A stretch of 64,000 nt of DNA from Heterodontus francisci (Eukaryota): the NCBI RefSeq assembly GCF_036365525.1, contig NC_090404.1:4588001-4652000 (forward strand). The letters run 5' to 3'. Below the pieces are notes generated by a model that saw only the letters and a program-made list of their open reading frames with translations, did no database searches and was not told where the DNA came from. Below, piece by piece: positions 1 through 64,000 of this stretch. Every line of letters starts with the position of its first letter. The stretch's first letter is position 1. A program made the translations under genes and the position numbers.

Positions 1-257
1 CCTATTATTTTTACACCTCTCTGAGATTTGCTGACATATCTGCTCCGTTACCTCTCCGTGGCTGTTTGGAGGCCTGGAGTGCAGTTGGGGGTACTCATTC
101 AAGGAATGCACAAAATTAATATGTAAGTGCAGCAGGCGATTAGGAAGGCAAATGGAATGTTGGCCTTTATTACAAGGGGGTCGAAATACAGGAAGAAAGA
201 AGTCTTACTGAAACACTGTCTGCATTTTTGGTCTCCACATTTAAGAAAGGAATTTTT

Positions 258-1620
258 TATTCGTTACATGGGATGTGGGCGTCGCTGGCCAGGCCAGCAT
301 TTATTGCCCATCCCTAATTGCCCTTGAGAAGGTGGTGGTGAGATGCCTTCTTCAACCGCGGGTAGGTACGCACAGTGCTATTAGGAACGGAGTTCCAGGT
401 TTTGATGTAGTGACAGTGAAGGAACAGAGATCTCGTTCGAAGTCAGGGTGGTGTGTGGCTTGGAGGGGATCTTGCAGGTGGTGGTGTTCCCAACCATTGC
501 TGCCCTTGTCCTTCTAGTTGGTAGAGGTCGCGGCTTTGGAAGGTGCTGTCGAATGAGCCTTGCTGCATTGCTGCAATGCATCTTGTAGATGGCACACATT
601 GCTGCCACTGTGCGTCGGTGGTGAAGCGAGTGAATGTTTGCGGATGGGGTACCAATCAAGCCGGTTGCTTTGTCCTTGACGGTGTCCAGATTCTTGAATG
701 TTGTTGGAGCTACATCCATCCAGGCAAGTGGAGAGTACTCCCTCACAATCCTGACTTGTGCCTTGCAGATGGCAGACTGGCTTTGGGGAGTCAGGAGGTG
801 AGTTACTTGCCACAGGATGCCTAGCCTCTGACCTGCATTTGTAGTCACGGCTACTCCTGTATGTTTCTGATCAATGTTCACCATCAGGATGTTGATAGTG
901 GGGGATTCGGCGATCATAATGCCATTGAATGACAAGGGGAGATGGTTAGATTCTCTTTTGATGAAGATGGTCATTGCCTGGCACGTCGGTGGTACGAACG
1001 TTGCTTGCCACTTATCAGTCCTCACTGGATATTGTCCAGGTCTGGCTGTATTAATACACGGGATGCTTCAGTATATGAGGAGTTGCGAATGGTGCTGAAT
1101 ATTGTGTAATCATCAGCGAACATCCCCACTTCTGACCTTATGATTGAAGGAAGGTCATTGATGCAGCAGCTTAAGATGGTTGGGCCTAGGACAGTACCCT
1201 GAGGAACTCCTGCAATGATGTCCTGCAACTGAGAATTTTGACCTCCAACAACCACAGCCATCGTCCTTTGCACTAGGTATGAGTCCAACCAGTGGAAAAG
1301 CTTCCCCCTGATTCTCATTGATTCCAGTTTTACTAGGGCTCCTTGGTGTCGTTCTCGGTCAAATGTTGCCTTGATGTCAAGGGCAATCACTCTCACCTCA
1401 CCTCGAGAGTACAGCTCTTTTTTCCATGTTTGAACCAAGGCTGTAATGAGGTCTGGAACTGAGTGGCCCTGGCGGAACTCAAACTGAGCGTCACTGAGCA
1501 TGTTATTGCTGAGCAACTGCCGCTTGATGGCACTGTCCGGGTCACCTTCCATCACTTTACTGATCATCGAGAGTGGACTGATGGTGCAGTAATTGGCCAG
1601 CTTGGTTTTGCCTTGCCTTT
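258..1620 (-). mobile_element. CR1/L2-clade LINE, 5'-truncated, decayed RT region and 3' tail
   Basis: ORFs 1022-1651 and 381-1025 carry RT motifs (NYCTISPLS, ALDIKATFD, GVPQG..LGP, FADD). The 3' tail GGGCAATAAATGCTGGCC recurs at ~44220 and ~47400. Confidence 0.85.
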
Positions 1621-1726
1621 TGGGGAGGCGGTGTCGTAGAGGCATTGTCAATGCACTAGTAATCCAGAAACGCAGGGTATTCCCTTAAGGGAAGGAGTTC
1701 GAATCCCACCATGGCAGAAATTGGAC

Positions 1727-1835
1727 GAAAAGCAAAATACTGCGGATGCTCGAAATCTGAAATAAAAACAAGAAATGCTGGAACCACTCAGCAGGTTGGG
1801 CAGCATCTGTGGAGAGAGAAGCAGAGTTAACGTTA
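1727..1835. repeat. Penelope-like element terminal repeat fragment
   Basis: AAAGCAAAATACTGCGGATGCT...CAGCATCTGTGGAGAGAGAAGCAGAGTTAACGTT. The same motif flanks GIY-YIG-bearing elements at 5886 and 15955 and recurs at 26633, 42575, 44375 and 45825-46120. Confidence 0.6.
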
Positions 1836-1839
1836 AGGG

Positions 1840-2255
1840 ACACTGACTATGATGAGAGGTTGAGTAAATTGGCCGATATTCTCTGGAGTTTAGAAGAATG
1901 AGAGGTCTTCTAATTGCCAGGGTAGAAGCTGAGAGATGGTTTTCATTGGTCAGGGAATGCAGAAAACTGGGACACAGCCTTAGGATAAGGGGCCAATCAT
2001 TCAGGCGTCAGATGAGGAGAAATTACTGCACTCAAAGCTTTGTGAATGTTTGGAATTCTCTACCACAGAGGGTTGTGGATGCTCCACTATTGCATACATT
2101 TAAGGCTGGGATAGATAGTTGTTTGGCTTCGCAAGGATTCAAAGGGTATGGGGAGTGGTAGGAAAGTGGCGTAGAAGCCCAAGATCAGCCATGATCATTT
2201 TAAATGGCGGAGCAGTCTCGATGGACCAGATGATCTACTTCTGCTCCTCTTGCTT
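1840..2255 (+). mobile_element. CR1 LINE 3' fragment
   Basis: ORF 1898-2161 ends in the CR1 ORF2 C-terminal motif (RRNY.TQ..VNVWNSLPQRVV..FKAGID). Confidence 0.75.
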
Positions 2256-2481
2256 GTGTTCTTGTGGGAGCTCCCTTGGGCAGTGGTATTTGGCAAATAA
2301 CCCTCTGGCTGGGTAATCTTTTGCAAGTTTCGATTGGATGCTGCTTTCATGCAACTGATGCACTTAAAACTTGCCTCCTCCCAACTGAATAGAATTCCGC
2401 AAGTGTTGTTGTCGAGAGTTGTTGTCATTTCAAATTTCAGTGAGATCTTTGTTTCACAGCAGAGGCTGTTTATCGGTGTGA

Positions 2482-2497
2482 CAGCGCCCTCTGGTGA
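2482..2497 (-). promoter_or_regulatory. Candidate CTCF-binding element
   Basis: Minus strand TCACCAGAGGGCGCTG is a near-consensus CTCF core, with AGTTCC at the upstream-motif position. Confidence 0.55.
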
Positions 2498-2534
2498 GCA
2501 CTAATCGGAACTCTCATTCTGGAGTTTTTGACGA

Positions 2535-4900
2535 GAACATCGGAGCAGGAGCAGGCCACACAGCCAATCGAGCCGACTCCGCCATTCAACACGATCTTGG
2601 CAGATCATCCACTTCAACGACTTTTCCCACGCTATCTCCCCTTTATGCCATTGACGTCTAGAAATCATGTTAATGATTGCTTTAAATATCCTCATTGACT
2701 GAGTTTCCACAAACCTATGGGGTAGAGAATTCCAAAGATTCACAACCCTCTGAGTAATGACATTTCTCCTCATCTCTGCCTGAAGTGGTTTCACCCTTAT
2801 TTTGAGATTGTGCCCCCTGGTTCTAGATCCCCCAACAAGGGGAAACATCTTACCTGCATCTACCCTGTCTATCCCCTTAAGTATTTTGTAAGTTACAATG
2901 AGATCATCTCTCATTCTTCGAAACTCTAGAGAATACAGGCCCAGGTTCCCCACTCTTTTTTCAGAAGGCAGTCCTGCCATCCCGGGAGCAAACCTGGTGA
3001 GCCTCGTTGCACTCTCTCTTTGTTAATAATATCCTTCCTCAGTAAGGGAACCAAAACGGCACACAATCCTGCAGGTGCTGTTTAACCGAGGTTCTATACA
3101 ATTGAAGCCAGACTTCACTAGTCCCGTACTCAAAACCTCTTGCAAAAAAATCTAACATGTCATCAGCCTTCCTAATTGCTTGTTGCACCTGCATGTTCGC
3201 TTTCAATGACTTATTGACGAGGACACCCAGGTCTCTTTTACATCTGCTTTTATTTTAGAGATACAGCACTGAAACAGGCCCTTCGGCTCACCGAGTCTGT
3301 GCCGACCATCAACCACCCATTTATACCAATGCTACACTAATCCCATATTTCTACCTCATCCCCACCTGTCCCTATATTTCCCGACCACCTACCTACACTA
3401 GGGGCAATTGCTAATGGCCAATTTACCTGTCAACCTGCAAGTCTTTGGCATGTGGGAGGAAACCGGAGCAGCCGGAGGAAACCCACGCAAACACAGGGAG
3501 AACTTGCAAACTCCACACAGGCAGTACCCAGAATTGAACCCGGGTCGCTGGAGCTGTGAGGCTGCGGTGCTAACCACTGCATTATTTAATCTCTTACTAT
3601 TTAAGAAATACTCTGCACATCTATTCCTCCTGGCAAAGTGAATAACCTCACATTTTTCCACATTATGTCCATCTGCCACGTTCTTGCCTACTCACTAGGT
3701 CTCTCCAAATCCCCTTGAAGCCGCTTTGCATCTTCCTCACAACAGACATTCCCGTCTAGTTTTGTGTCATCCACGAACATTGAAATATTACATTTGGTTC
3801 CCATATCTAAATCATTGACATATATTGTGAACAGCTGGAGCCTAAATACTGATCCTCGTTTTACCTCACCAGTCACAGCCTGCTAATGCGAGAATTACCC
3901 ATTTATTACTACTCTCTGCTTTCAGCCTGTTAACAAATCCTTAAACTACTCCAGTATATATTACCTCCTATCGCATGTGCTTTCATTTTGCTGACCAACC
4001 TCCTGTGGCGGACTTTATCAAAACGTTCTGAAAATCCATGTATACTACGTCCATTGACTCTCCTTCATCACTTCTGTTAGTAATATCTTCAAAAAACTTC
4101 TAAAGTTTCGTCAAACATGATTTCCCATTCATAAAACCATGTTTACTATGCACAGTCTGATCATTATTATCCAAGTGTCCACTTATTACATCCGTTACAA
4201 TACATTCTAGCATTTCCCCAGCACTGATGTAAGACTAACAGGTCCTGTGCTTCCCTGTTTTCTCTCTCCCTCCCTTCTTAAATTGTGGGGTGACATTTCT
4301 CACCTTCCAATTTGCCGGAAACGTTCCAGAATCTATAGAATTTTGGAATATGATCACCAACACTTCCACTATCTCATTGTTGCCGCTTTTAAAACACTGA
4401 GATACGAACATAGGAATTCGGAGCAGGAGTAGGCCACTCAGCCCCTCGAACCTGCTACACCATTCAATACGTTCATGGCTGAACTGATTATTGCACATTA
4501 CCACCTACCCCCGATCATCTTTCACCCCCTTGCTTATCAAGAAGCTATCTACCTCCGCCTTAAACATATTAAAAGACTCTGCTTCCATTGTCTTCTGAGG
4601 AAGAGAGTTCCAAAGACCCACGACCCTCTGAGAGAACTGGGATGAGAGAGGGATATACAATATCAGGTCCCATGGACTTATCAGCATTTAGCCCTATTAA
4701 TTGCTCCAATACAACCTTCTTACTAACACCAAATTCCTTCAATTACTCATTCTCCCTAGTCCCTTGAATCTCTAAAGCTGGGAGATTAATTATACCTTCC
4801 TCAGTGAAGACTGACACAAAGTAAACATTTAGCTTCTCTACCATTTCTCTAATCCCCACTTTAAATTCACTTGAATCTGCCTGTAATGGACCCACATTAG
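2535..4900 (-). mobile_element. Decayed CR1 LINE (RT and C-terminus) with nested insertions
   Basis: ORFs 2501-2980, 3688-3876 and 4235-4504 give CR1 ORF2 pieces (WK.ANVTPLFKKG-like, FVDDTKL, TQRVVNLWNSLP). Confidence 0.8.
3248..3580 (-). mobile_element. V-SINE (HE1-like, tRNA-derived)
   Basis: tRNA-like head GCAGTGGTTAGCACCGCAGCCTCACAGCTCCAG, V-domain TGTGTGGAGTTTGCAAGTTCTCCC and CR1-type tail GAGCCGAAGGGCCTGTTTCAG. Confidence 0.8.
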
Positions 4901-4940
4901 CCTGAGCCTAACGAGTACGATGCAAACCTGAAGTACTGCG

Positions 4941-5433
4941 GGGCTCATGGCGCAGAAATGCAAGGTGATGTTGGAGATCAGGGCATTGCCAATCGCTAGC
5001 TCAGTAATCTTGGCATCTTTTGTCAACATAGAAACAAACCAATTAATGATGTCGGTGTTCCTGTGTACATTCCCTCCATTACGATGAAGCATACACTGTG
5101 CCGGCTGCCCAGGGTGCTGACTGCACCAGTACATATAAGTGTTAGAATCGTTTCTCTTTTCAAGCTGCACAGTCGTGTGATGTTACTTTTCTCTTCAATT
5201 GTCATTTCAAGGACAGTCTGTTCAATTGTGTCTTGGTGGTTCAATTATAAGAGAATATCATAGTAATAGTCATGATTAGAAGCATTATCATCACCACCAT
5301 CTCAATGAACATAATTATCATCATTTGACCAATAATGAAACCTAGGTTGCAGCAGGGAAAATGCATTTTTGCTTGAAAGGAAACATTACAGTAAAGTAAT
5401 TTAATGATGATTAACAGTGTGAGCCTGTTCCAT
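4941..5433 (-). pseudogene. TCR alpha/delta-type V pseudogene 1 (leader ~5390-5433, V exon ~4941-5245)
   Basis: Two frames join to give DTIEQTVLEMTIEEKSNITRLC.../..NTYMYWCSQHPGQPAQCML...FVSMLTKDAKITELAIGNALISNITLHFCAMSP (Cys 5167-5169, Trp 5126-5128, Cys 4952-4954). Defects: frameshift, mutated acceptor, degenerate heptamer CGCAGTA (4934-4940), no nonamer, leader 2 bp short. Confidence 0.7.
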
Positions 5434-5640
5434 ATGATGCTTTCTGAGTCTGTAACTCTGCAGTCTGGAAAATCCGCTGTCTGAGCGAACGCATTTCCTA
5501 ACCCACTGACCTTCTAACTCAGCCAGTGCCAAACAGGGAACAGTGACAGCAATCTCTCCATAAACACAGGGGAAGCAAGGCGGCTCAGAGCCAAAGCAAC
5601 TGAAGTTTTGCGGGCGGGGCTGCCGCGGGGGCAGTGTTGA
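5434..5640 (-). promoter_or_regulatory. Putative V promoter of pseudogene 1
   Basis: Directly 5' of the leader ATG, contains a GC box (GGGCGGGG) and aligns by eye with 16889-17075. Confidence 0.5.
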
Positions 5641-5885
5641 CACACGGAGGATTCATTTGTAAGGAACTGAATTCATTCATAATGTCTCAATCTGAAATTG
5701 TATAACTCTACCTGTCTCGAAGAGTTGTTTTACTTGCGAAATTATTGCACATTCGCTACAAGCAGGCTTGCGATATGAAAGACAGAATTATTATATTATT
5801 TACAAGTTACCGAAATCTTCATCAGTGAAGTGGGTTAAAACTCGGGTGGGAATGTAACGGTGGGAAATGGAATGAAATGTTAATA

Positions 5886-6435
5886 AAAGCAAAATACTGC
5901 AGATGTTGGAAATCTAATCGGACAAGGTCACAGAAAATAACTGAGCAGCAGGTCATGGACCAAAGGCAGCGGTATGTTACTGGTGTGGTCACATACAAGC
6001 GTTACTGCAGAGAGGGTGCAAATTGACAGAAAAAGAACAGCCCTGACCCCAAGCACAAGCATGGAAAAAACTGTGAGTAGGCACAATAGAAACAAACGAA
6101 GCAAATTAAAGTAAAATAAAAGAAACAAATAACAAAGAAAAAAGAAAAAATAACTAAGAATAAAAATTAAAAGGTGGGTCCGTCATGCACTGAAATTTTG
6201 AACTCATTGTTCAGTCCGGCAGGCTGTCGTGTGCCGAATCGGTAAATGAGATGCTGTTCCTCGAGCTTGCGTTGTCGTTCACTGGATCACTGCAGCAATC
6301 CCAGGACAGAGATGTGGGCATGAGAACAGGGGGTGTATTGAAATGGACAGCAACCGGAAACTCGGGGTCGTGCTTTCGGACTGAGTGGAGGTGTTCCGCA
6401 AAGCGGTCACCCAAACTGCGTTTAGTCTCCTCGAC
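5886..6435 (-). mobile_element. Penelope-like element 3' fragment (GIY-YIG endonuclease C-terminus)
   Basis: LGDRFAEHLHSVRKHDPEFPVAVHFN and RKLEEQHLIYR..RQPAGLN, plus the terminal repeat at 5886. Confidence 0.75.
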
Positions 6436-6751
6436 ATTGGGGACGGAAGTGACTGTTCAGAGTGGTAGAAATGGACGGGAGAAGAAATTCCAGCCGGTCG
6501 AATAACAACACGGCGCTGTTTCTTCCTTTCCAGTTCTGTAAGGTCGCAGTCTCTATTTCTGAAGTTCAGACTGGAACCGCAGAGATAAAACTCTGCCTGA
6601 CACCACTTATTGTCCTGATCACAGGTCGGTACCATTAGAAACTCCCTGCAACATTCGCCAATCATCATTAAATTTCCCATCTCCAGCTGTGGGTCACTTT
6701 CACTTTATTGTACTTCATCTAACATGCTGTGTGTCCGCTGTTTATTTTCAG

Positions 6752-7058
6752 AGATGGGTAACAGAGACTCAGGGCTCCAGTAAGAACAAGGAGTTGGATC
6801 AGTAAATTTAGCAATAATCTATAGTTGTTCTGCATTGTTTCACTTGCCAGCTGTAACCTGTTCTGGTATCACCAGTATCCACACCGAGCTCCTTAGTATC
6901 TGTTCAGAACCGATAGTCACGGCAAGAAGGAAACGGCTCCCGGTTTTGAACACTTCAGCGGTAATCTCAACCGGATGCAAGGCACTTTTCTCCTGCCTAT
7001 GAAAGGCTTGAGGATCACAGACAACGACTATTATTACTGCACCATAAGACCCACAGTG
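6752..7058 (+). pseudogene. TCR alpha/delta-type V pseudogene 2
   Basis: Acceptor TTTATTTTCAG ends at 6751. Translation LFWYHQYPHRAP*YLFRT...FSGNLNRMQGTFLLPMKGLRITDNDYYYCTIRP, stops at 6781 and 6894. Perfect heptamer CACAGTG at 7052-7058 but no recognisable nonamer. Confidence 0.8.
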
Positions 7059-7935
7059 AATAAGATTCCTCGAGCAGAACACAGGTCGGCATTAAGGGTG
7101 GGCGCCAAGAAAATACATGGGATTGAATCCCAGAGAGTTTGCACAGAAAATGAAGGGAATATGCACTTTTTCCGAGCTGTTTTCTCAGTCAGTGCTCTCA
7201 CCGTTGTGAAAGGTAACATTTTTGTAGCATTTGAATCTAGGGTCAAATTCAGATATTCCCAGCTACCTGTTAACAATGACTTGCAGATCTCTGGGATGAA
7301 TAACAGGATCGATCTGTCCAAGTAACATATCCGTCAGGCCACATCTTGCAAAGTTTCTGGAATTGCATTGGTAACAAAAGTGGCTGAATGAAATCATCAC
7401 TTTACTGGTACAAGTTGAACATAAGTGATACCGCACAACGATTTGAAGAGGAGTGGCTACTTATAATGTCCCTGATAGCCTTAGGACTGTAGCAATGATG
7501 TTCATGGTCGGGAGGGTATTCATTCATACCAGGGCTTGAGAGCAAATCGAATGATTTCACCTTAATTAGAGAGAGATCTATTTCTCATATAACATAAAGA
7601 TATCCAGTTAGACAACAATGGAGACAATGTGAGAAAGAAGCAGAAAGACTGCCAACGAGATAAACAACAAGTGACTGAGACAGGGAGAAAGACGCACAAA
7701 CGTATTCAGGGAAGAAAGTATTGGTGAGACAAAGCAGTAATTAGTACTCAACGAACCTGATTGGTTCACAGCTAACATAATATCTGAGCCACCAGCCAAC
7801 GTAACCCAGAGAAACACCCGTCCGTTTTCCAATAAGTGAATTCTGCCTCGATCAAAGGTCATTCTTCAATATCGGATTGGAAAATTAACAATTAAAGCAT
7901 TCTGCTATTTTCAGTCGAACGCTAAACCAGACAGC

Positions 7936-8402
7936 ATGTGCTTCCTACGTTTCTTACTGATGATACTGGTCTTGTTGTCCGGTGAACCTATGTTTAAATG
8001 ATCAGTGTGTCCTCCATTGGTTATATTCAGTCTTTTGATTTTGACTTCTGTGTATTGTTACAGGAATGAGTGGTGACGATTCAGTGTCCCTGGACCCACT
8101 TGAATTAACGGTTCAGGAAAGACGGGTGGTAATTCTGAACTTTAGTTACACGACAGCGTAGCCTGACTTAAATCTCTTCTGGTACATGCAGTATCTGAGG
8201 GAAGCTCCGAGATTTTACTGAGAACATGCGGCATGATAAAGGGGGATAAATCTCCAGATTTTCCGGATTCTGGTGAATTGGATAAAGACAAGAAAACAGT
8301 TCCTTCAAAGGTCGACGGGGCTCTTGTCTCTGACTCTGCGGTGCGTTACTGTGTCCTCCGCCCCACACTGTCAGAGGAGCGCAGTAAGTCAGTACAAACA
8401 TG
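7936..8402 (+). pseudogene. TCR alpha/delta-type V pseudogene 3 (leader 7936-7981, V exon 8064-8363, 23-RSS 8364-8402)
   Basis: Leader MCFLRFLLMILVLLS. V: DSVSLDPLELTVQERRVVILNFSYTTA*PDLNLFWYMQYLREAPRF/...ELDKDKKTVPSKVDGALVSDSAVRYCVLRP. First Cys is Phe (8141), TAG at 8159, frameshift near 8214. RSS CACACTG-23-ACAAACATG. Confidence 0.88.
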
Positions 8403-9138
8403 GCAAAGGACTCTCACCTCCTCTCACTGAATCTGGATTGTTATCTGATAATGGAACACAAACCAAACTATGGAGGGAAACACATGGGTCAATTTATAGA
8501 TGGGTAGTTCATTAAACAGTTAGAAAGATAAATGGACAGTCTCCCCGCCTTCACTTTCTCATTCAATGATCACTTCCTCCTTTGTTTTGAAAGTATCCAG
8601 CTGCTGCAGACAAACGCCTGTGAATTCCGGCTGTGGAGTCTGTGAGTATAAAGCTCAGTGTGTTTCACAGCTCAGTAAGGGGTTGGTTCTTGTTCGTTTG
8701 GGAGCTGAATGATGAGATAGTTGGACATTAGCACTTCAGTCATCACTCCGATTGCCCGACTGCAACATAACCAAGAGGTGGATCGGATCATGAAGAATAT
8801 AAAACAGTTAACTCTGGATATAACTTTAAATTAAACTGCGGAATTATAGCTTAGGGACACGGGTTCAAACTATGAAAGGTCATTTCAGGACCGGTATCAG
8901 GAAATTCTTCAGCAATCAATGCGTGGAATCAAGTTCCAGATGCAACAGAAGATGGTCAAACCTGGGAATAATTTCATTAAATGATGGATATTCCAATGGC
9001 GAAGATAGGAGCAGGATGGGGTTGGAGGCATGTTGGTGTTAGACAGTCTATCCTAAGAGTGGCAGAATTCCAACTCCCGCCCTGCATGATCCTGTGATCT
9101 TGTGATCAATCGCAGGAGTCGGCAATTTCTTTTGGACA

Positions 9139-9172
9139 TGCAGTCGCTTGTAGTCACCAGCAGAGGGCACTA
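9139..9172 (+). promoter_or_regulatory. Candidate CTCF-binding element with upstream motif
   Basis: Core CCAGCAGAGGGCACTA (9157-9172) preceded 18 bp upstream by TGCAGT. Confidence 0.6.
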
Positions 9173-9703
9173 AATGTCTTCACTGTGTTGGTGTCAATGT
9201 GGAAGCGACTGCAGCTTCAGTATTGAGTAACTTTACTGAAGAAGCGGATTGAAGAAAAGTTTCGGTAACAGAACCATTCATTTCAAATGGAAGTTGTTTT
9301 TATCAATGTCATGATGAAGGAATAAAATATTATTACTAATGGCGATATTCTGCATTTTTTAACAAGCAGATCACCACAGAATCACTCAGTCCATTTGTTG
9401 CGACACTCCGCCACTCTCCTCAAAGCTGTTAATTATTCCCTATTGCATTCAAGTAAAAGGCGCTGGCTGTCTCGTTTATCTGCAGAACAACTGCAAACTT
9501 GTTATGCTGGCTGTGGAAATTCTAATGAGCAGTACACAGCTCTTCTCGTGGAATTCAATGGCACAGATGCCAGGACAACATGAATTATTTTCCTCATGCA
9601 CCAGCCTCACAGACTGGCTCTGTTAAAGGGCCAACATTGAGTTTTAACCCCGTCCAGTTCCCTGTTGTGAGAGCAATTTCATTGGACTCCATGTTCACTG
9701 CTC

Positions 9704-9860
9704 TGATGTCATCAATTCTGGATGAAAGGACCGAAGAGCTGATTGGATGAATTGCAATACTAATGCGCTGAGTGCTGATTGGATGAACTGGAGAATAAAG
9801 GATTTGTGATCTGATTGGACGAATTAAACAACAAAGGACCCGTGAGTTGACTGGATGTCA
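9704..9860 (+). promoter_or_regulatory. V promoter with CRE-like site and phased inverted CCAAT boxes
   Basis: TGATGTCA at 9704-9711. ATTGG at 9742, 9778 and 9814 and ACTGG at 9850 give an exact 36-bp period, 140-290 bp upstream of the leader of pseudogene 4. Confidence 0.5.
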
Positions 9861-9992
9861 CCTGCTGTCCATGCCAGCAATGGACCTATTGGGAGAAAGG
9901 CTGGATATCGAACAGCATCTTCTAAAGGCCTGATGAAAACAATTCCAGCTTCAATCAGTTCAGTTCATATCAGCCCACAACTGTCTGAAAAC

Positions 9993-10806
9993 ATCTTGGA
10001 TGTTACTTTATATTTATTCCTCACAGCTGCAGCTCTCTCAACTGGTAAGTTCACAATTTACACAAGGCCGTCTTTCACATCTTGATCATATAGTTCATCG
10101 GTCTGTTCCCTGAAGACAAGGGTAACAATCGATTGATCAGAAGTGAACAAAGCAATCCGGATCTACCTTGAGTCTGAACACTGTTTGAGCAAACTCGACA
10201 AGCTCCCCCAATAAGAGAAATTTGAAGAGTTGAGCTGAGATTACAGGGGAATGGCTGACAGACATGTTCCTCCCCACCAGGGCTAATGACAGACACCGAT
10301 ACACACACGAGTCTTACACCCACAGGTCGTTTGTCGGCTTCCCTTTACAGTCGATCCCAGCACCTTCCTGTTGCAGCTTCTGAACTGTGGAAAGTGTATT
10401 TGTGTTTACCTGTCCTGATTTCTCAGTTAAGTATTGGGGCTAACGGGCTGATTCTGGGAGATAGACGTTGGTTAATTTAATATTGCTCTGTTCTTGCAGG
10501 ACATTGTCGAGGAGACTCCATTTCACAGTAACCAGCTGTAATCATAGTAAGTGAAGGAGACGATGTTCGGTTGCACTGTGATTATACAGCTACAAGCAGC
10601 AGCAATCCTTACCTATTCTGGTACCGTCAGTATGCCAGTGGATACATGGAATATCTGCTGCAAAGAAACAAATACAGTGAGGACCGAGAAAGATTTCCAG
10701 AGGACCGTTTTTCAGCGGAGCTCGATGATTCGATCCGAACCGTCCCGCTGAAAGAATCTAAAACAGAACTGACAGACTCTGCGGTGTACTACTGTGCACT
10801 GAGACC
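9993..10806 (+). pseudogene. TCR alpha/delta-type V pseudogene 4 (leader ~9993-10044, V exon 10500-10806)
   Basis: Leader (I)LDVTLYLFLTAAALST|GTAAGT has ATC where ATG is expected; an in-frame ATG exists at 9933. V: HCRGDSISQ*PAVIIVSEGDDVRLHCDYTATSSSNPYLFWYRQYASGYMEYLL...RFSAELDDSIRTVPLKESKTELTDSAVYYCALRP, with a single TAA at 10529-10531. Confidence 0.92.
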
Positions 10807-10845
10807 CACAGAGACACAGAGCTGGGCTGATCCTGTACAAAAACT
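10807..10845 (+). other. 23-RSS of V pseudogene 4
   Basis: CACAGAG, 23-bp spacer, ACAAAAACT; near-consensus. Confidence 0.93.
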
Positions 10846-11139
10846 ATCAGAGAGTTGCTCAACATAACAGCAAGTTAGGGAAACATTGTGATTGGAGGCG
10901 AGTGTCTGCATTAGTGATTAGAACTTGTACTGTTAATGTTAATATACAGTTATTCTTATTCCTGCAATGTTTCACTTTTCAAATAATGATCTAATTTCCT
11001 TTTAAAAGTAACGATTGAATCTACCTCCACCAACATTTTCAGACAGTGTATTATGGAGCATAACATCTCGCTGAATAAAGGCAAAATTCTCTTCCTTTTT
11101 CCTCTGTTTCTTTTAGCAAGTATCTATGTGTTTTTGTAG

Positions 11140-12445
11140 ATCAGCAACACCGGACAGCCCGCTTCTACCTCCTTCCGAAAATTCACAAACAAGACTGTCC
11201 TGGCAGACCCATCGTTTCAGCCTGTTCCTGCCCCACTGAACTTATTTCTTTCTATCTTGACTCTATCTTTTCTCAACTGGTCCAGTCTCTTCCCACCTGC
11301 ATCCGTGACTCTTCTGAAGCCCTACATCGTTTATGACAATTTCCAGTTTCCTGGCCCAAACCGCCTCCTCTTCACGATGGACGTCCAATGTTTCTACACC
11401 TCCATCCCCCACCAGGAAGGTCTGCGGGCTCACCCCTTCTTCCTTGAACAGAGTTCTTCATTATGCCTGCCTTTTTGTGGGATATGTCGAACATTCCTTG
11501 TTGTAGTCCAACTAAGGCCCCCTGACCCAACTCGTTTTCCGGTATATTGATGATTGTATCGCTGCCGTTTCCTGCACCCGCCCCGAACTGGAAATCTTTA
11601 TCAACTTTGCTTCTAATTTCCACCCTTCTCTCTCCTTTACATGGTCCATCTCCGACACATCCCTTCCCTTCCTTGACGTCATTGTCTCCATCTCTCGGGA
11701 TAGGCTGTCTAATATAAGCCCACAGACTCCCATAACTACCTCGACTACACTTCTTCACACCCGACCTCCTGTAAGTACTTTATTCCATTATCCCAGTTTC
11801 TCGGTCTCCAGCGCATCAGTTCTGATGATGCAACCTTCGGCAACAGCGCTTCTGACCCGCAACAGGGTTCCCCTTGTCCTCACTTTCCACCTCACCAGCC
11901 TCCATATCCAAAGGATCATCCTCCACCATTTCTGCCACGTCCAGCGTGATGCCAATACCAAACGCAGCTTCCCCTCCCCTCCCATGTCAGCATTCCGAAG
12001 GGATCATTCCCTCCGCGACACCCTCGTCCACTCCTCCATTACCCCCAAAGGCCGTCCCATTCCTATGGCTCCTTCCCATGCAATCACTGGAGGTGGAATA
12101 CCTGCCCCTTTACCTCCTCTCTCCTCACTATCCAAGGCCCGAAACACTCCGTTCAGGAGAAGCAGCGATTTACTTGTACTTCCTTCAATGCAGTATACGG
12201 TATTCGCTGCTCGCAATGCAGTCACCTCTGCACTAGGGAGACCAAAGGCAGTTTGGGTGACTGCTTTCGGGAACACCTCTGCTCAGTCTAAAAACATGCC
12301 CCGAGCTTCTTGTCGCTTGTCATTTCAATACCCGCACCCGCTCCCACCCATACAAAGTCCCGCCCCCTCCCTTCCTCCACCCACCCCCCACCCCTCCCCC
12401 CAACTCTGCTCTCTTGCCGAATTCTCTGTCCTGGACTTGCAGCAG
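11140..12445 (+). mobile_element. Penelope-like element (RT and GIY-YIG fragments)
   Basis: FYLLPKIHK..GRPIVS, LFTMDVQCFYTSIPH, FRYIDD, YCIRCSQC-like and GETK motifs, frameshifted. Confidence 0.8.
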
Positions 12446-12459
12446 TGTTACGTGTGCTG

Positions 12460-14275
12460 TGGATAGAGTGGAACCAGTGGATGGAGCTTACTTAGGTTTC
12501 CAGAAGGCATTTGATAAGGTGCCACATCAAAGGTTATTGCAGAAAATAAAAGCTCATGGTGTAGGGGGTAACATATTGACATGGACAGAAGATTGGTTAG
12601 CTAACAGCAACAGAGAGTATGCATAAATAGGTCAGTTTCTGAATGGCAAGATGTAACGAGTGGTGTGTCACAGGGATCTGTGCTGGGGCCTCAACTTTTT
12701 ACAATTTATATAAATGACTTAGATGAAGGGACCGAAGGTATGGTTGATAAACTTGCTGATGACACAAAAATGGCTGGAAAGTAACTTGCGAAGAGGACAT
12801 AAAAATGCGACAAAGGGATGAAGATAGGTTAAGTGAGTGGGCAAAGATCTGGAAAAGTGAGTATAATGTGGGAAAGTGTGAGATTGTCCTCTTTGGCAGG
12901 AAGAATAAAAAAGAAGCATGTTATCTAAATGGTGAGAGATTTCCGAGCTGTGAGATGCAGAGGGATCTGGGTGCCCTAGTGCATGAATCGCAAAAGGTTA
13001 GTATGCAGATACAGCACATAATTAGGAAAGCTAATAGAATGTTATCGTTTAATTGAATACAAAAGTAAGCAGGTTATGCTTCAGCTATAAAGGACGTTGG
13101 CGTGACCACATCTGGATTACTGTGTACAGTACTGGTTCCTCATTTAAGGAAGGATGTAAATACGTTGGAGGCAGTAGAGAGATGGTTTCCGAGACAAATA
13201 CCATGAATGGATGGGCTTTCTTACCAGGAAAGGTCCTGGGGAAAATTGATATACTGAGAGATTTGGGTGTTCAGGTCTATTGTTCCCTGAAGGAGGCAAC
13301 GCAGGTCAATAGAGTGGTCAAGAAGGCATACGGCATGCTTTCCTTCATCGGACGGGGTATTGAGTACAAGAGTTGGCAGGTCATGTTACAGTTGGATAAG
13401 AGTTTGGTTCTGCCACATTTGGAATACTGCGTGCAGTTCTGGTCGCCACATTACCAAAAGGATGTAGATGCTTTGGAGAGGGTGCAGAGGAGGTTCACCA
13501 GGATGTTGCCTGGTATGGAGGGCGCTAGCTATGAAGAGAGGTTGAGTAGATTGGGATTATTTTCATTAGAAAGACGGAGGTTGAGGGAGGACCTGATTGA
13601 GGTGTACAAAATCATGAGAGGTATAGACAGGGTGGATAGCAAGAAGCTTTTTCCCAGAGTGGGGGATTCAATTACTTGGGGTCGCGAGTTCAAAGTGAGA
13701 GGGGAAAAGTTTAGGGGGGATATGCGTGGAAAGTTCTTTACGCAGAGGGTGGTGGGTGCCTGGAACGGGTTGCCAGCGGAGGTGGTAGACGCGGGCACAG
13801 TAGCATCTTTTAAGATGTATCTAGACAGATACATGAATGGGCAGGAAGCAAAGAGATACAGACCCTTAGAAAATAGGCGACATGTTTAGATAGAGGATCT
13901 GGATCGGCGCAGGCTTGGAGGGCCGAAGGGCCTGTTCCCATGCTGTAATTTTCTTTGTTCTTTGTTCTTTGAAAGATAGGATAAGGTCGGCTTGCATCCG
14001 CTGGAATTTAGAGGAGTAAGAGGCGACTTGATTGAAACATATAATATCTTGAGGGGGCTTGACAGGGTGGATGTGGAAAGGATGCTTCCCCTAGTGGGAG
14101 AATCTCGAACTGTCACTGTTTAAAATTAAGGTGTCGCCCATTTAAGACCGAGATGAGGAGAATTTTTTTCTCTCAGAGGGTCGGCAGTCTTTGGATTCCT
14201 CTTCCTCAAAAGGCAGTGGAAGCAGAGTCTTTGAATATTATTAAGGTACAGTTAGATATTTTATTTATTTTCATC
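12460..14275 (+). mobile_element. CR1 LINE RT/3' region with a younger CR1 3' segment nested at ~13232-13965
   Basis: FQKAFDKVPH, ADDTK and DLGALVH motifs. The nested copy reads HLEYCVQFWSP...KFFTQRVVGAWN with the tail GGCCGAAGGGCCTGTT. Confidence 0.85.
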
Positions 14276-14546
14276 ATTCGTTTTTTAACCATGTGTCTGC
14301 CCACTTTTTGTTCGTGTTTGTGCTTTTGGCTTGGGCTGTTCATTATTCTGTCATTTATTATCCTCTCTGCACTAATGCTTCGTCCTTCACCACACGATTG
14401 GCACTCTCTTTGCCTTTGCCTTTGCCCCATGACCTCCTTGTCTGTTAATCGCTGACCATCTGTCCTATCAACACTTTCCCTTTTGTTCCCTTTACCCCCA
14501 ACCCCGCTTTATTTGTATCGAAGCTATTACATTTCTAAACTTTGCC

Positions 14547-14583
14547 AATTCTGATGAATTGTCAGTGACATGAAACGTTAACT
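14547..14583 (+). ncRNA. Minimal (Penelope-type) hammerhead ribozyme core
   Basis: AATT-CTGATGA-[ATTGTCAGTGACAT stem II]-GAAA-CGTT-AACT within a PLE terminal repeat. Stem III is the palindrome ACGT; stem I has one mismatch. Confidence 0.55.
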
Positions 14584-14822
14584 CTGCTTCTCTCTCCACA
14601 GATGCTGAGTGTTTCCATCACGTTTTATTTTTATTAATGTTTTTGTGTCCAGCTCTTACTGACCCTCCCTCACACGGGCAACAGTTTCTCGTTATTCACT
14701 CTATCAAAATCCATTTTTTTTCAAATGTCACTCAGTGATCTTTTATTCTTTAAATTTTATCCTGCTTTTGTTGGGATTTACTATTCACACATTCTCTAAA
14801 TGTTTCTCTCTCGATCCTGCAG

Positions 14823-15167
14823 AGAGCGGCCTTGAAGGCATCACTCATCAACCAAAAGAAGATGTGACAGCTCGGGGAGGAGTGATCTGCACCATGACCA
14901 GCTCCTATACTGAGGTGACGAGAGTTTGCCTGGACTGGTACCGGGATGGTCTCTCCGTGGATCCGGAGAAATTCTCATCCGCTGCACCGATGGGTTCATT
15001 GACAATTCGTCTTTTGCAAGCCGGCGCTTCACCACATCTTTGGTCAAAAAATACACGGCCGTCAGTGAAACAGTTTCACAGGTGACAGCTGCCGATACCA
15101 GGAAATACTTCTGAGTCTTAACACCGCACACAGCCGTGTAGGTTGGGAAAGAGCCGATACATAAACT
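14823..15167 (+). pseudogene. TCR delta-like V pseudogene 5 with extra CDR1 cysteine (V exon 14823-15128, 23-RSS 15129-15167)
   Basis: Acceptor CCTGCAG. Translation SGLEGITHQPKEDVTARGGVICTMTSSYTEVTRVCLDWYRDG.../EILIRCTDGFIDNSSFASRRFTTSLVKKYTAVSETVSQVTAADTRKYF*, with the second Cys replaced by TGA (15112) and a frameshift near 14968. RSS CACAGCC-23-ACATAAACT. Confidence 0.8.
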
Positions 15168-15529
15168 GAAGATGTTATGACACGAATACTGTGTCAGTGA
15201 ACTCCCAGTATCATTGTATTTCATGGTCGCGACGGAGTGCAATGCTCTACTGGAGAAGTGTAACAACTCTTTCATCCATTTTTCCCTCAGTGTATCATAA
15301 ACGGACAGATTGACAATTTTATCGAACATTGTGCACCCAAAGGATTTTATTTTTGTTGACCACAAATTACAGATATCTCAAAAACACTTGGACTCCCAAA
15401 TTCCTTCATTCATCCACAAGAGTCAGCGTCTGAGTCAATGACACCATTTCTGGCACAGAATTTCACATTCATACTTCTTACTTTGTGATAAACTTCCTTT
15501 TATTTAAAAGTCAATCTTCTGCTGTTTGA

Positions 15530-15915
15530 AAGCTCACACTATTGGCTATCTTTATTGTCGCTGGTTCCACAGGGAAAAGCAGAGTTTCTTCTTTGCTTTG
15601 CATAGTTACAGTCCATTTTACCAGATTGTGTTGATGAGCGGTCACCTCCTCCTGGGAATGCCCCGTCCATCCACCCCCAACACCTTGGATTCAGTCTCCA
15701 AACCTCTCAGTCATTCTCTCCGCTCAACAGGACACCTGTCGGGACCCAGGAAGCTCCCGGCAGAAAGGAGGTTCTGTTTGGAATGACTCCATTAATGACT
15801 GGGCAGTGGAGGGCTGAAGCTCCCACAATTCACAGCAGCTAGCAAACGCCTGGGATGTCGCTGACAGTGACGTTTCAGTCAATGATATCGCATTTGCGAA
15901 TGTGTGGGTCGTGAG
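15530..15915 (+). pseudogene. Possible highly decayed V relic (leader-like exon 15530-15572, acceptor at 15730)
   Basis: KLTLLAIFIVAGST followed by GG instead of GT; TATTTAAA at 15501; polypyrimidine-CAG acceptor. Only fragments (QKGGSV, SLTV, VSVND) follow, too short for a V, and there is no RSS. Confidence 0.3.
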
Positions 15916-15954
15916 CCATCTGACATCAGCAAACAAGACCTTCAAGTTTTTGAA

Positions 15955-16878
15955 AGCAAGAAATGCTGGAAATACTCAGTAGGTCTGGCAGCATCTGTGG
16001 AGAAGAAGCAGAGTTGATGTTCACTGGAACGGACAGAGATGTGAGCTTGAGAGCGGGGGGACTGTTGAAATGGCAAGCAACCGGAAGCTCGGGGTCATGC
16101 TTTCGGATTGGGCGGAGGTGTTCCGCAACGTGGGCACCCAGTTTGCATTTGGTCTCCCCAGTGTAGAGGAGACCATATTGTGAGCAGCGAATACAGTATA
16201 CTACAGTGAAAGAAGTATGAGTAAATCGTTGGTTCACCTGAAATGAGTGTTTGGGGCCTTGGATAGTGAGGAGAGAGGAGGTAAAGGGGCAGGTATTACA
16301 CCTCCTGCGATTGCAGGGGAAGGTGCCTTGGGAAAGGGACGAGGTGGAGTGGGTAATGGAGGAGTGGACCAGGGTGTCGCGGAGGGAATGATCCCTTCAG
16401 AATGCAGACATGGGAAGGGAGGGGAAGATGCATTTGGTAGTGGCATCACGCTGGACGTGGCGTAAATGGCGCTGGATGATCCCTTTGAATATGGAGACTG
16501 ATGGGGTGGAAAATGAGGACAAGGGGAACCCTGTCGCGGTTCTGAGAGGGGGGGAAGGAGTGAGGGTAGAGGTGCAGGAAATGGGCCGGACATGTTTGAG
16601 GGTCCTGTCAACCACAGAGGGGGGAAATTCTTGGTTGAGGAAAAGGAGAAGTCATATCAGAAGCGCTGTCATGGAAGGTAGCATCATCACAGCAGGTCCA
16701 TCGGAGACAGAGAAAGTGGGAGAATGGAATGGAGTCCTTACAGGAGGCTAGGTGTGATGAAGTCTAGTCAAGGTGGCTGTGGGAGTCGGTGGGCTTATAA
16801 TGGATATTAGCAGACAGCCTATCCCCAAAGATGGAGACGGAGAAGTCGAGGAAGGGAAGGGCAGTGTCGAAGATGGAT
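15955..16878 (-). mobile_element. Penelope-like element (RT C-terminus and GIY-YIG)
   Basis: LPFLDFSVSI..IHYKPTDSHSHLD and VVYCIRCSQYGLLYTGETK..EHLR. Confidence 0.8.
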
Positions 16879-16879
16879 G

Positions 16880-17075
16880 GTTTCCCATGATATTTCCTGA
16901 ATCTGTAACTCTGCAATGCAGGAGAATCTCTGACGGAGCAGAAATACAAATCCCACTCCCCCTCCTCTGCTGATCCAACCAATGACAAGAATGGACCCGC
17001 GGCAGCACTCCCTCCAATAACACAATCGGGTCAGAGCAAGAGCAGCAAACGGAAGTTGTGGGCGAGGATGCCGCA
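16880..17075 (-). promoter_or_regulatory. Orphan V promoter and first codons (ATG GGA AAC at 16888), gene body missing
   Basis: Collinear similarity to 5431-5630 (TCTGTAACTCTGCA, CCCACT, TCAGAGC, GGGCG..TGCCGC); contains CCAAT and CGGAAGT. Confidence 0.5.
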
Positions 17076-17644
17076 GACTCAAAATTTGAGTGAAGTGTGA
17101 GGCGACACTCTGCTGCACTCGGAACTGATTGAGCGGGAATAGTGTCTGTTGAATCTCCAGAATTCTGTGGCTATTCTCCACCTGCTTACTGTTCAGTTGA
17201 CTGGGAAATTTAGAGTGGAGGGAGAATGAAGGTACCAGAATAATAGAATCTGAGAGCACAGAGTGAGGCCATTCGGCCTATACTCCCGATGCCTCTTTGG
17301 AAGAGTTCACTAATTCATACCTCACCCCCTACATTTTTCACATTGTCCTGTTTTGTTGTGCATTTTCAAGTATATATAGAATTCCCTTTCGAAAATTACT
17401 GTTCAATCTGCTTCCACCACCCTTTCAAGCAGTACATTCCAAATCTTAACAAATCACCGTGTATTAAATATAACTCAATTTTCCCTGTCATTTTTCAACA
17501 ACTCTTTTAAATTGGAGTCCTTGGGATACACAATTTTATGCCAGTAGAAACAGTTACGTGCAATCTACTCTCTACTGATATATGGAGAACAATCCCAGCT
17601 TTCTCTCGTCCCTCTGCATAAAAGTTCATCATTTTACTTATTCT

Positions 17645-18760
17645 TTAATCGGAGGTGGGCATCTCTGGTGAGGTCAGTATTTAATACCTGTCTCTACTTG
17701 CCTTTGATAAGGTGGTGGTGAGCTGCCTTCTTGAACTACCGCAGTCCTGGGGGTGCTGGGTCACCCACAGTGCTATTAGGAAGGGAGCTCCAGGATTTTG
17801 ACCCAGCAACAGTGAAGGAACAGCGCTTTAGTTTCAAGTCAGGATGGTGTGTGGTTTGGAGGGGAACTTGCAGCTGCTGGCGTTCCTAAGTTTCTACCGT
17901 TCTTGTCCTTCTAGGTGTTAGAGATCACGGGAATGGAAGGTACTGTCCAAGGCGTCTTGGTGCGTTGCTGCAGTGCATCTTGTAGATGGTACACACTGCT
18001 GCTACTGTGTGTGGGTGGTGGAGTGAGTGAATGCTGAAGGTTGTGGATGTGATGCCGATCAAGCGGGCTGCATTCTCCTGGATGGTGTCGAGCTTCCTGA
18101 CTGTTGTTGGAGCTGCACGCATACAGGCAAATGGAGGGTATTCCATCACACTCCTGACTTATGCATGTAGGTGGAGGACAGGCTTTGTGGAGACAGTAAG
18201 TTAGTCACTCGCCGCAGAATTCCTAGCCTCTGACCTGCTCTAGTAGCCATAGTACTTTTATGGCTGGTCCAACTCAGTTTCTGGTCAATGATAACCTGCA
18301 GAATTAGGTACGTGGGGGATTCAGCAATGGCAATGGTATTGTACATCAAGGGAAGATGGTTCGATTCTCTTTTGTTTGAGATGGTCATTGCCTGGCACCT
18401 GCGTTGTGTGAAGTTTACCTGCCACTTATCAGCCCAAGCCTGGATGTTGTCCAGTTCTTGCTGCATCTGGATACGGACTGCCACGAATGGTGCTGAACAT
18501 TGTGCAATCCTCAGCGAATATACCAATTCTGACCTTATTATTGAAGGAAGGTCATTGACGAAGCAGCTGAGGATGGTCTTTCCTCGGACACTACCCTGAG
18601 GAACCCATGCAGTGATGTCCTGGGACTGCGATGATTGACCTCCAACAACCACAACCATCTTCATTTGTCCAGGTATGACTCCAACCAGCGGAAATGTTCC
18701 CCCTTGATTCTCATGGACACCCGTTTTGCTCAGGCTCCTTGATGCTATACTCCTGCTACC
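17645..18760 (-). mobile_element. CR1/L2-clade LINE 3' part, same family as 258-1620
   Basis: ORFs 18146-18844 and 17925-18149 (VPQGSV, LDNIQAWADKWQV, AGQRLGILRRV). Confidence 0.8.
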
Positions 18761-18974
18761 ATTTTGGTTTACTTCCTCTGCACTCGCTTCAATGTCTTGA
18801 GATTCTTTTTCAATCGTGGGGACAGCTGTTAAGCTAACAGGCATATAATTTCCTGCTGTCTGTCACACCACTTTTTGCGAGTTTTCAATCCTCTCGGAGG
18901 TTTCCAGAATCTAGGGTATTTTGGGAGATTGCAACCAATACATCCACTATCTCTACAGTGACTTCTTTTAAAGG

Positions 18975-19125
18975 GAGATGGAATGGAGCAAGGTGAGGGG
19001 ATCCCTCGGCTGATGTTCAGTGAGTTCAGGAAGATGGTATCAGAGGGAATGGAGCAGGGAGAGAAGATTCCTGGGGTGATCTTCAGTGAGTTCAAGGAGA
19101 TGGTGTAAGAGGGAATAGAGCAGAA
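18975..19125. repeat. Short tandem repeat, ~66-bp unit, ~2.3 copies
   Basis: TTCAGTGAGTTCA at 19016 and 19082; GGAATGGAGCA-like motif repeated. Confidence 0.6.
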
Positions 19126-19439
19126 CAAAGAGGAAGTTCATCTGAGGCGGGGGGGCGGGGGGGGGGGGTGGGGGTGGTTGCGGATTGCAAATAACGAGGT
19201 ATAGTAGAAATGATGGAGGCAGTGATTCAACATGTGCATAACAGAAAAGTGGACACTGTGTGTGTATCTGACAGAACAGGTGGACAGTGTGGTTTGTGTA
19301 TATAACAGTAAATTTGAAGTTAGAGTCTATGTGTCAGATAGGCCTCAGAATCCGGGGCTCATTCCGACCGTTTGTCCTCCCTCTTGTGTCTACCAGATCC
19401 CAGGCTCTGGGAGTCATCCGAGCAAATAACTTGATTAAA

Positions 19440-22400
19440 ATTCATTGAAACCCTAATTAACTAATTAATTAATAAATAGAGGAGCAACTACACCGAAGGG
19501 AGGAGATTACAGCATTTAATATTTATAGTAGAAATCTAGCGCTAGGGACCATATAGTTAATTGTAACTTTATTTAGTAAGGATTTAATAAGTATTTCTTT
19601 TAAATTAATTTATTAATTAGTGCTAGAAATGTCTGTTAGAGGTGTAAAGTGCTTCATTGTGAGATGTGGGAGGTCCGTGACACTTCCAGCATTGCGGACA
19701 ACGTCATCTGCAAGAAGTGTACCCAATTGCAGCTCGTCACAGACCGCATGGATCGGTTGGAGCAGCAATTGGATGCGATTAGGAGCATGCAAGTGGTGGA
19801 TAGCATCATAGACAGGAGTTTTAGAGACGTGGGTACACCCAAGGTGCATGCAGATGGATGGGTGACCGCTAGAAGGGGCAGGCAGTTAGTGCAGGAATCC
19901 CCTGTGGCTGTCCACCTCTCTAACAAGTATACCGTTTTGGATACTGTTGGGAGGGATGGCCTATCAGGGGAAAACAACAGCAGCAGCCACAGCAGTGGCA
20001 CCACGGCTGGGACTGTTGTTCAACAGGGAGTGACAAAGCGCAGAAGAGCATTAATTCTTGGGTACTCTATAGTCAGGGGCACGGATAGGCACTTCTGAGG
20101 ACGTGAACGAGACTCTCGGATCGTATACTGCCTTCCTGGTGCCAGGGTCAAGGATGTCTCTGAACGGGCAGGGGGCATTCTGAAGGGGAGGGTGAACAGC
20201 CAGAGTTTGTGGTACACATTGGTACCAACGACATAGGCAGGAAGAATGACGGGGTTCTGCAGCAGGAATTCCGGGAGTTAGGTAGTAAGTTAAAAAACAG
20301 GACCTCTAGGGTTGTAATCTCGGGATTACTCCCTGTGCCACGTGCCAATGAGACTGGAAATAAGAAGATAGTGCAGCTGAACACGTGGCTAAACAGCTGG
20401 TGGAGGAGGGAGGGTTTCAGATATCTGGATCATTGGGGTCTCTTCCGGGGCAGGTGGGACCTGTACAAGAAGGATGGGTTGCATCTAAACTGGAGGGGCA
20501 CAAATGTCCTGGCCCCGACTTTTGTTAGCGTCACTCGGGAGGGTTTAAACTCGTGTGGCAGGGGGGTGGGAACAAGAGCAGTTGGTCAGCAGGTGAAACA
20601 ACTGAGGGGGAACTAGTAAATAAGGCCAGTAAGACTGAGAGGAAGAGCAGGCAGGGAGATGTTGCTGAGCACTGCGGGACTGGTGGTCTGAAGTGCATTT
20701 GTTTCAATGCGAGAAGTATAACAGGTAAGGCAGATGAAATTAAAGCTTGGATTAGTACTTGATGTTGTTGCTATTACAGAGATTTGGTTGAGGGAAGGGC
20801 AGGATTGGCAGCTAAATGTTCCAGGATTTAGAAGCTTCAGGCGGGATAGAGGGGGGTGTAAAAGGGGTGGGGGAATTGCATTACTGGTTAAGGAGAATAT
20901 CACAGCTGTACTGCGGGAGGACACCTAAGAAATACCTCGGCAGCGAGGCAATATGTAGAGCTCAGGAATAGGACGGGTGCAGTCACAATGTTGGGAGTTT
21001 ACTACAGGCCTCCCAACAGCCAGCGGGAGAGAGAGAAACATATATGTAGATAGATTTTGGAAAGATGTAAAAGCAACAGGTTTGTTGTGGTCGGTAATTT
21101 AAACTTCCCCTGTATTGACTGGGACTCAATTAGTGCTAGGGGCTTGGATGGGGCAGAATTTGGAAGGAGCATCCAGGGGGGCTTCTTGAAACAATGTGTA
21201 GATTGTCCAACTAGGGAAGGGGCCGTACTGTACCTGGTATTGGGGAATGAGCCCAGCCAGGTGGTCGATGTTTCTGTAAGGGAGCATTTCCGGAACGGTA
21301 GCCATAATTCCGTAAGTTTTAAGGTACTTGTGGATGAGGATAAGAGTAGTCCTCCGGTGAAGGTGCTAAATTGGAGGAAGGCTAATTATAACAATATTAG
21401 GCAGGAACTGAAGAATTTAGATTGGGGGCGGCTGTTTGAGGGTCAATCAACATCTGACATGTGGGAGTCTTTCAAACGTCAGTTGATTAGAATCCAGGAC
21501 CGGCATGTTCCTGTGAGGATGAAAGATAAGATAGGCAAGTTTCGGGTACCTTGGATAACGAGGGATATTGTGAGCCTAGTGAAAAAGTAAAAGGAAGCAT
21601 TCGTAAGGGCGAGAAGGCTGGGAACATACGAAGCCCTTGAGGAATATAACGAAAGTAGAAAGCAACTTAAGCAAGGAATCAGGAGGGTTAAAAGCGGTCA
21701 TGAAAAGTCTTTGACAAACAGGATTAAGGAGAATCCCAAGGCTTTATATACGTATATAAAGAACAAGAGGGTAGCCAGGGTAAGGGTTGGTCCACTCAAG
21801 GACAGAGGAGGAAACCTATGCATGGAGTCTCAGGAAGTGTGCGAGGTACTAAATGAGTACTTTGTATCAGTATTCACCCAAGAGAAGGACTTGGTGGATG
21901 ATGAGTCCGGGGAAGGGAGTGTAGATAGTCTGGGTCATGTCGATATCAAAAAGGAGGTGTCTTGAAAAACATTAAGATAGAGATGTCCCCAGGGCCTGAT
22001 GGGATCTACCCCAGAATACTGAGGGAGGCAAGGGAGGAAATTTCTGGAGCCTTGACAGAAATCTTTGTATTCTCATTGGCTACAGGTGAGATCCCAGAGG
22101 ACAGGAAAATAGCCAATGTTGTTCCTTTGTTTTAGAAGGGTGGTAAGGATAATCCAGGAAATTAGAGGCCGGTGAGCCTTACGTCAACGGTAGGGAAATT
22201 ATAAGAGAGGATTCTTCGGGACAGAATTTATTCCCATTTGGAAACAAATGGACTTATTAGCGAGAGGCAGCATGGCTTTGTGAAAGAGAGGTCGTGTCTC
22301 ACTAACTTGATCGTGTTGTTTGAGGAAGTGACGAAGATGATTGATGAAGGAAGGGCAGTGGAAGTTGTCTACATGGACTTCAGTAAAGCCTTTGACAAGG

Positions 22401-23485
22401 TCCTTCATGGAAGATTGCTACAAAAGGTGAAGTTACACGGGATCAGAGGTGAGCTGGCAAGATGGATGCAGAACTGGCTCGGTCATAGAAGACAGAGTGA
22501 AGCAGTGGAAGGGTGCTTTTCTGAATGGAGGACTGTGACTAATGGTGTTTTACAGGGATCAGTGCTGGGACCTTTGCTGTTTGCAGTATATGTAAATGAT
22601 TTGGAGGGAAATGTAGCAGGTCTGATTAGTAAGTTTGCGGACGACGCAAAGGTTGGTGGAGTTGAGGATAGTGATGAGGATTGTCAGAGGATACAGCAGG
22701 ATATTGATTGGTTGGAGACATAGGCAGAGAAATGGCAGTTGGAGTTTAATCTGGACAAATGTGAGGTAATGCATTTTGGAAGGTCTAATACAAGTGGGAA
22801 GTATACAGCAATGGCAGAACCCTTAGGAGTATTGACAGGCAGAGCGATCTGGGCGTACAGGTCCAAAGATCACTGAAAGTGGCAACGCAGGTGGATAAGG
22901 TAGTCAAGAAGGCATATGGCATGCTTGCCTTCATCGGTTGGGGCATAGAGTATAAAAATTGGCAAGTTATGCTGCAGCTGTACAGACCCTCAGTTAGGCC
23001 ACACTTGGAATATTGCATTCAATTCTGGTCGCCATACCACCAGAAGCATGTGGAGGCTTTGGAGAGGCTACAGAAGCGGTTTGCCAGGATGTTGCCTGGT
23101 CAGGAGGGTATTAGCTACCAGGAGAGGTTGGATAAACTCGAATTGTTTTCAACGGAACGACGGAGGTGGAGGGGTGACATGATAGAGGTTTACAAAGTTA
23201 TGAATTGCATGGACAGAGTGCTTAGTCGGAAGGTTTTTCCCAGGGTGGAAAAGACAGTTACTAGACGACATAGGGTTAAGGTGCGAGGGGCAAAGTTTAA
23301 AGGGGATGTGCGAGGCAAGTTCTTTACACAGAGGGTGGTGAGTGCCTGGAACCTGCTGCCGGGGGAGGTGGTGGAAGCAGGTACGATAGTCGCGTTTAAG
23401 AGGCATCTTGACAAATGCACGAATAGGATGGGAATAGAGGGATACGGTCCCCGGATGTGCAGAAGGTTTTAGTTTAGACAGGCAT
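19440..23485 (+). mobile_element. Near full-length CR1 LINE (ORF1 zinc finger/coiled coil plus SGNH esterase; ORF2 APE endonuclease plus RT), disabled
   Basis: CEMWE..CKKC, G.SIVRG..CLPGA..HIGTND, FNARSI, YYRPP, GFVK.RSCLTNL, YMDFSKAFDKV, FADD, FTQRVVSAWN. Multiple stops and frameshifts. Confidence 0.92.
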
Positions 23486-23749
23486 TGTTCATTGTTCTTT
23501 GAATTGTGCCTCCTTCTTTGTCTAATATGCTTCAGGATTAGGAAGTCATTCCCAGGGGTTGTCCTCTCTGATGTATTAGATAGTCCCTTGGATGTGGACT
23601 CATTCATCGTGTTTTTGCTCCCTTTTGTGGGAGATGGACCCCAGGCTCTTGGAATAATTCCCAGCATTTATTCTTAATGGTCTATCGTTCCAGATATTCA
23701 TTAGTCTTGAGGAATCATTCCCAGCGTTTATTGTCTCTCATGTCTGTGT

Positions 23750-23935
23750 TATATTTCTAACCTGGTCTGTGCCTGCCCTGGGAGCGTTTGCTGGTGCAGT
23801 GCAGAGGGAGCTTTACTGTGTATCTAACCCGTGCTGTGCCTGCACTGAGAGTGTGTGTTGTGGCAGGGTGAAGGGAGCTGTACTCTGCATTATCCCGTGC
23901 ACGACCTATTCTGGGAGTGTTTGATGGACAGAATT
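23750..23935. repeat. Degenerate ~65-bp tandem repeat common in shark DNA
   Basis: AGAGGGAGCTTTACTGTGTATCTAACCCGTGCTGT..GGGAGTGTTTGATGG; reverse-complement copies at 34690-35090. Confidence 0.6.
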
Positions 23936-24113
23936 CTTTCATATACTATACTGTATCAGCCTATGATGGAGCAGGACGCTGCTCTTTAATGCAACGTGGC
24001 ACCTGACTGTGACAGACTATAAGATGGGAGGTGCTCCTCTTCGCTGTGCGGCCATTCTGTCCCTGGGCATTGGCATTTTGAGGCAGAAGGAAAGGTGTCT
24101 TTATTCTGATGGG

Positions 24114-24128
24114 CCACTGGATGGCGCA
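24114..24128 (+). promoter_or_regulatory. Candidate CTCF site just 3' of the IgM cluster
   Basis: GGCCACTGGATGGCGCA, one mismatch to the CTCF core, ~170 bp beyond the distal membrane polyA signal. Confidence 0.5.
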
Positions 24129-24295
24129 GCAGCACCGTCACCGAAAGACTTTTGGTTCAAACACAAACCAGACAGGACTGGTGGAAAATAGCTGTCAGGA
24201 AAAGGAAAAATGTGTAATCGGTAAAATGGAGTGTGTGAATGGGCCTTGGAGCAAGGAATTCAGCAAAGTCAAGTTAGTCCATTTGTTACTCAAGA

Positions 24296-24499
24296 TTTAT
24301 TAACAATTTCAAAAAAAACATTTTACAGAAACATTCTTAAAGGGTCCAAAGTGAATTTAACACCTGTGAGTCACATTGAGGACAAAACACATGCGATCTG
24401 AGCTGTAGACTACTTCTAAAATTGTTACAGATCAGAGAGAAAACAGGGGCTCAACATAAAGAGAAGGAAACAGTTGCGAATAAGGAATAGTTATTTATT
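24296..24499 (-). terminator. Candidate polyA signals for membrane IgM mRNA
   Basis: AATAAA on the minus strand at 24494-24499 and 24296-24301, downstream of TM2. Confidence 0.55.
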
Positions 24500-24719
24500 T
24501 ACAGATGAAATTCAAACTATTGTGAAACGCGAAGGCGCATAGACATTATAGGTAAGATTATCTGACACAATTCAAAGAGAAAAACGGAAACAATGTTTAT
24601 GATCTTCTCAGCTACAGATTCTGAACCATAAACTGACGGCAATTTACTTTTACAGTTTGTTTGATAATACAGAAATGTTAAAAAATAAGGAAAATCCATG
24701 GCGGCCGAAATTCGATCGA

Positions 24720-24728
24720 TTACTTAAC
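24720..24728 (-). CDS. IGHM: IgM TM2 exon (VK-stop)
   Basis: TTTTGCAG|GTT AAG TAA, completing the conserved KVK cytoplasmic tail. Confidence 0.9.
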   Translation of the reverse strand, partial: VK

Positions 24729-24860
24729 CTGCAAAAGAGGGATAAATGAATGAAGCAGAGATTTCGTGGTCTTGGACATTCATCTCAGAACTATGAAATT
24801 TTAGAGATTTGTTAAACAGCTTCATTTAATTTGAAATGTGAGTGGATTGAATATTCTCAC

Positions 24861-24988
24861 CTTCACCAGAGTGACGGCAGCGCTGTAGAAAATGCTCAGG
24901 AAGAACAGGATGATGAATGTGGAAGCGGTTGTCCAGATGTTGCCGCTCTCTTCCTCATTGTCTTCAATCCAGATGTGGCCTGAGTAAT
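24861..24988 (-). CDS. IGHM: IgM TM1 exon
   Basis: (D)[42 protein letters not shown]|GTGAG, carrying the conserved antigen-receptor TM motif; 128 bp, phase 1/0. Confidence 0.93.
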
Positions 24989-25499
24989 CTTCGGGTTTTT
25001 AGAGGAGAAATATATTTAGATCGTTCATTAATCCAGGATATAAGATTGTCAATTTGCACTCGCAGAGTTCTTCCTTAAGCCATTATTTTGCTCTCTAATT
25101 TAATTTTCAATTTGTATCGATTGTGAGGTTAATCACTCTTAGCAATCTACCTCTGTTACTAACCCCACAGCCATTCTTCCCATATGATCCTCGTCCAGGC
25201 CCTGTTGGAAAATATGATATTTCTTTCTTCAGGGTCAGGCGCTATTCTAGTCTGGATCAATCTTGTTCTATCATTCGGGATATCGATGGAATTTTACTGA
25301 TCAATATCGATAGTTTTGAGATTTTCATTGGTGCTGGGAAAGAGATTGGATGCGAGTTCTAATCTTGTTTATTTGTGATGGAAGTTGTTGGGCAATCATT
25401 AATTGACCTAACTTTCTAAGCGAAAACTTTGCTTCACTGTGTTTGTAGGTCCAACATATACGAGGGAATATGTTGGAGAAGGTGCCCATTCAAACAGTG

Positions 25500-26470
25500 C
25501 ATTTGAATGCTACTTTCACATATCGCCTGGTGCTTTTGTTTGTACGCTTTAATACATGTGTATGTGTGCATAAGTATCTGTTACTTTTCATCACTCAGTG
25601 CGTGTCCATGGCTTGTGTGTGTGAGATTTAATGTATGTTTTAATGCGTTTCTTTGTGCACCCGCCTGTGAATGTCTCAATGTGCGTATTTATATCTTGAT
25701 GCCCGTGTGTTGTGTCCCTGTATGTTAGTATGTGCTTATGTGCCAATGTGTATCAATGTGTGTTTTCAAGTGGCCGCGTGTGTGTGTATGTGCATGTGCG
25801 TGTGTATAAAATATATCATCCTTAATGTTTTGTCTTCATTCATCCATGTGTGTGCATGAGCATGATAATGTTTGTTTTTGTGTGTGGTTTGGTCCCCATG
25901 CGTGCTTCATGTTGTGAGCATTTGTGTTGACAGATGTCTTTATGTTTTCCTGTGCGTCAATGTGTGTTTATGTTTCCATGTGTGCGTATGCGTTTGTTAA
26001 TGTTTGTTTTGTGTGCTTCTGTCCCCATAAGTGTGATAATGCGTCTGCTTTTGTGTTGATGTCTACGTTTATGCATTAATATGTGTGATTATGTGTACAT
26101 GTGTGCTAATGCGTGTGTTATGTGCATGTTTTTGCATCCATGTATGTGTCATAATGTTAATGTTGGTGTCTATTTGTGTGTGAGTGATCGTGTTAATGTG
26201 TCTGTTTAAATGTTTGAGTGCAGATGTGTTTGTCTGTTAATGTGCGAGTATGTTTCCATCTAGCTGTGTTTATGTCTATGATAATGAAAGCTTTTCCGTC
26301 TATGTTTCTGTGTTTGTGAGACTGTACTAATGTGTACATTTATGTTTATTTTTGCGTGGGTGACTGTGAAGTGTTTATATCTGCGTTTGAGTCTGTTTGT
26401 GTGTGTAGGTGTAAGTGTGTGGTTGTGCATTTGAGTGTGTTTATGTGTGTGTTTTTGTCTGTGTGCCTGC
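25500..26470. repeat. Degenerate TG/CA-rich low-complexity tract in the CH4-TM1 intron
   Basis: About 1 kb of interrupted (TG)n. Confidence 0.8.
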
Positions 26471-26632
26471 GCATCTTTATTCTTGTTCAAAGTTTTACAG
26501 AGAATAAATAACCGGGTCTGACCCTGACGGTGTGCATTATGGAGAATATTCTTCACTGTTCTGTGTATAAATGTATTCTGTGCGAGATGTCATCTGACAT
26601 CATCTGAATGACTGCAACAATGCAACTGATGG

Positions 26633-26805
26633 ATAAAAACAGAAGTTCTGGAAATACTCAGCAGGTCAGACAGCAGCTGTGGACAGAGAAGCAGAATTAA
26701 CGTTTCAGGTCGGTGCCCTTTTCACACACCTGAAATGTTAACTCTGCTTCTCTCTCCACAGATGCTGCCTGACCTGCTGAGTATTTAAGCATCTTCTGTT
26801 TTTAT
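26633..26805. repeat. Inverted pair of PLE terminal repeats (hairpin, ~78-bp arms, 17-nt loop)
   Basis: 26633-26710 is an imperfect reverse complement of 26728-26805. Confidence 0.8.
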
Positions 26806-27758
26806 TTCAGATTTCCAATATCTGCAATATTTTGCTTTTATTTCCATGAAACTGATGGGCCACAGAAACATCAGGAACAGGAGATGATTAAATCTTCAGC
26901 TAGATTTAGATGATTATGTTATTGGAATTTAACAGGGAAACCGTGAACGATATTACGTTACATAAATATATATTTTACAATGTGATTCCCATGTGGAAAG
27001 TTTAAAATCTTCACACACTGCGCTCGAAGCCGACTTTGTACTGATGGCATTTGAGTCCATTTAATAGAGAGCAGGGGGAGTGGGAGTATAAGGTTTACAA
27101 ATGTCCTTGCCCCTTTTTCTGTTGGAGGAAATGTGGCGAGGAGCTACAGTCAGTTCACAATTCTCTTTCCCGTCTGTCTGTTGCAGAAGTACCGTTGCAG
27201 TGGATTCACAAGTACCCTTTCCTCTTCTCTGTTTGGGAAGTGGGGTACAGTGTTTTAGTAAATTCCTCTTCCCCCTCTTTCTGTTGGGGGATTTTGGGAA
27301 GATTTCGTATTCGTGTGTGGCCATCACTTCAGTTCCCAGTGCGCATGATGCTGCAACTAAAAACTGACCCTATTCTGAAGGGATGGCCAACACGAGAAGC
27401 AGGTACACCGAGATCTAAATGCACTGCGTATTTTTGTTGGTAAGGAGAAATGTCCAGATTCCCCATCTCCTCCTCCCCGGCCCCCCACCCCTGTCCCCCT
27501 CTAATGCTCCCCACCGCCTCCCCCTCCTCCAACGGGAGGAAAGTTGCTGAAATACTTCCACAGAATCCAATAATGAATCAGGTTTACTCTGTGAATTATT
27601 ATGTGCTGGAAACACTGGTTGTACAAGACTTGGGCCCGAGACCTGCAAATATCATGCTTTGATGAAAAGACATACACTTAGCAAATGTGGGAAGCACAAT
27701 TAATTGAGCTGTTGTGTATTTAAATCGCGATTGGAAGAAAAGGTCTTTATAGTGTTTT

Positions 27759-27764
27759 TTTATT
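27759..27764 (-). terminator. Secretory IgM polyA signal
   Basis: AATAAA about 30 nt after the secretory stop codon. Confidence 0.75.
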
Positions 27765-27792
27765 TAAGAATTGAAATGCAATCGAGAAATTC

Positions 27793-28187
27793 TCATTGAC
27801 ATGAATTAACGGTGTCCAACAGTGCAAGGGAAATGTTCACAAAACTCGGTTTACCGCTGGATTTATTAACTGTTCTGTTGATGATCTTCAAGGGGATCGC
27901 TTCATGTCCCACCACACAGGAGTAAGAAGCGCCGCTGGCCCACTCCTCTGCTGCAATGGATAACAGGCTGTAGATGAAGAAGGAGCTCTTGTCGTTCTCC
28001 GCCATCACCTCGGTGTTCTTGTAGTTGCCGGGATTCACCGACTTGTCATTGACGGTCCACTTGACGAAGATCTCTCGGGGGGAGAAACCTCGCACTAAGC
28101 AGGTGAGGGAGAGGAACCTCTCTGCGGAGATTTCTTCTGCTGGGGGCAGGAGAACAGACACAGACGGTTCCCGCAGATCTTTCCATG
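27793..28187 (-). CDS. IGHM: IgM CH4 exon plus secretory tail (internal TM donor after 27855)
   Basis: TTTTTCAG|(A)[15 protein letters not shown]...[17 protein letters not shown]...YSCVVGHEA...NKSS G|GTAAA. Tail [20 protein letters not shown] has an N-glycan site and the penultimate Cys. Confidence 0.97.
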
Positions 28188-28657
28188 CTGAAAAATTAAA
28201 ATAAATGTCAATAAACTAGACAATTTCAGAGACAATGACACCAGTGGTTAAATGTGAGAGAAATTGTGAAGGTTTTCCTTTTCGTCTCTGGGGCCTGTGC
28301 TGTTTTCCAGCCGGTGCAGAGGTGCTGCAATCCTGCTCGCTGAGAACATAAAGGATTAGACTGGAAAATTACATAGAACTTGCAGCACAGGAGCAGGCCA
28401 TTAGGACGAGCTAGCCTATGCTGGTGTTTATGCTGCACACGGACCTCCTCCCACCTTACTTCAGCTCTTTCTATTCCTTTCTCCATAATCTACGTATCTA
28501 GCATCACTTAAAATGCATCACCTCTGGTCCCAGGGAGGTTCATTAGTGAATTACAATTAAATTATCAGCGTAATCCATTCAACCACTTAATTGGGCCTTG
28601 CACAAACACCGGCAAGAAGCACAACATCTGATTTATTGCTTCAATCACATTGCTCAC

Positions 28658-28963
28658 CTTCCTTGTGGATGGCATCTCTGAGAGGAGTCGGCAGATCCTG
28701 ATGGCTCACCACACAGTAGAACACAGCCTCACTCAGCCAGGCTTGTGTCGAGATGTCTACAGTGCTGATCACGCTGTCGGGATCCTCTCCGGGTTGGACG
28801 GCAATCTCTGATTTCAAAGGCTTCTGTTCTTGTGTCCAGGACACGTTGACACCATAAGGAGCATTAGACACGACGCAGGTTAAGGTGACCGTCGCCTCCA
28901 GTAAGACCTGTTCTATTGATGGTGGCAGTAGTTTAATTACTGGATGATTGCACTCGGAAGAAT
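28658..28963 (-). CDS. IGHM: IgM CH3 exon
   Basis: CTACAG|(D)[31 protein letters not shown]...[22 protein letters not shown]|GTGAG; 306 bp, open. Confidence 0.96.
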
Positions 28964-29464
28964 CTGTAGAACAGAAATGAGAGTCAAAGAAATCTCCATC
29001 TTCAGGATCAGGACGCGAGTATTTAACTATCACTTTTTTCAGGAGGGGAAAAACACCTTTCGCTTCAACACTGTCGTTCATGGGAAGGGCAACGATTTGT
29101 AAAATCTGGGACATCCAAGCGGATCACATCTCTGCTGAATATAATGGCTCTGTCACCCTAGGACATGAGCTACACATGTAATTCATACTGGCTCAAAACG
29201 AATGAAATTACGAATTTTAGGACCAACTGGAAACAAAGTTAATGTTCTGGTGCCTTGTCAGTATATTTGGGGAGATGAAAATGTTCAGCAACCAGTCAGA
29301 GGAGGGGCGAAAGGTCGGTAAAATGCAGTCCCAAGGTTTTTGTTTTTGTGTGGTGAGGAATAATTCGCAATACCGGATGAGATAGTTTTCTAATATCTGC
29401 CACGAGTGAGTATTTCTCATGTGTCGGCCTGGAGTTAGAAGGCGATCTGACCACAGGACTGTAA

Positions 29465-30010
29465 TAAGAGCATAAGAATAAGATTAGGCCATTCAGCCCC
29501 TCGAGCACGTTCCGCCATTCAATTACACGATGGCTGAATTGTATCTTAATTCTGTTTACCCATGTATAACCCTTAATACCCTTACCTGTCAGAAATCTAT
29601 CACTCGCAACATTAAAGTTTTCAATGGATGTCAAGCTTCTAAAGTGAGTTGGGGGAGAGAATTCCAGATTACCGCTATCTACTGTGTGAATACTCCCTTC
29701 CTGATATCATTCCTGAATGACCATGGTCTAATCTGAAGGTTATGCCCCCTTGTTCTGAAGTTCCTCACCCGAGGAAATATTTTTCTCCATTGACTCCATC
29801 AATTCCAGTAAACATCTTAACCACCTCAATTAGATCACCCTTTAATCTTCTGTCCTCAAAGCAATACCAGTTTGGCCTGTGAAACCTGTCCTCTTAACTT
29901 AACCCGATCAGCCCCGTTATCATTATGGTCAATTCTTGTTGCACCACTCCCAAGGCCAATACATTCTTCCTGTGCTCTGCAGTCCAGAATTGAACACAGT
30001 TTTCTAAATA
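29465..30010 (-). mobile_element. Old CR1 3' fragment in the CH2-CH3 intron
   Basis: YLENCVQFW... motif and tail GAGGGGCTGAATGGCCT. Confidence 0.65.
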
Positions 30011-30367
30011 GGGTAGATGCTCTTTCTGGCACCTGATTCCGAGGCCGTTACCAAGAAAGGGTTCCAGATGCCGATTGCTGCTCCGTGTATGATTAACCCA
30101 TTCAGGATAAAGCTGATATACAGGCCACCTCACTCACTATATAACATCACAGGAGAGCTAAACATTCTTTCATGATGTGATGACATGTTGAACCGTGAGC
30201 AATCCTAATTTCTAATTTCTAAATCCTAAACTCACAGCCAAATAACACATAAAAACTGCACGATGGCGATTTAGAAATTGTTCTTTGTACTAACTCCAAT
30301 AAATTCCTGACTTTCAGTAACATGGAGTACAGAAAGGTGTGGAGCTTCCTGGGACTGTGCATCTTAC

Positions 30368-30685
30368 CTGGCGATCCGGTGATGTTTCGGCTTTGGGTGG
30401 CCGCTTGATGGGAGACCTGGCAGGTATAGACCGTGTTGGTGAACCATTCCCGAGCGGGGACTGTCAGCCGACTGGTCGCTGAGAAATTCCCGTTCGTTTC
30501 ACAGGCGGGAGAGGTGACGAAGCCCGATTCCATGGGATGTCCATCCTTCAACCAACTCACGGTTATTGCTTCTGGATGGAAATCGATGATTGAACACACG
30601 ACAGTTGCAAATCTGCTGCTTGTGATTTCTTCACTGGAAGTCTGGGTGAGGATAACCGTTGGATGGACGATGTCACCTTTACAAT
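30368..30685 (-). CDS. IGHM: IgM CH2 exon
   Basis: TTGAAG|(D)[12 protein letters not shown]...[23 protein letters not shown]...VYTCQVSHQ...ITGSP G|GTAAG; 318 bp, open. Confidence 0.96.
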
Positions 30686-30897
30686 CTTCAAGAAAAAACA
30701 TGTTAGACATTTCTAGAAGAAGTTAATAACTGATACAAACTGTTCTGATATTTTAACAGGTTATTTGCATCAAGCAGGCACTAACTGATGTTTCCAGGGG
30801 TCTGCACTGTGCACAACACTCTAAATGTGGAATAGCCAATGTTCTACACAAGATCCTTCTAGCTTTTCTGTTTTTCCACAGTTTCCACAACACTAAC

Positions 30898-31194
30898 CTG
30901 GAATTTCCTTGATCCAGAGCGACTCGCCGCGTCGAACCTCGCAGTAGATTTTGCTGCTTCCCACCTCTGACTCGGTGATGGTTAATTGGCTGCTCAGGGT
31001 GTAGGTTCCCTTCTTGTTCAGCACTGACGGGTAAGTCTTCAAACCAGTGGTGATCGGTTCTTCACCTTTCTTCCAGGAAACGCTGGTGATTTGGGGGATG
31101 TAGTCCATCGCCAAACAGCCGTAGGCCATGGAGCCATCGGTGTTGGGTTGTTCACAGGAGCACAGGCCGTAAAGAGTTGGGGGAGACGGTGTCG
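30898..31194 (-). CDS. IGHM: IgM CH1 exon
   Basis: TCCTAG|(A)[43 protein letters not shown]...[18 protein letters not shown]|GTTAG; 297 bp, open. Confidence 0.97.
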
Positions 31195-32759
31195 CTAGGA
31201 AAGAATGGCAAATTGAACAAGTTAGACTGTGATTCATGCTTATTAAGTAACCAGACATCTCGCAATTCGACTCCAGCTGGAAACTGATTCCAATATTTTC
31301 CGATTAAAACCTTCATCCGCATTTGAGCTGCGATCAGTTACATCATTTGGTGTTCATCACCTGTCGGTCCCCTGGTCAGGAACACACCTCTCTTTCAAGA
31401 CCTGTCACATTACAAAACTAAGAGCCTTTTGAAGTTATCTCAATGAGGTATTTTTCATTGGATTAAACTGAAAGAGGAGTTTCCCCACTTTGTTCGGCCA
31501 ATATTTATTTCTAAATCAACAACACTTGGTCAAAAAACATGCGGCATTTAGTTTTTGGAAATTTCTTCTCTGCAAATTGACTACTGGGTTTCCCCGCACC
31601 TCCACCTCCTCCCAGCAACCCTCCCCACCACCAGCAGACCACCCCGCCCCCCAACTCCCACTACCCCTCCAAAAATATAGCAACTACTCTGAAAAAGTGC
31701 CATTGGAATGCGTGCTTGTAAAATGAACTTAATACTGTAAACTTGAATACCAGGCAAATTCATACCATTACTTTCCCATAAAAACCTACAATACATCTGA
31801 GCATGCTTATGACCCTGGGTGATAAATTCATAGACATGATAGCTGAGAAGAAGGCCATTCGGTCCATCAGGCCTGTGAAAGATCACTCCAGCGATCCCGC
31901 TGACCTTCCAATTCCTTATCTTTTCAAAATTTCATTTTATCCAGCTATTTTAGATTCTGTTTACAGCCCTCTTTCTGATAGGACATTCCAGATCCTAACA
32001 ACCCCCTGTGTAGAAAAGTAGATTCATACACTCTTCCTTCATTCTTTTGACGCTGATTTTAAATCAGTGTCCTCTGCAGACCAACTCACTGATCTGGGCA
32101 AATTGGTATCTGAATTTCTGGATAAAACATTCATTATTCAAAACACCTCTACCAGACTTCATTTTAATCTTCTATGTTCCTATAATAATGAAGAACTTTT
32201 ACAATAAATAGTTGAAGTCTACTTTAAAATATGGACTGAATCATTTCGTACACAGATTTCAGAGGGGAATTTTTACACAGCCTAGTTTCTGGAATTAAAG
32301 TTTTTAATGACTCGGCAATGACTCAAAGCTATCACTTTCCTTTTCAGTACTTGAAGATTGTGACTTCTGTTCTATATTATTCGACTGAATGGATTCTCTG
32401 GAGTTTGCTTCTCCCTCCAACTCAAATAATAAACCGAATTAGATCCGATTCCTAAAAATCGGTCATTTGGACTGATGCACTTTAAATGGTCCATTTAACT
32501 TTCCAAAGTATCTTCCCACCCCTCACCAGTGAGAACTGGTGTTGCTGACTGTGTCGTTACAGACACATCTTCTTGCTGCTTGCACCGACCATAATGTGAA
32601 CATCAGGACTATTTTACAAATATTCTACAAATATCTGATATTGTCATTACTTAAACATTATAAATCGAGTGAATATCAGTCGGTTCCATGGAAGGAAGGA
32701 CAAAAGTTCCTGAAGTGTTATTGCTGACATGGTCAACTCTCACTTCTGATTTGTGCGGA

Positions 32760-33960
32760 TAATTCAAACACCTGAGGCCTATCGGTCAGATATTGGAAGC
32801 TCGCTCACCAATATGATGTGAAAGAGGATGCTGGTTATGCTGGCGCAACAGTAGGACATATGGGCTTTCAAATGGCATTAGATAACATGTCACGTAAGAG
32901 AACATTCGGAAAATGGAAGCGCGTGGATTAAAGGGGTCTGAGTAACCTGTTCAGGTATAGGAAACAGAGAGTGATGGTGAACCAATGATTTTCTGACTGG
33001 AGAGAATTAAGCATTGTGATCCCCCCTTGGGTTGGTCATAGGGTCATTATTATTTTTGTTAAATATAATGACGTGGTATTGGGTATGGGGCGTAGAATTT
33101 CGAAGGTCAAAGACGATACTAAACAAATAGTGAGCAGGATAGTATCAGAGTTCAGAAGGACATGGGCAGGTGAAATGTTCAGAGACAGAGCAAATACAAT
33201 TTCATGCGGTTAAATGTGAAGTGCTGGAACTTTTGAGGGACAACACGGAAAGTTAATGCAATCTAAATGGTCCGATATTCAAGGGGTAGAAATGTAGAGG
33301 GACCAGAGTTGCATTTTCACAAAGTTTTTTTTCAAGGTCGTTAAGAAAGCGAATGGAATACTTGGTCTTATAAAATGTAGTACGAATTACAAAAAACCAG
33401 GAAGTCATATTAAAGTATTACTCATCACTAATTAGGCTGGAGTATTTTTGCACAATTCTGGCCGTCACACTTTCGAAAGGATGTCAAGGCTTTGTGGGGA
33501 GTGTCGAGGGAGTTTACCAGACTGATGCCAGGAATGAGGGAGTTCAGTTATATAGAGTTATTATACGAGATAATTGTTCTCGTTAGGCGATTACCGATTA
33601 GTTATGTTCAAAATTATGGGATGTTTTGATAGAGCAGATAAGGAAAAACTATTTCCTCTGAAAAGTGGGTCAGTAACAAAATAATTAATTGTCAAAAACG
33701 AGCGTGGGCGGGTGGTGGCTGCGGAAAATGGATTCATTCCAGACAGAGGGGGCTTTTCACAGATGCATCGAACGATTACACCACAAAAGGAGGCCATTCA
33801 GCCCGTCGTGTCTGTGCAGGTTCTCTGCAGGCGCAACCGGACATATCCTCGAAGGACATTAATTTGCGTGGCTATGAGGGAAAAACTGTCTTGTAAGATT
33901 AAATTGGAGAGCGCTTTGAGAGCTAACACAGGCATGACGGGCTGAATGGCCAAATTCTCT
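32760..33960 (+). mobile_element. Very old CR1 remnant in the J-C intron
   Basis: Decayed RT/C-terminal DNA (GGAAACAGAGAGTGATGGTGAA, TAAATGTGAAGTG, CAATTCTGG..CACAC..GAAAGGATGTCAAGGC). Confidence 0.55.
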
Positions 33961-34689
33961 GCGAGAACTTTCTATCATTCTACCCGACTCAGTCGTATTA
34001 GTTATCCCCAATTTAATGGGACGAAAGGCTTCATAAATTTTAACATCTCTGTGACATATATTTTGTTGCTTTTTATAATGAAAGAGGGTTTTTAAAATAA
34101 GAGGTTCTGAGCGATTTTATTCAAATGAGTCAATCAGATACTGTCAGAGACTTAAAGCATATTGTGATTGACATTGATTGCAAGCTCATTGTATCACTTC
34201 AAAAATTTCACAAGAGCTTACTTCAGTGGCTCTGTGCCCTCTGCTGTGACACAATCCAATGATTGCAACTCACCAGAGTTTATCACTGACTGTCACCTTT
34301 TGAAAATACTAGAACTAAATAATGATTTCAAACATGAGAATATCATGATGGTTATTCGGAGCGGGAGTCTCCACTATCTCCATTTAAGGTGCCAAAATAA
34401 CGTCCAGTCTCCCATCAGATCAGAACAGGCGTTGGTCTCTGGAGCGTTACAATCACTTCCTGAAACTGTTTGTTCTGAAAGTGCACTCAAAATCAGGCCA
34501 ATCTCATTCAATAATTATCTGAAACTTAATATGTTTAAATATTATTAATTCATTAAAATTTGGCCAAGAATTATTATTAAAATCAATTCATGTGCATTGT
34601 TTCATCTGGACAATTGAATAATTTATATTCATATATCTGGGTCGAGGACTCACAGCTTATGAGTTTGATGCACATTGAGATTCCTTGAA

Positions 34690-35090
34690 CACTGTGGGGA
34701 AAACATTCTCAGATCAGGTACAGGACAGTTAAGCTGCAAAGTAAAGATCCCTCTATACGGCCCTATCATGAGTTGTAATCTCAGACATCGCAAGTGTTAA
34801 ATTCCGTAGAAAGCCGCCTCTAGACTACACTGTCACTCTGGGTCAGGTACACCATCTGTTTAATATAAAATAAAAATTCCCTCTACGCTGTCCCATCAAA
34901 TATATCCAGGACAGGTTCAATCCGGTTTAGATACTGAGTAATTCCTCCCTCTACGCTGTCCCCATTAAGTAGTCCCAGGACAGTTACAATATAGATTAAA
35001 TATACAGGAAGACTTCCTCTACATTGCCGAATCAATCACTCCCAACGGAGGCACATTACTGATTACAAACTGACCAAATCTCCTTCTGCT
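34690..35090. repeat. Degenerate ~65-bp tandem repeat
   Basis: Repeated TCCCTCTAC(G/A)CTGTCCC..CCAGGACAG..TTAGATAC. Confidence 0.65.
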
Positions 35091-37583
35091 GTCCGTCTGT
35101 TGTGTCTCTGAACTGTTATTTCTGACTGCCACAGACTGGAATTATGATCTCATTGCTGAGGCGCCTCATCAAACTTAAAGTCAAACTTTTAGGTTTCTCG
35201 GGGGTACAAGTTTCTTAATTAAATGGATCAAGTTGCACTCCTTGAAATGAAACGAACCAGTCTGTTTGCAACCTGCAGGGAGGATTCCTCGTCCTGACAC
35301 AGTGAGCAGGCGCACAGAAACAGAACAGACACAAACGGTGCAACAATCGGGCTCTCAGCAGATAGATCTGTTCAATTGTCAATTTCAATGAAGCTGTTTT
35401 ATTCTAGTTCATCAATTGTCAAATTGTGACCACTCCAAGTCTGTATACTCTTTGAAATTAAACTGATATTCATTTCAAAAACTCCCTTCGACCTCCAAAT
35501 GTTTCTCCCTGTCTGTTTACAATCTTAAAAGCATGTAAGAAAGTTTCGCTTAAAATGAGTACATCAGAAGAATACACATTCAGGAAAATTAGATGTCCAT
35601 AACCAGAACTCAGTGACAGAGTAAGAATTTAGAAAATCAGGAGATATGTATCTTGCAAACTGATTACCCACTGATTTGACACAATTTCATAATTCAATTT
35701 TACAAAAAAAATTAGTTGAACCACTGCTCAAAGTTAATTCATTAAAATCTGCGGTGATACTTGATTGAGCTGAGAACAGCTGAGTAAGAAATGTATTGTT
35801 CTCTAAGTTATTGCCAGACATAATGAATTAATCTCTCCGATTCTTGAGATTTTGCACTCATTGGAATCCTGGCAAGTATACTATTGAATTGTGGGAGGTC
35901 ATTTATGTTTAGTGAATTAGCACTATTATATTCTAAGCTAATATTCATGTTAGCTGATTTTATACTGCATTTATCATTTATAAATAAATAAAAATAAATA
36001 AATTAGTTAATATTACTTCAAGACCAGTTTCTGCCTGGCACCTTGTGAATTAATGGAGTTTTAATTAAGTTATTATGACACTTTATCAGTATTAAATAAT
36101 TAACGTCATATTAATAGATGAAAACCTTCAGACAAATATATTACTTCATGCTGAAATCGAATCACAGTGCAATAATTTAAAATGAACAATAACTTCTCGT
36201 CCCGCCCTGCTTTCTCTCTACAAACTTGTAAACTGGGCAGGTATCTGAATGCGTTGATATATTATAAGCTCCTTCCATTCTCAGCCAGTATTTCACACAA
36301 TGTATTTAGCCTGGCCGGGGTCACATGTCACTAACTGGGCTGCAACATGGCATGTTTGTGAAAGCAGCTCTCCCGTGTTTAAATATCGTTATAAATCTTA
36401 ACTATATGAGATAAAATATCTAAAACATCCGGGCACTTTGCGATCAGTAACTATGCTGCCACTATTTAATCACACGATGTTTTTAGATTTTACTCCCGTA
36501 ATTCACAAATTAATTGCAAAATATATTTTGATTTTTATTGAAAGAAGTTCCAAAATGATCACTGCAAAACTGGACAAAAACAACTCTTTCAGATCATCTG
36601 TGACATTGAAACCTAATGAGCAAATGTAGCCGAGATTTGGCGGATCAATTTAATATTTATTAAGCATAACTCTCAGGTATAATCTGTTCTTTGTCTATCA
36701 TTCCATCCTGCGTGCAGCACAACTATGGGAGACAGGATGTTGTTACTGAATTCAAAACTAACATTAAACTTTTGTAATTAATTGAATCTGCTTGAATTTC
36801 CAGGTGTTGTTTGTTTGTCTTTAGCCTTACGCAGTCTGCAAGTTTCTTCAAGTTAAATAAAATCATATGCACAATTCTTTGACTGCCATTGACCTCTTCT
36901 CCCAGGAAAATGGTTAATATTAGATTAGTGATAATTATCGCACTATCCAACAACAAATGACATTGAAGAAGGAACATGGAAGAACATGAACGCAAAGAAT
37001 GTAATAACCGGACAGATATATTACACTGACAAACTGCAATTTACAACGCCTATTTAAGTTGTAAGTAAATACAAGCTGACATTCACCTGTTTTAATCAGG
37101 AATATCACAATTAATTTAAAAGCGCTCATTAACCTGAAAACAGCACTGGAATAAGTACACTCTTATTGAAATAATTTCAAGCACAATTAAAAATAGTCTC
37201 CAGTCATAAAGTTTTCCGGTCACGACAATTGTGCGCTTGGCACGCCAGAACTGTAAAAGACGATTCTTGAATAATGAATCGATATTAATATGAAAGCGTA
37301 TTTGGTTTATATGAGGACATATTGCCGCATTATAATTGTTTGAATTGTATTAATTTTACTCTCCAATCTGCAAACCTGCTACTTATTCAGTTTGTAATTG
37401 CAGTAACATTTCACGGATTGAAGGAGCGTTACAAACCATGACTTAACAGTTCAATCTGCAATTATCATTTAAATTTTTTTAAATGCCTTGAAATATCTTT
37501 TTATTTTATTTCTGAAATCTGCCTGTTATCCGGCTTTCGAATCGTCTTTGAAGCAGTTTCAAACAAATAGAATGTATCCATTT

Positions 37584-38453
37584 GATCAGAAAACCTGCAG
37601 CCGCTCGATGTCACCCGGGTTAAACAAAGCAGAAACGCCAAATAGTTTTACAAATTTTACTTTGGAACACAGAGACACACTCTCCTCAGCAGATAAGCTC
37701 CAACTCACATCACTGAGGGGCTGAATCCCGCCTCAGTACGTTTCAAGGCGAAGCAGCTTAATTTCACAATCACTTTCAGTAGAATCAAATGTAACATCCC
37801 AAAAAAAAATCTCAATACAGAATCCACCGAGCCTGCCTGTCTCTGAATTACCAAATATATAAAATAAAGGCAGCAGATTTGTTAGTACAGAGAGCATGTT
37901 TAATAAATTAATATTGATTCTGTAGCATATTTCATTGATATTGCCTGATATCACTGCATTATTGAAAGTGAGGTTATATTAATGTAAATCTGGCCAAAGC
38001 TGCAAATTTGTTATTTCTGCAGTTCTTAATTACATCAAAATTTATTGTATTACATATGAGCATTCGTAAGCAGTAGATTGATAGATAGCAATTTAATTAC
38101 CACAAATAAAAATAGATCAAAATATCAGAAGGCTATTTTTGACCACTGAAGCTTTCTGCATAATTTTATTTCAAACATATTTAAAGACTTATTGTTTCTA
38201 TTAGATCAGAAAACCTGCAGCAACTAGATGTCACCCAGATTAAACATTGCAGAAACGTCAAACGGTTTAACAACAGTTTGGTATTTAAAGTAGCCCAAAC
38301 ACTCAGTCCCATCAACAAATAAACACCAAATCACATCAATCTGGAGCTGAATCCTTCAACAGCACCGTGTGTAAAGAAACCATTAAGTTCTTTAATCCTT
38401 TAGCAGCAGAATCACGTAAAACATTGCAACAAATTCGCAATATAGAATCCACC
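37584..38453. repeat. Diverged ~250-bp direct duplication 3' of JH (37584-37828 and 38204-38453)
   Basis: Shared GATCAGAAAACCTGCAG, GATGTCACCC, GCAGAAACG, TCACATCA, GCTGAATCC and GAATCCACC in the same order, offset ~620 bp. Confidence 0.75.
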
Positions 38454-38553
38454 AAATCCACTTTTCAGTGAACGAATGTATCATGACAAAAAACAGAAAT
38501 ATAAAATTAAAAACACAAATAAAATAGTTAATGAATAAATGTATTTTTCTTAC

Positions 38554-38601
38554 CTGCAGTCACCGTCACCATGGTCCCTTGTCCCCAGTAGTCAAGATAG
38601 T
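38554..38601 (-). CDS. IGHJ: IgH J segment, with 23-RSS at 38602-38640
   Basis: YLDYWGQGTMVTVTA|GTAAG; CACAGTG-23-ACAATAACC. Confidence 0.97.
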
Positions 38602-38994
38602 CACAGTGTTACATTCCCTGGGCTGGGTCACACAATAACCGGCTCTGCACAGAATAGTGAGAAATCCATTATTATTTTAAATATCCACACTCCAGAGGCA
38701 AAATCAAATCTTGATGGTTCTTTGTAAAATTATAACTGTGTTAATAATTCTTTTCACTCTTTATAAATTTCCCTGATGTTTTATATTTCACACAGTAACA
38801 TATCAGCAATTATTGAAATCACCAACTGATGAATGAATAATTAATCCGTTTATCCAAAATAAACCGTGCTAGGAGGACAGTGCTGGACACAAATAGTACT
38901 TCACTGTATATATAGTTGTATTGTTAAGGCGAGCTCTGACCCAGAATCATCAATTAGTGCTGAGGGAGTTTTTGTATTGACAGTAACTGCTGTG

Positions 38995-39007
38995 CCACCC
39001 AGTATAT
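38995..39007 (-). other. IgH D2 segment ATATACTGGGTGG with 12/12 RSSs (38967-38994 and 39008-39035)
   Basis: CACAGCA-12-ACAAAAACT on the J side and CACAGTG-12-TCAAATACT on the V side; open in all three frames. Confidence 0.95.
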
Positions 39008-39385
39008 CACAGTGAGACAAACCGTGTCAAATACTGCGGCGGACTGTTAACTGTGAAATACAGAGATTACATTTCACAGCGCTCTCAAAAACATGATTCC
39101 GATTCCCCTAAGAGTACATCAGTGAGATAATTCAGTTTATACCTGTCATTATATTTATAAAGGAGATTGGAATATTTCTGAATCATCTGTGCTGATTCAG
39201 CGTGACAGTCAACATGAATGAAGCTGGAGACTTTTATGCAATTTTACAAATCTTTATTGCATTTCCCCAATTTTTTATTTAATCCTCATTGTTTACGGAC
39301 CATCTGCCGTGTTAGTGATCGCTGGTTTGTGCAAACTCCCTGTATGGGGTTTTTGTATGAGGAATTCGCTCTGTACAGCACCGTG

Positions 39386-39400
39386 ACCCACTGCTGTACC
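39386..39400 (-). other. IgH D1 segment GGTACAGCAGTGGGT with 12/22 RSSs (39401-39428 and 39348-39385)
   Basis: CACAGTG-12-ACAAATACT on the V side and CACGGTG-22-ACAAAAACC on the J side; open in all three frames. Confidence 0.95.
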
Positions 39401-39811
39401 CACAGTGACACGAACCTGCACAAATACTGCACTCACTCTCTGTTCAGTACTGCCTCCCACTATTCACTTCAAATAGAAATTCACTTCTGATCTAATTCAG
39501 AATATATTCAAAAGTTTACACCATGCAGGAGTAATTGAACCAAGTAACTCCCTCCAGGTCTCAGTCACATTAAAACCAGCATCTTATCCAGATCTGCAAT
39601 TGCTGACACTGTAAACATTAAAAATCAGCACAGACAAAATTACTCATCAGTACTTCGGTTAGTGTCTGAGATTTGTACCATTGAATTTTCACTGTGCTAG
39701 CTCTGTCAGAGACGGTCTATGGCCTGGTTCTGAACAACGCCGTTAATATTGTATTTAATAAAATTACTGACCGTCAGTTTATGATCGAAGTTGTCGAATT
39801 CCCTCTCCATG

Positions 39812-39850
39812 TGTTATTGTACATGTCCAGCCCTGGTTCCTCTCGTTGTG
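39812..39850 (-). other. VH 23-RSS
   Basis: CACAACG-23-ACAATAACA. Confidence 0.9.
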
Positions 39851-40155
39851 ATCTCTTGCACAGTAATAAATGGCGGTGTCTTCAGTCTTCAGTTTCTTCA
39901 TGTCCAAAGCGAAGATGTTTTTTGAAGTGTCTTTGGACGCAGTAAATCGATCTTTAATCTCCGGGGCGTAGTTGTTGCTGGATGAACTGTAGTAGTAAAC
40001 TATCCACTCCAGCCCCTGCCCGGGAACCTGTCGGATCCAGTACATGCTGGAGCTGCCAAGAGTGAACCCGCTGGTTTTACAGGTCAGTCTCAGGGAGCCT
40101 CCGGGTTTCCCGGTCTCTGCCTCTGGCTGAGTCAACACGACATCCGAATGGACAC
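39851..40155 (-). CDS. IGHV: IgM VH exon, intact
   Basis: TACAG|(R)[101 protein letters not shown]. Confidence 0.98.
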
Positions 40156-40283
40156 CTGTAAAAAAATATCAAAAACCCCGAGGATTAATCCTGGTGAAAT
40201 GATTCCTGACTCTATAACTTTCCAGAGAGAGACTAACACTGAGACGGTAACAGTGAGAGACTCGGACAGTAAAAACTACTCAC

Positions 40284-40329
40284 GGGATAAGAAAACCAGT
40301 AACAGACTGAGAGAAATCGCCGACCTCAT
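40284..40329 (-). CDS. IGHV: VH leader exon
   Basis: MRSAISLSLLLVFLS plus 1 nt, then GTGAGT; 46 bp. Confidence 0.95.
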
Positions 40330-40420
40330 CTTTCTGGCAATTTGGGGGTAATGGTTCTGGTAAGAACTCACTGAGCAAACCGACTCCCGTACTGTTGTAT
40401 TGCGGTCCCAGTGACCGGCA

Positions 40421-40428
40421 TTTAAATA
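40421..40428 (-). promoter_or_regulatory. TATA-like box of the VH promoter
   Basis: TATTTAAA about 92 bp upstream of the ATG, preceded by GC-rich boxes. Confidence 0.6.
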
Positions 40429-42093
40429 CCCGGCAGAAGGGGGCGAGGTTACAGGCGCCGCCTATTGCTTCCCTGATAGAGGCGGTTACTGGATCCACGT
40501 CCCATCTTCCACATCATCAACAGAATAGACTCATATCATTACACTGAGTTATTATTAAATGTGAACTTTTTATCGGTATCCAGGGATAGTCAGTTGGCTG
40601 TGTGGTTTCAATGCAATGTGTTACTCGGTACTAAATGGAACTGTTGCAGTGAAGAATGTGTCAGTAATAAACAATTGCATTGTGCACTGTGAATTAAATC
40701 CCTTTATTTCCTCAACTCATCACAGGGGATGTGAATCACTAAGATTAAATTACGTTACCAAGGTCTAAAGTTACTGATAGTATGTATCAATTCATCTCCC
40801 TTTGATCCGTACCAGTGAAGTGTCCCCGATAATTTGAATTGTTATCAATTTATGCAATTAAATGCGGGACATAAGTAAAGTGATTTTATTTTCAATTTGA
40901 ATGGCTGTAGTTATACGATTTAGGATCAGAATGAATAGAAACGCCTCGTATTATACAAGTCTTTCTCTCTGTCTGCATTTCTCGAGCTGCTCCTGACGCC
41001 AGTCCTTTTAAAATTACCGAATGCAGAAGTCCGCTTGCCTTGATACGTAAAATTCATATCAGCTTTGGAAAAAGAGAATCTAGTGAATCAGAATCAATAC
41101 GGTAATCAGGAAATCTATCCCTGATACCCAGATCATTGCAGCTAACATTAATAACGACAGACTGTTTAACACGCACTGGTATCAGGAACACAGTATATCA
41201 GGACTTAAAGCTATGCTACAAAATATCACAAAAAGAAACGCTTTATTTGTTGTGGAAACGGATCACAAAGTGGGCATTTCTCTAACCACTGATATCTCCA
41301 CTGAGAGGGATGGATATGCAATCCAAATTATCAGATATTAAACTGTCCACAGCTGTTATCAGCAATGAAAGAGTCTTTATAGTTTGAATGTGATACACAG
41401 CTCTGTGAGAAAATTCAAGGAAATGCAGCGGCTTCAGAGCAATTCCACCTATTTCTTTATTTAATATACGATTCCCAATTTTCTATTTCCGATGTGGGTG
41501 TGGGGGGTCATTAAAATCTCTCTCCAGAACTTCATGCAGTAGAAATAAATGGTCTTAATGATTCAGAATAATATTTAATTGTCACGTGTCAATTTATTAT
41601 TTTTCGCTCCCAGTTGATAATGATATGAGCAGTGAGTTTACCGAAAATCATTCTTTAGACTTGATACCGTGAAATGATTTATTTTTTGTAAGAGCGCTGC
41701 TGAATAGTTAATATTTAAATGGTTAAATGCCACCTTTGTCCATTCATATTCACACTAATCTGCCCCACACAGTATTTGGCACCAACCCAGCCGACTGCCA
41801 TCAGGGAGACTCAAACAGCAATGTCATTTACAGGAAGCATCTGGGGTTCTGTGCAGTAAATCAAAGATCTGTTTCCTCGTTACTGACCGCTTGGCTGCAA
41901 ACCAACTTCAAACCCTTACCATTGTCAATGAGGCCTATTGGGAAACAAATCTGCCCAGCAACAATACTGGAGTTAATTTTATTTTTTTCAGTTGCTTACC
42001 TAGGTGAACTGTTCCCATCTCTCAGCAAAGGAAATATATCCACTGTCTCAGACACCCTTTTCGGACCAACAGTCTGAGGAACTGTGCAGCATA

Positions 42094-42477
42094 NNNNNNN
42101 NNNNNNNNNNNNNNNNNNNNNNNNNNNNNNNNNNNNNNNNNNNNNNNNNNNNNNNNNNNNNNNNNNNNNNNNNNNNNNNNNNNNNNNNNNNNNNNNNNNN
42201 NNNNNNNNNNNNNNNNNNNNNNNNNNNNNNNNNNNNNNNNNNNNNNNNNNNNNNNNNNNNNNNNNNNNNNNNNNNNNNNNNNNNNNNNNNNNNNNNNNNN
42301 NNNNNNNNNNNNNNNNNNNNNNNNNNNNNNNNNNNNNNNNNNNNNNNNNNNNNNNNNNNNNNNNNNNNNNNNNNNNNNNNNNNNNNNNNNNNNNNNNNNN
42401 NNNNNNNNNNNNNNNNNNNNNNNNNNNNNNNNNNNNNNNNNNNNNNNNNNNNNNNNNNNNNNNNNNNNNNNNNNNNN
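42094..42477. other. Assembly gap (384 N)
   Basis: Run of N. Confidence 1.
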
Positions 42478-42694
42478 GAAAATACATTCTGTAATTGATA
42501 AACATGCTTGTTTGCGTGGATGGAGGCATAGCTGCAACGATGCAGGGATGACTAGATAGTTGGATGGCTGAATAAAAGCAAAATACTGCTGATGCTGAAA
42601 TTCTGACATCAAAGTGGAAAGTGTTGGACATACTCAGCAGGTCTGGCAGCAACTGTGGAGAAAGAAACAGAGTTAACGTTTAACGTCTGTGCAG

Positions 42695-42990
42695 TAGGTG
42701 ACACAGTGGCACAGTGGTTAGCACTGCAGCCTCACAATTCCAGTGACCTGGATTCGGGTACTGCCTGTGTGGAGTTCTCCTTGTGACCGCGTGGGCTTCT
42801 GCCGGGTACTCTGCTTTCTTCCCACAGCCAAAGACTTGCAGGTCGATGGGTAAATTGGCTATTGTAAATTACTCCTAGTGTGGGTATGTGGTAGGGAATA
42901 TGGGATTAACGTAGGATTAGTATAAATGGGTGGTTGTTGGTTGGCACAGACTCGGTGAGCCGAAGGGCCGGTTTCAGTGCTGTTTGCTTC
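42695..42990 (+). mobile_element. V-SINE (HE1-like) inserted into a PLE terminal repeat
   Basis: GTGGCACAGTGGTTAGCACTGCAGCCTCAC...GAGCCGAAGGGCC; PLE repeat halves flank it at 42575-42680 and 42999-43030. Confidence 0.8.
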
Positions 42991-44669
42991 TCCATAAACT
43001 TTCATCAGAACTGGCAAAGGTTAGACATGTAATAGGCTGTGTGAAAGTGGTGGGGTTGGTGAGGAATAGAATAAAAGTGAAGGTTTGGCACTGAGCAGAA
43101 GAGATCTCCTGAATGTCTAAACGTTTTGTTTCACGTACTGATGAACAGATTGATGGATGCGTGGAATGAATAGATGGACAGATAGATAGATGGGCCTGAA
43201 AGATGCTGTTCTACAACCACATCTTTGTGATTGACTATTCCTAACAGGAAGCCGCCTCTTTATTTCATTTGCATTACTTTGACGCCTTCCAGTTCTTCCT
43301 GATTTTCTGGATCATTTCAATCCCTCGGATATCCAGAAGTAACGAGATCAAGTCACAAAAAGCATGGTGATATCCCTGCGGTATCTCTACTAATGGGGCA
43401 CATTTATCACAAAGATATAAAGGGAGAATATGACTGGGTTATGAAGGGACGATTGTAATATTTCTGAACATGTGGTCCTTTCATGTACATCAAAGCACTC
43501 AACTCGAATTACTTCAAACACATCAGCAATATAGAAAATCATTGGATACATTTTCCACTTCTCTCTGTAAATACTTATTCCTCTGTTATACTGGTCCATT
43601 CACGCCATTCTAAAGAACACAGATAAAAGGAGAATAAACTGTAACTTTCTTCACCGCCATATATTCAGTGTCAGTCATTGGCCACAGTGAAATATAACAT
43701 GTGGGTAGAGCACACTGTGGTCCCAAATTCAAATGTCCTTAACTCCTTCAGCCACATTTCCCAGAGCCTCTCCATTTAGTCCATTCATGCACTATTGTTC
43801 ACGAGTTCAGTACATCAGTGAGATTTACTGAGGCTGATGGTATAGGGTCACTGTGATAAGAACATAAGAAATAGAGGCAGGAGTAGGCCATTCAGCCCCT
43901 CAAGAATGCTCCGCCATTTAAGAAGATCATGGCTGAACTTGTTGTGGCCTTAACACCACTTTCTTGCTTGCCCCGAAACCCTCCCCCACCAATCCCCGAT
44001 AACCTTTGATTCCCTTGTCGATCAAAAATGGGTGACCATGATATCATTGTGGATTGTTGTGAAGACCCATCTGATGCACTATTGTCATTTAGGGAAGGAA
44101 ATGTGCTGTCCTTTTCTGGTCTGGACTACATGTGACTCCAGACCCACGCCGATGTGGTTGACTCTTAACTGTCCTCTGAAATGGACTAGACAGACACTCA
44201 GTTCAAGGGCAATTAGGGATGGGCAATAAATGCTGGCCTATCCAGCGACGCCCACATCGCAGGAACAAATTAAAAATTGGTTGAATATTACAATACAATT
44301 CCCAGAATGGCAGAGTTATCCTCGTGTTGGATTCAAGGTCACACCCACAGACAGTGACTGTACTAACTATAACAAAAACAAAAAGTGCTGGAAAAGCTCA
44401 GCAGGTCTGGCAGCATCTGTGGAGAGAGAAGCAAAGTTCATGGTTCAGGTCTGTGACCTTTCATCAAAACTGGCAAAGTTTAGAAAAGAATTTCCTCCTG
44501 CACTCTGTACTGACTACCTGCCGTTCTGAACCATACGGGGGAATGACCTGAGTGATCCGGATTCTGCCTGATTTAACACTGTATCTATAATGGAATTTAA
44601 CTGTGAATGCCTGGAGTTCCATTTACTTATTCCTCCTTGATCTATATTTTAATGAGCAATGACCCTTGA

Positions 44670-45160
44670 TCATCAGCCGTGGCTTGGTTGGTACCACTCT
44701 CCACTCTGTGTTTGCAGGTCCCAGTTTCATGTTCTACTCTAGGACCTGAGCACAAAAATTACACTGGAACTACAGTGGAATGCTGCACTGTCAGAGGTAT
44801 CGTCTTTCAGATGGGACAAGAACCCAAGGCGCTGTCTGCTCTCTCAGGTGTAAAGGATCCCATGGCACTATTTCGAACAAGTGCCGGCGAGTTCTACCAG
44901 GTGTTCTGATCAGTATTTATCCCTCAACCGACCTCACAAAAACAGACTATCTGGTCATCATCGTATTGCTGTTATTGGAGGGGACGAGTGGCCTGCTGCT
45001 GCTCCCAATTCGCATGTTCGTATGTTTGCTTTATGCAAATTGGATGCTGCATTTCCGACATTCCGAAAGTGACGGTAGTTCACAAGTAGTTCATTAGTTG
45101 CAGCGTTTTTGAGAGGTCCTCTGGTCGTGAAAGGCCCGAGAGAAATGCAACAATTTTTGG
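44670..45160 (+). mobile_element. Deu-domain SINE
   Basis: GCTGCACTGTCAGAGG..GTCTTTCAGATG..GATCCCATGGCACTATTTCG..ATTTATCCCTCAACC; second copy at 58165. Confidence 0.7.
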
Positions 45161-45983
45161 TCTTTTTTCCTAACGATAGTTGTAAAAAGGAGTGATGCAT
45201 TGAGCAAGTAAATCATACACTGCTCGAATGATAAAGCTGAGAAGGAGGCCATTCAGCCTTTCAGGACTGTACCAGCTCTTTGACAAACTATCCAATTATT
45301 CCACTCCCCCCTGTTATTTCGCCAAAATCGTGCATTCTTTTTCCATTTGAAATATCTATGAAATTCCCTTTCAAAAGTTATTGTTCAATCTACTTCCCCC
45401 CTTTCAGGAATTGCATTCCAGATCATAACAATTTCCTCTGTCATTTGTCTTCGCCCTCATATCGCCTAGAGTCATAGAATTAGAGAGTCATTTACGGCAC
45501 AGACGGAGGCCATTCGGCCCATTGAGTACATGCTGGCTCTCCACAGAGCTTTTCAGTCAGCCTCACTGCCTCACTCGATCCTCGTATCCCTGCAAGTCTA
45601 TTTCCTTCAAATGACCATCCAATTTCTTTTTGAAGTCATTTATTGTCTCTGCTTCCACCACCTTTGTGGACAGCAATTTCCAAGTCATTACCACCCGCTG
45701 TGTTGCAGCGTTCCTCTTCATATTCCCCTTGCATCTATTGCCCAAAGCCTTCATTCTGTGTCTCCTAGTCCTTGTACCATTAGTTAATGTGAACGACTTT
45801 TCCTCCACAAATATAAAATAAAACAAGAAATGCTGGAAATACTCAATAGCATTTATACACAGAACGGTATGTTAATGTCAGTTATTCTCTGTGATCCTGT
45901 CTTCTCAACACCTTCACCTTTGTTATCTCTTGCCCCACCCCCACTTTACTTGCTTAAAACCTTTTCCATTTCTAATATTTGTT

Positions 45984-46020
45984 AGTTCTGATGAAGGGTC
46001 ACTGACCTGAAACATTAACT
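45984..46020 (+). ncRNA. Second PLE hammerhead core, probably impaired
   Basis: AGTT-CTGATGA-AGGGTCACTGACCT-GAAA-CATT-AACT; the ACGT palindrome is mutated to ACAT. Confidence 0.45.
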
Positions 46021-46907
46021 CTGTTTATCTCTGCACAGATGCTGCCAGACCTGCTGAGTATATCCAGCATTTCATGTTTTTATTTCAGATTTCCAGCATC
46101 TGCAGTATTTTGCTTTTATTTTCCACTTCTAACTTGCCTAAGTCTGTCATAATCTTGTACATGTCTATTAATCTCCCCTCAATCTCTTTTTTTTTTGAAG
46201 AAGAATAAGCTCAGTTTTTCCAACTTGTCCTTGTCACTAAAATCCTCCATCCCCAGAACTATTCTAATAAATCTCTCTCAAGGACCCTCACATGCTTCCA
46301 AAAGTGTGGTGACCAGAAATGGACGCAATACTCCAGCATTGGCCTGACCAGAGCTTTATAAATGTTCAGCGTAACTTCCCTGCTTTTGTACTAAATACCT
46401 GTGTTTATGAAGCCCAAGATCCCATATGCTTGACTTACCACTCTCTCAAGATGTTGTGCCACCTTCAAAGATCAATGCACATGCATCCCAATGTCCCCCT
46501 GTTCCTGTACACTCTTTAGAACTATGCCATTAAGTAAATGTTGCCTCTCCCTTTTCCTTCTGCCAAAATGCATCACCCGCCACTTGTCTGTCCACTCTGC
46601 TGACCTATCTATGACCTGTTGCAGTCGTTATATATCATCCTCACTATTTGCCATACCTCCAAGATTGATGTCATATGCAAATTTGGAGATTCTACTCCAT
46701 ATTCCAAGATCCAAGTCGACGCAGCTTTTGGTTATTTTGCTATTTATCTTGAATTTTTGTCCTCTCGTTGTCAACCCTTCTACCACTGGAAATATTTACA
46801 ATTAACATATTCTATCAAACGCATCAAGGCTCCTCAGACAGCACCTTGCAAACCCACAACCTCTACCACCTCGAAGGACAAGAGTACCAGATGCATGGGA
46901 CCATCAC

Positions 46908-47200
46908 AGGGTGGCACAGTGGGGCAGTGGTAAGCACCGCAGCTTCACAGCTCCAGCTGTGCCTGTGTGGAGGTTGTAAGTTCTCCCAGTGATGTTTCCT
47001 CCCACATCCAAAAGACTTGCAGGTTAATAGGTAAACTGGCCATTATAAATTGTCCCTAGTATAGGTTGGTGTTAGGGGAATATCGAGATAGGTGAGGATG
47101 TGGTAGGAATATGGGATTAGTGTAGGATTGGTATAAATGGGTGGTTAATGGTCGGCTCAGACTCGGTGGGCCGAAAGGCCTGTTTCAGTGTTGTATATCA
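46908..47200 (+). mobile_element. V-SINE nested in a LINE 3' tail (46820-47455)
   Basis: tRNA-like head and GGGCCGAAAGGCCTGTTTCAG tail; flanks continue the 258-type LINE tail. Confidence 0.75.
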
Positions 47201-48189
47201 AAATCAAATCACCACCTGCAAGTTCCCATACAAATCACACAACATCCTGACTTGGATCTATATCGCTGTTCCTTCACTGTCGCTGGGTCAAAATCCTGGA
47301 ACTCCCTTCCTAACAGCACCTTGGGTGTAGCTACCTCACATGAACTGCAGTGGTTCAAGAAGGCAGCTCATCACCACCATTTCAATGGCAATTAGGGATG
47401 GGCAATAAATGCTGGCCTAGGCAGGGATGCCCACATCCCATGAATAAAAAAAAATCAAAACACCTCTATGAAATCTCCTTTTAACCTTTTCTTCTCTCAG
47501 CAGAACAAACTTTGCTGCTTCAGTCTCTCCATCTAACAGAAATCTTTATCCTTGGTACCATTTTAGAATATTTTTCTGGACCATCTCCAAGGCCTTGATC
47601 TCTATCTGAAAAAGTGGTACCCAGAAATGAACACAATACTCCAGCTGAAGCCTACTGGTGTTTTGTAAAAGTTTAGCATAATCATAATTTTTCTGCTGGA
47701 GTCGTCTATGACTTGATGCAATGAGAACTGAGGTAAGGGCTAATGTAATATAAACAGATGGATGGTGTGGTGTTGTAATAACTGAGAGAGGATCTAGTGC
47801 AATATAAATTGGCACATTATGCAATGCAAGAATAAAAGAGATATTGTCCAGCGTAATATAGATGGATATGTGACATTGAGTAATATAAACAGCGGAATCA
47901 TTTTGTGTAATAGGTTTAGAGCCATGCTTAAATATATTACATGTTCGGCAATTACGTTTTGAATAGAAGGAAATAAAATGCTAAAATATAATTTGTGATG
48001 GTAATTATCCATCTTTGTTGAATCCATTGAGAAGTATTAATAATGATGTGCTTTCTGCACAAACGCACACATTTTACATTTACACATATGCAATTACACA
48101 TACATGTACACTTACATGTGTGTTTGTGTGTGGTCGATTAGTTTTCGGTTGTCCCCATCTAGCAGCTGAGAGCTATGGAATTAGGTTAA

Positions 48190-51100
48190 AGTTACACTAG
48201 ACTCTGCCTCCTTTGTTGCTGCACTAGACACTGCTGCAGTTTATATTTCAGTAGACATTATCTCAGTTGGCATTGCATTAGACATCTCTTTGTTTATTTT
48301 GCACACGACTCATTCTAGTTTACTGCTGCACTACACCATGCTTCTACTTATATTACACAAGGCCCTGCCTCAGTTGTTTCTGCAATGTACCATATCTCTG
48401 TTTATATTACACTGGACTCTGTCCCAGCATACTACATTAGACCATGTGCAGTAATTACTGCAGGAGACCATTTGTCTGTTTATAATACATAGGCGTTGCT
48501 CAGTTGTTACTACCAGATCATGTCCCACTTATATTACACGAAATCCTATCCCACCAATGTTATACTAGACCATGTTGCTTTTTATATTATGCTAGGTCTT
48601 GTCCCAGTTATTACTGCGGCAGCCCAAAGGGTTGTGTTGTGTGGTCACGGTTCCAGACTCTGCCTGACGCCGTCATTAGGTCAGACGAAACCTAAATAGA
48701 AAATCCTGCAGGGAAAACAATTCTTAACAATAGAAAGGAATTGTGAAAATTATCACAGTACAAAACAAGTGATGGATTCGTAAACTTCAACACAACAGAA
48801 TTTGTCAGTAAGCAGTGTAAATTGCTTAATTTTAGTCCTATCCCTCAACCCAGTTCATCTCTGGGAGATTGTTACAAGATTCGCCCAATCCTTTCAACAA
48901 AAATATTACCCACATAATACCAGAGCAATTAGAAATTGCACACCACTGCTTATCGCTGTGGACAAGATTAACCGTATTCTTACAACCAAAAATGATTGCA
49001 CCACACACAGACATATATTTTCACTTATATTCCTATCCATCTATCTATAGAACAGTTAAATGGTCTGGTGCCATAAAATAACTGAGACACGGCCTCGTAT
49101 AAACAAAAGACAAAGACATGGTTTAATGAAATTAGACAGCGTTATGGTTTAATGCGATATTCAATTCAATTCAATTCCATTTTATTGATGATAAGTTGAA
49201 TTGGAGAGAACAGTGTGGAGATGTGGTGGCCAAGTGACATACACCAATATACTACTCAGAAAGTTAAAATCCTTTCGAGGAGAACCCGTAATCATGAAAC
49301 TCTTCTATATGGTTGTTGTTTAGGGTGCTGTCCTTTTTGGATGTCTTTCCTGGTACTGTTGTCTTCGGAATGTAGATACTTTCAGGGTACAGAGATTTCT
49401 GAGCCAAGCAGGAATGGTAGTGATGAGCAGATATTTCTTGACAACATCTGCTCTCAAAGAATTTGTACAAAAGAACATGATGAACAGTCAGAATCGCCCC
49501 TTGTCTCAATATTACTTTTCAAAGCGTTCAGGGAAAAGGCTGCAATCCCTTCAATGTCGGACAAATCGGTTCTTGAACTCGTTCGTGCTTTTCTCTAAGA
49601 TAACTTTTAATGGGAGCTTGATAAATGGATGACCATATCCATTCATTGAAGGACTCATTGATTATTTTCATGTATTGAAATTAGTTTTAAACGTCTATTT
49701 TAATCAACCTAGACTTTGTGTGATAGGGTAATTTTCTTTCTTTTTATTGCTATCGTCCATATGCAATTTTACAGTGTGCAATGTTATTCCGATCGAGCAG
49801 CTGAGAGTTATGGCATTAGTTGGATTTTAGCATCCTGCACCAGCCCATCTGGCGGTGCTGTGTGGTCACGGTTCCAGACCCTGGCTGACACAGTCAGTTG
49901 GTCAGATGAAAGCTAAACAGAATATCCTGCAGGAAAAACATCCCTCAGCAATAAAAGGAATCTGTGAGCAATTTTCACAGTACAACACAACAGTGAATTC
50001 GTAAACTTTAACACAAAGTTTATCACTAAGTAGAGTAAAGTTCATTACACCTTTAGTCTGGTCCCTCAATCCCAGTTGATCGCTGGGAGATGGTTACATT
50101 ACGCCAGTTGACGCTGACCATTGTTTGGAAAATTTAGCAACATCATTATTTTTCTACTCGTCTGCGGCCTCGTGAAATGAGAAATGAAACAAGGCCTATT
50201 TTAAATATAAACAGATACATGGTCCGGTAGTACACATTACATAACACTCGGCCCTGTTTACATTACATTTGGACCGATTTCAGTTGATGTTCCTGTCGTC
50301 TTGTCTCAGTTTTAAATGCAGAAAAGTTTGCCTCTTGGTTTTGCAAACAAGATTCTGTCTCAGTCATTACTGCACTAGGCCAACTCCCTCTCTCTCTCCC
50401 TCTCTGTTTCTAATGCACCACCTCCTCTCCCAGTTACGAAACTATGTCTCTATTTCCATTGCACCAGACCCTGTCTCTGTTATTACTCAACTAAATTAAT
50501 TCTGCTGATATTTCACTGTCCCAGTTTATGTTACTCGAGATGCTGCCTCCTTTATTGGTGCACCTGACTACGCTTCTACTCACATTTCACAAGGCCCTGT
50601 CTCACGTATTACTACACTGGGCCATATCTCTGTTTCTATTAAGCAAAGCCCTGTCTCAGCTTACAACATAAGACCATGTGCTGTTATTGGTGCAGGAGAC
50701 CATTTCTCTGTTTATAATACATTCGGCCTTGCTCCATTATTACTGCACTAAATCATGTCCCCCCCTTATTACATTTCCTTTGTTCTGAGGAGAATACCTC
50801 AAGTCTTAAATCATATTTTAGAATTTTATTTCCTTCTACCCAAAACGTAATTGCAGATCATTTAATACAATTGGCCAAGGCTCGAGATTTATTGAACACA
50901 TCGATTTCATTGTTTATATTACATTAGACCATGTTGTTTGTTTCTATTCTGCTCGGCTGCCTCAGATGTTGCGGCGCGAGGCCATATCTCTATTCATTCC
51001 ACTAAACGATGTCACATCCTATAATGTTGTAGTTTGTGCCTCAGTTATTAGTGAAGTAACCAGAAAAAATATTGGAAGATGTCGGAGAGGAAATGGTGAC

Positions 51101-53865
51101 GGTAAAACGTTAAAATGAATTTTATGGAAGCAGAAATGGTGCGAAATTCACATAAAGCAGCAAGTGTTTCATTCCTTTACAAACAATGGAAATAATAAAT
51201 CAGTCATTTATAGATTTATTAGCTTCACATTATGTACAGGTAGTTTCATTTTTACCATCACTTGCACAAATCATCACACACGCGAGGTGTTTGCCATCAG
51301 CTTCTGTGTGATGGTGAGGTGACCACTTAACAATAAAGCACAGAGACTGGTGAGTCGCTGCTCATTATCCCTCGGTCTGCAATTACATTTTGAATTAAAT
51401 AAATGCTTTAAAAATTGGTGAAGATAATTACTTATATTTATGGAGTTGTAAATAATATGGTGTGCTTTGCACAGATACAAATGGGGTGACTTTGGTGAGA
51501 GAGTGAAACCAGGGGCTAAATGGGGACTGTGCTGATGAAAAGACCCTGTTTGAATGTCTGCATTTAGCACCCAATTTCCATCTAATTGCTGATTGCCATA
51601 AAATTGAACTTGTCTGGAAATGTTAAACCAGAGACCAGCAGGTTCAACACTCAGGTGCTGATTAACCACAATATTCTTGAATCAATATATGTGGGCTCCA
51701 TGCACGCACTTCTACTATAAGTGTGAGGTTGGCGGCCTGACACACGGTAACAAGTTTCAGGATGGCTCAGGAACCAACTGAGTGGCTGCACAGATTCTCA
51801 GAAAGCCTTGTAGGTCCTGGTGGAGGAGGTCCAGGAGAGGAGGGATGTCCTGTACCCGCAATGTACCCCTCTGTCTCACTATCCTGCAGCAGCTGGTGCT
51901 ACTCTGCCTGGCCTCATGTCCTCCGCCCATTCGTACACCAGGATGCCGATGACCTAGCTGTGAAGGCCATTCCTTGAGAGGCAGGTTCTGCCACAAGTGG
52001 CGGAACCCCTTCAACCAAGATCAACAAATTAAACTAACAAACGTTCAGCCATTTTGCTCTATTACAAATTTCTCTGTGCAGAAATCGGCAACATTCATCT
52101 GGAATTAGTTGCACTTCAAATTTTTGGACCTCCTAGAGAAGGTGATGGGCTGGTACATCAACGCAAGTTGTTTCTTGGTGTATTAATATCAGAAGCAGTA
52201 ACTGACATCGACATTTTCACAAGAAGAGCAATGGCCAAACACAACCACAAGGTGTCAGTGAAAGCCCGATTGTTTATATTACTTGAAACAGGTGCTGCCT
52301 TCATTATTACTGCTCCAGATCCTGTTTCTGTTCATATTACACTGGATGCTGTCTCTGTTTATATTAAGCTAGAACTTGCTTTTGTCTATATTATACTAGA
52401 TGTTGTCTCTGTTTATATTATACCAGGTCATTTTCCTATTCGTATTCCAACAAATATTGTCTCTGAACATATAAAAACAGTCCATTGCTCAGCTGTTCCG
52501 ACATTGGCCCAATCTCAGGTGTTAATACTCTGGACCATGTTTCTGCTTGCACCACACAATACCCTGTCTAGGTCATTCCTGTACGAGATCACATTTCTGT
52601 TTCTATCACACAAAGCCCTGTCTCTGTTATTACTGTAATGAACCATCTCTCTGTTACTACGACACGGAATTCTGTCTCACCTCGTGCTGCACTTGTCCAT
52701 GTCTCAGATCATTGAAATCGAGGTTCTGTATCAATAATTACTGCACTGGACCTTGTCTCGGTTTTTCTTCTAATGGACCCTGTCTCACGTATGACTACAT
52801 TCTATCATGTCCCTGTTCTCATTACACAAGACACTGTCCCAATTATTATTGCACTCGACAGATTTCAGATTACACTTGATCATGTATCTGTTTAAATTAC
52901 ACCAGAACATGACTGTTAATACGACACGAGACACAATCTCAGTTTTTACTGAGCTGGACCCAGTGTTGGTTCATATTACCGTAGATCTTGTATCAATAAT
53001 TGGTGCACTGGAGCCTGTCTCAGTATTCCTGCACCAGGCCCTGTCCCTGTTTATATTACCACAGTGCCTGTCTCTGATCCTATTGCACCAGTCCCTCTAT
53101 CAGTTATCACTGCTCTGGACCCTATCCCAGCTGCTACTACACAGGACTATGTCTCTGTTTATATTAAGTTCGGCAAAGTCTCTGTTATTGCTGCACCAAA
53201 CCCTGTGTCTGTTTATAGTACACTAAACCCAGTCTCAATTAGTGCTGGACCATTCAATGTCTCCGTTCATATTACACTGGAACATGTCCCTGTTAATACT
53301 CCACTTGAACATGTCCCTGTTCGTATTAAAATCAGCCTTGTCTTTTCATTACTAATGTGTTTATATTGCAATTGGAACACTCTCTGTTTATATTACACAG
53401 GACCCTGTCTCTTTTTATATGACACTTGATCCTGTCTCTTTTTATATTACACTAGACCCTGTCTCTGTTTATATTCCATTTGACCCTTTCTCTGTTTATA
53501 TTACACTAGAACATGACTCAGTTACGACTGGACTTCGTTGCATCTCTGTTTATATTACATTCGACCCTATCTCTGTTCTTACTGCACCAGGCCTTGGCCA
53601 TGTTTACATTACACTAGACCTTATCTCTGGTCTTTCTGCACGAGGCCCTGTCTCGATTTATATTACACTCAACCTTATCTCTGTTCTTTCTGCACCAAGC
53701 CCTGTCACTGTTTATATTACTCTCGACCCTGTTTCTGATTGCATTACACTCTGCCGTGCCTCTGTTATTATTAAACTAGGCCCTGTCTCTGTTTATATTA
53801 CTTTGGACGCTGACTCTGTTTATATTACAGTTGACCCTGTCTCTTTTTATATTTCACGAGACCCA
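48190..53865. repeat. Interrupted degenerate 27-bp minisatellite (blocks ~48190-48620, 50230-51050, 52270-53865; resumes 56250-56430; inverted blocks ~47700-47930 and 57290-57500)
   Basis: Unit ~TATATTACACTAGACCCTGTCTCTGTT, seen as the 9-aa repeat TLDPVSVYI in ORF 53419-53880. Confidence 0.85.
51762..52020 (+). mobile_element. PIF/Harbinger Myb/SANT-like ORF remnant
   Basis: RFS../AL*VLVEEVQERRDVLYP...KWRNPFN resembles the Harbinger DNA-binding protein N-terminus. Confidence 0.5.
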
Positions 53866-56248
53866 TTTCGGCAAAAGTGACGATAAGGCTGGAAGGTTTA
53901 AGGTAGTTATGGAAAAGGACAAAGATAGACCAGAAATAAAGGTACTGAATTGGGGGAAGGACGATTTCAATACGATAAAACAGGATCTGGCCGAAGTGGA
54001 CTGGGAGCCTGTACTTGGAGGAAAGTCTGCACCAGACCAGTGGGAGTCATTCAAGGAAGCTTTTGGCAGATTCACAGCGCTGAAAGCAGTGGAGGTACTA
54101 GATGAGTATCGAAAGTGTAGCCGGGGGGGGGGGGGAGGGGTACTTAAAAAAGTAATTAGGAGAGAGAAGAGTAGATAAGAAAAAACACTGGCAGGCTAGA
54201 TAAAGGTAAATTCTAAAGCGTGTTCTAAGTATATTAAGGGTAAGAGGATAACCAGGGAAAGAGTAGGACCCATTAGGGACCAAAGGTGCAATCTCTGTGT
54301 GGAGCCGGAGGGCATTGGTGAGGTTTTAAATGATTACTTTTAATCTGAGTTCACCATAGAGAAGGTCAATATTGGTGTAAAGATCAGGGAAGGGGATTGT
54401 GATATACTTGAATATATTAGCATTGAAAGGGAGGAAGTATTAGCGGTTCTGGTGGGCTTAAAAGTGGATGAATCCCCAGGCCCAGATGAGATGTATCCCA
54501 GGCGGTTATGTGAGGCAAGGGAAGAGATAGCATGGACTCTGACACAAATTTTCAAATCTGCTCTGGCCACAGGAGAGGTACCAGAGGATTGGAGGACAGC
54601 GAATGTGGTACCATTATTCAAGAAGGGTAGTAGGGATAAACCAGGGAATTACAGGCCGGTGAGTCTAACATCAGTGGTAAGGAAACTATTGGAAAAATCT
54701 CTGAGGGATAGGATTAATTTCCACTTGGAGAGGCAGGGGTTAATCAGGGATAGGGAGCATGGCTTAGTCAGGGGGAGATCGTATCTAACTAACTAGATTG
54801 AATGTTGCAAGGCGGTGACTCAATGTATAGATGAGGATAAAGCAGTTGATATTCTACATGGACTTCAGTCAGGTTTTTGATAAGGTCCCACACGGGAGAT
54901 TGTTTAAAAAGATAAGATCTCATGGGATCCAGGGCAATTTGGCAAATTGGATCCAAAATTGGCTCAGTAGCAGGAGGCAGAGGGTTATGGTTGAGGGTTG
55001 TTTTTGCAAGTGGAAGCCTTTGACCAGTGGTGTACCGCAGGGATCGGTGCTGGGACCCAGACTGTTTGTAGTGTACATTAATGATTTAGGCGTGAATATA
55101 GGAGGTGTGATCAGTAAGTTCGCAGATGACATGAAAATTGGTGGTGTCGTAAATAGTGAGGAGGATGGCCTTACATTACAGGACGATATCGATGGGCTGG
55201 GAAGATGGGCGCAACAGTGGCAAATAGAATTTAATCCTGAGAAGTGTGAGGTGATGCATTTTTGGAGTACTAATCAGGCAAGGGAATATATCGTGGATGG
55301 TAGGACCCTATGAAGTACAGAAGGTCAGAGGGACCTCGGTGTACTTGTCCATAGATCACTGAAAGCAGCAGCACAGGTAGATAAGATGGTTAGCAGGGCA
55401 TATGAAAATTATTAGAGGCATTTATGGGATAGATAGGAAGAAACATTTTCCCCTAGCGGAGAGGTCAATAACTAGGGGACAGAGATTTAAGATAAGGGGC
55501 AGGAGTTTTAGAGGGGAGTGGAGGAAATAAAATTCACCCAGAGGTTGAATGGAATCTGGAACACACTGCCTGAAGAGGTTGTAGAGGCAGGAACACACAC
55601 GACATTTAAGAAGTATTTAGATGAGCACTTGAAATGCCATAGTATACAAGACTATGGGTCAAGTGCGGGCAAGTGGGATTAGTTTTGGACAGGTGCTTGA
55701 TGGTCAGCGCAGGGGTGCTGGGCCGAAGGGCATGCTTCTGTGCTGTAAAACTCTATGACTCTATAGGATTCTTGCATTTATGAGCCGAGGCATTGAATAT
55801 AAGAGCAGGGAGGTTATGATGGAGCTGTATAAAACACTGGTTAGGCCACAGCTGGAGTACTGTGAACAGTTCTGGGCACCACACTATTGGAAGGATGTGA
55901 TTGCACTGGAGAGGGTGCAGAGGAGATTCACCAGGATGTTGCCTGGGCTGGAGCATTTCAGCTATGCAGAGAGACTGAAAAGGCTAGGGTTGTTTTACTT
56001 AGAGCAGAGAAGGCTGAGGGGGAACATGATTGAGGTGTACAAAATTATGAGGGGCAGTGATAGGTTAGATTGGAAGAAAATGTTTCGCTCAGCGGAGGCG
56101 TCAATAACCAGGGAGCATAGATTTAAGGTAAGGGGCAGGAGGTTTAGAGGGGATTTGAGGAATTTGTTTTTCACTCTGAGGATGGTTGGAATCTGGAATG
56201 CACTGCATGAAGAGGTGGTGGAGGCAGGAACCCTCACAACATTTACAC
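53866..56248 (+). mobile_element. CR1 LINE ORF2 (composite, decayed) inserted in the 27-bp satellite
   Basis: SPGPDEMYPR, WRTANVVPLFKKG, NYRPVSLTS, GVPQGSVLGP, FADD, LEYCEQFWAP. Confidence 0.9.
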
Positions 56249-58164
56249 GATATTACACTAGACCATGTTTCAGTTATGACTGGACTTCGTTGCATCTCGG
56301 TTTATATTACACTAACCCCCTATCTCTGTTCTTACTGCACCAGTCCATGTCTCTGTTTATATTACACTGGACCCTCTCTCGGTTTATATTACACTGGGCC
56401 ATGTTGGTTTTTCACTGCACTAGGCCATGTTTTCAGCAGATGAAGAGATATTATTATAAATAAAGATGTTAGACTGGAAATTGGTATCAGGTTACGGCCG
56501 AATGGACGCTTTTGGCTCGGCCGTCCTTTCTACCCAGGGCCTGGTGTTCAATTTCATTGCAGTCAACGGAGTTGCTGCCTCTCCCGGGCGGTCAATCCGA
56601 TAGTGACTCTTTCTGTGCCACTACCTGAAACCAATTTCCATCTTATGTGTTTGTGTGTTGGGCGGGCGCAATCATTTTCTGCATGGAAGAATACCTTTAA
56701 TCTTGTTAATACCTATCAGTAGCTTATGTGAAATTTCTAATTGCTCTGGTATTATGTGGGTAATATTTGTGTTGAAAGGATGGGCTGAATCCTGCAACAA
56801 GCTCCCAGAGACGGACTGGGTGGGATTGAAGGACAGGACTAAAGGTCAGTAATAGTGCACTGCACTTTACAACACTTGGTAACAAACTCTGTTGTGTTAA
56901 AGTGTACTAATTCACACTTGTGTTGTACTGTGACAATTCCTCACTTTTTAATGTTCAGGATATTTTTGTCGCTGCGGGATTTTCAATTTCGAGTTCACCT
57001 GACCTCGTGATCGTGCTCGAAACAGCCTGGAACAGTGACCCCGCAGCCCCAAACGACAGGCTGCCGCCGGGTCCTAATGTCCACCAAGTTCCATCATCTG
57101 ATCAACAGGGACAACTGAAATGAAAACACACAATGTTATATATAGGCGAGTGTGTGTGTGTGTGTGTGCCAAATAAATCATACTTAATGATTGCAAGGTG
57201 GTTCCACATAGTTATATAACCTATTTCACTAGATTGTTTCTGCATTTTATTTCCTTTTATTCAAACTGTAATTGCAGATTGTTTAATACCGTGTGATATA
57301 AACAGAGATATGGCCCCGTGCAATGATAACAGAGAGACAGGACATCAAGAACCATGTCTTGATGTAATCGTAATTGAAACAATACTTCGTACAATAATAA
57401 CAGCAAATACTTTGCCTAACACCTCATAACAGAGTCAATGACCACTGCAGTTTGAATGAGATGGGCTTAGTGTAATTACGCAGGCACTGTCTGGTGTAAT
57501 GGGAGCTGGGAAAAGATCATGTCAGCATTGACACTCTCAGCCTCAGTCAGAAGGTGTGGGATCAAGCCCCACTCCAGACACTCGACTGCATAATCTAGGC
57601 CGATGCTCCCGTTGCCAATATAAATGCAAGTCGTTCTGATCTTTTGCCCACTATTTTGTTAGACTCAGAAGGAGTGAGGGGAATGGCAGATGGAGCAATT
57701 CTAGGCAATTTCTCCATCCAGCGAGGCAGGGGTTCTGGTGACATAATTGCAAGTTTGACGTGACTGCCCACTCCTAAAAGACCTCTTCCCCCTCTCCCCC
57801 AAACAATCACAGAGGCCGGCTCAAGGGTATCAATAACAGAGGCTGCTTTTACTGCAGGAACTCTTACCTTGAGAGAGGCAGGGGGTCTAATAAACACCCG
57901 ATTGCAATAGGAAGACAAAGAGCAGGTAAGCACTGACGTTTTGGGCCCAGTACAGGCTTCTGTGTTATGGTGAGTGAAACAGGGAGTAGTGTGAAAAAAT
58001 AGGAATGGAAACATCATGACAGGCACATGTGGCTGACTCCAACTGACTAAGTTGATGCACAAAAGGGGGTGACCATGAGGACAGGGCGTACTCCAGAGAT
58101 TTCTGATATCTGAGGTGACAATGGTGGATGTCTCAGAGGAACTGAAAAGAAACTGTTTCTTCTC

Positions 58165-58635
58165 ATCTGTCAGCTGTGCCTCAGTTTTTACAACGCTCAC
58201 CTTTGAGTCATAAGCTTCCAGGTTCAAGACCCAATCCGGGGCTTGAGAGCAAAAATCAATTCTGATTCAGTAGTGCAGTATTGAGGGAGCACAGCACTGC
58301 CAGAGGTGCCGTCTTTCAGATGAGATGTCAAACCGAGGCCCAAATCTACTTGCTCGGGTGGATGTAAAAGCTCTCTGGTACTATTTGGAAGAAGAACAAA
58401 GGAGTTATCCCCAGTGTCCTGGTCAAGGTTTATCCCTCAATCAACATCACAAAGACAGATTATCTAGTCTTTATCGCATTGCTGCTTGTGGGAGTTTGCT
58501 GTTTGTAAAGTGGCTGATATGTTTCCTGCATTACAACAGTGACTACACTTCAAAAGTACTTCATGGATTCTAAAGCATTTTGAGATGTCCGGTGGTTGTG
58601 AAAAGCCTGATATAAATGCAAGTCTTTCCTTTCCT
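58165..58635 (+). mobile_element. Deu-domain SINE
   Basis: GCACTGCCAGAGGTGCCGTCTTTCAGATGAGATGTCAAACCGAGGCCC..GGTGGATGTAAAAG..TTTATCCCTCAATCAACATCAC. Confidence 0.75.
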
Positions 58636-59195
58636 TTTTGCAGTCGCTGTGTTGCACAGGATCATCGGGGCCGGATCTGACAGTTCGTAGAAACCAATGT
58701 TTTAAATCTTCTGCTAAAGCCAATTAAATTCAAAGTTCAAACCTCACCAGAGGAAAATTAAGAGTTGTGCAAAAATGAGTGAGCTGTCCAATTAATCCCA
58801 TTGTTCATATCGCTGCCAATTTGCACCCCCCACCCCCACTCCACCACAACCATCTTTATGGCAACAAAACCAAAAGGGGAGATGAGAAGAATTTTGTTTT
58901 AATACAGAGATTTTCTGTGATCTGGAATGCACACCGTGAAAGGGTGCTTGAAGCAAATTGAATAGTAACTTTCAAAGGGAACTGGATAAATACCTGAGGG
59001 GAGGGGGGAGATTGTTGCAGGATTCACCCCATCCTTTCAACACAAATATTACCCACATAATACCAGAGCAATTAGAAATTTCAAACAGCTACTGATAGCT
59101 ATTAACAAGGTTAAAGATATTCTTCCAGACAGAAAATGATTACACCCGCCCGATTTTGAACACTTCTATTAAATAGTAACACACGCAGGTGGAGT

Positions 59196-59227
<32 letters not shown>

Positions 59228-59229
59228 AA

Positions 59230-59744
59230 AACAGACACTTTTAAAAAGTCAGAAACACGAGGTGGTGAGAGATAGAAGCTGAGAAATAGAGAAAACAAGG
59301 AACACACAGAGAGAATGGCATAAAATTAAAGGGAGCAAACTGCCAGCTGCCGGTTTCAGAGAGCAGAGGGAGCTCAGTGACTGATCCACAGACATGGTCA
59401 GTTATGTCCGGGAATGGAGACTCGAAACAGAAACAACAGGTTCATTTGTAAATGTCACCACATTGTGATCTGTGTGACTCTGCACCCACTCTGTGGACAG
59501 ATATAGGCCGCCTTGGCAGATGTTTCCACCAGATTGTGGCCCCTGGATTTATTTTCTGCTCAGAAGTGAGATGTGTGGTTTGGAACCAGCAGAAGAGAAA
59601 CAGGAAGTTGTGTTGCCTGAGAATGAAATAGCAGGCGTCAATTTCAGGTTATCACCATGACCAGTCTTCCTGCCTGTGAGGGTGGATTCAATCTGACAGC
59701 ACCAAGAACAAGCTCACATATTGCTTCTGGTCTCAAAATTCCAT
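59230..59744 (-). pseudogene. Possible decayed IgSF (B7/butyrophilin-like) gene: leader, C-domain-like and TM-like segments
   Basis: MEF*DQKQYVSLFLVL/QIESTLT|GC; then GSKPHISLLS../GHNLVETS../EWVQSHTDHNVVTFTNEPVV..LHSRT*LTMSVDQSLSSLCSL; then an acceptor at 59278 and a hydrophobic stretch. Several stops and frameshifts. Confidence 0.3.
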
Positions 59745-59773
59745 TCACCTCCATTCACATTTAATTCACATTT

Positions 59774-60525
59774 GATTCAGTGAGTTCAGTCTGCGAGAGA
59801 GGGGAGAGGTTCATTGAGTTCAGTCTGAGCAAGAGGAGAGAGGTTCAGTGAGTTCAGACTGAGAGAGGAGAGAGGTTCAGTGAGTTTAATCTGAGAGAGA
59901 GGAGAGAAGTTCAGTGAGTTCTGTCTGAGAGAGAGGAGAGAGGTTCAGTGAGTTCAGTCTGAGAGAGAGGAGAGTGATTCCGTGCGTTCAGTCTGAGAGG
60001 AGAGAAATTCAATGAGTTCAGTCTGAGAGAGAGGAGAGAGGATCAGTGAGTTCAGTCTGAGAGAGAGGAGATTGATTCAGTGAGTTCTGTCTGACAGAAA
60101 GGAGAGAAATTCAATGAGTTCAGTCTGAGAGACAGGAGAGAGATTCAGTGAGTTCAGTCCGAGTGAGAGGAGAGCGATTCAGTAAGTTCAGTCTGAGAGA
60201 GAAGAGAGAGGTTCAGTGAGTTCAGTCTGAGGCAGAGGAGAGAGGTTCAGTGAGTTCAGTCTGAGAGGGAGGAGAGAGATTCAGTGACTTCAGTCTGAGA
60301 GAGAGGAGAGAGATTCAGTGAGTTCAGTCTGAGAGAGAGGGGAGAGGTCCAGTGAGTTCAGTCTGAGCGAGAGAAGAGAGATTCAGTGAGTTCAGTCTGA
60401 AAGAGAGGAGAGCGGTTCAGTGAGTTCAGTCTGAGAGAGAGAAGAGAGATTCAGTGAGTTCAGTCTGAGAGAGGAGAGAGGTTCAGTGACTTCATTGCAT
60501 CTGAAAGAGAGGTTCAATGAGTTCA
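59774..60525. repeat. 34-bp minisatellite, 23 units, DR3-motif core
   Basis: Unit G(G/A)TTCAGTGAGTTCAGTCTGAGAGAGAGGAGAGA. Confidence 0.95.
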
Positions 60526-61119
60526 GTGACAGACGTGTTCACCTGGGCAATGGAAGGGTCTGTGTGTGATCACTTTCTCAACAAGACCACACAACAGAAT
60601 GTGTTGAGAATAGGTGTTATCGTTATTGAATGATACGTAATACTATTACATTTTGAATAAATTGAAATTGTATAAAATGTTGTGAAACGCTTCGTGCACA
60701 TAATCACTTATGTTCGTGCAATGCATTGCATGCATTAAGAAGTATGTGTTCTGGGCACGCCGTATCCACACACAACACACAAACACACACATACACATAT
60801 ATGCCTCACACACGGTCACCCACAGACCACACACCCACACCCACCGAGTATACCACACACGTGCACATACACACACGCAGAAACATTTTGTTTTAGCTGG
60901 TTTCAGTTGCACCACTTAACCAGTTGATGAAAATCTAATCGGGTGGACATTAGGACCCTACGGCAGCCCATCTGGCGGTGCTGGGAGGACACGGTTCCAG
61001 ACTCTGTCCAATACAATCTGTGGGTCAGGCGAAAGTTAAACAGAAATTCCTGCAGAAAAAAAAATCCTTAACATTAAAAAAAAACTATCAGCAATGGAGA
61101 CAGTACAAAACAAATATCA

Positions 61120-64000
61120 TAGAGCTATGCAGGAAAAAAAACAGGCCCTTCGGCCCATTGTGTCTTTCCATTCATCAAGCACCTAACTATTCTAATCCCA
61201 TTTTCCAGCCATTGGCTCAGAGCTTTGTATACTATGGCGTTTCAGGTGCTCATCTATATACTTCTTGCTGTGAGGGTTCCTGCCTCTACCACCTCTTCAG
61301 GCAGTGCATTCTAGATTCCAACCACTCTCTGGGTGAAAATGTTTTCCTCAAATCCACTCTAAACCTCCTGCACCTTCCCTTAAATCTATGCCCCCTGGTT
61401 ATTGACCGCTCGGCTAAGGGAAAATGTTTCTTCCTATCTAACCTATCAATGCTCCTCATAATTTTGTATCCCTCAATCATATCTCCCCTCACACTTCTCT
61501 GCTCTAAGGAAAACAACAGTAGCCTTTTCAGTCTCACTTCACAGCTGAAATGCTCCAGCCCAAGCAGCATCCTGGTGAATCTTCCCAGCACCCTCTCCAG
61601 TGCAATCACATCCTACCTATCGTGTGGTGCCCAGAACTGTGCCCAGTACTCTAGCTGTGGCCTAACTAGCATTTTATACAGCTGAATAATAACCTCCCTG
61701 CTCTGAAATTCTATGCCTCGGCTCATGAAGGCAAGTATCCCAGATGCTTTCCTAACCACCTTATCTACCTGTGCTGCTGCCTTCAGTGATCTATGGACAA
61801 GTACACCAAGGTCCCTCTGACCCAAAATGCATCACATCACACGTCTCAGGATTAAATTCCATTTGCCAAACCTCCACCCATCTTGCCAGCCTATCAACAT
61901 CGTCCTGCAATCTGAGGCTTTCCTCCTCAGTATTTATGACACCACCAATTTTCGTGTCATCTGCGAACCTACTTACCATACCTCCTATGTTCACGTCTAA
62001 ATCATTAATGTACACTAAAAACAGCAAGGGTCGCAGCAACAATCCCTGTGGTACACCACTGGTCACAGGCTTCCACCCACAAAAACAACCCTCGACCATC
62101 ACCCTCTGCCTCCTGCCACTGAGCCCATTTTGGATCCAATTTGCCAAATTGCCTTGGATCCCATGGGCTCTTAGCTTCTTGACCAATCTCCCATGTAGGA
62201 CCTTATCAAAAGTCTAACTGAAGTCCATAAATACTACATCAACTACTTGACTTTCATCCACACATTTCATCACCGACTCAAAAAATTCAATCAAGTTAGT
62301 CAGACACGATCTCCCCCTGACAAAGCAATGCTGACTATCCCTGATTAATCACTGCCTCTCCAATTGGAGATTAATCCTGTCCCTCAGAGATTTTTCCAAT
62401 AGTTTCCCAACCAATGATGTTAGACTCACTGGCCTGTAATAACCTGGTTTATCCCTGCGACACTTCTTAAATAATGGTACCACATTCGCTGTCCTCCAAT
62501 CTTCTGGTACCTCTCCTGTGGCCAGAGAGGATTTGAAACTTTGTGTCAGAGCCCCTGCTATCTCCTCCCTTGCCTCACATAACAGCCTGTGATACATCTC
62601 ATCTGGGCCTGGGGATTTATACAGTTTTCAGCCCGATATAACTGCAAATACGTCTTCCCTTTCAATGCTAATATGTTCAAGTATATCACAATCCCCCTCC
62701 CTGATCTCTACATCTACATCGTCCTTCTCCATAGTGAACACAGATGAAAAGTAATCATTTAAAACCTCACCTATGTTCTCCGTCTCCACACACAGATTGC
62801 CACTTTGGTCCCTAATGTGTCCTACTCTTTCCCTGGTTATCCCCTTGCCTTTAATATACTTGCAAAACGCCTTCGGATTTTCCTTTATCACGCCTGCCAG
62901 TGTTTTTTCATGTCCCCTCTTCGCTCTCCTAATAACTTATTTAAGTAACCCCCTACAATTTCTATACTCCTCTAGTGCCTCCACTGTTTTCAGCACACTG
63001 AATATGCCATAAGTCTACGTTTTTTTACTGATCCAATCCTCTATATCCCTTAACATCCAGGGTTCCCTGAACTTGTTGGTTCTACCCTTCACCTTCCTGG
63101 GTACATGTTGGCTCTGAACTCTCACTATTTCCTCTTTGAATGACTCCCACTGATCTGATGTCGACTTTCCTACAAGTAGCTGCTCTCAGTCCACTTTGGC
63201 CAGATCATGTTTTATCATCCGAAAATCGGCCTTCTCCCAATTCAGTACCTTTATTTTCCGTCCATCTTTGTCCTTTTCCATAACTACCTTAAATCTTGCA
63301 GAGTTATGGACACTATCCCCGAAATGTTCCCCCACTGACACTTCTACCACTTGTCCGACTTCATTCCCTAGGATTAGGTCCAGTACTGCCCCTTCTCTTG
63401 TTTGGACTATCTACGTACTGGCTCAAAAAGCTCTCCTGTATGCATTTTAAGAATTCCGCCCCCTTTAAGCTATTTGCACTGAGACGATCCCAGTTGATAT
63501 AGGGGAAGTTGAAATTCCCTGCTATTATTACCCTATTATTTATACATCTCTCTGAGGTTTGCCTACATATCGGCTCCTCTATCTCTCCCTGACTATTTGG
63601 AGGCCTGTAGTACACTCCCAGCCAAGTGATTGCCCCCTTTGTATTTTTAAGTTCTACCCATTTGAGGAACCTTTTACATATCATCCCTCCTTATTGCAAT
63701 AATTGACTCCTTGATCAACAGTGCAAGGCCAACTCCTCTTTTACACCCTCCCCTACCATGCCTGAAGATTCAATACCCTCGGATACTGAACTGCCAGCAC
63801 TGCCCTTCCCTCAACCATGACCCTGTGACAGCAATAATACCATATTCCCAAGTGCTAATCAACACCCTCAATTCATCTGCCTTACTTGTAACACTCCTTG
63901 CATGAAAATAAATTCAATCCAGCCTTGCATCTTGCACTTGTGCCTTAACAGGTCTATATTTGCTCTGCCTTCCAGAATGACTCAGTTTATATCTATGACT
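61120..64000 (-). mobile_element. CR1 LINE ORF2 (endonuclease plus RT, decayed), same family as 53866-56248, running off the window
   Basis: GVYYRPPNS, WRTANVVPLFKK, FADDTKIGG, LEYWAQFWAP. Confidence 0.9.

What the first reader, a model, noticed from the sequence alone, without database searches (positions are those of the whole stretch)
4934..40329. Complete intact IgM cluster physically joined to a TCR alpha/delta V field
Seen: every element of a functional IgM gene (L, VH, D1, D2, JH, CH1-4, secretory tail, TM1, TM2, RSSs, splice sites) lies 9.6 kb from the nearest TCR-type V RSS (15129), with no gap in between. Established: sharks have clustered IgH genes and make IgHV-TCR delta chimeric transcripts, and IgH V segments or truncated Ig clusters are known inside shark TCR alpha/delta loci. 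Inference: a cluster with all C and TM exons intact beside TCR Vs could serve both B-cell IgM and T-cell IgV-TCR delta in cis. It may be a relic of ancestral Ig/TCR linkage.
Basis: partly seen in the sequence, partly recalled or inferred. Interest (0 to 1): 0.78.

Follow-up and report, generated by a model that had tools for sequence, protein, structure and literature searches.

The report
IgM cluster beside dead TCR-V genes
A complete, working-looking shark antibody (IgM) gene cluster lies about 10 kb from five T-cell-receptor-type V gene segments, but all five are broken relics, and this mixing of antibody and T-cell-receptor genes was already published for other sharks and rays in 2025.

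Summary
On the minus strand, 40329-24720, lies a 15.6-kb shark-type IgM minicluster: split leader, VH, D1, D2, JH with the expected recombination signals, four C-mu exons, secretory tail, TM1 and TM2. All frames are open. Public contigs that behave as RNA show this VH family spliced leader-to-V, rearranged V-D-J, and spliced to C-mu. Five TCR-like V segments lie at 4.9-15.2 kb with no N run in between.

All five are pseudogenes with stops, frameshifts or a lost start codon, splice donor or cysteine. The nearest one (RSS at 15129) is of uncertain V class. They converge tail-to-tail on the IgM gene among LINE debris. No TCR D, J or C was found in the window.

IgH clusters linked to TCR alpha/delta, with TCR-type V exons between them, were published for four other elasmobranchs in 2025 (PMC12227049). 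Earlier notes of this scan report the same "IgM plus five dead Vs" pattern on other DNA of this genome. Cis dual use is neither shown nor excluded. This is an ordinary local example of a known layout.

The parts
40420..40428 (-). TATA-like TATTTAAAT upstream of the leader. RNA-like depth reaches into 40343-40400.
   Evidence: Read; depth bins and one adapter-like loose end at 40387. No perfect octamer within 670 bases upstream.
40284..40329 (-). Leader exon (ATG at 40329, phase-1 GT donor)
   Evidence: The leader-to-V splice is seen as joint 40152->40281 (cut +3) and as matching loose ends.
39851..40155 (-). VH exon, open, ends ...YYCARD
   Evidence: Pfam V-set E 8.6e-19. Best named relative is the Heterodontus francisci Ig heavy chain V region, 82% identity, E 1.7e-47.
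39812..39850 (-). VH 23-RSS: CACAACG, 23-base spacer, ACAATAACA
   Evidence: Read by eye (below the threshold of the scan). The V ends of the RNA joints lie at 39851-39858.
39348..39428 (-). D1 (coding 39400-39386, GGTACAGCAGTGGGT) with a 5' 12-RSS and a 3' 22-RSS (CACGGTG...ACAAAAACC)
   Evidence: D1 letters appear between V and J in RNA-like contigs (table 5c, compared by eye).
38967..39035 (-). D2 (coding 39007-38995, ATATACTGGGTGG) flanked by two 12-RSS
   Evidence: D2 letters appear in junctions (table 5c, by eye).
38554..38640 (-). JH (38601-38554, YLDYWGQGTMVTVTA) with a 5' 23-RSS (nonamer 38640-32, heptamer 38608-02) and a GT donor
   Evidence: The J ends of the joints lie at 38589-38601, and the loose end at 38554 equals the CH1 start.
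30898..31194 (-). C-mu exon 1
   Evidence: C1-set E 2.9e-11.
30368..30685 (-). C-mu exon 2
   Evidence: C1-set E 1.1e-20.
28658..28963 (-). C-mu exon 3
   Evidence: C1-set E 1.7e-09.
27793..28187 (-). C-mu exon 4 with secretory tailpiece (ends ...NSCQ, stop 27795-27793). Internal TM splice donor after 27855. AATAAA at 27764-27759.
   Evidence: C1-set E 1.9e-21. Residues 4-129 align with solved IgM mu chains, E 2e-48 to 1e-47.
24861..24988 (-). TM1 exon (acidic spacer plus membrane span ...[24 protein letters not shown])
24720..24728 (-). TM2 exon (VK, stop). AATAAA-type signals lie downstream.
19640..23469 (+). LINE copy (GDSL-esterase-type ORF and reverse transcriptase), part of the LINE debris filling 15.2-24 kb
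   Evidence: Pfam Lipase_GDSL_2 E 1.1e-10 (20209-20613) and RVT_1 E 2.7e-18 (22238-22720).
14822..15167 (+). V relic e. Frameshift near 14958, TGA where the second cysteine belongs (15112), RSS CACAGCC-23-ACATAAACT at 15129-15167. V class uncertain.
   Evidence: Weak PDB matches to antibody heavy chains, E 0.03-2.2. Weak local matches to the TCR-type set, E 3e-4 and 0.006 in an 84-protein set. No hit with TCR-type queries.
10400..10845 (+). V relic d, TCR alpha/delta type. TAA at 10529-10531 in FR1. No ATG in 10300-10440. Leader donor reads CAG|TT. Otherwise open. RSS CACAGAG-23-ACAAAAACT at 10807-10845.
   Evidence: V-set E 5.2e-12. Relatives include 'T-cell receptor alpha/delta variable 27.0' and a TCR alpha chain. 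TCR alpha chains dominate the single-V PDB hits.
8045..8402 (+). V relic c, TCR alpha/delta type. Several stops, a frameshift between FR2 and FR3, first cysteine lost. RSS CACACTG-23-ACAAACATG from 8364.
6768..7058 (+). V relic b, TCR alpha/delta type. Stops in FR1 and FR2. Heptamer CACAGTG at 7052, nonamer decayed.
   Evidence: Weak V-set E 0.004.
4928..5226 (-). V relic a, V-set, on the opposite strand. Frameshift in CDR1. No recognisable RSS.
   Evidence: V-set E 0.051 only.

Best explanation
This is one ordinary, self-contained elasmobranch IgM minicluster. It lies in the antibody/T-cell-receptor gene neighbourhood of cartilaginous fish, and its 3' flank holds LINE debris and five dead TCR-alpha/delta-type V gene relics.

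How the cluster works (shown by sequence, and at family level by RNA-like contigs):
- RAG joins VH (23-RSS) to D1 (12/22), D2 (12/12) and JH (23) within the cluster.
- The leader is spliced to V, and JH is spliced to C-mu 1-4.
- Use of the CH4 stop and tailpiece gives secreted IgM.
- Splicing from the internal CH4 donor to TM1 and TM2 gives the B-cell receptor. This step is inferred from the sites.

The TCR-type Vs contribute nothing. They are decayed passengers, left over from the time when IgH clusters and the TCR alpha/delta V array were intermingled or duplicated together (inferred).
For: - Complete open exons and canonical signals.
- Pfam V-set and four C1-set matches.
- CH4 plus tailpiece aligns end to end with solved IgM mu chains.
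- VH is 82% identical to a horn shark VH.
- In four runs of one sample, depth on leader, V and J is 1e5-4e6 in X1, X6 and X7 (thousands in X9), against 0 to 1e2-1e3 between them (5e3 in the bin next to J). 14 of the 15 listed joints are V-to-J, with junction letters that hold D1 or D2 stretches. The loose end at the JH donor is the first 19 bases of this CH1.
- All five TCR-like Vs carry disabling lesions.
- Only LINE domains were found in 109 further ORFs of the flanks and the big intron and in the 15-24 kb block.
Against: - The contigs were laid at 95% likeness or more. In X1, 9700 of 16015 were only 95-99% alike. Expression is therefore shown for the VH family, not strictly for this cluster.
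- The runs are labelled 'RNA?' by guess, and their tissue is unknown.
- Relic d is nearly intact in its V exon and could be open in another haplotype.
- Contiguity across the LINE block was not checked with reads.
- Absence of TCR use of this VH rests on listed rows only.
Confidence: 0.85

Rival explanations
1. The cluster serves two lineages in cis: IgM in B cells, and in T cells its VH rearranges to TCR delta D-J on the same chromosome to give IgHV-TCR-delta chains.
For: [quoted passage not shown]
- The VH 23-RSS is of the right class.
- Unchecked notes of this scan place NAR-TCR cassettes and a TCR-delta-type constant gene about 3.9 Mb beyond the window on the same piece.
Against: - No TCR D, J or C was found in the window.
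- The listed loose ends at the JH donor in all four runs are C-mu.
- No V-to-foreign junction is among the listed rows.
- The adjacent TCR-type Vs are dead, so they do not mark an active TCR V field.
- Many sister clusters would be equally placed, so nothing singles out this one.
Confidence: 0.1
2. The juxtaposition is an assembly artefact: a misjoin inside the LINE-rich 15-24 kb stretch glued an IgM cluster to unrelated TCR-V-bearing DNA.
For: The interval is made of LINE fragments, which are classic places for misjoins. No read evidence across it was obtained.
Against: - No N run lies in the interval.
- The same kind of neighbourhood is published for four other species.
- Unchecked notes of this scan describe the same 'IgM plus five dead TCR Vs' arrangement 11 kb and 91 kb beyond the window and 122 kb before it. 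A single misjoin would not produce that.
Confidence: 0.04
3. The TCR-type Vs are functional orphon V genes that still feed the TCR alpha/delta repertoire.
For: Relics c, d and e keep 23-spacer RSSs. Relic d keeps a 91-codon open V body.
Against: 5 of 5 carry stops, frameshifts or lost key residues. Relic d also lacks a start codon and a GT donor for its leader.
Confidence: 0.01

Closest known systems
Horn shark (Heterodontus francisci) type IgM heavy-chain minicluster, VH-D1-D2-JH-Cmu. The original papers are recalled and were not read here. The 'minicluster' organisation is stated in PMC12227049, section 4.
   Same: One VH, two Ds, one JH, four C-mu exons, secretory tail, TM1 and TM2 in 15.6 kb. 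RSS spacers run 23 / 12-22 / 12-12 / 23. VH is 82% identical to UniProt HV01_HETFR.
   Different: Nothing structural. It is one more copy of a large family.
Elasmobranch antigen receptor complex (AgRC): IgM, IgW and IgNAR clusters linked to TCR alpha/delta, with TCR-type V exons between IgH clusters (Flajnik et al. 2025, PMC12227049)
   Same: An IgH cluster within 10 kb of TCR alpha/delta-type V exons. One V is of intermediate or unclear class, as that paper also mentions.
   Different: [quoted passage not shown]
- It holds no occurrence of 'pseudogene', 'orientation', 'horn shark' or 'Heterodontus'.
- Here the Vs are shown to be dead and convergent with the IgM gene.
- Its table S1 could not be opened, because supplements are closed.
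TAILV / VH segments inside TCR delta loci, and IgHV-TCR-delta trans-rearrangements of nurse shark. Criscitiello 2010 was seen only as a reference-list entry. Deiss 2019 is recalled, and TAILV is mentioned in PMC12227049, section 15.
   Same: A VH with a 23-RSS on what is probably the chromosome that carries TCR alpha/delta.
   Different: This VH sits in a complete IgM cluster with its own D, J and C, not beside TCR delta D-J. No chimeric transcript was seen.

Membership tests
Elasmobranch IgM minicluster | Single VH with split leader and 23-spacer RSS | tested here: met
Elasmobranch IgM minicluster | Two germline-separate D segments (12/22-23 and 12/12 RSS) and one JH with a 23-RSS and a splice donor | tested here: met
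Elasmobranch IgM minicluster | Four C1-set C-mu exons and a mu-type secretory tailpiece with a penultimate-region cysteine | tested here: met
   CH4 and tail align with solved mu chains over residues 4-129.
Elasmobranch IgM minicluster | TM1 and TM2 exons reached from a cryptic donor inside CH4 | tested here: met
   Sites and frames fit. The splice itself was not observed.
Elasmobranch IgM minicluster | Rearranged and expressed with C-mu | tested here: met
   V-D-J joints and the J-to-CH1 loose end in RNA-like contigs. This holds at the level of the VH family (95% likeness or more). One contig covers CDR2 with no difference (record 28, X9).
Functional TCR alpha/delta V gene segment | V-set body most like TCR alpha/delta V | tested here: met
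   Clear for relic d. Relics b and c match by tblastn. Relic a is weak. Relic e is unresolved.
Functional TCR alpha/delta V gene segment | Open frame with leader, both cysteines and splice sites | tested here: not met
   0 of 5
Functional TCR alpha/delta V gene segment | 23-spacer RSS | tested here: inconclusive
   Present in c, d and e. Heptamer only in b. None in a.
Functional TCR alpha/delta V gene segment | Lies upstream of TCR D/J/C on the same chromosome | not testable with these tools
   None found in the window. Only unchecked scan notes place a TCR-delta-type C about 3.9 Mb away.
Antigen receptor complex (AgRC) of PMC12227049 | IgH minicluster with TCR alpha/delta-type V exons beside or between clusters | tested here: met
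   This report; definition.
Antigen receptor complex (AgRC) of PMC12227049 | Synteny with TCR alpha/delta C genes, PSMB5 and UrIg2 | not testable with these tools
   These lie outside the window.
VH used by TCR delta (TAILV / trans-rearrangement) | Transcripts joining this VH to TCR delta D-J-C | tested here: inconclusive
   None among the listed rows. Tissue is unknown, and 85 loose-end rows and 170 joints were not shown.

The most novel reading that the evidence does not exclude
The block 'five dead TCR-V relics, LINE debris, IgM cluster' is a duplication module that has been copied many times along this chromosome. Unchecked scan notes report the same pattern 11 kb and 91 kb beyond the window and 122 kb before it.

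Its best-kept relic RSSs are those at 10807 and 15129. They have the same polarity and 23-spacer class as the JH RSS. They might be retained because they act as cluster-deleting elements. A join from the D2 3' 12-RSS to a relic RSS would excise JH and all of C-mu, as the kappa-deleting element does in mammals, and would silence that cluster.

The module part alone is likely, at about 0.5. The deleting-element part is bold.
Probability: 0.05. Interest if true: 0.6.

Novelty: new member of a known kind. Interest (0 to 1): 0.2.

Why it matters
It is a clean, fully annotated example of a germline, rearrangement-competent IgM cluster embedded among TCR alpha/delta V remnants. It supports the published view that IgH and TCR alpha/delta arose and long stayed together.

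It adds two modest details that the main text of the 2025 paper does not state:
- The intercalated TCR-type Vs here are all pseudogenes.
- They converge on the IgM gene.

If the block proves to be a repeated duplication module, lesions shared by the relics would give a built-in clock for ordering the expansion of IgM clusters. By itself it does not open a new question.

Tried and rejected
- the VH query was cut in the wrong frame, so its VH rows are meaningless. The search was repeated correctly.
- the Pfam call failed because my exon coordinates were out of frame. I corrected them and re-sent them.
- V class of the relic at 14.8 kb. PDB gave only weak antibody-heavy-chain matches, E 0.03-2.2. 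A local blastp against the 84 proteins fetched here slightly favoured the TCR-type set, E 3e-4 and 0.006 against 0.09 and 1.6. The question is left unresolved. The hit counts printed are HSP rows, not proteins, and I do not use them.
- Octamer upstream of VH: no perfect match within 670 bases.
- Other genes in the window. I scanned 109 of the 233 stop-to-stop ORFs of 70 aa or more. I left out 67 ORFs in 10.9-24.7 kb, and the other 57 fell outside the five stretches I selected (chiefly the V-relic and IgM-exon spans). Only RVT_1 (3 ORFs) and Exo_endo_phos_2 (1 ORF) were found. Exons shorter than 70 codons would be missed.
- Criscitiello 2010 (PMC3222143) is not held, so it is cited only from reference lists.
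- The search of earlier findings was blank near the place, by sequence and by words.
- Not done, because the family scans left nothing open: the big representative search, structure prediction, the atlas search and a third word search.
Exons were searched one by one.
- Contiguity and cluster-specific expression could not be pursued further.
- Claims that something is not in print rest on searches and on the 'find'. Supplements, including table S1 of PMC12227049, were not opened. They may list pseudogene status, or this species.

Full report
**What is there: the IgM cluster.** The window is 64 kb with one N run, 42094-42477. On the minus strand I read a complete IgM heavy-chain minicluster. Borders were located and translated.
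- A leader exon starts at ATG 40329 and ends with a phase-1 donor after 40284.
- After a 128-base intron comes a VH exon, 40155-39851, ending YYCARD.
- The V RSS follows: CACAACG, 23-base spacer, ACAATAACA.
- D1 (39400-39386) has a 12-RSS on its 5' side and a 22-RSS ending in a perfect ACAAAAACC on its 3' side.
- D2 (39007-38995) has 12-RSSs on both sides.
- JH (38601-38554, YLDYWGQGTMVTVTA) has a 23-RSS and a GT donor.
- After a 7,359-base intron come CH1 to CH4, each with an AG acceptor, phase 1 and a GT donor.
- CH4 runs into a secretory tailpiece and stop (27795-27793), with AATAAA 29 bases later.
- An internal G|GTAAAC donor after 27855 fits in frame to TM1 (24988-24861) and TM2 (24728-24720).
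- The span from ATG to the TM2 stop is 15,610 bases.

**Is it more than chance?**
- Pfam gives V-set E 8.6e-19 and C1-set E 2.9e-11, 1.1e-20, 1.7e-09 and 1.9e-21 for the five Ig exons.
- CH4 with its tail aligns over residues 4-129 with solved immunoglobulin mu constant chains, E 2e-48 to 1e-47. The single higher row is a multi-domain IgG hybrid.
- All 72 candidates of the VH word search passed E 1e-10. The best is the UniProt horn shark 'Ig heavy chain V region' at 82% identity, followed by catshark and bamboo shark proteins at 78-79%.
- In my RSS scan of both strands of the whole window, 8 of 11 rows lie in the 1.1 kb between 38602 and 39696.

Each exon was searched on its own.

**Is it used?** The look-up of sequencing runs listed 14 runs with coded names. 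I laid X1, X6, X7 and X9 (one sample, labelled 'RNA?' by guess, kept as contigs) on 38400-40400.
- They behave as RNA. Summed depth is 1e5-4e6 on leader, V and J in X1, X6 and X7, and thousands in X9. Between those exons it is 0 to 1e2-1e3, except about 5e3 in the bin next to J.
- Of the 15 joints listed (170 more not shown), 14 run from 38589-38601 (J) to 39851-39858 (V end). One is the leader-V intron.
- Of the 12 junction strings listed (411 more not shown), at least 6 hold 8 or more letters of this cluster's D1 or D2. One holds D2 and D1 in the germline order. This comparison was by eye against the D letters printed.
- The loose end at the JH donor in X1 (20 contigs) and X6 (21) is identical to plus-strand 31176-31194, the first 19 bases of this CH1. 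The longer loose ends in X7 (16 contigs) and X9 (3) begin with the same 19 letters, then differ from the window at one later letter, as a sister cluster would.
- Limits: contigs were accepted at 95% likeness. In X1, 6315 of 16015 were 99% or better and 9700 were 95-99%. The result therefore holds for the VH family. Contigs covering the V-D-J spacers with 2-7 differences per 100-180 letters point to close sister clusters or alleles. One contig (record 28, X9) covers CDR2 without any difference.
- No V-to-non-J junction is among the listed rows, which does not exclude one.

**The 'TCR V field'.** tblastn with the window's own exons and with 12 TCR-type V proteins finds V-like sequence only at the IgM exons and at 4.9-5.15 kb (minus strand) and 6.77-7.07, 8.0-8.42 and 10.4-10.85 kb (plus strand). 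Nothing lies beyond 40.2 kb.
- Relic d (10.5 kb) is clearly TCR alpha/delta type. V-set scores E 5.2e-12. All 12 candidates of the word search passed; their names include 'T-cell receptor alpha/delta variable 27.0' and a lizard TCR alpha chain, and the best identities are 51% (medaka) and 46% (elephant shark). In the PDB the top four rows are multi-V constructs, and below them TCR alpha chains dominate.
- Every relic is disabled.
  - a: frameshift in CDR1 and no RSS.
  - b: stops in FR1 and FR2, nonamer decayed.
  - c: several stops, a frameshift and a lost first cysteine.
  - d: TAA at 10529 in FR1, no ATG anywhere in 10300-10440, and a leader donor reading CAG|TT.
  - e: frameshift near 14958 and TGA in place of the second cysteine.
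- Relic e owns the RSS at 15129 (CACAGCC-23-ACATAAACT).
- The class of relic e is open. It gives weak antibody-VH matches in the PDB, E 0.03-2.2, and slightly better weak matches to the TCR-type set in a small local search.

**Surroundings.**
- Four relics are on the plus strand and the IgM gene is on the minus strand, so they converge tail to tail.
- The 15.2-24 kb between them is LINE debris. Of 10 LINE-like ORFs scanned, 4 match RVT_1 and 1 matches a GDSL esterase. The RVT_1 match at 22238-22720 and the GDSL match at 20209-20613 lie in this interval.
- In the rest of the window (1-4.9, 31.3-38.5 and 40.4-64 kb), 109 ORFs of 70 aa or more hold only RVT_1 (3 ORFs) and an endonuclease domain (1 ORF).
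- I found no TCR D, J or C and no second Ig cluster.

**What is known.** Flajnik et al. [quoted passage not shown] - The proximity supports rearrangement of IgM and IgW VH to TCR delta D segments.

The main text has no occurrence of 'pseudogene', 'orientation', 'horn shark' or 'Heterodontus'. Its table S1 was not available to me. My other searches turned up no paper on this locus in this species.

**Earlier notes of this scan** (unchecked AI notes). They describe, on other DNA of the same genome:
- intact IgM genes beside five decayed TCR-type Vs, 11 kb and 91 kb beyond this window and 122 kb before it;
- further mixed sites megabases away;
- NAR-TCR cassettes and a dead TCR-delta-type constant gene about 3.9 Mb beyond;
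- a guess that the species is horn shark.

I reached the pseudogene and 'already published' verdicts before seeing them. From the notes I take two leads: that the block is a repeated duplication module, and (from one first-reader note) that relic RSSs could delete IgM clusters. I checked only the geometry here. The RSSs at 10807 and 38602 are both heptamer-to-nonamer on the plus strand with 23-base spacers. A join from the D2 3' 12-RSS to a relic RSS would therefore be deletional and would remove JH and C-mu. Nothing shows that this happens.

**Verdict.**
- The best explanation is an ordinary, autonomous, expressed-family IgM minicluster with decayed TCR-V passengers inside the known elasmobranch antigen receptor complex (confidence 0.85).
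- Novelty: a new member of a known kind.
- Interest is low (0.2).

Noticed in passing
window 59776-60494: Tandem array of a 34-base unit, 21 copies, 85% matches. Purpose unknown, probably a satellite within repeat debris.
   Followed up: no
window 53381-53864 (ORFs 52.0-53.9 kb): 27-base minisatellite, about 18 copies at 65% matches. It gives long repetitive open frames ('DPVSVYITL...') on the plus strand, with no Pfam match.
   Followed up: partly
window 39696 (minus strand) and 35298 (plus strand): Stray RSS-like sites. A perfect CACAGTG with a 24-base spacer and ACACTAACC lies 150 bases downstream of VH. Another perfect heptamer with a 24-base spacer lies inside the J-C intron. No joint listed uses the first one.
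   Followed up: partly
window 10807 and 15129 compared with 38602: The RSSs of V relics d and e have the same polarity and 23-spacer class as the JH RSS. A D2-to-relic join would therefore delete JH and C-mu (geometry). The idea was first raised in scan note s1-872405. There is no evidence of use.
   Followed up: partly
window 38400-40400: RNA-like contigs at low depth cover the V-D1, D1-D2 and D2-J spacers with 2-7 differences per 100-180 letters (tables 3 and 8). These may be germline transcripts or DNA carry-over from close sister clusters or alleles.
   Followed up: no
window 20209-20613: The LINE copy at 19.6-23.5 kb carries a GDSL-esterase-type ORF upstream of its reverse transcriptase.
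   Followed up: no
window 26260-26556: A His/Thr/Lys-rich repetitive open frame, which looks like a simple CA-rich repeat, lies in the CH4-TM1 intron.
   Followed up: no
window 42094-42477: The only N run, 384 bases, lies 1.8 kb upstream of the IgM leader. It was left untouched.
   Followed up: no
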